This document shows, piece after piece, positions 1-32,000 of a stretch of DNA of 32,000 nt. Location: NCBI RefSeq assembly GCF_001017655.1, contig NZ_CP010904.1, positions 2,700,001 through 2,732,000 on the forward strand, read 5' to 3'. The notes beneath the pieces were generated by a model. That model had not been told where the DNA came from. It did not search any database and saw only the letters and a list, made by a program, of their open reading frames with translations. Within the stretch, counting starts at the first letter, position 1. Every line of letters starts with the position of its first letter. The position numbers were made by a program, and so were the translations under genes. Source of the DNA: Kiritimatiella glycovorans. Lineage in GTDB: Bacteria > Verrucomicrobiota > Kiritimatiellia > Kiritimatiellales > Kiritimatiellaceae.

Positions 1-138
1 TTCGGAAACATTGGCCGGTTCGACGGCGTGGGTAATCGGAAACCCCTTTTCCAACAGCGCATCCGTCAAATAAACCAGCGTATCGTCCAGCGATCCGCGC
101 ACATCGTCATTGCGAATGAATAGATTCTTTGCGCTCAT
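1..138 (-). CDS. Partial CDS (N-terminal 46 codons, runs off the window); hypothetical, possibly a carbohydrate-deacetylase-like protein
   Basis: Not in the ORF track. Hand translation of the minus strand from ATG 138..136: MSAKNLFIRNDDVRGSLDDTLVYLTDALLEKGFPITHAVEPANVSE, open to position 1. The ATG overlaps the TGA (137..135) of the upstream sulfotransferase as ATGA. The 'IRNDDV' Asp-Asp segment is reminiscent of deacetylase N-termini, but 46 aa is too little to assign a family. Confidence 0.3.
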   Translation of the reverse strand, partial: MSAKNLFIRNDDVRGSLDDTLVYLTDALLEKGFPITHAVEPANVSE

Positions 139-803
139 GCGGTACTCTCGGCAGTGCTCATCGGATAACCGAAATCAAAGTCGCGTTGATAGATCCCGTT
201 TACGATCGCCCTGGATTCGGAGTCGTAATATTCGTCCGCGTGCCCGTGGTCGGATTTTTGCGTGCGTATACTCAGGTCCAGCCCCAGATCCCTTGCGGCA
301 TCTTTCAGTTCCGTTTCAATTCGATACCACTTTTTGAGCCGTATGCGCGGCCCCGCAATCCGCTTTTTCAAGCGGGGATGAAGCATGAAGTGCTGGGGAT
401 AGAAATGCGGCTCTTCCCGGTAGATCGCGGGAAGCATGCGCACAAACTCAATAAAAGTCGTCTGAAGCAATCGCTCACGGATTTGCTCGAAATCATCCTG
501 CTCGCTCAAACCCAGAAAAGGGAAGGCAAGAACCTGGCACGTCTGCCACCCCGTATCCGGCGTTCTCTGCGGCGGACTGCGGCGAAACTTGTCGGCGAAA
601 CAGGAAACCACTCGATCATACGGATTGCGCACAAACATGTAATGTTCGCGCCGGTGACCGCGCAGCGCGTCAAAAAGCAGGGCGCGGGCGAACTGCACGT
701 TGCTCAACTCCTGAAGTCCCGCCTGCTTTGTGAGCGTGGTGTAAAGCACCTTGCAGCTTGTGGAGAGATAATAGTTTCTCTCAGGATGAATAAAGCGCGG
801 CAT
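135..803 (-). CDS. Sulfotransferase (family-2-like carbohydrate sulfotransferase)
   Basis: ORF 135..929 trimmed to Met43 (MPRFIHPE...). That ATG (803..801) overlaps the TGA (805..803) of the upstream glycosyltransferase as ATGA. It carries a 3'-phosphate-binding-type motif 'FVRNPYDRVVSCF' and 'HFYPQH', both typical of Sulfotransfer_2-type enzymes. Confidence 0.7.
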   Translation of the reverse strand: MPRFIHPERNYYLSTSCKVLYTTLTKQAGLQELSNVQFARALLFDALRGHRREHYMFVRNPYDRVVSCFADKFRRSPPQRTPDTGWQTCQVLAFPFLGLSEQDDFEQIRERLLQTTFIEFVRMLPAIYREEPHFYPQHFMLHPRLKKRIAGPRIRLKKWYRIETELKDAARDLGLDLSIRTQKSDHGHADEYYDSESRAIVNGIYQRDFDFGYPMSTAESTA

Positions 804-1945
804 CAGTCCTCCTGCACTTCCTGCGACGAGGCGGATTCGAATATCTTCCGATAGCGTTTTTCCTGCGCGGACCAGCTGTAGCGTGCTTGGAACCCGGGGG
901 TGATGTTCTCCGCAGGCGCGTCCTTCCATATCCGTTTGAGGGCCCCGCGCATGGCGTCTCCGGTGATCGAGTCCAGACAGATCCCTACGTGCTGGTCTTC
1001 GACCACCTGGTGCAAGCCCGGAAAATTATTGGTGATCGCCGGAAGGCCGCACAGAAAGTAATCATAGATCTTGTTCGGTGCGCAGTAATACTGGTTCAGA
1101 TTGTCGTTTCGGTAAAAGGCCAGCCCGGCGTCGTATCCGGAAAGGCATTCATACATCTCGGCGTGGGAAACCGGCGGCAGAATGCGCACATGATCGATAC
1201 CGTGTGCCGCAATTCTCTCGTGAAGCATGCGCTGATAATCCTCCGGCCCGAACCCTATGAAGTCGCAGCGGGCCTCGGCGGGATCCACCTCGGCAAAGGC
1301 GTCGATCACTTCCTCGCAGCAGCGTTCGGGCTGCAGCGCTCCGATATAGACGATATCGAGCGGAGCGGTGGTTTCACGACTCCTTTCAGGAACGGGCCGC
1401 GAGGGACGCGGCAGGTTTTCGATCAACACGTGCTGCGCACGGCTCCGGTAATGCGTACGGCAGAATTCGAGCCGGTTGCGCTCCGCATGCAGGATCACAT
1501 CCGCCGCGCGAAAAACCACGGCATGAACCGGACGCCACATCAGCTTTTTCAGCGGCCGCATGCCCATGTGCATGAACAATTCGTTGCAGTCAAAGATGTA
1601 TCGAGTCGCGCGAAGCCGTCGTCTTGCCAGCGCTCCGCTCAGTGCCCCGTAAAGTTCTTCGCATACAATAGCGTCGGGCTCGAGCTGTACGAGTTCCTCC
1701 GCTGCGCGAAGGTTCCAGCGCAGGTGGTTCAGGTAGTTGCGAACCTTGTTCGGGTGACGGCGCAGGGGTCGGTCGAGGATCTTGAAGTCGTACGTTGAAT
1801 CATCCGCTTCCTCGTCATCGGTGCGCCCATGCAGGACCGTCACGTCGTGGCCGGCCTGGCGCAGCGTGCCGATCTGCTTGAGCATCCTGCCCTTGTAGCG
1901 CAGCATGCCGACAAAAACGAAGACCACGTTTATCCGTCTGCCCAT
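803..1945 (-). CDS. Glycosyltransferase, GT-B fold (group 1 / GT4-like)
   Basis: ORF 803..1957. The internal ATG at 1945 is preceded by GGAG at about 6 nt spacing; 1957 is the alternative start. The N-terminus 'RINVVFVFVG' and the C-terminal 'GLPAITNNFPGLHQVVED' region match the GT-B nucleotide-sugar binding half. Confidence 0.8.
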   Translation of the reverse strand: MGRRINVVFVFVGMLRYKGRMLKQIGTLRQAGHDVTVLHGRTDDEEADDSTYDFKILDRPLRRHPNKVRNYLNHLRWNLRAAEELVQLEPDAIVCEELYGALSGALARRRLRATRYIFDCNELFMHMGMRPLKKLMWRPVHAVVFRAADVILHAERNRLEFCRTHYRSRAQHVLIENLPRPSRPVPERSRETTAPLDIVYIGALQPERCCEEVIDAFAEVDPAEARCDFIGFGPEDYQRMLHERIAAHGIDHVRILPPVSHAEMYECLSGYDAGLAFYRNDNLNQYYCAPNKIYDYFLCGLPAITNNFPGLHQVVEDQHVGICLDSITGDAMRGALKRIWKDAPAENITPGFQARYSWSAQEKRYRKIFESASSQEVQED

Positions 1946-3846
1946 GAAATACTCCATTCGAATGATTCATCTTCCGCCGCGTCTTCGATGACGCGCGTGA
2001 AGACGAGTGCGAAGGCGTCCTCAAACACCCCGTACGACGGGCTGTGCGCGAAAGGCTCTGATGCCACCTGCGCGCCGCGCGGAGGCAAAACCGTACAGCG
2101 GTGCGTTTCATCATCCTGTTCCACGATCCGCCAGCGGCCCTCGTCCTCGATGGCCTCGAGTCCCGGCGCGAGATGCAGCCGCCACGTCAGCCGGTCGCCC
2201 CGCCTCAGGCCGGTCAACCGGTCGCGCAGGCGCATTCCGTCGGCGGCGAGTTCGAACCGGCGTCCGCATTCCGTACCCGATCTTCCCAGCGAATGGAATC
2301 CCTGATGGACTGCCTCGAGCGCATTTTTTTCACACTCCACGACCCGGGTCTGCGTTTCATCCGGCATACCGAAAAGTGTCTCCGGAATCGAATTCTGTTC
2401 CGCCGCGTTGATGCTCAAAACATTGTGCGCCTGAGTCGAGCGGTAGCGGTTACGCACTTCGGGGTCGGAGGTATAGACGCCGGTTCCGCGGTCTACGAAC
2501 AAATCGCGGCCATTCAGATTCAGTTCAAACGAAAGCTGGTCGTTGTGCGCGTGCCCTCCGGCGTGGGCGAGCGGGCCGGCGCGCACCATCAGCCAGGCGG
2601 GTCCGAACCTCCGGATGAAAAAACCGCCCTGCTCATACGCGACCCAGCCTTCATGGCCGGAGGCCGTACCCGGACGCGTCCCGTCCAGAAGAACGCGATC
2701 CACACTTAAGGGCGTCCCGCCGGAATCGTCCGGTGGGAACAGGTACCGGTGGTCGCGCAGATCGGGTATCGGGGTGCCGAGCAGACGGCCGTCGTCCTGA
2801 TCCCCGATGAGCGGGGCATGGCCGTTCGGCTTGGTGTAATCACGTACGAAACCCTGCATGCGTTCGAGCCGGTCGTCGAACCCCTGCGAAAACGGGGTCC
2901 CGGCGCTGCGCGCAAGAGCGCGGCACCAGAGGAACATCTCCAGGGCGAGGCGGTGATAGCCCGTGGACCGTTCAAAATGAACCCCGTCGGCCGTGCACTG
3001 GTGCATCATCTCCGCTTCGAGCCGGTGTCGCGCGAACTGCGCCCAGCGGCGTCCCTCCGGGCGATCGCCGAAGAGGAGTCCGATCGTGTACAGCCCCGTC
3101 AGATCGGCGAGGAAGTGGTTGGCGCGCGAGGGGGAGCAGGGGCCCAGCCATTCCAGGTGCGTGCGGATCCACCTGCCGTGCGCGTGCAGCACGCCCGAAA
3201 AGCGCCGCCGAAACCCGGCAAGATCGGGGGCGTCCAGCGACTCGCTCATCAGCCCGTATCCCGCCAGCCAGTTGACGGCGCGGATCGCGACCTCCATGGC
3301 GCAGGCCCAGTTGACCCCATACCCGGGCGGGTTGGCCTCGATCCAGGACTCGACCTGCTCCCTGAATGCGCGGGGGTAACGCTCGTCTTCCTCCATCAGC
3401 CACGCCAGACCCATCGGAATCGCGTGTTGGAGCCGGCTCAGCTCCCAGGGGCCCTTGAGATCCGCTCCTTCAGGGGTCTGTTTTGCGGCATCAAGGTAGA
3501 GGAAATCCCGGCGCCAGCATGCACCGCTTCGGATATCGCGGTGCCAGTCGATCGCATTCTCGAAACGGTACGGGCCGCTTCCCAGCAGGTCGAAACAACC
3601 TTCCGCCGCACGCCCGGCCGCAGCGCGAACGGCGTCGCGCTCCTCCGCAGAAAGGGGCTCTTTCAGAAGGGCGCGCATTCTGGCCGGTGCGCCGAACGGC
3701 ACCCGCGCCGCAAAGCGGGCGAGACGCACATCCGCATCAACGTCGTCACGCACGGCGGGAAACATAATTTCCGGGCAGCGTCGCTCGAGGAATCGACGCG
3801 CGCGACGGGCGAGCTTATACCGGCATGTGACGGGGTGATGCGGCAT
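1930..3846 (-). CDS. Heparinase II/III-like (alginate-lyase-fold) family protein with no recognisable signal peptide
   Basis: ORF 1930..3858. The GTG at 3858 would overlap the upstream stop as GTGA; the ATG at 3846 is the alternative start used here. Family hallmarks are 'AGGHAHNDQLSFEL' (about 2541..2576) and 'RSTQAHNVLSIN'. The N-terminus MPHHPVTCRYKLARRARRFLERR is charged and not hydrophobic. Confidence 0.8.
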   Translation of the reverse strand: MPHHPVTCRYKLARRARRFLERRCPEIMFPAVRDDVDADVRLARFAARVPFGAPARMRALLKEPLSAEERDAVRAAAGRAAEGCFDLLGSGPYRFENAIDWHRDIRSGACWRRDFLYLDAAKQTPEGADLKGPWELSRLQHAIPMGLAWLMEEDERYPRAFREQVESWIEANPPGYGVNWACAMEVAIRAVNWLAGYGLMSESLDAPDLAGFRRRFSGVLHAHGRWIRTHLEWLGPCSPSRANHFLADLTGLYTIGLLFGDRPEGRRWAQFARHRLEAEMMHQCTADGVHFERSTGYHRLALEMFLWCRALARSAGTPFSQGFDDRLERMQGFVRDYTKPNGHAPLIGDQDDGRLLGTPIPDLRDHRYLFPPDDSGGTPLSVDRVLLDGTRPGTASGHEGWVAYEQGGFFIRRFGPAWLMVRAGPLAHAGGHAHNDQLSFELNLNGRDLFVDRGTGVYTSDPEVRNRYRSTQAHNVLSINAAEQNSIPETLFGMPDETQTRVVECEKNALEAVHQGFHSLGRSGTECGRRFELAADGMRLRDRLTGLRRGDRLTWRLHLAPGLEAIEDEGRWRIVEQDDETHRCTVLPPRGAQVASEPFAHSPSYGVFEDAFALVFTRVIEDAAEDESFEWSISWADG

Positions 3847-3854
3847 GGTTCTAT

Positions 3855-5996
3855 TCACGCGGTCAGCATATCGGCGGCCCGGCGCGAGATTCGCCAGCTC
3901 TCTTCCATCTCCGCGCGCGCGATCGGGAACCGCGTTCCGGACAGGATCTGATCGGCGAAATACATCAGCTCCGTGCGATGACCCTTCTCCGCCGACTTGT
4001 CCTCCCAGTCCGCAGCGACACCGAATCCCCGCACAGACTTATAATCGACCATTTCGATCATTTGTTCATCGAAGAAGACGTCCATCCGCTCTTTCGGCGC
4101 CTGTTTCGATCCGATCCCCGTATAGAGCAGCGAGGCGACCGAACCGTCCGCGTAGCTCACCGTGATCACCGCGTTGTCCTCCGCCCGCACGGAATCGGTA
4201 CGCGGCCGGACTCCGTCGACGCTCACCGATGCGGCGGGCGCGTTGATCAGGAAGCGAAAGAGGTCGAAGATATGGCACCCTTCACCGACAATGCGGCCGC
4301 CACCCTCTTCCGTATGCACCCAGTGATCATAGGGGATGTATCCGCCGTTCATCACGTAACGAATCATGACCGGATTGACGCGTCCCTCAAGCCGCGGCCG
4401 GATCTGCGCGATCGCCGGCGCGAAGCGACGGTTGAATCCGACCATGTAAGGTGCCTGCGTCTCGTCGAGCGCATTCGAAAGCATCTCGAACTGCGTCTCA
4501 GTCACCGCCATCGGTTTTTCGACAAAGACCGCCTTCCCGCGCCGCAGCGCCCGGGCCGCAATCTCCGCATGAGAGTCGTGCCGCGTCCCGATCAGCACCA
4601 CGTCCGCGTCGCCCTCCAGCACCCGCCGCGGATCGGTTTCAATGCTGATACGGTCGCGACCGAACATCCGGGCCGCTTTGCGGGCGGCGAGGGCGTTCTG
4701 ATCACAGATCGCCGTGACCTCGTAGCGCGCGCCGAGTTCCTTCAGATTCGGCACGTGCATGCCGCAGACGAACGACCCGGCCCCGATCAGTGCGGTCTTG
4801 AGCGGTTTCCCTGATGCCGGCGGGCTCCACTCCACCGCCGGGATGCTGACGGAGGCCTCCCCGCGCGGGATCTCTTCTTCAGAAGGTTCGTAGGTAAGCA
4901 ACACCAGCAGCGGCCGCTCCCCGCCCTTCAAGGCGCTGAATGCCTCCTGGGCGCGCTCCACGGGAAAGGTTTCACCGATGATCTCATGGAGCCTCACGGC
5001 ACCGGACGCGATCTGTTCCAGGTAGGCGCCCATGTTGCGCTGTTCAGTCCAGCGCACGTAAGCGTAAGGGTAGTCGTGGCCTTTGCGCTCGTACTGCTCG
5101 TCATAGCGTCCCGGACCGTAGGATGTGGACAAAACAAAATCCAGTTCCTTGCGGTACATCTCCTTGCGGTCCAGTTCCATGCCTGCCACGCCGACGAGCA
5201 CCACGCGTCCTTTGCGCCGTGACATGCGGAAGGCCTGCAGGAGCGGCTCGCTGGACGACGTCGCGGCGGTGACGATCACACGGTCGGCACCCTGTCCGTT
5301 GCAGTGGTGGGTCACCCGGCTCGCCGCATCCCCGTCCTCCGGATTGAACACCTTCTCCGCACCCAGTGCGCGGGCCTGTTCCAGTCGGCGCGCGTCGAGA
5401 TCCAGCCCGATTACACGGCAGCCCGACGCACGCAGGAGCTGGACGGTCAGCAGCCCGATCGCGCCGCAGCCTATAACGGCGACGAAATCCCCGAGCTGCA
5501 CTTCCGCGCGTCGCACGCCCTGCAGGGCGATGCCTCCGAGCGCGCATGTGCTCGCATCCTCCAGCGTGACCCCGTCGGGGATCCGCACCGCGAGATTCAC
5601 AGGGACCGACGCCATTTCCGCATGATTCGCATATCCCGCGCCGGCGATCGCCACGCGGTCGCCCGGCGCAAAACCTGTCACCCCCCGGCCTGCGTCGCTC
5701 ACAACGCCCGCTGCCGAGTACCCGCTGGCGGACTCCGCCCCCTGCTTCGCCTGCGCTTTGCGGAGAACCGTCAGCACCCCTTCCGTCTTCATCCGTTCGA
5801 ACGCCGCCTTCACTTTTTCGGGATGCTCGCGGATCTTGTCGAACAGCGTCTTTCCCGAGGCCGTAAGTCCCGCCATTTCCGTGCCGGGACTGATGCAGCT
5901 CGCCCGCACGTCGACGAGAAGCTGTCCGTCTTCCGCTGCCGGAGGAGGCACGTCCACCGGCCGAGCTGCGCCGCTGCTGAAAATAATACGCTTCAT
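3855..5996 (-). CDS. Bi-domain oxidoreductase (N-terminal zinc/MDR alcohol-dehydrogenase-like domain fused to a C-terminal Gfo/Idh/MocA domain)
   Basis: 713 aa. The MDR part has the Rossmann motif 'AVIGCGAIGLLTVQLL'. The second half starts 'ALIGAGSFVCGMHVPNL' and carries the Gfo/Idh/MocA 'VFVEKPMA' (EKP) motif. Confidence 0.85.
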   Translation of the reverse strand: MKRIIFSSGAARPVDVPPPAAEDGQLLVDVRASCISPGTEMAGLTASGKTLFDKIREHPEKVKAAFERMKTEGVLTVLRKAQAKQGAESASGYSAAGVVSDAGRGVTGFAPGDRVAIAGAGYANHAEMASVPVNLAVRIPDGVTLEDASTCALGGIALQGVRRAEVQLGDFVAVIGCGAIGLLTVQLLRASGCRVIGLDLDARRLEQARALGAEKVFNPEDGDAASRVTHHCNGQGADRVIVTAATSSSEPLLQAFRMSRRKGRVVLVGVAGMELDRKEMYRKELDFVLSTSYGPGRYDEQYERKGHDYPYAYVRWTEQRNMGAYLEQIASGAVRLHEIIGETFPVERAQEAFSALKGGERPLLVLLTYEPSEEEIPRGEASVSIPAVEWSPPASGKPLKTALIGAGSFVCGMHVPNLKELGARYEVTAICDQNALAARKAARMFGRDRISIETDPRRVLEGDADVVLIGTRHDSHAEIAARALRRGKAVFVEKPMAVTETQFEMLSNALDETQAPYMVGFNRRFAPAIAQIRPRLEGRVNPVMIRYVMNGGYIPYDHWVHTEEGGGRIVGEGCHIFDLFRFLINAPAASVSVDGVRPRTDSVRAEDNAVITVSYADGSVASLLYTGIGSKQAPKERMDVFFDEQMIEMVDYKSVRGFGVAADWEDKSAEKGHRTELMYFADQILSGTRFPIARAEMEESWRISRRAADMLTA

Positions 5997-6009
5997 GCTA
6001 CACTCGCTT

Positions 6010-6681
6010 TCAGGCTATGGCTTCCACGTAGAAAGACTCGTGGCTGCGTTCTTTAAGATCAATCAGCAGCTCAGCGTCGTCACCCTCCATAAAGGACTGT
6101 TGTGAAATCGAATCAAATCCCGCTTTGTCCAAGGCTTTCTCGAGAAGTTCATAATCATACATGCACTTGTGAGTCCCTCCGCAGGCCCCGAATATGCGGT
6201 TCAGCGACATTATGGGCGTGTATATGGGAAATATGCGCTTATGTTCATCTTCGCCGGGAAACCTGTATTTCGAAGGCTCGCTGCGTTTTTTCATGTATGT
6301 GCCGATATAGAAATCCGGATCGGGTAATACCACACGCAAGACGCCTCCTTTTTTGAGCGCTCTTTTACATTCCCGTAACAAATTCAGCCCCTCGCCTATA
6401 TCAAGATGCTCAAGGCAGTGGGAGCTATATATTCCCGATAAAGAATTGTTTTTTAAAGGAAGCGGATGGGAGAGGTCCCAGCATATGTCAATACCGGGGC
6501 TCCAATTTTAATCGAGGTTTATAAACTCTTCATGAATACTGCGACCACAGCCTAAATCCAGGTATTTGCAGCTTCTGAGTTTATCCTTATGGACGAAAAG
6601 CTTTCTGTTTCTAATCAGATCACTGATAAGAAAGCGAAGTCGCGCATATTCATGCCATGGCCTTATGAGCTTTTTCTTCAT
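6010..6681 (-). pseudogene. Class I SAM-dependent methyltransferase interrupted by an in-frame TAA
   Basis: Hand translation from ATG 6681: MKKKLIRPWHEYARLRFLISDLIRNRKLFVHKDKLRSCKYLDLGCGRSIHEEFINLD*NWSPGIDICWDLSHPLPLKNNSLSGIYSSHCLEHL...LKKGGVLRVVLPD... The stop TAA lies at 6510..6508 in the same frame, between SAM motif I (LDLGCG) and the rest of the domain. The ORF track only reports the 3' piece 6010..6381, which starts at TTG. Confidence 0.7.
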
Positions 6682-6935
6682 TATTATCCCTTTTGCTTTT
6701 TCAGAATCAGCGGCAGTCCCCCGGTGGGGGCGGTTAAACAGTTCTTTTTCGTGTTCCGTAAAATTTATCCCAACGCTTCTACAGCGGCCTCAGTCTCAGT
6801 TCTGCGCCGCGCCCGAAGACCACGAGCCTCGAGCCCGCTGCTTCGATACAATAAATCCGCAGGCTTTAAGGGTATAGTTATTTACATCCCTCAGATAAGA
6901 AAATAACCTCTGTCTGATCTGGGTCTGCCCGTCGC

Positions 6936-7880
6936 ATGAAAATACTGAGTGACATCAAATTGGCCGCCATGTTCCTGCGCAGCAGCCTGTACCTTGACCT
7001 GCACAGGCCGGGGCCCACGGTGCTGCTCGCCGGTGATGGCCGCAGCGGGACGACGTGGCTCTCGAAGGTCATCAACCACGACGAGTCCTTCCGCTATATT
7101 TTCGAACCCTTCTTCGGCGAGAAAGTGCCGCTGTTCGAAAAATTTACCCCCCATCCCTATCTTCGGCCGGAAGAACACGCCCCGGAATTCGAGCGGTGCT
7201 GCCGGGAACTCTTTCAGGGACGGATACGGGGACTCTGGCCCGACGTCCACAACCGCAAACGGCTTCCAACCAACCGCAGACTGATCAAGGCCATTCGGGC
7301 CAACTTCTGTCTGGCATGGCTGCGGCGGCGATTCCCGGAGCTTAAAATCGTCTTTTTGATCCGCAATCCCTATGCCGTGGCGAATTCCAAGCGACGGTTC
7401 GGTTGGAAAAGCTCAGTCGACCACCTGCTCGACCAGCCGCGGCTAATGGAGGATCACCTGGGACCACACGCCGCCATGCTGCATAAGGCATCAACACCGT
7501 ACGAACGCTATATCCTCCAATGGTGCGCGATAAACCATGTCGCATTGCGACAGCTCGGCCGGGACGAAATTTTTATCGCGTTCTACGAGGACTTCTGTAC
7601 GCAGCCTGAGACGAAGATCCCCCAATTGTTTTCTTACCTGGGAATCCCCTACGATCAGGCGGTGCTCCGCAAAACAACCCGTCCATCCCCCACCTGTAAA
7701 AAACACTCCGCGATAAAGACCGGAGAGAACCTCGTCGACTCCTGGAAAAAACATACCTCCGAAGATGAACTCTTGCGCGCGCAGCCCATCCTTGAAGCCT
7801 TCGGTCTTGATAGACTCTATGATGATGCCGGGATGCCGGGGCAGGATGCCCCGCAGAAAATGCAGGTGCACCTCCCTTAA
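6936..7880 (+). CDS. Sulfotransferase (PAPS-dependent, Sulfotransfer_1/3-like)
   Basis: 314 aa and the only biosynthetic CDS on the plus strand. It has the 5'-PSB loop 'GDGRSGTTWLSK' and the 3'-PB motif 'FLIRNPYAVANS'. Confidence 0.8.
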   Translation: MKILSDIKLAAMFLRSSLYLDLHRPGPTVLLAGDGRSGTTWLSKVINHDESFRYIFEPFFGEKVPLFEKFTPHPYLRPEEHAPEFERCCRELFQGRIRGLWPDVHNRKRLPTNRRLIKAIRANFCLAWLRRRFPELKIVFLIRNPYAVANSKRRFGWKSSVDHLLDQPRLMEDHLGPHAAMLHKASTPYERYILQWCAINHVALRQLGRDEIFIAFYEDFCTQPETKIPQLFSYLGIPYDQAVLRKTTRPSPTCKKHSAIKTGENLVDSWKKHTSEDELLRAQPILEAFGLDRLYDDAGMPGQDAPQKMQVHLP

Positions 7881-7883
7881 CTC

Positions 7884-8080
7884 TCACGCGCTGGTTCGGC
7901 TTGCGTCTCTCGGGTAAGGCGCGATCTCCGAGCACGGCGGTTTCGGAGAAACCGCCCTACCTTCACGCGTTGGTTCAGCCTGCATCTCTCAGGCAGGGCG
8001 TGCTCTCCGAGCGCGCCGCTCTTTTGCGGACGGCCTTCTGCTGTGCAGCAGAATCCCTACACGCGCTTGGTTCGGACTAC
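7884..8080. repeat. Tandem repeat of about 80-97 bp, 2.3 units, between convergent genes
   Basis: Unit starts are TCACGCGCTGGTTCGGCTTGCGTCTCTCGGG (7884), TCACGCGTTGGTTCAGCCTGCATCTCTCAGG (7963) and a partial CACGCGCTTGGTTCGGACTAC (8060). The two complete units each end in CCCTAC. The first 50 nt of units 1 and 2 are about 80% identical. Each unit carries its own hairpin: GGCGGTTTC-GGA-GAAACCGCC at 7936..7956 and TTCTGCTG-TG-CAGCAGAA at 8036..8053. Confidence 0.7.
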
Positions 8081-8211
8081 ATTTATTGGCCATGAGTTTC
8101 TTGAATCCGTGGAGCAGAATCGTGCCTTTCGCGTGTTTCGCAGTGACTCCGCACCGGCACGGAACGACGACAAGCGGCAGCTGCACATAGAGCATCCCCT
8201 GCACTGCGGCC

Positions 8212-9558
8212 TCATGATTCAAAACCGGACTTGTCTGCGCCTCCGTCTATGAGAAGCGGTATTTTCCCGCTTGGTGAGTAGGCCGGTTTTTTGCGAATGC
8301 GGAGATCGAACGTGATGTCCACATTCTGCAAATCGAAGCGGGACAGCATCGTCCCCTTAGACACCTCCTCGCCGGTTGTCACATGAAGCACGGCATAGCC
8401 GGGCGATGGCTGCGATATCTGCACGAAATCGGCATGGGCAAACGCCTCATGATGACGCCCGAAAATGAGAGCGGTCAGGCTCACCGGGTGGCCCTGGCGG
8501 TCCAGCACGTACTCGCCGACCCGTCCGTGGCGTATGCGGAATGAGGCGAGTACGCCACGCTGAAAACCCACCGGCTCAATGCTGTCGCCCGTATCGTAGC
8601 GGATGAATGGCGAGTAAGGATTGTCGTAGGCTGTGCCCACGAGGTGATGGTCTCCATTCCCGGTTTCCACCGCTTCGCAGAAGCCGTAACTCTGGAACGG
8701 CTCATAGAGATAGCGCTGCTGCCATTCCGGCGCGAGCACGACCATTTCGCTGTGGCCATACCACGATATCGTGGGTACCGGGAACGTTTGCTCAATGAGG
8801 TCCCGGTACATGGGGGCCGGATACTCGGACCCCATCAGGACTCCGCGAAGGTTGCGGAGAATACTTTCGCGCAGCGCGACGTAGCGCATGCCTTCAAGCT
8901 GGCGGGCGAAAAAATACAGCGCGCTGGGATAGCCGTGCAGATAGGTAATCAACCGGGAATCGAAGAGATGTTTTACCGCTTCTGCCGTTTCGCGCAGCGG
9001 GCGATAGGTATTGATGAAGTACGCGTCACCTTCGGGATCGTAGACCCAGGGCGCTGTCCCGAGATTGCGTCCCCGGAAAACCGCTCTTGCGTGCAGGCGC
9101 GAGCAACCCAGGCGGCTCCATATGCGCTCCATGTAATAATGTTCCCGCACGCCGTTCCCGCGGTCGACGAGGAACTTCAGAGGACTTCCCGAGGTACCGC
9201 CGGTATTGCACGAAAGGCTCCGCCGATCCGGTTGACGCCATTCCTCTCCCGAAGCGCGGAGCATCTCTTTTGTGACGACAGGGATTTTTCTCAAATCCTC
9301 AAAATCCCGAATCGCCCCGGCGTCGAAATTCCGCTCTGCATAGAGTCGCCGATAAAATGGATTCACCCGTTGCGCATGCACGGCCGCTGCGCGGGTCTGT
9401 TCAAAAATCCAGCGTCTCCGCTCTTCTGCGGGCAGTGCCGCGAATTTCGCATGCCGTCTTTTCTGCTTCCGGTAAGGCCGCAACTCACGCAGGCGCCGCA
9501 GCGGGAAGAGGATCCGGCGCTGAAAACTTTCCGGCATGCTGTATAATCCGCGTTTCAT
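8212..9558 (-). CDS. Phenylacetate-CoA ligase-like / CapK-family adenylate-forming enzyme
   Basis: 448 aa with the phosphate-binding motif 'CNTGGTSGSPLKF', analogous to SSGTTGKP of PaaK/CapK enzymes. The start ATG 9558..9556 overlaps the upstream TGA 9557..9555 (ATGA). Confidence 0.8.
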   Translation of the reverse strand: MKRGLYSMPESFQRRILFPLRRLRELRPYRKQKRRHAKFAALPAEERRRWIFEQTRAAAVHAQRVNPFYRRLYAERNFDAGAIRDFEDLRKIPVVTKEMLRASGEEWRQPDRRSLSCNTGGTSGSPLKFLVDRGNGVREHYYMERIWSRLGCSRLHARAVFRGRNLGTAPWVYDPEGDAYFINTYRPLRETAEAVKHLFDSRLITYLHGYPSALYFFARQLEGMRYVALRESILRNLRGVLMGSEYPAPMYRDLIEQTFPVPTISWYGHSEMVVLAPEWQQRYLYEPFQSYGFCEAVETGNGDHHLVGTAYDNPYSPFIRYDTGDSIEPVGFQRGVLASFRIRHGRVGEYVLDRQGHPVSLTALIFGRHHEAFAHADFVQISQPSPGYAVLHVTTGEEVSKGTMLSRFDLQNVDITFDLRIRKKPAYSPSGKIPLLIDGGADKSGFES

Positions 9559-10736
9559 GCTCCTGATCCGGCTCCGGCCGCGACCAGATTCCTGAAGTAC
9601 TCGATGTGCCGTTTCGCCACATGACCGCCGTCATTGAGCCGCGCCACTTTCGTTCTGCCGGACTCACCCATCGATCGCGCGCCTGCGGGTTCCTTCAGGA
9701 GCGCGCCCATTTTTTCCGCCATCGCCTCATCGTCATCCATCGGGACCACGTATCCGTCAACCCCGTCCTCGATCATGTCCGGGATGCCGCCCGCATCCGT
9801 ACCCACCACCGGAAGGCCCACGGCGTGGGCCTCGGTGACCACATTCGGAGAGGTGTCCATCCGCGAGCCGATACAGAGGAGACTGGACTGTTGCATCACG
9901 CGAACGACTTCTTCGCGCCTGAGCGTCCCGGGGAATTCCACCCTATCCGCGATTTGCAGTTCCCGCGCCAGCCGTTCGAGTTCTCCGCGCGCCGGCCCCT
10001 CCCCGATAATCCGCAGTCGGGCATCTGGAACGGGAAGTCGGCTGAACGCCCGGAGTACGGTATCGAAGCCCTTGTGGTAAAGCAGAGTGCCCACGGCAAC
10101 GAGGTCGTGATTCCCGCCCGGTGCCGGTTCGGCGTCAAGGAACTCCCGGTTGACCGCATGCGGGATCAGCACCACATGCTTCGCCCCGCGCGATTCCGCC
10201 CACTGCTTCGCGAACGGGGTCTCCGCGATCAGCCCATCCATCCGCCGCACCGTGCGCCCTTCCAGTCGCATACGGATCTGCTGCATAATCTCGGGCTTGT
10301 CCACGAAAGGATGCAGTTTCTCCACAATCCCCTGGAGGAAGCATGAACGCCTGAAAGGCAGCCAGGACAGCATCACCCCGTTGCCGGTCTCGATTCCAAA
10401 CGCATGCACCACATCCGGGCTGAACCTCCGCAGATGCGGATACAGTTTGAGTGCATTCAGCAATTGCAGCTGATACCAGTCGAAGCGCGCCGGGATGCGC
10501 TGCGGCACGAACTCGATCTTCAAGAGCCCAAGCTCGGCGATATGGTGTCGCCGCACCGCCCGGCTCAGGCTGAAAATCCGCACCTCGAAATCCCTCTGCG
10601 CGCCGAGTTCCATCGAAAGCGCGCGCACCCAGGACGACGGATGTTCGTCGCGCCGGACCGGCCGGATGTACTCCGGCGGCAAGACCGCCGCCGCCGGATA
10701 GGGGGCGATCATTGCGATTTTAATACTGGAACTCAT
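9555..10736 (-). CDS. Glycosyltransferase family 4 (GT-B)
   Basis: ORF 9555..10868 trimmed to Met45 (MSSSIKIAMIAPYP...), a typical GT4 N-terminus. The C-terminal half has 'PNVVTEAHAVGLPVVGTDAGGIPDMIEDGVDGYVV' (EX7E-type region). Confidence 0.85.
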   Translation of the reverse strand: MSSSIKIAMIAPYPAAAVLPPEYIRPVRRDEHPSSWVRALSMELGAQRDFEVRIFSLSRAVRRHHIAELGLLKIEFVPQRIPARFDWYQLQLLNALKLYPHLRRFSPDVVHAFGIETGNGVMLSWLPFRRSCFLQGIVEKLHPFVDKPEIMQQIRMRLEGRTVRRMDGLIAETPFAKQWAESRGAKHVVLIPHAVNREFLDAEPAPGGNHDLVAVGTLLYHKGFDTVLRAFSRLPVPDARLRIIGEGPARGELERLARELQIADRVEFPGTLRREEVVRVMQQSSLLCIGSRMDTSPNVVTEAHAVGLPVVGTDAGGIPDMIEDGVDGYVVPMDDDEAMAEKMGALLKEPAGARSMGESGRTKVARLNDGGHVAKRHIEYFRNLVAAGAGSGA

Positions 10737-10770
10737 GTGAATGCTACAGGACCAAGAGATGGAAAGACGG

Positions 10771-11850
10771 TCATTTTCCCGCGGCGCGAACGAATTCCCG
10801 GGCGGTCGCCTCATGGCTGATCTCGCCGGCGACCCTCCTCGCATATTCCGCAGCCGCCTTAATGTCACTTCCGGAACGGGTCAGCACCCATCGCAATGCT
10901 TTTTCCAGCGCATCGACACTCCCGGATTCAAAAACCCATTCATCGCTTAGCGTAAATTCCGGATAATTGCCGACTGCGTCTGAAAGCAGCATGGCATTGC
11001 CGCACTTCGCCGCCTCTATCACCGTCAGCGGATTGCAATCACGCCTCGAGGGCAGCACAAAGACGTGGCAGTCGCGCATGATCCGGGCACACTCGATCTG
11101 AGCGCAATTGCCATGGTATATTATGTTATCGATTGGTTCCTTCTCGAGAGGACCGGTACCCGCTACATGGCACTCAAAGGCCGGCAGGTCGCATTCCCGC
11201 GCGAGGCGACGAAACGCCTCCTTTAAAAGATCAAAACCCTTGCGCTCAATCAGACTCCCGCAGAACATGAATTTCAAAGGAGATTCTCCGTGTTTCCGAT
11301 CAAATCTACTCTGATCAATATGATAGGTGTCGTCATCCACACTGTTAGGGGCATAATATATTTGTTCTTCACGGGCGCCACAGCGTTCCCTGACATACTG
11401 AGCCGACAAGCGACCGGGCACGAGATACCGGTCTGAGTGCCTGTAGAAAAAGCGCTGCCTTTTCAGCAATGCGGCGCTCCCTGCCGTGAACGGAGTCTGC
11501 TCCGTCCAGAAAATAAGCCTGTAACGCAGAAGCTTCTTTAAGGCTGCGGCAATCACTCCCTCGTTTGCAGGGCAGGCCACGACCACGTCAGGTCTCCACC
11601 GCAGCAGAATCCACAGCCAGTGGAACACATTCGTATACACCTTGTTCGATTCGTATCCCGCAGAAACAACAAGAGAGCGAATTCTTTTCTGCTCGAAGCC
11701 GCTTCCAGTGTGGACATTCCATTGGCGGCGGACTTCGGGACGTGAATAACGCACCACAAGAACGTCGACCCGATCCACAGCTGCGAGCGCATCAAATAAT
11801 CCCACCCTGTACGGCGTTAGGTAGGGCTGAAGTATCAGGATTTTAGGCAT
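10771..11850 (-). CDS. Glycosyltransferase, GT-B (group 1)
   Basis: ORF 10771..11973 trimmed to Met42 (MPKILILQPYLTPYRVGLFDAL). The ATG at 11850 overlaps the end of the upstream wzy-like gene by 8 nt (ATGCCTAA). It carries 'LPSRRDCNPLTVIEAAKCGNAMLLSD'. GC content is visibly lower than in the flanking genes. Confidence 0.8.
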   Translation of the reverse strand: MPKILILQPYLTPYRVGLFDALAAVDRVDVLVVRYSRPEVRRQWNVHTGSGFEQKRIRSLVVSAGYESNKVYTNVFHWLWILLRWRPDVVVACPANEGVIAAALKKLLRYRLIFWTEQTPFTAGSAALLKRQRFFYRHSDRYLVPGRLSAQYVRERCGAREEQIYYAPNSVDDDTYHIDQSRFDRKHGESPLKFMFCGSLIERKGFDLLKEAFRRLARECDLPAFECHVAGTGPLEKEPIDNIIYHGNCAQIECARIMRDCHVFVLPSRRDCNPLTVIEAAKCGNAMLLSDAVGNYPEFTLSDEWVFESGSVDALEKALRWVLTRSGSDIKAAAEYARRVAGEISHEATAREFVRAAGK

Positions 11851-13306
11851 AGTGCGGTGCTGTATTTTTTGCAGGCTTCCCTGAACAGGATAAACCGGGA
11901 ACCCAAAGAATGGCCGCCCACAACCAGAAAGCGTTAGTAAGAAAAGCCACATGCAGCAGGGGGGCGAGCGCAAATATGCCGAACATCGTTACCGCATACG
12001 CAACAAATCCCAGTGCCAGCGCATTCTGATAGGGGTCACAGTACATGTTTCGACTGTATTGATTATATATACGGTATAAAGCATAACCCCACAGCCACCA
12101 GTATAGCACAAAACCTATTGGCCCCATTTCGCTCCATATCGTCAGCAAAGCGGTGACGATTCCCGTGGTTATACTTCCCCCCAGACTGATCCTTTGACCG
12201 CTGACAGCCTTCCTCATCCAATTGTAATATTTTTCTGCGATGGGTTGGCGCGTCTCCCGGCCGATCACGCTGCCCGCCTTGCCGGGCCCGGCCCCTACAA
12301 GCCAGAAATATTTGGCGTCCCGGGGAAGTTCCACGATACTCCTCCGGTATGATTCGAGCTTCGTACCTTGCATGAAACGTTCCCAGCGCTTCTCGAGGTT
12401 CTTTGAACTCACCATTTTTCCCACTTCACTCTGCTGCGCCTGAATAGCGGAAAAGCCCGTGTAAAGCATGGTCAGGAGCACCGCGCCTGCAATCAGCGCA
12501 CGATAGTTTCTCGTTATGATCATCAGTGCGGCCATGGCGGCGGCGAAGATGAAATAGGCGTGGATGGTGAAGGTAAAATAGAGCTGGATAAGCATAATCC
12601 CGAACAGAGCCGCCGCCGCGAGTTTCTTTCTGCCCGATCCGAAAACGATCAGCCCGAAGAGCACCCCGAGCACCCCGACCGTAAAGTAGGCAACGTAATT
12701 ACATCCTTCCACACCCCCGCGCGCAAAATCCGGTCCGCCCAGCTTCGGATTGGGAAGAGGATTGGCCCCGACATACCACCCCGCATTCAGGATAATATGG
12801 ATAAACGCACCCACGATAAGCATCTTGTAATAAAAACGGTAATTCTCGCGCGGAAGCACGATCAGGGCGAAATAGAATACGAGAAAGCATCGAAAATAGT
12901 GGCTGTAGTACATAACTAGGTAGAAATTCACGCCGCCCGTCAGGATCGCCGATATGAATACAAGACCGATCAGAAACCACAAAACCCGGGTCATCGTACG
13001 GCAGCCCGGAGGAACCTCACGAAAGCGGATATAACGCATGGCCAGGATCCCGAGCATCATCACGATAAAAGCCTCGTCCGACCACTGGGTGATGATCGAA
13101 GGGACCACTTCTTTTGCCAGGGGATAGACGTTCAGATAGATCCAGTAGATCAGCAGGAGGACTTTCGGATTGCCGACCATGATGATGCCCATCATGGCCA
13201 CGGCAAGGAACGCCCAGACGAGGATCGACTTGGTGACGGCGAACATCACCAGTCCAAGCAGGATGAAAGAGAACAGGAACAGCGCTTCTCGGAGCTTATA
13301 ATTCAT
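11843..13306 (-). CDS. wzy: O-antigen polymerase / O-antigen-ligase-like multi-pass membrane protein (Wzy-type)
   Basis: 487 aa, strongly hydrophobic with at least 10 predicted membrane-spanning stretches and one large hydrophilic loop (about residues 290-350). It sits between glycosyltransferases and near wzx. GC content is lower than in its neighbours, as is usual for wzy genes. Confidence 0.7.
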   Translation of the reverse strand: MNYKLREALFLFSFILLGLVMFAVTKSILVWAFLAVAMMGIIMVGNPKVLLLIYWIYLNVYPLAKEVVPSIITQWSDEAFIVMMLGILAMRYIRFREVPPGCRTMTRVLWFLIGLVFISAILTGGVNFYLVMYYSHYFRCFLVFYFALIVLPRENYRFYYKMLIVGAFIHIILNAGWYVGANPLPNPKLGGPDFARGGVEGCNYVAYFTVGVLGVLFGLIVFGSGRKKLAAAALFGIMLIQLYFTFTIHAYFIFAAAMAALMIITRNYRALIAGAVLLTMLYTGFSAIQAQQSEVGKMVSSKNLEKRWERFMQGTKLESYRRSIVELPRDAKYFWLVGAGPGKAGSVIGRETRQPIAEKYYNWMRKAVSGQRISLGGSITTGIVTALLTIWSEMGPIGFVLYWWLWGYALYRIYNQYSRNMYCDPYQNALALGFVAYAVTMFGIFALAPLLHVAFLTNAFWLWAAILWVPGLSCSGKPAKNTAPHYA

Positions 13307-14528
13307 AATCGTTCTTCCGAATAATATCGGTGTACACGGTCTTCATGCGTGAGGCCACGACAGGCATGGCGAACGTCTCTTCGGCTCTTTCCCTCGCGGC
13401 ATCTCCCATTCTTTTGCGCAGGCGCTTATCCCCAAGCAGACGCGTCGCAGCCGCGGCCATCGCTTCGTGGTCTTCCGAAGCAACGATTTCCCCGTTCAAC
13501 CCAGGCTCAATCACGGCGCGGTTGCCGGGAAGATCGAACGCCACTGCGGGGATCCCGTAGCTCTGCGCTTCCAGCAGTGTGTTGGATATCCCCTCCATTC
13601 TCGAAGGAAGAAGCAGCACGGCGGCCTTCAGGTATATTTGATCCATATCATTCACATGGCCCGCGAACTCGATGCTGTCTCCGCATCCTGTATCTTCCGC
13701 ATACTGCCTCCACGCCTGCATTGAGCCGCGTCCTGCGATCACGAGTCGTACCCCGTCCAGAGTTCCGGCGACCCCCGCCCAGGCTCTGAACAACAAATCG
13801 AATCCCTTGTGCGCAGCGCCCTGTGTAAAATTTGAGGCGCAGAGAGCCACCGGACTCTCGAGCGCCGACCTCTCCCCCGGCATATCCACACCGTTCGGAA
13901 CATCAAAAATCCGGTCCCCGGGCACGCCCCGTTCCATCAGTTCGGAGCGAATACCTGCATGCATCGCCGCGTACCAGTGGTTCGTCCGCAGACGCTCCCA
14001 CCGGCGCCATCCCGGCACATCGCGATTGGTCGGGCGGAATACGGGACACAACGCCTCCTTCATCAACACCGGTATTCGCCACTTCAAACCGAAGTGACGA
14101 GCAAATCCGGCCATCCAGTATTCTCCATGGACATGAATCAGATCAATGGTTTTCCGGTGTTGTTCAAAATAACGGTATGCCGATACCAGAAAGCATAGGT
14201 AGTCGATGGTGCGAAATAAGGACAGAGGCCCGTGCGCGCGAACGTTCTCTGTGCCGGACGATGTATGGCCATCATCACCCCCGTGTCGGTCGCGCCAGCG
14301 GTCGCGCCAGCGATCCATGCGGGTCCTCAGCGGACCGAAGAGCCCGATGCGCCGGATATGAACGCCTTCCGTTTCTTCCCGGCGCGGCGAACGAAGCAGG
14401 GATCGGCGCGTGAGCACCGTGCACTCCACGCCCTGCCGGACGAGCTCGCGGGCCAGCTTCCAGCACTGGTGTTCAGCGCCGCCCTGCGGTCCGGGCCGGA
14501 AATTCCAGATGAACATGCAGACGTGCAT
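13296..14528 (-). CDS. Glycosyltransferase family 4 (GT-B)
   Basis: ORF 13296..14648 trimmed to Met41 (MHVCMFIWNFRPGPQGGAEHQCWKLAREL). Its ATG 14528..14526 abuts the TGA 14530..14528 of asnB (TGATG). The EX7E region is 'LPSRMEGISNTLLEAQSYGIPAVAFDLPGN'. Confidence 0.8.
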   Translation of the reverse strand: MHVCMFIWNFRPGPQGGAEHQCWKLARELVRQGVECTVLTRRSLLRSPRREETEGVHIRRIGLFGPLRTRMDRWRDRWRDRHGGDDGHTSSGTENVRAHGPLSLFRTIDYLCFLVSAYRYFEQHRKTIDLIHVHGEYWMAGFARHFGLKWRIPVLMKEALCPVFRPTNRDVPGWRRWERLRTNHWYAAMHAGIRSELMERGVPGDRIFDVPNGVDMPGERSALESPVALCASNFTQGAAHKGFDLLFRAWAGVAGTLDGVRLVIAGRGSMQAWRQYAEDTGCGDSIEFAGHVNDMDQIYLKAAVLLLPSRMEGISNTLLEAQSYGIPAVAFDLPGNRAVIEPGLNGEIVASEDHEAMAAAATRLLGDKRLRKRMGDAARERAEETFAMPVVASRMKTVYTDIIRKNDYEL

Positions 14529-16372
14529 CACTTCAAGAACTGCAGCGCGGAAAAAGCGTTCCAGGCGAGTCTCCGGCGGCCGCCGGTTTCGGCGAATACG
14601 AGTCCGGCCGCGGAACGGCGCACGAGCGGAGAAGAAAGGCTCCGCCACCGTTCTTGCATCCGGGCCGCATTATCGTTCACACACCACTGCTGAAAAGGGG
14701 GAATGAAGCCCTGTTTGCTGCGATCCCACAGCTCCCGGGGCACATGACGCTCCAGCACCCGCCGAAGCAACACCTTCCCCGCGCCCCCCGGAGAGAGCCG
14801 CGCGCTACGCGGCAGCCGGGCCGCGAATTCAATCATCTCATGATCCAGGAACGGGCTCCGGCATTCGAGTGAATGCGCCATGCCCGCGCGGTCGACCTTC
14901 TTCAGGACCTCGCCGGGGAGATAATGATTGAAATCAAGCTGCTGCAGCCTGCTCAACAGGCTGCCCCGGACATAATCGGCCATGCTTGCGTCCCGCTCCT
15001 CGCGGCGGGCGCGGAAGCAGCGCAATGCGGGTCCCGCAGACATGATGCGGAAAAAGTGCCGGTCGGGAATAAGCTGAGAAAACTTGTGGCAGCGATTTTC
15101 GGGAGCCACGCACTTCATCCTCAATCGCACGGCAGGATTCAGGGACTTTGCGTGCGGCGCCATTTTCGCGCGGTCCTCCGCTTCCCCCCACAAGGCCAGA
15201 AACCGGGGATAGGTCCGGTAGCCGGCAAACAATTCGTCTGCACCATCGCCCGTGAGCGCCACCGTTATATTTTCGCGCGCCAGCCCGCATACATAGTGCT
15301 CAGGCACCGCGGACGGATCGCCGAATGGCTCGTCGTAATAGCGGGCGATGGTCTCGAATTCACCCATCCGATCCGCGCGCAAACGCAGTACATGGTGCCG
15401 TAGCCCGAGATAACGCGCCACGGCGGAAGCCCGCTCCGATTCGTCGTACGCCGGATCATCAAACCCTATCGTGTAGCAGGGAATGGCATGACCGAGCCGT
15501 TTAGCCGCCACGGCGGCGATAAGCGTCGAGTCGATGCCTCCCGAAAGAAATATGCCCAAAGGGACATCAGACATGAGGCGCATACGTATGGATTCTGTCA
15601 GCCGCGCTTCAAATTCGTCGGCAAGCTCATCCAGCTTTCGCGATCCACTCACCTGGCCTTCGAACCTTACCCTCCAGTAGCGGCGCACCTCCAGGCGACC
15701 GGACCGCCAGCAGGCGTAGTGCGCGGGAGGCAGTTCGCGCACCTGCGCATAGAAGGTGCGCTCGCCCACGGCATATCCGTAGGTCCAGAACTGCGCAAAC
15801 CCCGTCTCATCGATTTGCTCGCGGTCGATCGCCCCGCTCGCGAGAAGCGCCTTAATCTCCGAAGCAAAGCACAATCCCCGCCCACCCTGCGGGCTGTAAT
15901 AGAGAGGCTTCTGGCCGGCCCGGTCGCGCGCCAGGTAGAGCGCGTCCTGATCGCGGTCATAGATGGCAAAGGCAAACATCCCTCTGAGACGATCCAGAAG
16001 CCCCTCAATGCCGAATTCCTCATAAAGATGGAGTATGGTCTCCGTGTCGCAGCGGGAGCGGAAGACATGTCCCTTCGATTTCAGCTCCCTCCTCGCTTCC
16101 TCGTGTCCGTAGACCTCGCCGTTGTAGACGATCCATATCGACCCGTCTTCGTTGGACATCGGCTGCCGGGCTGCGGACGAAAGGTCCACGATACTCAGCC
16201 GTCGGTGAGCGAGGCCCAACGAAAACCCTTTCGCATCCCGGGGGGCCCGGGCTTCCCATACGGCAAGGCCTTCATCATCCGGGCCGCGGCTCACCATGGT
16301 ATCCCGCATGCGCTTCAGAACGTCCGCGTCAATGGCTCCTTCTTCCTTCACAATGCCCGCGAATCCACACAT
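14528..16372 (-). CDS. asnB: Asparagine synthase (glutamine-hydrolysing)-type amidotransferase; its polysaccharide-cluster context suggests uronamide formation
   Basis: ORF 14528..16417 trimmed to 'MCGFAGIV', the canonical Met-Cys nucleophile N-terminus of class II glutamine amidotransferases. The PP-loop ATP pyrophosphatase motif 'FLSGGIDSTLIAA' is present. Confidence 0.9.
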   Translation of the reverse strand: MCGFAGIVKEEGAIDADVLKRMRDTMVSRGPDDEGLAVWEARAPRDAKGFSLGLAHRRLSIVDLSSAARQPMSNEDGSIWIVYNGEVYGHEEARRELKSKGHVFRSRCDTETILHLYEEFGIEGLLDRLRGMFAFAIYDRDQDALYLARDRAGQKPLYYSPQGGRGLCFASEIKALLASGAIDREQIDETGFAQFWTYGYAVGERTFYAQVRELPPAHYACWRSGRLEVRRYWRVRFEGQVSGSRKLDELADEFEARLTESIRMRLMSDVPLGIFLSGGIDSTLIAAVAAKRLGHAIPCYTIGFDDPAYDESERASAVARYLGLRHHVLRLRADRMGEFETIARYYDEPFGDPSAVPEHYVCGLARENITVALTGDGADELFAGYRTYPRFLALWGEAEDRAKMAPHAKSLNPAVRLRMKCVAPENRCHKFSQLIPDRHFFRIMSAGPALRCFRARREERDASMADYVRGSLLSRLQQLDFNHYLPGEVLKKVDRAGMAHSLECRSPFLDHEMIEFAARLPRSARLSPGGAGKVLLRRVLERHVPRELWDRSKQGFIPPFQQWCVNDNAARMQERWRSLSSPLVRRSAAGLVFAETGGRRRLAWNAFSALQFLK

Positions 16373-16386
16373 ATCCCGTTCTCTCT

Positions 16387-17856
16387 TCAGCCCCGCCTCT
16401 GTGATCCGGCACGCCATTTACGAACGGCCGACGCGGCCAGATCGCAGCACTCCCGGTGCGCCGCAGGCTTGAACAGAACACTTCCCGCCGCGTAGATAGC
16501 CGCTCCGACAGCGACCTGGATCGCGAAAACGCCGATCTGCACCTGACCTTCCGCGATCAGGCGGACGAGTCCGACTCCCGCCATCATCGCCGCGCTCAGG
16601 GCCAGATAGGGCGCGGCATCGCGAAGCTGCATGGTGAAGTTATAGATGAACACGGAGCGCATGTAGTACACGCTGAGCAGCCATCCGATCACACAGCAAA
16701 CCGTGTGACCGATCAGCAGGGCAATCACCCCGTAACGGAAGGTCACGAATATATTGACCACCTGCAAGATGCGCTTGATGACCTCTTGGCGAAAGAAGAG
16801 ATCGCTGCGCCCCTTGGCCTGCAGGATGTTGTTGTTGATGTAATTCAGGGGATAGAAGAGTCCGGCTACACAGAGAACACGAAGAAACGGGACGGAGGGA
16901 AGCCACTTTCTGCCGAAGACCACGCCGACAAAGGAGTCGCTGGTCATAAGCAGGCCCATCAGGATGGGTGCGATCACGAAGAGGCAGAACGAGGTGGCCT
17001 TGCGCGCGCCACGCAGAAAACGTTCCTGTTCATCCTGCACCGCCGAGAACGCGGGAAACATCACCTGCCCCACGGTCTGGGTAAGGACCACCGCAAAAAG
17101 CTCATGCATGCGGTGCGCTCGGGTGTAGTAGCCGAGTTCGGTCTTGTTGTACATCTTACCGATGAGCACGAGGTATATGTTATCGAAAAAGATGCTCACC
17201 AGTGAGGCGGCGAGGATGCGAGAACCGTAGGGGAACATCTCCTTCAGCGAGCGAAAGCTGAAACTGAGCTTCGGTCGCCAGGGAAAAAGTATCCAAATAA
17301 ATACCATGCGTGAAAAACTGGCCGAAAGCTGCATGCCGACCAGACTCCACGGCCCGAAGTCCTTGAGCGCCATCCCGATTCCGACTGCAGCGGAGATGGG
17401 GAAAGAGAGAAAATTGCTGAGAACCTTCTTGCGGAACTGGATCCGCTTGATCAGCAGCGTATTGTGGACGATCATGAGCGAGCCGAAAAGAAAGTTGAGC
17501 GACATCACACGTGTCAGCCACAACAGCTTCGGCTCCTCGTAAAATGTTGCGATCAGGGGCGCGGAGAAGAACAGCAGGGCGATCAGGGCCAGCGCGATGA
17601 ACACGCCGAAGTAGAAAACCGCCGTGGCGTCCTCGTCATCCGCATCCTTCTTCTGTACCAGCGCTCTGCCGAATCCGGCAGCCACCAGCTGCTGCCCGAG
17701 GATCATAAAGATCGTAAGCATGCCGAGCAGGCCGAAATCCGCAGGGGAAAGAAGGCGCGCGAGGACCACGGAAACGACAAAGCGCACCATCTGCATGCCG
17801 ATGCGCTCGGAGAACGTCCAGAGAAGCGCCTTTACCGTTTGTTCGCGAAGCCCCAT
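16387..17856 (-). CDS. wzx: Polysaccharide flippase (MOP/PST family, Wzx-type)
   Basis: 489 aa multi-pass membrane protein. The N-terminus '...RFVVSVVLARLLSPADFGLLGM...' is typical of the Polysacc_synt family. Confidence 0.85.
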   Translation of the reverse strand: MGLREQTVKALLWTFSERIGMQMVRFVVSVVLARLLSPADFGLLGMLTIFMILGQQLVAAGFGRALVQKKDADDEDATAVFYFGVFIALALIALLFFSAPLIATFYEEPKLLWLTRVMSLNFLFGSLMIVHNTLLIKRIQFRKKVLSNFLSFPISAAVGIGMALKDFGPWSLVGMQLSASFSRMVFIWILFPWRPKLSFSFRSLKEMFPYGSRILAASLVSIFFDNIYLVLIGKMYNKTELGYYTRAHRMHELFAVVLTQTVGQVMFPAFSAVQDEQERFLRGARKATSFCLFVIAPILMGLLMTSDSFVGVVFGRKWLPSVPFLRVLCVAGLFYPLNYINNNILQAKGRSDLFFRQEVIKRILQVVNIFVTFRYGVIALLIGHTVCCVIGWLLSVYYMRSVFIYNFTMQLRDAAPYLALSAAMMAGVGLVRLIAEGQVQIGVFAIQVAVGAAIYAAGSVLFKPAAHRECCDLAASAVRKWRAGSQRRG

Positions 17857-17862
17857 AAATCC

Positions 17863-18696
17863 CTAGCCTTCAGTGTGGCCTTCACCCCACCAGAACTCCG
17901 CAAAATCACGGCCGGCCCGTGCGCTGAGCCGTTCGACTTCCGCCCTGTAGCGGTCCCGCCACGAATCGCGCTCCGCCGGATCGAGTTCGGGCGCCTCAAT
18001 TCTTCTCCCCCAGAGCTGCTTTAGCTTCCGGCGCACCATGTTCCCGATCCGGCCCGGAATCAGAGCCTGCAGATTCCGCAGACCTCGCAGAGGTTCGGGG
18101 AGCGCGAACAGATCGTCCCCGGCATTTTCATGCGGCAGAGGCGTCAGATGGTCTCCGATGGAGAGAAATGAACATAGTTCGCGCTGTACTTTTTCGGGAT
18201 TACGCAGGAGATCTTCGAGGGCGATAATTTTCCAACGGGACCACGCACTCACTGCGCGATACTGCTCGACCTGATGCGCATACCGTCCACAGTCAAACAG
18301 CGCGGGACACCGCTCCACCGCCTCGTCGAGACTCAGCCCCTCCGGAATCCAGCGGTAATAGACGGCGTGGCGGTAGTGGGAAATCAGCCGTTCCACGGGA
18401 TCACGCACCATGTAGATGTACCGGATATCGCCAAGGGTCTCATGGATCCGCTGCGGCACGTCCGCGATGTGAGGATGCCAAGTGTAGGCGGTCGACGCCT
18501 CTCCAACCGCCTTCTTCCCTTCTGCGCTCTCGAAGAGCGACGCGTACCATGCGAGACCGCGGCCCCGGCTGGGATGCGAGAAATAACGCGGCTCCTTGGG
18601 TTCGCACATGAACACGTCCGGATGCTGCGCCAGTATGGACGCCAGGGTCGTGGTGCCCGCTTTTTCGGCGCCGACGATCAGAAAGTTGGGGAGCAT
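17863..18696 (-). CDS. Sulfotransferase (PAPS-dependent, Sulfotransfer_1-like)
   Basis: ORF 17863..18759 begins at a TTG. The ATG at 18696 gives MLPNFLIVGAEKAGTTTL, placing the 5'-PSB loop directly at the N-terminus as in homologues. The 3'-PB motif is 'YMVRDPVERLISHY'. Confidence 0.85.
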   Translation of the reverse strand: MLPNFLIVGAEKAGTTTLASILAQHPDVFMCEPKEPRYFSHPSRGRGLAWYASLFESAEGKKAVGEASTAYTWHPHIADVPQRIHETLGDIRYIYMVRDPVERLISHYRHAVYYRWIPEGLSLDEAVERCPALFDCGRYAHQVEQYRAVSAWSRWKIIALEDLLRNPEKVQRELCSFLSIGDHLTPLPHENAGDDLFALPEPLRGLRNLQALIPGRIGNMVRRKLKQLWGRRIEAPELDPAERDSWRDRYRAEVERLSARAGRDFAEFWWGEGHTEG

Positions 18697-18766
18697 AGCA
18701 GGGGTGACTTTCGGCTCGTTAAGACCGGTTTCAGCAGGGCGCCACGCCCGTGCACGCAAAAGATTT

Positions 18767-19000
18767 CACCACGGATGGCACCGATCGCACGGATGAGATA
18801 CGGCATTGGAACGTGAACGGGGCGGGCAAATCCCGCCGGCCCGGCATTACGGGCCGGGGCTGCTCGATACGCGGGAAGCCGCAAACCCGTTTGCGGCTTC
18901 CCGCGTATCGAACAACCCGTCCCCGTTCACGTTTCCTTTGCGTCCCCGCATCTCTGCGCGAGGCCTATTTCTTATCCGTGCCATCCGGGCAATCCGTGGT
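18767..19000. repeat. Intergenic repeat copy A: complete palindromic unit with inverted triple-iteron ends
   Basis: The left end is ACCACGGAT GGCACCGAT CGCACGGAT (18769..18795). The right end is ATCCGTGCC ATCCGGGCA ATCCGTGGT (18974..19000). The inverted internal blocks are GGAACGTGAACGGGG and CCCCGTTCACGTTTCC. Small GC hairpins occur at 18821..18837 and 18842..18859. Confidence 0.85.
18865..18910. repeat. 46-bp perfect palindrome at the centre of copy A
   Basis: CGATACGCGGGAAGCCGCAAAC (18865..18886), then cc, then GTTTGCGGCTTCCCGCGTATCG (18889..18910). The arms are exact reverse complements, checked base by base. Confidence 0.9.
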
Positions 19001-19921
19001 TCTCCCGACCAGATGCTTCAACCCCGCCGCCAGGTCGCACTCCGGACGAAATCCGAATGCGGACCCGATGGCGTCAATCGCGGCGACGGAATGCCGGATA
19101 TCACCCTCGCGCGGCGGTTCAAAGCGGGGTTGGACCTCGCGGTCGAAAATGTTCGCGAGGACATCGATCAATTTCAGCAGCGAGGTCTCGCGGCCTGTAC
19201 CCACATTGTAGATCCCGAAAGATGCGCCGGGGGCGGCGTCCATAGCCATCAGATTCGCGCGGACCACATCGCCGACATAAATGAAATCGCGGCCCTGTGT
19301 GCCATCCCCGAAAATGACCGGTTTATCATCCCGCTGCAGAGCGTCCGCGAAACGCGAGATCACGCCGGAATACGGCGACGACGGATCCTGTCGCGGGCCA
19401 TAGACGTTGAAGTAGCGCAGCGAGACGCCCTCCATCCCATACATTGCCGCGTAGGTCTTCAGTTCGTATTCCGAAGCGAGCTTGGCCACGGCATAGGGGG
19501 TGATCGGATCGGGATTCATCGTTTCGCGCTTAGGCAGCGTCGGCTCGTTGCCGTACACCGCCGCGGACCCGGCCATCACCATGCGCCGCACACCGTTTTC
19601 GCGCGCCGCTTCCAGCAGATTGACGGTGCCGGTCAGGTTGATGTCATGGTTGTCCCGGGGACGACGGATCGAATCCGCCACGGAGACCAGTGCCGCCTCA
19701 TGGAAGATGCCGTCGCATCCCGCGGACGCGCGAAGACACGTATCCGGATCGCGGATGTCCCCCTCGATGAATTCGATTCGGTCGCGCACGCGCGCCAGGT
19801 TCTCGAGGTGTCCCGAGGACAGATCGTCGAGCACCACGACCGAATCTCCGCGATCGACCAGGGCGTCGACCAGATGAGAGCCGATGAAGCCCGCACCGCC
19901 GGTTATGAGATATTTTTTCAT
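18965..19921 (-). CDS. NAD-dependent epimerase/dehydratase (extended SDR), WbpP/TviC/GalE-like UDP-HexNAc(A) 4-epimerase
   Basis: 318 aa with 'ITGGAGFIGSHL' (GxxGxxG) and the catalytic 'PYAVAKLASE' (YxxxK). The overall order of motifs matches UDP-sugar 4-epimerases. The last 11 codons (TTDCPDGTDKK) and the stop lie inside repeat copy A. Confidence 0.85.
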   Translation of the reverse strand: MKKYLITGGAGFIGSHLVDALVDRGDSVVVLDDLSSGHLENLARVRDRIEFIEGDIRDPDTCLRASAGCDGIFHEAALVSVADSIRRPRDNHDINLTGTVNLLEAARENGVRRMVMAGSAAVYGNEPTLPKRETMNPDPITPYAVAKLASEYELKTYAAMYGMEGVSLRYFNVYGPRQDPSSPYSGVISRFADALQRDDKPVIFGDGTQGRDFIYVGDVVRANLMAMDAAPGASFGIYNVGTGRETSLLKLIDVLANIFDREVQPRFEPPREGDIRHSVAAIDAIGSAFGFRPECDLAAGLKHLVGRTTDCPDGTDKK

Positions 19922-20111
19922 TTACTCTCGCGAAGGCGCAAAGTTCGCAGAGGAATCAAATCCCGGATGTTACCGGGGCGGAGAAAACCTGCAAACGGGT
20001 TTGCGGGCTTTCCGCGTATCGAGCAGCCCTTCCCCGTTCACGTTTCTTTTGCGTCCCTGCGTCTCTGCGCGAGGCTTATTTCTTATCCGTGCCATCCGGA
20101 CAATCCGTGGT
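19922..20111. repeat. Intergenic repeat copy B (leader module + central hairpin + CCCCGTTCACGTT block + triple iteron)
   Basis: It fills nearly the whole gap between the epimerase ATG (19921) and the wecB stop (20121). The leader module is CTCTCGCGAAGGCGCAAAGTTCGCAGAGGAATCAAATCCCGG. The hairpin is GCAAACGGGTTTGC. The iterons are ATCCGTGCC ATCCGGACA ATCCGTGGT (20085..20111). Confidence 0.85.
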
Positions 20112-20120
20112 CGTCCCCGA

Positions 20121-21260
20121 TTAAGTCCTGTTTTCCAATTCCGTCACGATGCGCTCCGCGGTTTTGCCGTCCCAGAGCGGGGGGCGATGGCCGCGCCGTT
20201 CCATGTTCAGGAACGTATCGAGAGCCGAGGTGATCTTTTCCGGATCGGGACCGGTCAGCTCGGAGACGCCGCCGTTTTCGACGAGCGTGACGGGCCGCTC
20301 GGTATTCTCCCGCATGGTGATACAGGGGGTGCCGAGCACACAGCACTCCTCCTGCAGCCCCCCGCTGTCGGTCAGCATCAGCCGCGCGCTCATGTTCAGC
20401 TTCAGCATCGCGTGATATCCCACGGGCCGGATCAGGATCAGGCGATCGTCCGCAAGCAGCTCGTCCCAGAGTCCGAAGGTCTCCAGGCGGTTCCGGGTGC
20501 GGGGGTGAATCGACCACACCAGCGGCATCTTCGAAGCTACCTCCTCGCGCAGGCAGCGGACCAGCGGCTCGAGTACTTCGCGCGAATCGACGTTCGACGG
20601 TCGATGCATCGTCATGACGGCGAAGGAGCCGTCATCCACCGGCGTCTTCAGATCCGGATCGATCGCATGGGAGGTGAGGATGTCATTCAGATCGAGGGCT
20701 TCGGCCCGGGCGCGATGGGCCTCGAGGGTATCGATCATGATGTTGCCGACGAAGCGGATGCGCTCCTCTTCCGCACCTTCGCGCCGGAGATTTTCGCCGG
20801 AGAGTTCGTCGGGGGTGAGCAACAGATTGGAAACGCGGTCGGTTACCATCCGGTTGATCTCCTCCGGCATCCGCTCGTCGAACGACCGCAGACCGGCCTC
20901 GATGTGCGCGACTCGGACGTGGTGTTTGCGCGCGGTGATCGAACAGGCGCAGGTGGCGTTGACATCGCCCACCACCACGACCCAGTCCGGCCGGCGTTCC
21001 AGCAGGACCTTCTCGAAGGCGATCATCGTCCGCCCCACCTGTTCGGCGTGTGATCCCGATCCGATTTCGAGATCGACATCCGGCGTAGGGATATTCAGCG
21101 CCTCGAAAAAGGAATGATACATCTCCGGGTCGTAGTGCTGACCCGTATGCACCAGGAAATGCTCGATCCGGTCGTCCTCCCGCTCGATGGCGTGGGCGAA
21201 CGGCGCGATTTTCATGAAATTGGGGCGCGCCCCGACGACGGACATTATTTTCAGCGACAT
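20121..21260 (-). CDS. wecB: UDP-N-acetylglucosamine 2-epimerase (non-hydrolysing)
   Basis: 379 aa with 'VVGARPNFMKIAP', 'VHTGQHYDPEM' and 'LEIGSGSHAEQ', all hallmark WecB/MnaA motifs. Confidence 0.9.
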   Translation of the reverse strand: MSLKIMSVVGARPNFMKIAPFAHAIEREDDRIEHFLVHTGQHYDPEMYHSFFEALNIPTPDVDLEIGSGSHAEQVGRTMIAFEKVLLERRPDWVVVVGDVNATCACSITARKHHVRVAHIEAGLRSFDERMPEEINRMVTDRVSNLLLTPDELSGENLRREGAEEERIRFVGNIMIDTLEAHRARAEALDLNDILTSHAIDPDLKTPVDDGSFAVMTMHRPSNVDSREVLEPLVRCLREEVASKMPLVWSIHPRTRNRLETFGLWDELLADDRLILIRPVGYHAMLKLNMSARLMLTDSGGLQEECCVLGTPCITMRENTERPVTLVENGGVSELTGPDPEKITSALDTFLNMERRGHRPPLWDGKTAERIVTELENRT

Positions 21261-21310
21261 AGATTGATGCCTTTCTGCGCGGGTTTTATTTAACCACGAG
21301 CAGTTGCCTT

Positions 21311-21420
21311 TTTCATTTGCTCTCGCGAAGGCGCAAAGTTCGCAAAGGAATCAAATCCCGGATGTGAACAAGGCGGGCGGGAACTCTTTCTTATCCGTGT
21401 CATCCGGGCCATCCGTGGTT
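21311..21420. repeat. Intergenic repeat copy C (internally deleted: leader module joined directly to the iteron end)
   Basis: TTTCATTTGCTCTCGCGAAGGCGCAAAGTTCGCAAAGGAATCAAATCCCGGATG...CTTTCTT ATCCGTGTC ATCCGGGCC ATCCGTGGT (iterons 21393..21419). It lacks the central hairpin and the CCCCGTTCACGTT block. Confidence 0.8.
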
Positions 21421-21445
21421 CTCCCCGCTTCTGTCCCGTGGGCGT

Positions 21446-22570
21446 CTAATCGCCACAAACCAAATCGCGCCAGTTCTCTTCGGAGACCATCAGGGTCTGA
21501 GCTTCGGGGTACGCCCTGGTAAAGGTTTTGGGGATGCCTCCGCGTCCCGGGCGTCGTTTGATCTCGGCCGCCCTCATCATGTCCGGGGATTCTTCGACGT
21601 AATCGATCTCCTGCTGCTGATAGGTGCGCCAGTACCAGCTTCGTCGCGGCAGACCGTGGTTCTTCAGGGTTTTCATCCTTTCCGCGATCAGGAAATTCTC
21701 CCAGAGCGCACCGGCATCGGACCTCGTTTGCAGCGGAGCGAAGTTATTGAGCACGGCATTACGGACCCCGGTGTCCCAGAAATAGATCTTGCGCATCTTC
21801 TTCAGTTCGTTGCGGAGGTTGCGGCTGAACGGGGTCAGGCGAAAGACCACGAAGGCCTGTTCCAGGATCCGGATATAGGTTTCCACCGTGCCCTGATCCA
21901 GCCCGACCAGTCCGGCCAGTTCGCGGTAAGAGACCTCCGATGCGATCTGGAGGGCGAGGGCCGAAACCAGCTTCTCCAAGGCCTCCGGGTGGCGAATCGA
22001 ACCCAGCACCAGGATATCCTTGTAGAGATAGCTGGCCGCGATTTCCCGCAGCCGCTCGCCGGCCTCGGCCTCCCCCGACAACGCCGGCTCCGGATACATC
22101 CCGTATACGACGCTTTTGGACCGCAGCCGATCCGTTTCCAGCGCACCCCTCGCCCGCTCTATTTCCTCCAAAGAAAAGGGAGGGAGAAAAAACTCGAATT
22201 TTCGCCCCGTCAGCGGCTCTTTCAGGCGATCCGCGAGTTCGAAACTCGACGACCCCGTCGCCAGCACCTGAATCTGCGGGAAACTGTCCACCAGGAGCTT
22301 CAGCGTCAGGCCGACATTCTCGATGCGCTGCGCCTCATCGATCACGACCAGCGACGCATCCCCGATCAGGCTCTTCAATTCGGAGGAGGTGCGACCGGCA
22401 AACCTGCTCCGTATGTCGGGCTCATCCGCGTTGAAGTACACCCCGCCGCGCCTGTCCAGAAGATCGCGGACAAGGGTCGTCTTACCGGTCTGGCGAGCCC
22501 CGTAGAGGAGAATCGCTTTGCCCTTGAAAAGCCGCGATTCAAGCCTGTTTATGACAATTCTATTGATCAC
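21446..22570 (-). CDS. AAA+ ATPase (AAA_14 + DUF4143-type ATP-binding protein), orphan
   Basis: 374 aa with a GTG start (the preceding in-frame codon triplet is a stop). Walker A is 'GARQTGKTTL' and Walker B is 'LVVIDEAQ'. The C-terminal half has the DUF4143-like organisation. No partner gene is present. Confidence 0.8.
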   Translation of the reverse strand: MINRIVINRLESRLFKGKAILLYGARQTGKTTLVRDLLDRRGGVYFNADEPDIRSRFAGRTSSELKSLIGDASLVVIDEAQRIENVGLTLKLLVDSFPQIQVLATGSSSFELADRLKEPLTGRKFEFFLPPFSLEEIERARGALETDRLRSKSVVYGMYPEPALSGEAEAGERLREIAASYLYKDILVLGSIRHPEALEKLVSALALQIASEVSYRELAGLVGLDQGTVETYIRILEQAFVVFRLTPFSRNLRNELKKMRKIYFWDTGVRNAVLNNFAPLQTRSDAGALWENFLIAERMKTLKNHGLPRRSWYWRTYQQQEIDYVEESPDMMRAAEIKRRPGRGGIPKTFTRAYPEAQTLMVSEENWRDLVCGD

Positions 22571-22694
22571 GATCTACTATTTATATATAAATTATAGAAT
22601 ATGATCAATATATTTATTTAACCAGTAGAGTAGAGAGGGAGCCACGGGATGAGAGGCTTAGAGCCAATGACCGCGGACTGCCCTCCCCCTCGTC

Positions 22695-22727
22695 GAACCG
22701 GACATGCGGATTTCCCGCATCCGGCTC
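22695..22727 (-). ncRNA. Group II intron domain V
   Basis: The minus strand reads GAGCCGGATGCGGGAAATCCGCATGTCCGGTTC. This has the two-helix hairpin with a GAAA tetraloop and matches the canonical domain V pattern (GAGCCGUAU...GAAA...GUACGGUUC). Confidence 0.75.
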
Positions 22728-22753
22728 TCGCGGAAGGCATTTGTTGGATGGTT

Positions 22754-24085
22754 TCACAGGTAGATCAGTCCCATGTTCTTGAAATGCGCGTAGTAGCTCA
22801 TACCTTCAGGGGGCCAGTAGCCGCGCTGACTGCGTCGTTTCGCATGTCGCGTGAGACGCTGTCGCACGTATCCATTGACGTGGCGGAATGCCACACGCGG
22901 ATAACCCAGCGAGAAGTAGTTTGCCCATCCTCGCATTTGCATGTTGAGTTCGTCGATCACCGTCGGCAGAGGTTTGAAGCATTGTTCCGGTCCGGTCATC
23001 TCCCGAAGCCGATCACGTTCCCGTTGGAGCGCTTTCCGCGACGGTGTCAGGTTCCAGTACCGGCACGGGCGTCCGCCGAGGTCCCGGTCATAGCGGAAGC
23101 TATATCCGAGAAAGTCCAGCGTCTGCCCCGGTTCCCGAGCATCGAGTATCCGGGTCTTGTCCCGGTTGATCTTCAGCCCGAGCCACCCTTCTATCTTGGC
23201 TTCGATGAACGCTTCGAGTTGCGGACCGATATACCGGGCGAGGACCACGAAGTCATCGGCGTACCTCACCAGTTTGGCCTTCGCCCACCGTGCCGGTCCG
23301 TCTTTGCGGTAAAACACCGCATCGAACCAGTGCAGATAGATGTTGGCCAGAAGCGGCGAAATGACCCCGCCTTGCGGCGTGCCCTTGTCGTTGCGCTTCA
23401 CGGTCGGCGGTTTGCCTTTCTCCGTTTCCTCTACCGGCGCTTTCAGCCACATTCGGATCAGCTTCAGCACGGACCGGTCGGTGACACGCATCTGCACACA
23501 AGCGATGAGCTTGTCGTGTGGAATACTGTCGAAATAGCCGGCCAGATCCGCATCATAAACCGCACACCGCCCTTGCCGGAGCTCCTGTCCAATCGCCTTC
23601 AACGCATCATGCGCCGAGCGCTCAGGCCGGAACCCATGGGAGCAGTCCTTGAAGTCAGCTTCAAAGATCGGTTCCAATATCAGAACCGTAGCGGTCTGCA
23701 CGACCCGATCCCGCACCGAGGGTATTCCCAAGGGACGGAGTTTCCCGTTCACCTTCTGGATGTAGACCCGCCGCACTTTTCCAGCACGGTAGGTTCGATC
23801 CTTCAGGCTGCGTTCAATATCCGCCAGGAAGGCTTCGACTCCTCCTTGACTCTGTTCGATGTCCTCGATGGTCACACCATCGGGGCCTTCTTTTCCGCCG
23901 TTGGCGCGTACATGTTTCCATGCCGCCAGCAGAGTGTCGGCCCGGCCAATGTGGCCATAGAGACTGTAGAAGCGAAACCGCTTCTCCTGTTTGGCCTTCT
24001 GACTCAGCTTCTGTCTCAGCGCGGCGAGTTTCGGCGGCAAGAGTCTGTCGTCAATGCGATAGTACTCCGTCGCTTCTTCTGTCAT
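22754..24085 (-). CDS. Group II intron reverse transcriptase/maturase (no endonuclease domain evident)
   Basis: ORF 22754..24097 (TTG); the first ATG is at 24085 (MTEEATEYY). RT motifs are '[16 protein letters not shown]' and the catalytic '[10 protein letters not shown]'. The maturase (X) region has 'MRGWANYF'. The protein ends soon after X, with no HNH-type Cys/His motifs. Confidence 0.9.
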
Positions 24086-24525
24086 AGGTTTCACCAATCA
24101 GTCCCCCGCGCTTCTTACTCAGCTCGTCTTCCGCCGAGACCCCTTCGCTCCACGGGCATTACCCCGCTTCATCACTACTACGAGCCTCTCCGACTCCCGC
24201 ACGCGATCACCCCCGAGGTTATTGATTCCCCCACGGGCTTGTCGGCTTACCCGACATCACGGCGGGCCTCCCAAGTTCCTGGCTGTTCTTTCTGCGCGCG
24301 CCGTCTCTTGTTACCCCGGAGGGCCTTGCCGGTGCATATGACCGTTCCTTCCCGACAAGTGCTGGCTTCATCATATCCGATAGGCTGGCCGCCCTCGACT
24401 TGTGTAACGAGGCTGAATCAAGTTCGCTTTCGCTACGGCTCGCGCGTTCGCCTTCCCAGGCTTCGACGCCGGGGTTACCCCCGATCACCGCTGGGTCGGC
24501 TACATGTGCAACGATCAATTCACAC

Positions 24526-26085
24526 GACTGATAACCATATAGAGGTTCTTTGAAATAGACGCTGGTCGAATGCAACGTACTCTTTGTTTAAGCAAAAACG
24601 AAAGGAGTACCGGATATGCAAACGACCAGCGCAAAGGAATTGTACGCAGGAGCCGACCTGCATGGAAACAATGTTTTTCTCTCGATTTGCGACCGGGAAG
24701 GCACGGAAGTCTTCCGGCGGCGGGTACGAACCACGCTCGATGCAGTCAATGAGGCGATGGATCCCTACTGGCCGCAGGTTCAGGCGATGGGGATTGAGTC
24801 CACGTTCAACTGGTACTGGCTGGTGGACGGCTTGCGTGAGCAGAACCGGGACGTGCGATTGGGGAATCCGGCGAAGATGAAACAGTACAAGGGGTTGAAA
24901 CATGCCGATGACGCATCGGATGCTCGTTGGCTGGCCGAACTGCTCCGATTGGATATTTTCCCGGAGAGCTACATTTATCCGAAGGAGGTTCGTTCGATTC
25001 GCGACGCGCTTCGACGCCGACAGCTGTTTGTCAGGCGGCGCACCCAGGTTATGCTCAGCCTGCAAAGCCTGCTGGAGCGTTACGGATTCAAGGCGCCGGG
25101 ATCGCGTGCTCTTCAGCAGTGGACGCAGGCGGATGTCGAGGCGACGGGCCTTGATCCGTTCGTACAGCTTCAACTCCGCACGTTGCTTGAGGCGGTCCAG
25201 TGCAGTGAGCGGCTGGCCGGACAGATCGAATCAGCGGTGCTGGGGTTTATTGAGCCCAACCCATCGTTTGAACAGGTTCAGACCGTGCCGGGCATCGGGA
25301 AGGCGCTTGGGATGACCATCGTGCTTGAAAGCGGCAACTTCGCCCGCTTCCCGAACGCGGGATGCTACGCCTCCTACTGCCGCGCCGTCAAAAGTGAGCG
25401 AAGTTCCAACAGCAGGAAGAAAGGTGAGAACAATAAGCGCAACGGCAATCCGTTTCTCGCATGGGCTTTCGTTGAAGCCGCGAGCTTCGCTCCGCGCTTT
25501 TATCCGGAGATTCAATCCTGGTATGACCGGAAGAAGAAAAAGCGCAACGCGATTGTGGCGAAGAAGGCCTTGGCGGCAAAATTGTCCAAAGCCGTTTGGC
25601 ATGTCATGAACGGGGAGGAATATGTAATGGGAATGTTGTTTTAAAACCCGATGCTGCCGGGAACCGGCTAGGGGTCTGCTTAAATCAGCGGACTGATTGG
25701 AACCGGCGGCATCGCTTCAGCTTTTGCGGTCTGTCCTGTCGTCAGCCTTCAAGGGTCTGGAAGTCTGCGTGCAGATGAACCACGGTGACTGAATAGGCAA
25801 CGAGCGGGAACAAACGGTTTTCTGGCTCCAATACGAGAACGGGTGGCGGCCATGGATCTGGAAAAGATTCGCCCTCACCTAAAAACCAGATGGGTGACTG
25901 AAACAACCGCAAACGAAAACCACGGTACGGAACGCAACGGTTGAGGCGACGGTTGAATCCGATCAAAACAAGGCATGAAGGGAAGCCGCTTGATCAGCGG
26001 CACGAAGGGGACTTTTGTGTTTGACCGGAACCTCTAATGGGTGACTCCTTTCATTCAGTTAGAAACAGCCAAGCTTTGCTTGGCG
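24526..26085 (+). mobile_element. IS110-family element, approximate extent (left end possibly split by the group II intron and continuing at 22571..22624)
   Basis: The AT-rich 5' flank (24526..24615) and the 441-bp non-coding 3' flank (25645..26085) differ in composition from host genes. The right limit is inferred from where repeat copy E begins (26086), just after the GCCAAGC-TTT-GCTTGGC hairpin (26069..26085). No terminal inverted repeats were found, as expected for IS110. The ends are not verified. Confidence 0.35.
24616..25644 (+). CDS. IS110-family transposase (DEDD-type recombinase)
   Basis: 342 aa with a strong RBS (AAAGGAG 8 nt upstream of the ATG). The N-terminal part has 'YAGADLHGNNVFLS' and 'GIESTFNWYW' (DEDD_Tnp_IS110-like). 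The C-terminal part has 'VQTVPGIGKALGMTIVLESGNFARF' and 'KNNKRNGNPFLAWAF' (Transposase_20-like). Confidence 0.9.
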   Translation: MQTTSAKELYAGADLHGNNVFLSICDREGTEVFRRRVRTTLDAVNEAMDPYWPQVQAMGIESTFNWYWLVDGLREQNRDVRLGNPAKMKQYKGLKHADDASDARWLAELLRLDIFPESYIYPKEVRSIRDALRRRQLFVRRRTQVMLSLQSLLERYGFKAPGSRALQQWTQADVEATGLDPFVQLQLRTLLEAVQCSERLAGQIESAVLGFIEPNPSFEQVQTVPGIGKALGMTIVLESGNFARFPNAGCYASYCRAVKSERSSNSRKKGENNKRNGNPFLAWAFVEAASFAPRFYPEIQSWYDRKKKKRNAIVAKKALAAKLSKAVWHVMNGEEYVMGMLF

Positions 26086-26138
26086 CACCGGATCGCACGG
26101 ATGGGATGCGACATTGGAACGTGAACGGGGCGGGCAAA
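26086..26138. repeat. Intergenic repeat copy E (short variant, opposite orientation)
   Basis: CACCGGAT CGCACGGAT GGGATGCGACATTGGAACGTGAACGGGGCGGGCAAA aligns with the left arm of copy A (…GGCACCGAT CGCACGGAT GAGATACGGCATTGGAACGTGAACGGGGCGGGCAAA). It lies immediately 3' of the PIN gene stop (26156). Confidence 0.8.
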
Positions 26139-26155
26139 GACTCTTGTTGTTTTCG

Positions 26156-26533
26156 TTACCAGATCTCAGAGCGTATTCCTTCGTGACTTAAAAGCTTTTT
26201 GTCTTCTGTCAGCAAGATGCAATCCTGATTCATTGCCGACCCGGCGATGACTGCATCCGGAAGTTTGAGATTTTTCTCTGTACGCAGCGTGAGAATCTGC
26301 TCTTTCAACTGCCGATTTGCTGATGCCAAGTCAACAACATTGACCTTTTCCCTAAACTGTCCGAATAGTGCTTTGTCTTCGTCGGGCAGACCCGGAAAGG
26401 CAAGATATTCCAATTCACAAATCACGAAGGTGGCAACATAATCTGCCCCATTCAATATCTCCAGCAAGTTGTTGTTGCCGGCAAGCAATGCAATGATGGC
26501 ATTGGTATCGAGGAAATAACGTTTACCATTCAT
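26156..26533 (-). CDS. PIN-domain ribonuclease toxin (VapC-like)
   Basis: ORF 26156..26563 trimmed to MNGKRYFLDTNAII. The acidic PIN residues are in 'FLDTNA', 'ICELEY', 'PDAVIAGSA' and 'LLTEDKKL'. The ATG overlaps the antitoxin 3' end by 11 nt. Confidence 0.85.
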   Translation of the reverse strand: MNGKRYFLDTNAIIALLAGNNNLLEILNGADYVATFVICELEYLAFPGLPDEDKALFGQFREKVNVVDLASANRQLKEQILTLRTEKNLKLPDAVIAGSAMNQDCILLTEDKKLLSHEGIRSEIW

Positions 26534-26729
26534 CGCGCAGCTTCCGTTGTTCCTCCACCGCATTCCCCGACCACTTTAGCCGGCCGGACAGCGATGAAAA
26601 ATCATAGCTTCCCTTATCGCCGCTCGGAGTCAGCAGTGTGATTAGCACGTGCGCGACGGAAGGAAGTTTTTGAATCTCCGGACTTTTAACCTGCCCATTT
26701 TCTATATCTGCTTCTATCGTTGTGTACAT
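26523..26729 (-). CDS. Type II antitoxin (AF2212/DUF104-like N-terminus) partner of the PIN toxin
   Basis: 68 aa with an RBS (GAGG 8 nt upstream). The N-terminus 'MYTTIEADIENGQVKSPE..KLP' follows the DUF104 pattern (xIEAxYENGxxKP). The C-terminus is '...EEQRKLRDEW'. It overlaps the downstream toxin gene. Confidence 0.65.
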   Translation of the reverse strand: MYTTIEADIENGQVKSPEIQKLPSVAHVLITLLTPSGDKGSYDFSSLSGRLKWSGNAVEEQRKLRDEW

Positions 26730-26858
26730 ATTCTTACCTCATTGTAATGGCTGACTGGCTGCAATCTTCCTGGAGTTCAAATCAGAGGAAATTGCGTTAC
26801 GTTATGCCGGCCAGTCGAGCCGGGAGTAAGGGTGCCATTTTTGGTCAGGTCTGTGAAC

Positions 26859-26921
26859 TCATTCCGCCAGCATGAAGCTCCGCCGACTGCCGCGCCGCCG
26901 ATTATGAGATATGTTTTCATT
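26859..26921 (-). pseudogene. Relic 5' fragment of an SDR/epimerase-like gene (20 codons plus stop)
   Basis: Hand translation gives MKTYLIIGGAAVGGSFMLAE*. This aligns with the N-terminus of the 18965..19921 epimerase (MKKYLITGGAGFIGSHLVDA). Nucleotide similarity continues from the repeat leader module into the first roughly 30 coding nt: GATTATGAGATATGTTTTCAT here versus GGTTATGAGATATTTTTTCAT in the epimerase. Confidence 0.5.
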
Positions 26922-27095
26922 CACTCTCGCGAAGGCGCAAAGTTCGCAGAGGAATCAAATCCCGAACGTTACCGGGGCGGAGAAAGCCTGCAAACGGATT
27001 TGCGGGCCCTCCCCTCCCCGTTCACGTTTCCTTTGCGTCTCCGCGTCTTTGCGCGAGGCCTCTTTCTTATCCGTGCCATCGGTGCCATCCGTGGT
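26919..27095. repeat. Intergenic repeat copy D (leader module + hairpin + CCCCGTTCACGTT block + triple iteron)
   Basis: The leader module is CTCTCGCGAAGGCGCAAAGTTCGCAGAGGAATCAAATCCCGAACG. The hairpin is GCAAACGGATTTGC. The conserved block is CCCCGTTCACGTTTCCTTTGCGTCTCCGCGTCTTTGCGCGAGGCC. The iterons are ATCCGTGCC ATCGGTGCC ATCCGTGGT (27069..27095). Its iteron end is the near-exact reverse complement of the left end of copy A. Confidence 0.85.
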
Positions 27096-27130
27096 CCTCT
27101 TCCTTCCGTGCGCATTCGATATGAAAGAAG

Positions 27131-27541
27131 TTATTCGCTCGTCTTGCCCGCCAGGGTCTGCTCCAGGTCCAGGAAGGCGGGATGGAATTCCGTGCGCACG
27201 TCGTGAACGATTTCGCGGGCCGCGGCCTCGTTACAGGTATGGGATGTCCTGTTGCGGCTCTCGATCATCTTCATCCATACATGCCCATCGCTGAACAGCC
27301 CCTCTGAAAAGGCCTTGCGGAAGGTGTCGCGCGACCCGATCAGTTCCGCGACGCCCTGATATTCGAGGTAATCGCGCAACGTGTTCCAGGCGAGTTCATA
27401 CGTGTATTCAAACGCCTTGACCAGCCCCTGTTCCTCCAGCTTGTTCAGCTCTTTCTGCTCAAGAAATTCGCTGAGCTGGTTGAGTGCTTTCCGGTAATTC
27501 GAAAAACGTTGCTGCCAGCGTATATCCCTTTCTTCAGTCAC
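27131..27541 (-). CDS. HEPN-domain protein, HI0074-family nucleotidyltransferase substrate-binding protein (toxin of an HEPN/MNT pair)
   Basis: 136 aa. 'IRWQQRFSNYRKAL', 'FEYTYELAWNTLRDYLE' and the RX4H HEPN motif 'RNRTSH' are present. Confidence 0.85.
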   Translation of the reverse strand: MTEERDIRWQQRFSNYRKALNQLSEFLEQKELNKLEEQGLVKAFEYTYELAWNTLRDYLEYQGVAELIGSRDTFRKAFSEGLFSDGHVWMKMIESRNRTSHTCNEAAAREIVHDVRTEFHPAFLDLEQTLAGKTSE

Positions 27542-27854
27542 GGCGGACTATCTCCTTTCCCGCGCGATCGATGTGCTCGATCAGATCAGGATTATCTATC
27601 CGATCGTATATGGACAGGTCGATCTCGTAGGGCAACAGCAACTCGTCCATCCGAAGCATAAGATCGGTCAGTATTTCAGGAGAGAGGTTCGGACCCTTCA
27701 GCGTCAGGTCGATGTCGGACCCCGGACGATGCGTGCCTTTTGCCCGTGATCCGTAGAGGATTACCTCTTTAACCTCAGGTTCCGATCCGAAGATGGACAT
27801 GATTCGTTCCATCTCGTCGGGATCAAGCCCGGGTATGGTGCCGACCGTATTCAT
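27534..27854 (-). CDS. Minimal nucleotidyltransferase (MNT, HI0073-like antitoxin)
   Basis: 106 aa with 'ILYGSRAKGTHRPGSDIDLTL' (GS-x9/10-DxD polymerase-beta-type NTase motif). It overlaps the HEPN gene by 8 nt. Confidence 0.85.
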   Translation of the reverse strand: MNTVGTIPGLDPDEMERIMSIFGSEPEVKEVILYGSRAKGTHRPGSDIDLTLKGPNLSPEILTDLMLRMDELLLPYEIDLSIYDRIDNPDLIEHIDRAGKEIVRRD

Positions 27855-27898
27855 AGAAAAGCGACGGGGCGTCTTTCGCCATTCAGGATTCTTGTGTA

Positions 27899-27924
27899 AC
27901 GACCGATCGCACGGATGGGATGCC
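27899..27924. repeat. Intergenic repeat copy F (truncated iteron end)
   Basis: ACGACCGAT CGCACGGAT GGGATGCC matches the first 26 nt of copy E. It stops exactly at the stop codon of the dehydrogenase gene (TAA 27927..27925). Confidence 0.7.
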
Positions 27925-29208
27925 TTACAACCGCCCGTCGACCTTCGACTTGTCGAGGATGCCTTTCACGTCGTAGACGACCCCGTCGCCGGACGTCAGC
28001 GCGCGGATCGCGTCCGCGCCCATCTCCGCGAACTGGCGGTGGCCGACGGCGACGACGACCGCATCGTAAGAACCTTTCTTCAGCGAGGCGGGGTCGCTGA
28101 TCAGATCAATGCCGTAGGAGATCCTGGCTTCTTCGGCGAGGCACCAGGGATCACAGACCTCCACCTCGACCCCGAAATCCGTCAGCTCCGAAATGATGTC
28201 CACGACGCGCGTGTTGCGCAGGTCGGGGCAGTTGTCCTTGAACGTCAGCCCCATCACCAGGACGCGCGAGCCGACGACCTGAATCCGCTTCCTGAGCATC
28301 AGCTTGACGACCCGGTCAGCGATATAGCGTCCCATGGCATCGTTCATCCGCCGCCCGGCCAGGATCATCTCGGGATGATGCCCCGTCTGCTGCGCCTTGT
28401 ACGTCAGGTAGTACGGGTCCACACCGATGCAGTGGCCGCCGACCAGCCCCGGCCGGAACGGAAGAAAATTCCATTTCGTCCCCGACGCCTCCAGCACCTC
28501 CAGCGTGTCGATTCCCAGGCGATTGAAGATCAGCGACAACTCGTTGACCAGCGCGATATTCACGTCACGCTGCGTGTTTTCGATCACCTTCGCCGCCTCC
28601 GCCACGCGGATCGATGAAGCGCGGTGCGTACCGGCCGACACGATCGAGGCGTACAGCGCATCCACGAATTCCGCCGCCTCCGGGGTGGAGCCGGAGGTGA
28701 CCTTCACGATCGAGTCGAGCCGATGCGCCTTGTCGCCGGGATTGATCCGCTCGGGACTGTAGCCGACCGTGAAGTCCTCATTGAAGCTCAGACCGGAGTG
28801 CTCCTCGAGCACGGGAACGCAGACCTCCTCCGTCGCGCCGGGATAGACCGTCGATTCATAGATCACCACATCGCCTTCAGCCAGCACGCCGCCCACCGTC
28901 TCGCTCGCGCCGATGAGCGGGCGCAGGTCGGGACGCCGCGCTTCGTCGACCGGCGTGGGCACGGTCACGATGTAGACATCGCAGTCGCGGATCGATTCGG
29001 GGTCGGCCGTATACGAAAGCTTCGCCGCGGAGGCCAGCTCTTCCGACGAACACTCCAGCGTATTGTCCTCGCCGCGCTGAAGCTCCGCGATGCGAGCCTC
29101 CTTGAGGTCAAAACCGACGACCTCATGCCTGCGCCCGAAGGCCACCGCCAGGGGCAGGCCGACATATCCGAGCCCGATCACACAGATTTTCGGGGAATCG
29201 ATTTTCAT
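27925..29208 (-). CDS. UDP-N-acetyl-hexosamine 6-dehydrogenase (TviB/WbpO/CapL-type nucleotide-sugar dehydrogenase)
   Basis: 427 aa with the N-terminal '[18 protein letters not shown]', '[11 protein letters not shown]', '[11 protein letters not shown]' and the catalytic Cys region '[14 protein letters not shown]'. By my recollection it is collinear along its length with Vi-antigen TviB. A WecC-like ManNAc specificity cannot be excluded. Confidence 0.9.
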
Positions 29209-29255
29209 AGGTTTTTTCCCGACCTGTTCGACCCGATCACTTCAACCCCTTCATA

Positions 29256-29280
29256 CTCCGCCGGTCTTCGATCGGCGGAG
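29256..29280 (-). terminator. Possible stem-loop downstream of sat/cysC (no U-tract)
   Basis: CTCCGCCG-gtcttcgat-CGGCGGAG forms an 8-bp GC stem about 70 nt 3' of the 29352 stop. It has no following T/U run on the minus strand, so intrinsic-terminator function is doubtful. Confidence 0.25.
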
Positions 29281-29351
29281 CGAAGGGACCGCTCGACAGG
29301 TATCCACCTGATGACCGGGTCGACGGAGGGATCCGGTTTTCTCCTTTGCCT

Positions 29352-31079
29352 CTACGACTCATCCACGCCGATGTAGCCTTCCTTCTCGAGGTGGAGGATC
29401 ACCTGCTGGGCTTCTTCCTCGGGGGTCATGTCAGTGGTATCCAGCGCCATTTCGGCGTCCGCCGGTTCCTCGTACGGGTCGGAGATGCCGGTGAACTCCT
29501 TGATGATGCCGGCGCGTGCCTTGGCGTAGAGACCTTTCCGGTCGCGCTGTTCGCAGATCTCGAGCGGTGTGGCCACGTGCACGAGGCAGAAGCCGCCGTA
29601 GCCCTCGATCATCCGGCGCACTTCCTGGCGCACGGCGTTGTAGGGGGCGATCGGCGCGCAGATGGCGATGCCGCCGTTTTTGGTGATCTCGGAGGCGACG
29701 AACCCGATGCGTCGGATATTGATGTCGCGGTGTTCCTTCGAGAAGCCCAGTTCCGACGACAGGTTCTTGCGCACGATGTCGCCGTCGAGCAGCGTCACCG
29801 GACGCCCGCCCATCTCGAGCAGCTTGACGAGCAGCGCGTTGGCGATCGTCGACTTACCCGAACCGGACAGCCCCGTGAAGAACACCGTGAAGCCCTGTTT
29901 ATGTTTCGGCGGATGCGTCTTGCGCAGCTCCTGCGCGACCTCCGGAAACGTGAACCACTCCGGGATCTCGCGGCCTTCCGCCAGCCGTTCGCGCAGCTCG
30001 GTCCCCGAAATCGAAACGGTCTTCGTCCCCTCGGGGACCTCGTCGAGCGGGATGTACTTATCCTCGTCCGGCGCGAAGACCATCAGCTTGAACGGCACCA
30101 TCGCCACGCCCAGCTCCTCTTCGTGTTCGCGGAGCAGCTCCTGCGCGTCGTACGGTCCGTAGAACGGCGTGCCCGAGGAGTCCTTGCCGGGGCCGGCGTG
30201 GTCGCGGCCGACGATCAGGTGCGTGCAGCCGTGGTTCTTGCGAATGATCGCATGCCAGACCGCCTCGCGCGGGCCGCCCATCCGCATGGCCAGCGGGAGC
30301 AGCGAGAGCGCCACGGTATCCTTGGGATAATGCGGCAGCAGCGCCTTGTAGCACCGCACGCGCGTATAATGGTCGACATCGCCGGGTTTGGTCATCCCGA
30401 CCACCGGATGGATCAGCAGGTTCGCCTCGGTCTCCTTCGCCGCGCGCAGGGTCAGTTCCTGGTGCGCCCGGTGCATCGGGTTGCGCGTCTGGAAGGCGAC
30501 CACCTTGCGCCACCCCTTGCGCCTGAAGTCGGCGCGGAGTTCGGCCGGAGTCAACCGGATATCCTTGGAGTCGTAATGGACCGGCATGCACACCCCTTCG
30601 ACCTCGCCGCCGACATACCATCCGTTCGTGCTGTTCATCAGGTAGTCGACGCCGGGGTGCTCGCTGTTGTCGGTACCGAAGACCTGCTTCGCCTCCTCCG
30701 CGCGGTCCGGCTGCCAGACGTCGCTCACGTTCAGGACCGCCAGCATGACGCCTTCCGGGTCGCGCAGCGCGAGTTTCGCGCCGGACTCGAGCCCCTTCGC
30801 CGTTTCCTCGTCCACGTCGAGCATGATCGGCATGGGCCACAGCGTACCGTCCTCCAGCCGCATCGAGCTGCAGACGGACTCGTGATCAGCCTTGCCCATG
30901 AACCCGCGCAGCGGCGAAAAGCTGCCGTTCATCAGCAGTTCGAGATCGCACATCTGCCGGCCGTTCAGATCCCAGGAAGGCCATTCCTTCGAATGCGCCT
31001 TCAACTCGGCCGCGCGTTCTTCCGATACCATCAGGTCGATGAGTTCACCCCCGTGCGGGGCGATGAGATGATCGCTCAT
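29352..31079 (-). CDS. Bifunctional sulfate adenylyltransferase (ATP sulfurylase) / adenylylsulfate kinase, i.e. a PAPS synthase
   Basis: 575 aa. The sulfurylase motifs are 'AFQTRNPMHRAH' and 'IVGRDHAGPG'. The C-terminal APS-kinase P-loop is 'VFFTGLSGSGKSTIA'. Confidence 0.9.
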   Translation of the reverse strand: MSDHLIAPHGGELIDLMVSEERAAELKAHSKEWPSWDLNGRQMCDLELLMNGSFSPLRGFMGKADHESVCSSMRLEDGTLWPMPIMLDVDEETAKGLESGAKLALRDPEGVMLAVLNVSDVWQPDRAEEAKQVFGTDNSEHPGVDYLMNSTNGWYVGGEVEGVCMPVHYDSKDIRLTPAELRADFRRKGWRKVVAFQTRNPMHRAHQELTLRAAKETEANLLIHPVVGMTKPGDVDHYTRVRCYKALLPHYPKDTVALSLLPLAMRMGGPREAVWHAIIRKNHGCTHLIVGRDHAGPGKDSSGTPFYGPYDAQELLREHEEELGVAMVPFKLMVFAPDEDKYIPLDEVPEGTKTVSISGTELRERLAEGREIPEWFTFPEVAQELRKTHPPKHKQGFTVFFTGLSGSGKSTIANALLVKLLEMGGRPVTLLDGDIVRKNLSSELGFSKEHRDINIRRIGFVASEITKNGGIAICAPIAPYNAVRQEVRRMIEGYGGFCLVHVATPLEICEQRDRKGLYAKARAGIIKEFTGISDPYEEPADAEMALDTTDMTPEEEAQQVILHLEKEGYIGVDES

Positions 31080-31344
31080 TACTTCTTTCCTTTCTTTTCA
31101 ACTTTGAAACACGCGACACCCGCGTATTTCCCTCATTTACAGATCGTTCATACTCAATCGCGGGAGCATGACCGAAATGGACCGGAATGCCGAGACGATA
31201 GTCCGCGGCGCTTATCCGGTTCAAACTCCGTGCCCGGAACCCCTTTTCAGAATCCGGACCCCTTTATTCCAACGACTCTCTTTCCGAAGCAAATAAAATC
31301 AGGCTCACAAGTCTGCCTCAGCAGATCCCTCTGCAGGAATCGGG

Positions 31345-32000
31345 TCAGAAGGACCAGATCACCGGTGCGAGGCCGACGCTGATGACGCCGAACAGCACAT
31401 TGAGCGCGAACCCGACCCGGAAGTAATCCGTAAAGCGGTAGCCCCCCGGCCCGTAGACCATCAGGTTGGTCTGGTAGCCGACCGGCGTGGCGAAACTTGC
31501 CGAGGCGGCCACGGCCACGCACATCACGAAGGGCAGCGGGCTGACGCCCAGGTTGCCGGCCATGGTCACCGCGACCGGAAAGATCAGCGCGGCCGCGGCG
31601 TTGTTCGTGATCAGCTCGGTGAACAGCGAGGTCGCCACGTAAACCCCCGCCAGCGCCAGCCACGGGTGGTTCCCCGCCGCGGCCAGCAGGCCTTCCGCGA
31701 TCCATCCGGCGGCTCCGGTTTGGTCGAGCGCGCGCCCCATCGCCAGCGCCGAGGCGATCACCAGCAGCACACTCCACTCGATGTTCGTGCGCGCCCGGCC
31801 CGGCGAGCAGCACCCGGTCAGCAGCATCAGCGCCGCGGCCAGCATCGCCGCCTGGAGCATGCTCAGCCAGCCGAACGCCGCGGCGGCCACCATGCCGGCA
31901 AAAATCAATCCGGCCGCGGGCGCGCGCGAAAACCGCACGGGCCGGGAGTCCTCGACTTCGCTGACGAGGTAGAAATCGCGCGAATCGCGCTGCCGCGGCG
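31345..32000 (-). CDS. SLC13/DASS-family anion permease, C-terminal part (gene continues beyond the window); candidate sulfate transporter
   Basis: ORF 31345..31938 starts at a GTG, but the frame stays open to 32000 (...DFYLVSEVEDSRPVRFSRAPAAGL...). The product is hydrophobic, with 'ELITNNAAAALIFPV' and 'ASFATPVGYQTNLMVYGPGGY', typical of the second transport-domain repeat of SLC13 permeases. Confidence 0.75.
   Translation of the reverse strand, partial: PRQRDSRDFYLVSEVEDSRPVRFSRAPAAGLIFAGMVAAAAFGWLSMLQAAMLAAALMLLTGCCSPGRARTNIEWSVLLVIASALAMGRALDQTGAAGWIAEGLLAAAGNHPWLALAGVYVATSLFTELITNNAAAALIFPVAVTMAGNLGVSPLPFVMCVAVAASASFATPVGYQTNLMVYGPGGYRFTDYFRVGFALNVLFGVISVGLAPVIWSF

Follow-up and report, generated by a model that had tools for sequence, protein, structure and literature searches.

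A probable Wzx/Wzy-type polysaccharide locus with three sulfotransferase-family genes and an adjoining PAPS synthesis cassette in Kiritimatiella glycovorans

INTRODUCTION

Does Kiritimatiella glycovorans assemble a polysaccharide that is sulfated on the way to the cell surface, and does the locus responsible provide its own activated sulfate? The question was raised by a 32,000-nt stretch of its genome (here, the window), which a first-pass annotation had read as a self-contained locus for a sulfated polymer. All the genes named in that annotation were found where it had placed them (Table 1). We consider it probable that they specify a Wzx/Wzy-type pathway for a HexNAc/HexNAc-uronic-acid heteropolysaccharide, the lipid-linked repeat units of which would be sulfated in the cytoplasm before being flipped by Wzx. 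Exopolysaccharide (EPS) and capsule are candidates for the product, as are other surface glycans; K. glycovorans visibly produces EPS, in the form of aggregates (PMC5148204).

RESULTS

Table 1. Features of the K. glycovorans window
Feature	Position	Strand	Evidence
CE4/NodB-type de-N-acetylase P0147 (261 aa), 5' end only, 46 codons	1..138	-	PF01522
ST1, divergent Sulfotransfer_2 family, 222 aa, probable PAPS-dependent sulfotransferase, predicted cytoplasmic	135..803	-	PF03567
GT4a glycosyltransferase	803..1957	-	PF13692, PF13579, PF00534
Heparinase II/III-like (PL12-like) protein	1930..3858	-	PF07940 110 bits, PF16889 95.7 bits
Fused Zn-ADH/Gfo-Idh-MocA bi-domain oxidoreductase, putatively sugar-modifying	3855..5996	-	PF00107, PF01408
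SAM-methyltransferase-like pseudogene (as sequenced), in-frame TAA 6508-6510	6010..6681	-	Translation, LDLGCG motif
ST2, Sulfotransfer_3/1-family sulfotransferase, opposite strand	6936..7880	+	PF13469, PF00685
CapK/coenzyme-F390-synthetase-like adenylate-forming ligase	8212..9558	-	Weak NCBIfam matches, AMP-dependent ligases
GT4b glycosyltransferase	9555..10868	-	PF00534 123 bits
GT4c glycosyltransferase (start probably near 11850)	10771..11973	-	PF00534 69.8 bits
Wzy-like polymerase candidate, 487 aa	11843..13306	-	Topology; position among GT genes, near wzx
GT4d glycosyltransferase (probable start 14528, overlaps AsnB stop)	13296..14648	-	PF13692 105 bits
AsnB-type glutamine amidotransferase (MCGF start, probably 16372)	14528..16417	-	PF00733 273 bits
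Wzx, MOP-family flippase	16387..17856	-	PF13440 288.6 bits
ST3, Sulfotransfer_1/3 enzyme, kin of heparan-sulfate 3-O-/N-sulfotransferases, predicted cytoplasmic	17863..18696	-	PF00685, PF13469
TviC/WbpP/GalE-type UDP-sugar 4-epimerase	18965..19921	-	PF01370 221.8 bits
WecB, non-hydrolysing UDP-GlcNAc 2-epimerase	20121..21260	-	TIGR00236 307.9 bits (cut-off 210)
Inserted mobile/foreign block, ~6.4 kb, not polysaccharide genes	21446..27854		Pfam, Rfam, repeats, GC
AAA_14/DUF4143 ATPase	21446-22570	-	Pfam
Group II intron (IEP 22754-24097)	22625-24531	-	Rfam RF02005 70.2 bits, RF00029 50.5 bits
IS110 transposase	24616-25644	+	Pfam
PIN toxin and small partner	26156-26729	-	Pfam
Duplicated 5' fragment of tviC	26777-26920	-	Repeats bracketing block
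HepT-like/MntA pair	27131-27854	-	Pfam
TviB/WbpO-type UDP-GlcNAc 6-dehydrogenase	27925..29208	-	NF011729 594 bits (equivalog cut-off 592)
Fused ATP sulfurylase/APS kinase (PAPS synthetase, Sat/CysC)	29352..31079	-	NF004040 960 bits (cut-off 669)
DASS/SLC13-type (CitMHS) anion permease, C-terminal 217 aa	31348..>32000	-	PF03600 102 bits, PF00939 41.9 bits

The reading of the window as a sugar-polymer assembly locus with three sulfotransferase-family genes was borne out, as all three products (3/3) scored above the gathering thresholds of Pfam sulfotransferase families. ST3 (NCBI protein P0001) reached 65.7 bits with PF00685 and 58.9 bits with PF13469, and its PDB matches were 3rnl (5.5e-25), the heparan sulfate (HS) 3-O-sulfotransferases 3-OST-1/3/5 (about 1e-12), and the NST domain of NDST1 (6e-5); its EKAGTT, Glu base, and RDPVERLIS are all aligned. 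For ST2, which carries the motifs GRSGTT and IRNPYAVANS, the scores were 51.4 bits with PF13469 (cut-off 27) and 40.9 bits with PF00685 (cut-off 22). ST1 (NCBI protein P0121, annotated "sulfotransferase family 2") gave 29.2 bits with PF03567 (cut-off 22) and belongs to a small family of 326 representatives in which K18, R59, S67, and H133 are invariant. A profile alignment placed its RNPxDRxVS on the 3'-PB motif of SULT2A1 (E=0.04), while it had no significant sequence or fold match in the PDB; the Foldseek search returned no significant match, sulfotransferases making up 47 of its 50 top entries. ST1 is thus weakly assigned as a sulfotransferase. The PAPS-binding motifs (5'-PSB and 3'-PB) and a candidate catalytic base are kept in all three proteins, the 5'-PSB of ST1 being non-canonical, and none of the three has a transmembrane segment or signal peptide. 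PAPS is cytoplasmic, and ST1 to ST3 would carry out sulfation in that compartment.

A synteny search showed that homologues of ST1 and ST3 recur in polysaccharide loci elsewhere. The ST1 homologue (59% identity) was found in metagenomic loci sharing with K. glycovorans a set of genes for ADH/Gfo, HepII/III, GT4, CE4, CapK-like, Wzx, Wzy_C, and Sulfotransfer_3 proteins. A 49% identical homologue of GT4a adjoins the ST1 homologue in locus L084, the heparinase II/III-like gene is conserved in the syntenic locus L081, and the Zn-ADH/Gfo fusion has a 43% identical counterpart in L081/L083. Homologues of ST3 (43 to 47%) lay within Wzx/Wzy operons in all three contexts examined.

HMM matches also confirmed the four GT4 enzymes, Wzx, the AsnB-type amidotransferase, TviB, the TviC-like epimerase, and WecB. 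TviB carries three UDPG_MGDP_dh domains, the epimerase scored 200 bits against the TviC model NF011728, far below its equivalog cut-off, and the amidotransferase, a candidate for uronic-acid amidation, scored 461 bits against TIGR01536 (cut-off 267). For Wzx the best NCBIfam match was the O-glycosylation flippase model NF058658 (330 bits, below cut-off); NF007773 gave 229 bits. The wzy-like gene proposed in the first-pass annotation is favored by its position and topology (about 10 hydrophobic segments and a large loop at about residues 290-383 in a hydropathy scan) but had no HMM match. Searches for the families of the initiating phosphoglycosyltransferase, Wza, and Wzc gave zero matches in the window, in agreement with that annotation.

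A heparinase III-like protein, the Zn-ADH/Gfo fusion, a CapK-like ligase, and a CE4 de-N-acetylase at the left edge had been overlooked. The CE4 gene begins at 138, its ATG abutting the stop codon of ST1 (135-137), and leaves the window at the left edge, where the encoded fragment is identical to the N terminus of P0147. This protein scored 27.4 bits with PF01522 (cut-off 23.1) and has the invariant residues D11-D12, H68..H72, and H226-H227-R228; its AF2 model (pLDDT 92.5) gave 72 CE4 matches in the PDB, the top one being ArnD (TM 0.66). A test gave no support for an NDST-like coupling of deacetylase and sulfotransferase, and the CE4 deacetylase family is not, as a rule, found together with sulfotransferases. 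The heparinase-like protein matched heparinase III structures (E~1e-15) with a conserved YH block, has neither a signal peptide nor a hydrophobic N terminus, which places it in the cytoplasm, and is a candidate uronate-acting lyase or epimerase-type modifier. The CapK-like ligase is 23% identical to the CapK-like member of a conserved four-gene module, and neither half of the methyltransferase-like ORF had a Pfam match.

At the right edge, the sat/cysC gene follows that of the permease. The Sat/CysC protein combines domains of the PUA_2, ATP-sulfurylase, and APS_kinase families, and the motifs of its two active sites are intact (QTRNP, HRAH, GRD, GLSGSGKS, and DGD); the permease is a candidate sulfate importer. 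No CysQ gene was seen in the window. The mobile block that divides the locus, likewise overlooked before, is flanked by repeats on both sides, and its GC content falls to about 0.53.

DISCUSSION

The gene content suggests the following route. The precursors UDP-GlcNAcA/GalNAcA and UDP-ManNAc would be made by TviB, the TviC-like epimerase, and WecB; using them, the four GT4 enzymes could assemble, on the cytoplasmic side of the membrane, a repeat unit carried by undecaprenyl phosphate. On that side the unit may be modified by the amidotransferase, the de-N-acetylase, the CapK-like ligase, the bi-domain oxidoreductase, and the heparinase III-like enzyme, and may receive sulfate from as many as three soluble sulfotransferases that depend on PAPS, after which Wzx would flip it and the Wzy-like protein polymerize it. 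PAPS would come from the adjoining Sat/CysC, fed with sulfate by the DASS permease, a cassette that probably serves the rest of the cell as well and is not dedicated to the polymer. In favor of this route, DASS-CysQ-CysD-CysNC adjoins GlmS, Rml, and Gmd genes in metagenome-assembled genomes of Kiritimatiellales and Pontiella. The genes for chain initiation and for export presumably lie outside the window.

Supply of PAPS by the locus itself is the point most open to another reading: the permease-Sat/CysC pair could take up and activate sulfate for the whole cell, for assimilation as well as for every sulfation reaction, and merely happen to neighbor the locus, a reading to which we give slightly less than an even chance. 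The locus would then not be self-contained; its polymer could be sulfated all the same. A co-oriented permease/PAPS pair does adjoin the locus, as had been claimed, but such cassettes are widespread stand-alone units: of 80 diverse genomes, 24 have a permease homologue adjoining an APS-kinase gene, as a rule accompanied by CysQ and CysD, and just 1 of these 24 cassettes lies within 10 kb of a sulfotransferase gene. The enrichment of polysaccharide genes beside them (9/20 versus 6/31) was not significant (p=0.065). Pontiella cysDNCHIJKM, moreover, underlies demonstrated sulfate assimilation, and in K. glycovorans the mobile block separates tviB-sat/cysC from the remaining locus. Against a general role, sat/cysC and the polymer-precursor gene tviB are co-oriented and only 144 bp apart, neither the window nor loci L007 and L012 showed a sulfite or PAPS reductase adjoining the cassette, the Cobetia and Vibrio counterparts lie inside sulfated-capsule clusters (in Vibrio as second copies), and K. 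glycovorans was cultured with sulfide and cysteine.

Since the best model for Wzx, although below cut-off, is an O-glycosylation flippase, the glycan may be attached to proteins or lipid. We regard it as unlikely, however, that the sulfotransferases act on such a conjugate (an O-antigen-like LPS chain, a glycolipid, or a surface-protein glycan) rather than on free EPS or capsule. Known bacterial sulfotransferases are mostly directed at glycolipids or lipo-oligosaccharides (PMC11625862), the window lacks Wza and Wzc, and one ST3 homologue shares an operon with WecG and Wzz; yet the other ST3 homologues accompany EPS/CPS-type genes (a PCP-like protein with a tyrosine-kinase-like ATPase, and Bac_transf), K. 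glycovorans forms EPS aggregates, and its relatives excrete sulfated EPS. Expression of the locus is uncertain because the mobile block splits it and the methyltransferase gene is a pseudogene with an in-frame stop. That the whole was acquired horizontally and is by now a decaying or mosaic remnant, non-functional as a unit, appears improbable to us even so. The group II intron, IS110, two toxin-antitoxin pairs, and AAA/DUF4143 gene, the duplication of a tviC 5' fragment, the repeats in intergenic DNA, the opposite orientation of ST2 and its low-GC surroundings (0.52 in the GC profile), and the 59% identity of ST1 to genes of 37%-GC organisms would fit such a history, but all 18 core biosynthetic ORFs (18/18) are full length with intact motifs, neighboring genes often overlap or touch, as they do in functioning operons, and the mobile DNA is located between genes and inside none.

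A pathway for a sulfated Wzx/Wzy-type polysaccharide, the reading that we prefer, has relatives on several sides. The resemblance to glycosaminoglycan (GAG) synthesis noted in the first-pass annotation holds for the modification enzymes: ST3 aligns with HS 3-OST and NDST1 with conserved catalytic positions, and a de-N-acetylase and a protein of uronate-lyase/epimerase fold recall the HS-modifying set of 3-OST, NDST, and GLCE, though the locus had no match to the GLCE family. It does not extend to assembly, in which GT4 enzymes and Wzy would act on lipid-linked units in place of a processive GAG synthase; modification, too, would have to occur on repeat units in the cytoplasm, whereas eukaryotic HS is modified as a polymer in the lumen. 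TviB, the TviC-like epimerase, and the AsnB-type amidotransferase presumably point to UDP-GalNAcA building blocks, possibly amidated. The TviB equivalog and its two companions resemble the GalNAcA pathways of the Vi antigen and Pseudomonas aeruginosa O6 type (TviB/TviC, WbpO/WbpP, and WbpS), but the locus lacks a TviE-type polymerase and Vex export genes, and sulfation is not known to be part of these systems.

The description of sulfated bacterial polysaccharides as rare and poorly characterized needs updating, given the precedents of Pontiella, synechan, Cobetia marina, and Vibrio sp. KMM 8419. In Pontiella, of a sister family in the same class (Kiritimatiellia), an N-sulfated, hexosamine-containing EPS was measured chemically, and a putative cluster for a sulfated GAG-like EPS in Pontiella sulfatireligans F21 has a sulfotransferase among GT2/GT4 genes (PMC7356697). 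That cluster holds one sulfotransferase and an aminotransferase, with no PAPS genes described in it, compared with three sulfotransferases and a PAPS cassette in K. glycovorans. The xss cluster for synechan in Synechocystis PCC 6803 is likewise Wzx/Wzy dependent, with several glycosyltransferases, embedded sulfotransferases of different subfamilies, and an outer-membrane export gene elsewhere in the genome (PMC8205485). It differs in having two sulfotransferases, a PCP, and a priming glycosyltransferase, no PAPS genes, and a neutral-sugar-rich product backed by genetic proof; the K. glycovorans window has three sulfotransferases and an adjoining PAPS cassette, lacks the PCP and priming enzyme, and has a product that is predicted from its genes.

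The sulfated-capsule cluster of C. marina KMM 1449 contains cysNC-cysD-cysQ-permease and a sulfotransferase (PMC11766843), and that of Vibrio sp. KMM 8419 contains sulfotransferases and PAPS synthesis genes, the latter as a second copy (PMC11641403). Sulfotransferase and PAPS synthesis genes are thus common to both and to K. glycovorans, as is a sulfate permease to Cobetia. The two marine clusters, however, use ABC-transporter (Kps) assembly in place of Wzx/Wzy, CysDN/CysC and CysQ in place of a fused Sat/CysC, and make Rha/Glc/Man-type polymers with chemically determined sulfation, whereas the HexNAc(A) precursors of K. glycovorans are read from its genes. The architecture is already published in Cobetia, Vibrio, and Synechocystis; because the same arrangement has been described in a few marine bacteria, the locus is not a new type of system, and it is a good candidate for experiment.

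Gene content of the locus

The GC content of the window, about 0.60, falls to 0.52-0.53 at 6-8 kb and at 25-28 kb. Because the sequence is GC-rich, many long open reading frames are antisense artifacts; genes were accepted on the basis of family searches, and nearly all of them lie on the minus strand. Every gene named in the first-pass annotation had been placed and assigned correctly, with four conserved modification genes (heparinase III-like, bi-domain oxidoreductase, CapK-like ligase, and CE4) and a block of mobile DNA overlooked. Scans for promoters and terminators performed no better on the window than on shuffled sequence. The methyltransferase-like gene, which shares a low-GC patch with the sulfotransferase gene ST2 on the opposite strand, carries one in-frame TAA (6508-6510), reflecting either a pseudogene or a sequencing error.

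Features of the window, with genes in transcription order (high to low coordinates) followed by the components of the mobile block
Feature	Position	Strand	Remarks
DASS/SLC13-type permease	>32000-31348	-	
Fused ATP sulfurylase/APS kinase (Sat/CysC)	31079-29352	-	
TviB-type UDP-GlcNAc 6-dehydrogenase	29208-27925	-	equivalog
Mobile block	27854-21446		
WecB	21260-20121	-	
TviC-like 4-epimerase	19921-18965	-	
ST3, sulfotransferase	18696-17863	-	
Wzx	17856-16387	-	
AsnB-type amidotransferase	about 16372-14528	-	
GT4d, glycosyltransferase	between AsnB-type amidotransferase and Wzy-like gene	-	
Polytopic Wzy-like protein	13306-11843	-	487 aa
GT4c then GT4b, glycosyltransferases	between Wzy-like gene and CapK-like ligase	-	
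CapK/F390-synthetase-like ligase	9558-8212	-	
ST2, sulfotransferase	6936-7880	+	
SAM-methyltransferase-like gene (putative pseudogene)	6681-6010	-	LDLGCG motif
Fused Zn-ADH/Gfo-Idh-MocA bi-domain oxidoreductase	5996-3855	-	
Heparinase II/III-like protein	3858-1930	-	
GT4a, glycosyltransferase	1957-803	-	
ST1, probable sulfotransferase	803-135	-	
CE4 de-N-acetylase	starts 138, runs off left edge	-	
AAA_14/DUF4143 ATPase	21446-22570	-	
Complete group II intron	22625-24531	-	RF02005 70 bits (24303-24531), RF00029 50.5 bits (22625-22729)
Group II intron reverse transcriptase/maturase	22754-24097	-	RVT_1 and GIIM domains
IS110-family transposase	24616-25644	+	
Toxin-antitoxin pair: PIN toxin and small partner	26156-26729	-	
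Toxin-antitoxin pair: HepT-like NTase_sub_bind and MntA-type nucleotidyltransferase	27131-27854	-	

The flippase Wzx belongs to the MOP family (PF13440, 288.6 bits; PF01943, 105.5 bits). The Wzy candidate matched no Pfam or NCBIfam model even at an E value of ≤1; its approximately 10 hydrophobic segments, large loop, and position fit Wzy. As the first-pass annotation had stated, the family searches of the window proteins found neither an initiating phosphoglycosyltransferase of the WbaP/WecA type (no Bac_transf or Glycos_transf_4 match) nor a Wzc/Wza export pair (no Wzz, GNVR, or Poly_export match), and Wzc/Wza-type genes may be located outside the locus, as in the synechan system. By family membership, TviB, the TviC-like epimerase, and WecB suggest that GlcNAcA/GalNAcA and ManNAc are the building blocks, and amidation of a uronic acid is a possible role of the AsnB-type enzyme.

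Three sulfotransferase-family proteins

The assignment of three proteins to sulfotransferase families, central to the first-pass annotation, held: with the PF00685, PF13469, and PF03567 HMMs, each scored above a curated Pfam gathering threshold (29.2 bits versus a cutoff of 22 for ST1, 51.4 versus 27 and 40.9 versus 22 for ST2, and 65.7 versus 22 and 58.9 versus 27 for ST3). ST3 is the clearest sulfotransferase of the three. Its top solved relative is a bacterial structural-genomics sulfotransferase (3rnl; E value, 5.5e-25), followed by the heparan-sulfate 3-O-sulfotransferases (3-OSTs) 1, 3, and 5 (E value of about 1e-12), and it also matches the N-sulfotransferase domain of NDST1 (E value, 6e-5). 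Its 5'-PSB loop, EKAGTT, aligns with the RKGGT loop of the 3-OSTs, and the alignment with the solved relatives also covers the catalytic Glu position and the 3'-PB motif, RDPVERLIS. ST2 is a Sulfotransfer_3 member with the motifs GRSGTT (5'-PSB) and IRNPYAVANS (3'-PB, RNPYAVANS), and its similarity to PDB sequences is weak.

ST1 is the weakest call of the three. Its sequence matched nothing in the PDB, and its family, made up of ~220-aa proteins, is small, with 326 representatives out of 1.84 billion in an exhaustive HMMER search. Four residues (K18, R59, S67, and H133) were invariant in an alignment of 76 family sequences and fit the expected 5'-PSB lysine, 3'-PB Arg and Ser, and catalytic His, respectively. 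The 5'-PSB is noncanonical, with the invariant K18 followed by TT and no Gly; the 3'-PB motif is RNPYDRVVS, and the family profile places RNPYDRLVS on the 3'-PB motif of SULT2A1 (E value, 0.04). A confident AF2 model of ST1 (pLDDT, 94.9) gave no statistically significant Foldseek match, and 47 of its 50 best weak matches were sulfotransferases. On this evidence, ST1 is a probable, divergent sulfotransferase.

Recurrence of the sulfotransferases in polysaccharide loci

The comparison with other genomes that the first-pass annotation had proposed as a check showed that homologues of ST1 and ST3 recur within polysaccharide loci. A homologue of ST1 (P0122, 59% identity) is found on metagenomic contigs with a GC content of about 37%, which carry ADH/Gfo (43%), a beta-helix protein, Wzy_C, Wzx, Sulfotransfer_3 gene, ST1, HepII/III (30%), GT4, CE4 deacetylase, GT, CapK-like gene, and PGA_cap, and a second contig carries GT4a (49%)-ST1-CE4-GT-CapK-like-PGA_cap. 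ST3 homologues (43 to 47%) were found within compact Wzx/Wzy operons in all three contexts examined: two comprise, in order, genes for a PCP-like protein, a kinase-like ATPase, Bac_transf, Wzx, Wzy_C, WecG, an epimerase, and the sulfotransferase, and the third, those for a MurJ-like protein, Wzy_C, a beta-helix protein, the sulfotransferase, GT4, GT4, an epimerase, WecG, and Wzz. Sulfotransferases of these families thus belong repeatedly to polysaccharide loci, which is the strongest computational argument for their acting on the glycan.

The 59% identity of ST1 to its homologues (L081-L084) from organisms of ~37% GC, given the ~60% GC of the window and the very different genomes, is unusually high for a 222-aa accessory enzyme. 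Right-handed beta-helix (Pel9A-like/NosD-like) proteins, which could be polymer modifiers of the lyase or epimerase type, are encoded in three related loci that contain sulfotransferase genes (L081, 2699-3961; L085, 16766-18082; L087, 5355-8288); none is encoded in the window.

Sulfate activation

Sat/CysC scored 960 bits against a cutoff of 669 for the bifunctional equivalog model NF004040. The sulfurylase half retains QTRNP, HRAH, and GRD, and the kinase half retains the P-loop GLSGSGKS and LDGD, so both activities should be intact.

The first-pass annotation had described the locus as self-contained, with a PAPS branch of its own, and this stood as to location but not as to proven dedication. 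In favor of PAPS supply being part of the locus, sat/cysC is co-oriented with tviB at a distance of 144 bp, downstream of the permease gene, and all three sulfotransferases and Sat/CysC are encoded within 31 kb, the 6.4-kb mobile insertion lying in between. A Kiritimatiellales MAG and a Pontiella MAG carry the orthologous permease followed by CysQ, CysD, and CysN/CysC and flanked by GlmS, RmlA/B/D, and Gmd, and the corresponding permease-Sat/CysC pair of Aquisalimonas (63% identity) has TviB- and TviC-like genes nearby. Published sulfated-CPS clusters contain comparable genes, cysNC-cysD-cysQ and a sulfate permease in Cobetia (PMC11766843) and second copies of cysC/N/D in Vibrio (PMC11641403). 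Against dedication, only 1 of the 24 cassettes with an APS-kinase gene beside the permease (found among 80 permease-bearing genomes) had a detectable sulfotransferase within 10 kb, polysaccharide genes were only weakly enriched near the cassettes (9/20 versus 6/31; Fisher P = 0.065), and in Pontiella cysDNCHIJKM serves demonstrated assimilation. Sat/CysC would supply PAPS to the sulfotransferases whether or not it is the only sulfate-activating system.

The fused Sat/CysC following the permease in K. glycovorans, where the two class relatives have CysQ-CysD-CysN/CysC after the orthologous permease, is a case of non-orthologous replacement. Among the permease-Sat/CysC pairs found, the closest was that of the gammaproteobacterium Aquisalimonas lutea, a hint that the cassette was transferred horizontally.

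The CE4 de-N-acetylase and its partners

The full-length left-edge protein (P0147; 261 aa) matches PF01522 with 27.4 bits (cutoff, 23.1) and keeps the CE4 signature D-D/HxxxH/H, with D11, D12, H68, H72, and H226 invariant among 19 homologues. The family profile matched no PDB sequence; the structural model has a CE4 fold, with 72 PDB fold matches at an E value of ≤1e-3 and a top TM-score of 0.66, to Salmonella ArnD. The substrate of ArnD is an undecaprenyl-phosphate-linked sugar. Neither a transmembrane segment nor a signal peptide was found in the deacetylase.

The ATG of the CE4 gene abuts the stop codon of ST1, an adjacency also seen in one metagenomic locus (L084), which suggested de-N-acetylation followed by N-sulfation; the 75 to 80% N-sulfation measured in the Pontiella EPS would fit these two steps (PMC7356697). 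We checked this NDST-like coupling by scanning 54 metagenomic loci encoding the CE4 family with profile HMMs. The family nearly always occurred together with a GT, a CapK-like ligase, and PGA_cap, and a sulfotransferase was present in about 5 of ~25 loci, only those closest to K. glycovorans; NDST1 was not among the top 50 fold matches of the CE4 model. The coupling was rejected as a general rule. Given the constant partners of the deacetylase, the free amine more likely meets an adenylate-forming ligase, for re-N-acylation, than a sulfotransferase. N-sulfation may occur in the K. glycovorans locus but is not supported as a function of the CE4 family.

The four-gene module of CE4, a GT4-like GT (~389 aa), a CapK-like protein (~430 aa, no Pfam match), and a CapA-like PGA_cap protein occurs in about 20 metagenomic polysaccharide loci (in L081, L084, L085, and L090-L126), with or without sulfotransferases; its CE4 member corresponds to positions 1-138 at the left edge of the window. 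De-N-acetylation and then re-N-acylation of a lipid-linked sugar is one possibility for its role.

Mobile block and intergenic repeats

The stretch that splits the locus (21446-27854) is a patchwork of mobile or foreign elements. A 634-aa plus-strand open reading frame (22649-24553) was rejected as a gene; it lies antisense to the group II intron and its reverse transcriptase and matches no family.

An intergenic repeat of about 130 to 240 nt (76 to 94% identity) occurs at 18783-19020, 19891-20131, 21309-21439, and 26890-27115, with a fragment at 26091-26138. Copies lie upstream of ST3, of tviC, and of wecB; the repeat recurs within the mobile block, which two of its copies bracket. It holds a long hairpin (CGTGAACGGGG...CCCCGTTCACG; RNA fold z-score, -2.5). 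Possible explanations are a regulatory 5' region, a MITE-like repeat, and a recombination scar. A duplicated 5' fragment of tviC (26777-26920, minus strand; MKTYLIIGGA... versus MKKYLITGGA...), accompanied by the element upstream of it, also lies inside the block, which suggests that recombination at this intergenic repeat brought the block in.

Discussion

PAPS is made in the cytoplasm, and no transmembrane segment or signal peptide was found in ST1, ST2, or ST3. In the Wzx/Wzy pathway, assembly of the repeat unit on its lipid carrier is completed on the cytoplasmic side of the membrane, and flipping follows (PMC8205485). Taken together, these points argue for sulfation before Wzx export: most likely, the undecaprenyl-linked repeat unit would be sulfated and otherwise modified in the cytoplasm and then exported by Wzx.

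The first-pass annotation had likened the locus to glycosaminoglycan (GAG) biosynthesis. The alignment of ST3 with the 3-OSTs and NDST1 speaks for this likeness. Against it, no processive bifunctional (HexNAc-uronate) GAG synthase was found in the window, which has only GT4 enzymes and Wzx/Wzy-type machinery, and N-deacetylase/N-sulfotransferase coupling was not supported. The heparinase III-like (PL12-like) protein is similar to structures of heparinase III (E value of about 1e-15) and retains the YH block; it differs from catabolic heparinases in having no signal peptide, and no hydrophobic segment was found in it either. Such a cytoplasmic protein could use C5 proton abstraction chemistry for lyase or epimerase activity. 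No glucuronyl C5-epimerase family match was found in the window, and a literature search on what heparinase II/III-like proteins do in biosynthetic loci returned nothing useful. In its fullest form, the likeness would have K. glycovorans make a bacterial GAG analogue, a HexNAc/HexNAc-uronic acid polymer whose undecaprenyl-linked repeat units would receive heparan-sulfate-like modifications in the cytoplasm. CE4 would de-N-acetylate and ST1 then N-sulfate, the 3-OST/NST-like ST3 would O-sulfate, and the heparinase III-like protein would epimerize C5 or trim. We regard this as improbable; if true, it would amount to a prokaryotic version of the Golgi heparan-sulfate pathway built on a lipid carrier and would identify the enzymes behind the N-sulfated EPS reported in Kiritimatiellia.

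Few bacterial polysaccharide sulfotransferases have been characterized so far, and the locus offers a compact candidate set in a cultured organism with a 3-Mb genome, with three sulfotransferases, one of them clearly akin to heparan-sulfate sulfotransferases, beside an intact PAPS synthetase made as one polypeptide. Should the product be sulfated, the enzymes could serve the microbial production of sulfated glycans, and a specialist degrader of sulfated polymers would make such polymers itself.

K. glycovorans is known to form EPS, in a description in which sulfotransferases are never mentioned (Spring et al. 2016; PMC5148204), and our literature search found no published analysis of that EPS. 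For Pontiella, Van Vliet et al. (2020; PMC7356697) reported an N-sulfated GAG-like EPS, proposed a cluster with one sulfotransferase, and stated that the prokaryotic enzymes (sulfotransferases) for sulfated GAG-like polymers were unknown. The K. glycovorans locus is a well-defined, testable candidate for such enzymes in Kiritimatiellia.

The proposed sulfation of a repeat unit in the cytoplasm differs from that of animal glycosaminoglycans, which is lumenal and takes place on the polymer. The kind of system is already known: polysaccharide clusters with sulfotransferases and PAPS genes (and a permease) have been published, with solved sulfated structures, for Vibrio (PMC11641403) and Cobetia (PMC11766843), and the Wzx/Wzy-plus-sulfotransferase design has been genetically proven for synechan (PMC8205485). 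What sets the present locus apart is the phylum, the fused Sat/CysC, the predicted HexNAc-uronate precursors, a trio of sulfotransferases drawn from three Pfam families (one of them 3-OST/NST-like), and the presence of CE4 and heparinase III-like genes alongside.

Follow-up and report, generated by a model that had tools for sequence, protein, structure and literature searches.

Repeat copies in the Kiritimatiella glycovorans window

The window, meaning the whole 32,000-nt stretch of Kiritimatiella glycovorans DNA that was analysed, contains minus-strand genes for an epimerase, a UDP-GlcNAc 2-epimerase, an AAA_14/DUF4143 ATPase and a UDP-glucose dehydrogenase, together with a PIN toxin-antitoxin pair and six repeat copies, A to F (Table 1). 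The host locus of the repeats is a sulfated-polysaccharide operon. All six copies lie where the original prediction had placed them, and their closeness to gene ends was also borne out: B, C and D lie 9, 26 and 35 nt from a stop codon, A overlaps one, and ATG codons abut copies at 19921, about 21316 and about 26919.

Table 1. Repeat copies and their component arrays, in window coordinates
Feature	Coordinates	Strand	Description
Copy A	18767..19000		complete gene-less palindrome, 234 nt, array at each end; order: type-1 CACGGAT arm, inverted CCCCGTTCACGTT pair, 38-nt inner hairpin, type-2 arm, type-1 ATCCGTG arm
Outer arm of A, type-1 array	18768..18794	-	plus-strand reading ACCACGGATGGCACCGATCGCACGGAT; 0 mismatches to search pattern ATCCGTGNNATCNGNNNNATCCGTGGT, 1/23 to consensus
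Type-2 arm in A	18935..18963	+	CCTTTGCG TC CCCGCA T CTCTGCG CGAGG; no partner inside A
Second outer arm of A, type-1 array	18974..19000	+	pattern match; overlaps final 12 codons of epimerase ORF 18965-19921 (minus strand)
Copy B	19922..20111		type-2 palindrome (arms 19929-19952, 20046-20074), then type-1 arm; single relic type-1 heptamer CCCGGAT in loop, 19962-19968
"Leader" of B, type-2 array	19929..19952	+	CGCGAAG G CGCAAAG TT CGCAGAG; 7 nt from epimerase ATG (minus strand)
Type-1 array of B	20085..20111	+	pattern match; next to stop of UDP-GlcNAc 2-epimerase gene 20121-21260 (minus strand)
Copy C	21311..21420		type-2 array 21324-21347, relic heptamer, short loop, type-1 array 21393-21419 (plus-strand pattern match); next to stop of AAA_14/DUF4143 ATPase gene 21446-22570 (minus strand)
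Copy E	26086..26138	-	partial type-1 CACGGAT arm and inverted CCCCGTTCACGTT block; 94% identical to 18783-18830 (in A)
Copy D	26919..27095		type-2 arms 26928-26951, 27031-27053; type-1 array 27069-27095 (plus-strand pattern match); to its left, relic of first ~10 epimerase codons, 26880-26918
Copy F	27899..27924	-	partial type-1 arm; 95% identical to 18780-18799; directly adjoins stop of UDP-glucose dehydrogenase gene 27925-29208 (minus strand)

Arrays of the form (ATCCGTGNN)x3 occur five times in full and twice in part in the window, with a chance expectation of none, and the pattern ATCCGTGNNATCNGNNNNATCCGTGGT gives five matches compared to 0 in 100 shuffles. The middle heptamer of the window arrays is degenerate (CCGGG, CCGGA, CGGTG), and the partial arrays of E and F depart from the consensus at 8 and 6 of 23 positions respectively. 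The CCCCGTTCACGTT block is present five times (0.04 expected) and the leader three times (19925, 21320 and 26924; 0 expected). The copies had been described as built from four modules, which prove to be two related array types in mosaic, with lineage-specific inner hairpins. What had been taken for a leader is the second array type, consisting of three CGCRRAG heptamers with an 8–9 nt period, whose inverted partner (CTTTGCG..CTCTGCG) is found immediately internal to the ATCCGTG array of A, B and D. Fifteen type-2 arrays were found in the sequence compared (the window and other loci), and 0 in shuffles.

Copies A, E and F stem from a version of the element other than the one behind B, C and D. 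E corresponds to the left end of a palindrome resembling A, with D as its right end, and about 800 nt containing the PIN toxin-antitoxin pair separate the two. The window thus holds two array palindromes without a gene, in mosaic, which local duplication and the insertion of toxin-antitoxin and ATPase genes have reshaped. Neither a GxxExxY gene (see below) nor a relic of one was found in it.

Distribution and structure of the palindromic unit

When one genome per species was scanned with the exact pattern, at least 120 loci bearing type-1 arrays were matched, in Verrucomicrobiota, Planctomycetota, Kiritimatiellia, Lentisphaerae, Acidobacteriota, Bacteroidota and other phyla. Among the matches listed for these loci there are 239 arrays at ≤ 4 mismatches, compared to 0 in shuffles. 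The unit typically takes the form of a palindrome (ACCACGGATnnCACGGATnnCACGGAT, loop, ATCCGTGnnATCCGTGnnATCCGTGGT): 72 pairs among the listed matches have the CACGGAT arm first, 7–491 nt apart, while only about five close pairs show the opposite arrangement. The conserved part comprises three heptamers of the general form C-R-C-R-R-A-K (CACGGAT and CGCRRAG in the window) with an 8–9 bp period, inverted at the two ends. A canonical palindrome had no match in 72,556 plasmids.

The original view that this sequence is not a described family stands. A search of the window against Rfam returned a group II intron as the only match, with nothing relevant for the elements at E values up to 10, and in 18 array-bearing loci tRNA was the only match; nor did we find, in the searchable literature, a paper describing the arrays or the palindromic element.

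Association with GxxExxY nuclease genes

Where the loop between two arms holds a gene, this encodes a 'GxxExxY' PD-(D/E)XK nuclease of approximately 120 aa (PF13366/TIGR04256), as in L085, L084 and L046, with loops of 374–491 nt. Among the matches listed, GxxExxY is the only small-ORF cluster common to several loci (7/120), only about 6% of array loci have the gene, and PF13366 is the sole enriched Pfam family among 141 flanking genes (6 members). Starting from the protein gives the same picture: among 80 GxxExxY loci chosen only for protein similarity, a correctly oriented array lies within 150 nt in 65 and on both sides in 45, and two more loci, from a protein look-up, are likewise array-flanked. 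Around distant GxxExxY genes the heptamers differ but keep the 8–9 nt period (CTCTGTG in Bacteroides, CTTCGCG/CGCGAAG in Sphingomonas, ATCCGCG in Gemmatirosa), the type changing with the GxxExxY lineage; the CGCGAAG type matches the window leader.

We propose to group the window arrays with these GxxExxY-flanking arrays, as both appear to consist of three C-R-C-R-R-A-K heptamers in inverted pairs, and because the full window arrays agree with the pan-phylum consensus at 21–22 of 23 positions and the type-2 leader has the same CGCGAAGGCGC core that flanks a Sphingomonas GxxExxY gene. Since the 27-base ends flank the GxxExxY gene elsewhere, this orphan gene family gains its first testable partner sequence.

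Two functions suggested originally fare less well. The arrays had been likened to the ends of a transposase or recombinase substrate, but the partner gene encodes the 120-aa nuclease and no recognisable transposase or recombinase. A role as operator for polysaccharide genes is unsupported because the genes flanking the arrays fall, among the matches listed, in 197 Pfam families, PF13366 alone standing out.

Residues E27, E37, D66, D76 and K78 are invariant among PVC-type GxxExxY sequences, and D76 is replaced by Glu in the distant L046 protein. The AlphaFold model (pLDDT 90) has its best fold matches in the lambda exonuclease and Cas4 cores, and as modelled the protein looks like a nuclease. 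A 120-aa nuclease alone cannot perform strand transfer.

Conservation of sequence and of pairing

The heptamers are conserved across phyla and their 2-nt spacers are free to vary, the spacers of the two arms being complementary at only 134 of 396 positions; in the orthologous insertions L085 and L127 the heptamers are kept and the spacers differ. This pattern indicates that it is sequence rather than pairing that is conserved in the arms. Heptamer deviations that both arms share (75 compared to 20.8 expected) belong to the same evidence, but also fit a structural reading, with three helices of 7–9 bp separated by 2x2 internal loops. The earlier suggestion of a protein-binding array is thus upheld in that the repeats behave like recognition sites, while binding itself we infer.

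Origin of the repeats

Several loci point to decay and rearrangement of the unit. L187 contains an internally deleted GxxExxY relic between its arms, L141 and L191 have the same flank (84% identical) joined to opposite ends of an array-gene-array unit, and in L198 a second palindrome takes the place of 1.6 kb of L083. No target-site duplication was visible, the bases outside the arms being inverted complements (TTGA...TCAA, TTTTA...TAAAA), and no clean pair of filled and empty sites was found among the loci compared.

On balance, we think it probable that the window repeats are copies, partly decayed and lacking the gene, of a selfish palindromic element with a wide distribution. The best reading of that element is as REP/RAYT- or MITE-like, with the arrays as predicted binding sites of the nuclease. 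The anatomy of the element, its occurrence across phyla and the two-way association of array and gene are observed; that the protein binds and cleaves DNA and that the element is mobile, we infer. Also in favour is the putative horizontal spread of GxxExxY, whose sequences are 75–80% identical between Opitutaceae, Pirellula and Gemmataceae. Counting against this reading are the missing GxxExxY gene in the window, the lack of a visible target-site duplication and of a clean filled and empty pair, the inability of so small a nuclease to carry out strand transfer alone, the small share of array loci with the gene, the degenerate middle heptamer of the window arrays and the structural reading of the heptamer deviations. 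The nuclease would recognise the arrays and act on them at the DNA level, in mobilisation, homing or recombination. Internal deletion of full copies would yield gene-less palindromes, which may persist in short intergenic spacers as REP/REPIN sequences do in relation to RAYT, or MITEs in relation to transposase. In the K. glycovorans operon, two array families would have become interleaved, one truncated copy and the start of the epimerase gene would have been duplicated locally to give B, C and D, and the toxin-antitoxin and ATPase genes would have come to sit between arms.

More tentatively, GxxExxY genes and heptamer arrays might together form an unrecognised class of minimal mobile element across phyla, in which the nuclease recognises the three-heptamer arrays and homes via gene-less palindromes that are cut and into whose loops the gene is copied. 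Homing of this kind would leave MITE-like palindromes behind in operon spacers across many phyla.

Alternative explanations

The repeats could instead be host cis-elements acting in RNA or DNA (mRNA-stabilising or terminating hairpins, RNase III sites or sites for a host protein), into which GxxExxY merely inserts, much as IS1397 targets REP loops. We regard this as unlikely, while noting that the elements occupy the gaps between operon genes, a few nucleotides from stop or start codons, that copy A folds very stably as a single hairpin (-163 kcal/mol, z = -11.5), that the cargo is always within the loop and that heptamer positions co-vary between arms. In addition, GxxExxY usually points the same way as its upstream neighbour (41 to 10), a bias suggestive of read-through expression. 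However, we know of no host factor common to Verrucomicrobiota, Bacteroidota, Acidobacteriota and Chloroflexota that would read lineage-specific heptamers, and the heptamer type follows the GxxExxY lineage. Non-complementary spacers, the lack of a preferred orientation to adjacent genes (46 against 31 among the matches listed), the lack of a T-run terminator downstream of most copies and the absence of Rfam matches to the elements likewise argue against a host function.

It is highly improbable that the repeats belong to an integron-like cassette system, with small genes (GxxExxY, toxin-antitoxin, DUF4143 ATPases) exchanged between hairpin sites. Imperfect palindromes of 60–180 bp that form hairpins do lie beside small accessory genes, GGTTAAA, which resembles the attC core GTTRRRY, is frequent in the outer flank, toxin-antitoxin and ATPase genes lie between arms in the window, and L075 has a predicted ATPase-like ORF in the same position. 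Yet GxxExxY is the only recurring cargo and no integrase was found among the 141 flanking genes (both among the matches listed), the elements are scattered singly in housekeeping operons rather than in cassette arrays, and attC sites are not known to have conserved internal heptamers.

That the family arose only by segmental duplication of a single intergenic region within the polysaccharide locus is scarcely credible. All window copies do lie within 9 kb, B, C and D have a common truncated left side, and B and D (19891-20013 and 26890-27012) agree at 92% over 123 nt, of which 31 nt are epimerase coding sequence, and therefore part of their likeness is due to local duplication; the leader-plus-ATG common to B, C and D owes much to it. 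Against this, the type-1 array recurs in at least 120 loci of other genomes, the type-2 array is present in L015, L027, L049, L092, L113, L121 and L215, and the A, E and F version differs from that of B, C and D. Duplication alone is refuted for the arrays and stands for the leader, ATG and codons of B, C and D.

Equally hard to credit is that the CACGGAU repeats are CsrA/RsmA-type GGA sites in an RNA sponge or translational operator: they fit the CsrA core A(N)GGA, and the last heptamer is 6 nt before the GxxExxY ATG in some full copies, but the repeats are found in either direction with respect to transcription, base pairing with the partner arm would conceal the GGA motifs, the variants ACAAATN and CGCGAAG have no GGA, and the sole Csr-family Rfam match lies in the inner hairpin and scores far below threshold (14.8 against 61 bits).

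Comparison with known systems

Plasmid and phage replication iterons are direct repeats of 17–22 bp beside a rep gene or origin, whereas the units here are 9 bp, without a rep gene and in chromosomal operons. The elements share with integron attC sites imperfect hairpins beside small accessory genes and an outer flank like GTTRRRY, but differ in their conserved internal sequence and in having neither a cassette array nor an integrase among the flanking genes listed. Tn7 TnsB sites, Mu ends and Ac/Ds subterminal hexamers are closely spaced direct copies of short motifs, inverted between ends. The palindromes have the same plan, but with 7-nt repeats at a 9 bp period, three per end, and a bare nuclease domain. 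Intervening sequences of 23S rRNA in Leptospira and Coxiella (S23p) also place an ORF of about 120 aa between inverted repeats able to pair as a long stem, and the Coxiella account describes a small ORF inside a transcribed unit that it does not inactivate (PMC4990558); the ORF here is PF13366 rather than a four-helix bundle, and the site lies between protein genes, not in rRNA.

REP sequences are imperfect palindromes of 20–40 bp with a GTAG or CGTC tag at one end, and are species-specific (PMC3733652). The REP- or MITE-like behaviour originally proposed holds as far as a palindromic intergenic repeat is concerned, but GTAG/CGTC tag, RAYT and target-site duplication were not found in the elements, and their mobility is putative. 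As in REP/BIME-RAYT systems, short extragenic palindromes lie between genes, often in operons, different repeat types form mosaics (here two array types, 5–7 copies within 9 kb) and the associated gene is itself flanked by inverted repeats. Unlike in those systems, the arms start with ACCACGGAT or TCACGCAGAG, without the tag, each is not a single stem but three heptamers separated by free spacers, the arm sequence is common to several phyla, and the only recurrent flanked gene among the matches listed is the PF13366/TIGR04256 nuclease, not an HUH/Y1 transposase.

The elements differ from MITEs in having multi-site arrays as ends and in lacking both a detectable target-site duplication and a transposase of any known family. 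Like MITEs, they have terminal inverted repeats (the 27-nt arrays, in copy A and in the 72 close pairs listed elsewhere), gene-less copies far outnumber gene-bearing ones among the matches listed, gene-bearing versions exist alongside the internally deleted intermediate of L187, and families within a genome have lineage-specific inner sequence.

Anatomy of the copies in the window

The window of Kiritimatiella glycovorans carries on its minus strand a long sulfated-polysaccharide operon, with genes for sulfotransferases, glycosyltransferases, a Wzx-type flippase, a heparinase II/III-like protein, an NAD-dependent epimerase, a UDP-GlcNAc 2-epimerase, a UDP-glucose dehydrogenase and a PAPS synthase, which is broken up by selfish genes between 21.4 and 27.9 kb. 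The positions originally given for the six repeat copies, A to F, all proved correct on re-examination, and the motifs described in them exceed chance: the iteron pattern occurs five times in the window compared to none in shuffles, the leader (a module of copies B, C and D) three times compared to an expectation of none, and the CCCCGTTCACGTT block five times compared to an expectation of 0.04. A search of the whole 32 kb revealed no copies beyond those already known. The low-GC stretch at the left of the window may be a decayed foreign gene.

Features of the window by position
Feature	Position	Strand	Remarks
Low-GC stretch	6000-6900		GC 47% compared to ~60%; short broken ORFs only; between operon and plus-strand sulfotransferase gene
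Inverted match to copy D	6621-6646		weak; low-GC pseudogene region, without array; rejected as chance
Unrelated local repeat	7884-8082		two 56-nt copies (80% identical, 79 nt apart) and a third, partial copy of TCACGCGYTGGTTCRGC...; internal inverted repeats; between plus-strand sulfotransferase gene and next minus-strand ORF
Copy A	18767-19000		
Array-encoded end of epimerase ORF	18965-19000		RTTDCPDGTDKK, then stop
Copy B	19922-20111		
Stub at copy C, comparable to the relic at D	21290-21316		MKKATARG, then stop
Copy C	21311-21420		
AAA_14/DUF4143 ATPase gene			intruder; abuts copy C
33-nt AT-rich palindrome, then immediately group II intron and IS110 gene	22556-25700		palindrome upstream of AAA_14/DUF4143 gene
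Group II intron	22625-24531	minus	intruder; Rfam RF00029 and RF02005; RT at 22754-24097
IS110 transposase gene	24616-25644	plus	intruder
Copy E	26086-26138		partial array
PIN toxin gene			intruder
Epimerase relic	26880-26918		first ~10 codons (MKTYLIIGG...), duplicated along with leader
Copy D	26919-27095		
Copy F	27899-27924		partial array; stub touching a stop codon
Nucleotidyltransferase pair (within 21.4-27.9 kb)			intruder

Copy A is one 234-nt palindrome with an array at either end, and its fold (-163 kcal/mol) lies 11.5 standard deviations below shuffles. It is a complete palindrome of type-1 arrays (three heptamers CACGGAT, or inversely ATCCGTG, in 27 nt), within which lie an unpartnered arm of type 2 (CGCRRAG heptamers at the same 8–9 nt period), an inverted pair of CCCCGTTCACGTT and a 38-nt inner hairpin. 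The ORF of the NAD-dependent epimerase enters the right array of A, and as its last 12 codons are encoded by that array, the native 3' end of the gene appears to have been replaced by the element.

Copies B and D combine a type-2 palindrome with a type-1 arm after it; the second type-1 arm has shrunk to a single heptamer CCCGGAT inside the loop. Copy C is a shortened version of this layout. As B, C and D have the same truncation point, and B and D in addition have 31 nt of epimerase coding sequence in common, the three are probably products of local duplication of one truncated copy. Copy E is 94% identical to the left end of A, and together with D it encloses ~800 nt holding the PIN gene and an epimerase relic; for these reasons E and D look like the two ends of a single palindrome resembling A, the loop of which holds cargo.

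Distribution and genomic position of the arrays

An exact-pattern scan (20 specified bases, one genome per species) located at least 120 type-1 loci in other genomes. Local duplication alone, the outcome that was to refute the original prediction, is therefore refuted for the arrays and holds only for the segment of leader plus ATG that B, C and D share. Among the matches listed are Verrucomicrobiota (Opitutales, Chthoniobacterales, Limisphaerales, Akkermansiaceae, Methylacidiphilum), Planctomycetota (Pirellulales, Gemmataceae, Isosphaeraceae, Phycisphaerae), Kiritimatiellia, Lentisphaerae, Acidobacteriota, Hydrogenedentota, Poribacteria, Gemmatimonadota, Chloroflexota, Bacteroidota, a Spirochaeta MAG and the gammaproteobacterium Rudaea. 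Within the loci listed, 239 arrays were found at up to 4 mismatches compared to 0 in shuffles. The consensus in other genomes is (ATCCGTGNN)x2, then ATCCGTGGT, then an A-rich stretch, the middle heptamer usually being ATCCGTG too.

In the loci listed, 72 pairs of arms have CACGGAT first and ATCCGTG second, 7–491 nt (mostly 7–120 nt) apart, while the opposite order is rare, and the GGT end of the array points outward. Of 117 intergenic cases, 77 have this end no more than 100 nt from a gene boundary, which is a stop in 46 and a start in 31, thus the element has no fixed orientation relative to transcription. No sigma-70 promoter sites were detected by a scan of window positions 18600–21600, and an operator function for polysaccharide genes was rejected because the genes flanking arrays elsewhere are unrelated. 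Polysaccharide loci may be a frequent home of these elements. NAD-dependent epimerase genes, 28–35% identical to that of the window, adjoin elements carrying the nuclease gene described below in five loci (L198, L202, L204, L171, L083).

Copies within the same genome have lineage-specific inner or flanking sequence in common (L020, L091/L104, L099). Arrays can also amplify in tandem, as seen in L079, where positions 3463–3971 contain 11.6 copies (95% matching) of a 44-nt unit in which one type-1 array is joined to 17 further nt, and in L087, with a long run of ATCCGYRGT 9-mers. Target-site duplications were sought at array elements and none were found.

Association with a GxxExxY nuclease gene

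The 141 array-adjoining genes of the loci listed matched 197 Pfam families, among which only PF13366 (PDDEXK_3) stood out, with 6 members; their name in NCBIfam is GxxExxY protein (TIGR04256), a ~120-aa family of PD-(D/E)XK nucleases. Clustering of small ORFs beside arrays in 120 listed loci again returned GxxExxY (7 loci) and no other recurrent minigene family. In two loci (L085, L084) a 120-aa ORF occupies the loop exactly: the CACGGAT arm lies 7–10 nt after the stop of the upstream host gene and the ORF starts 6–30 nt past it, while the ATCCGTG arm lies 5–27 nt after the ORF stop and the next host ATG follows 5–6 nt past that arm.

The strongest evidence for the link comes from the reverse test, in which 80 GxxExxY loci were chosen from metagenomes by protein similarity alone. 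A correctly oriented array lies within 150 nt in 65 of these, on both sides in 45, and an array in any orientation is present in ~71. Two architectures recur, in which the ORF is flanked on both sides by either one arm or a whole short-loop palindrome, and two extra loci from an exact-protein look-up have the same array-gene arrangement. The GxxExxY gene is co-oriented with its upstream neighbour in 41 cases compared to 10 in the opposite sense, which fits read-through expression. In a Sphingomonas plasmid (L215) the gene and its arrays lie between fabD and fabG, and in Bacteroides finegoldii (L214) between radA and a FAD-dependent gene; in each case the neighbours are core housekeeping genes of one operon and the spacers only a few nt.

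No GxxExxY gene or relic was found in the window itself. The window's AAA_14/DUF4143 ATPase had no tblastn match in the comparison loci. In one of these (L075, 3971–6014) an ORF of 413 aa, whose N-terminus resembles a P-loop NTPase, lies between arrays ~1.8 kb apart; it had been suspected to belong to the AAA_14/DUF4143 family, but was not matched by the window protein. That this contig is labelled Lactococcus garvieae probably reflects a binning error.

The PF13366/TIGR04256 family is very large (7,984 of 8,000 scored candidates match at E <= 1e-10) and is listed as of unknown function with multiple transfers between divisions in a 2012 superfamily survey (PMC3424549). Residues E27, E37, D66, D76 and K78 are invariant in the PVC-type sequences, a distant protein (L046) having Glu in place of D76. 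Confidence in the AlphaFold model is high (pLDDT 90, pTM 0.81). The PDB folds closest to it, each with an E value above 1e-3, belong to the cores of lambda exonuclease, Cas4 (SSO0001) and tRNA-splicing endonucleases; a PDB sequence search found no solved-structure relative. Neither a meaningful defence or phage family in PADLOC and PHROGs nor any relative on viral contigs was found. Identities of 75–80% between the proteins of Opitutaceae, Pirellula and Gemmataceae imply movement of the gene between phyla.

Heptamer conservation and variant arrays

The 2-nt spacers are complementary between arms at 134 of 396 positions, near chance, while heptamer deviations common to both arms number 75 compared to 20.8 expected. 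The insertions L085 and L127, which lie between thiolase and acetoacetyl-CoA synthetase genes, are orthologous, with cargo proteins 82% identical, and all heptamers are kept while the spacers differ. These three observations suggest that selection acts on the heptamer sequences and not on a continuous stem. Such conservation favours recognition by a protein; on a structural reading, three short helices with internal loops between them would produce the same pattern.

Distant GxxExxY genes (31–37% identical), on plasmids and megaplasmids, are flanked by other heptamers at the same period: CACAGAG/CTCTGTG in B. finegoldii, CGCGGAT/ATCCGCG in Gemmatirosa (L217), CGCGAAG/CTTCGCG in Sphingomonas and direct repeats of ACAAATN in Prevotella (L220), with a single CACGGAT/ATCCGTG pair in Treponema (L216). 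The Sphingomonas array CACGCGAAGGCGCGAGGACGCGAAG has the same core as the window leader CTCGCGAAGGCGCAAAGTTCGCAGAGG, and a search for three CGCRRRG heptamers at 8–9 nt period returned 15 sites in the window and comparison loci compared to 0 in shuffles. Among the sites are the three leaders and the partner inverted to them in D, together with sites in six loci elsewhere (L015, L027, L049, L092, L113, L121), with clear palindromes in L027, L049, L113 and L121. The common core and the sites elsewhere therefore identify the leader as a second type of array, whose inverted partner is the block CTTTGCG..CTCTGCGCGAGG located immediately inward of the ATCCGTG array.

Signs of change at the DNA level

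An internally deleted GxxExxY relic lies between the arms in L187, the intermediate expected on the way to gene-less palindromes. In L141 and L191 a common 850-nt flank (84% identical) attaches to one end of the array-gene-array unit in one locus and to the other end in the other. At the place where L083, its relative, has 1.6 kb, L198 carries a second palindrome. No clean filled-versus-empty site was found among these loci and the same-genome copies. An indel between L169 and L180, considered as a candidate, is not an array element.

Interpretation and comparison with known systems

The best reading, to which we give moderate credence, is a selfish palindromic element whose arrays would serve as cognate sites of the GxxExxY nuclease, and from which the window copies would derive as gene-less, reshuffled forms. 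The main rival, which we consider unlikely, takes the palindromes for host RNA or DNA elements that the nuclease genes merely target; the link between array and nuclease stays under both. For a family with no known function, which sits in housekeeping and polysaccharide operons of many phyla, association with a defined 27-bp array gives a concrete, testable candidate substrate. The association would also account for a class of palindromes found between genes in PVC bacteria, Acidobacteriota and Bacteroidota and passed over by Rfam and annotation pipelines, and in K. glycovorans for the long hairpins and inserted selfish genes throughout the polysaccharide operon.

In line with the original prediction, the repeat has no matching family in Rfam (15), searched with the window both at gathering score and at E values up to 10, and with 18 array-bearing loci at gathering score. 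A literature search found no description of the arrays or of their link to GxxExxY, and a plasmid DNA search with the canonical palindrome gave no match. To our knowledge, the consensus sequences of the DnaA box, parS and the sigma-54 promoter do not fit the array, and the element fails the defining tests of integron attC sites and of replication iterons. It would work like REP/RAYT or like a MITE with its parent, but is without the GTAG or CGTC tag of REPs, the HUH transposase of RAYTs or the visible target-site duplication of MITEs. If the nuclease does mobilise the arrays, the two would form a REP/RAYT-like system that relies on another enzyme fold and moves between phyla.
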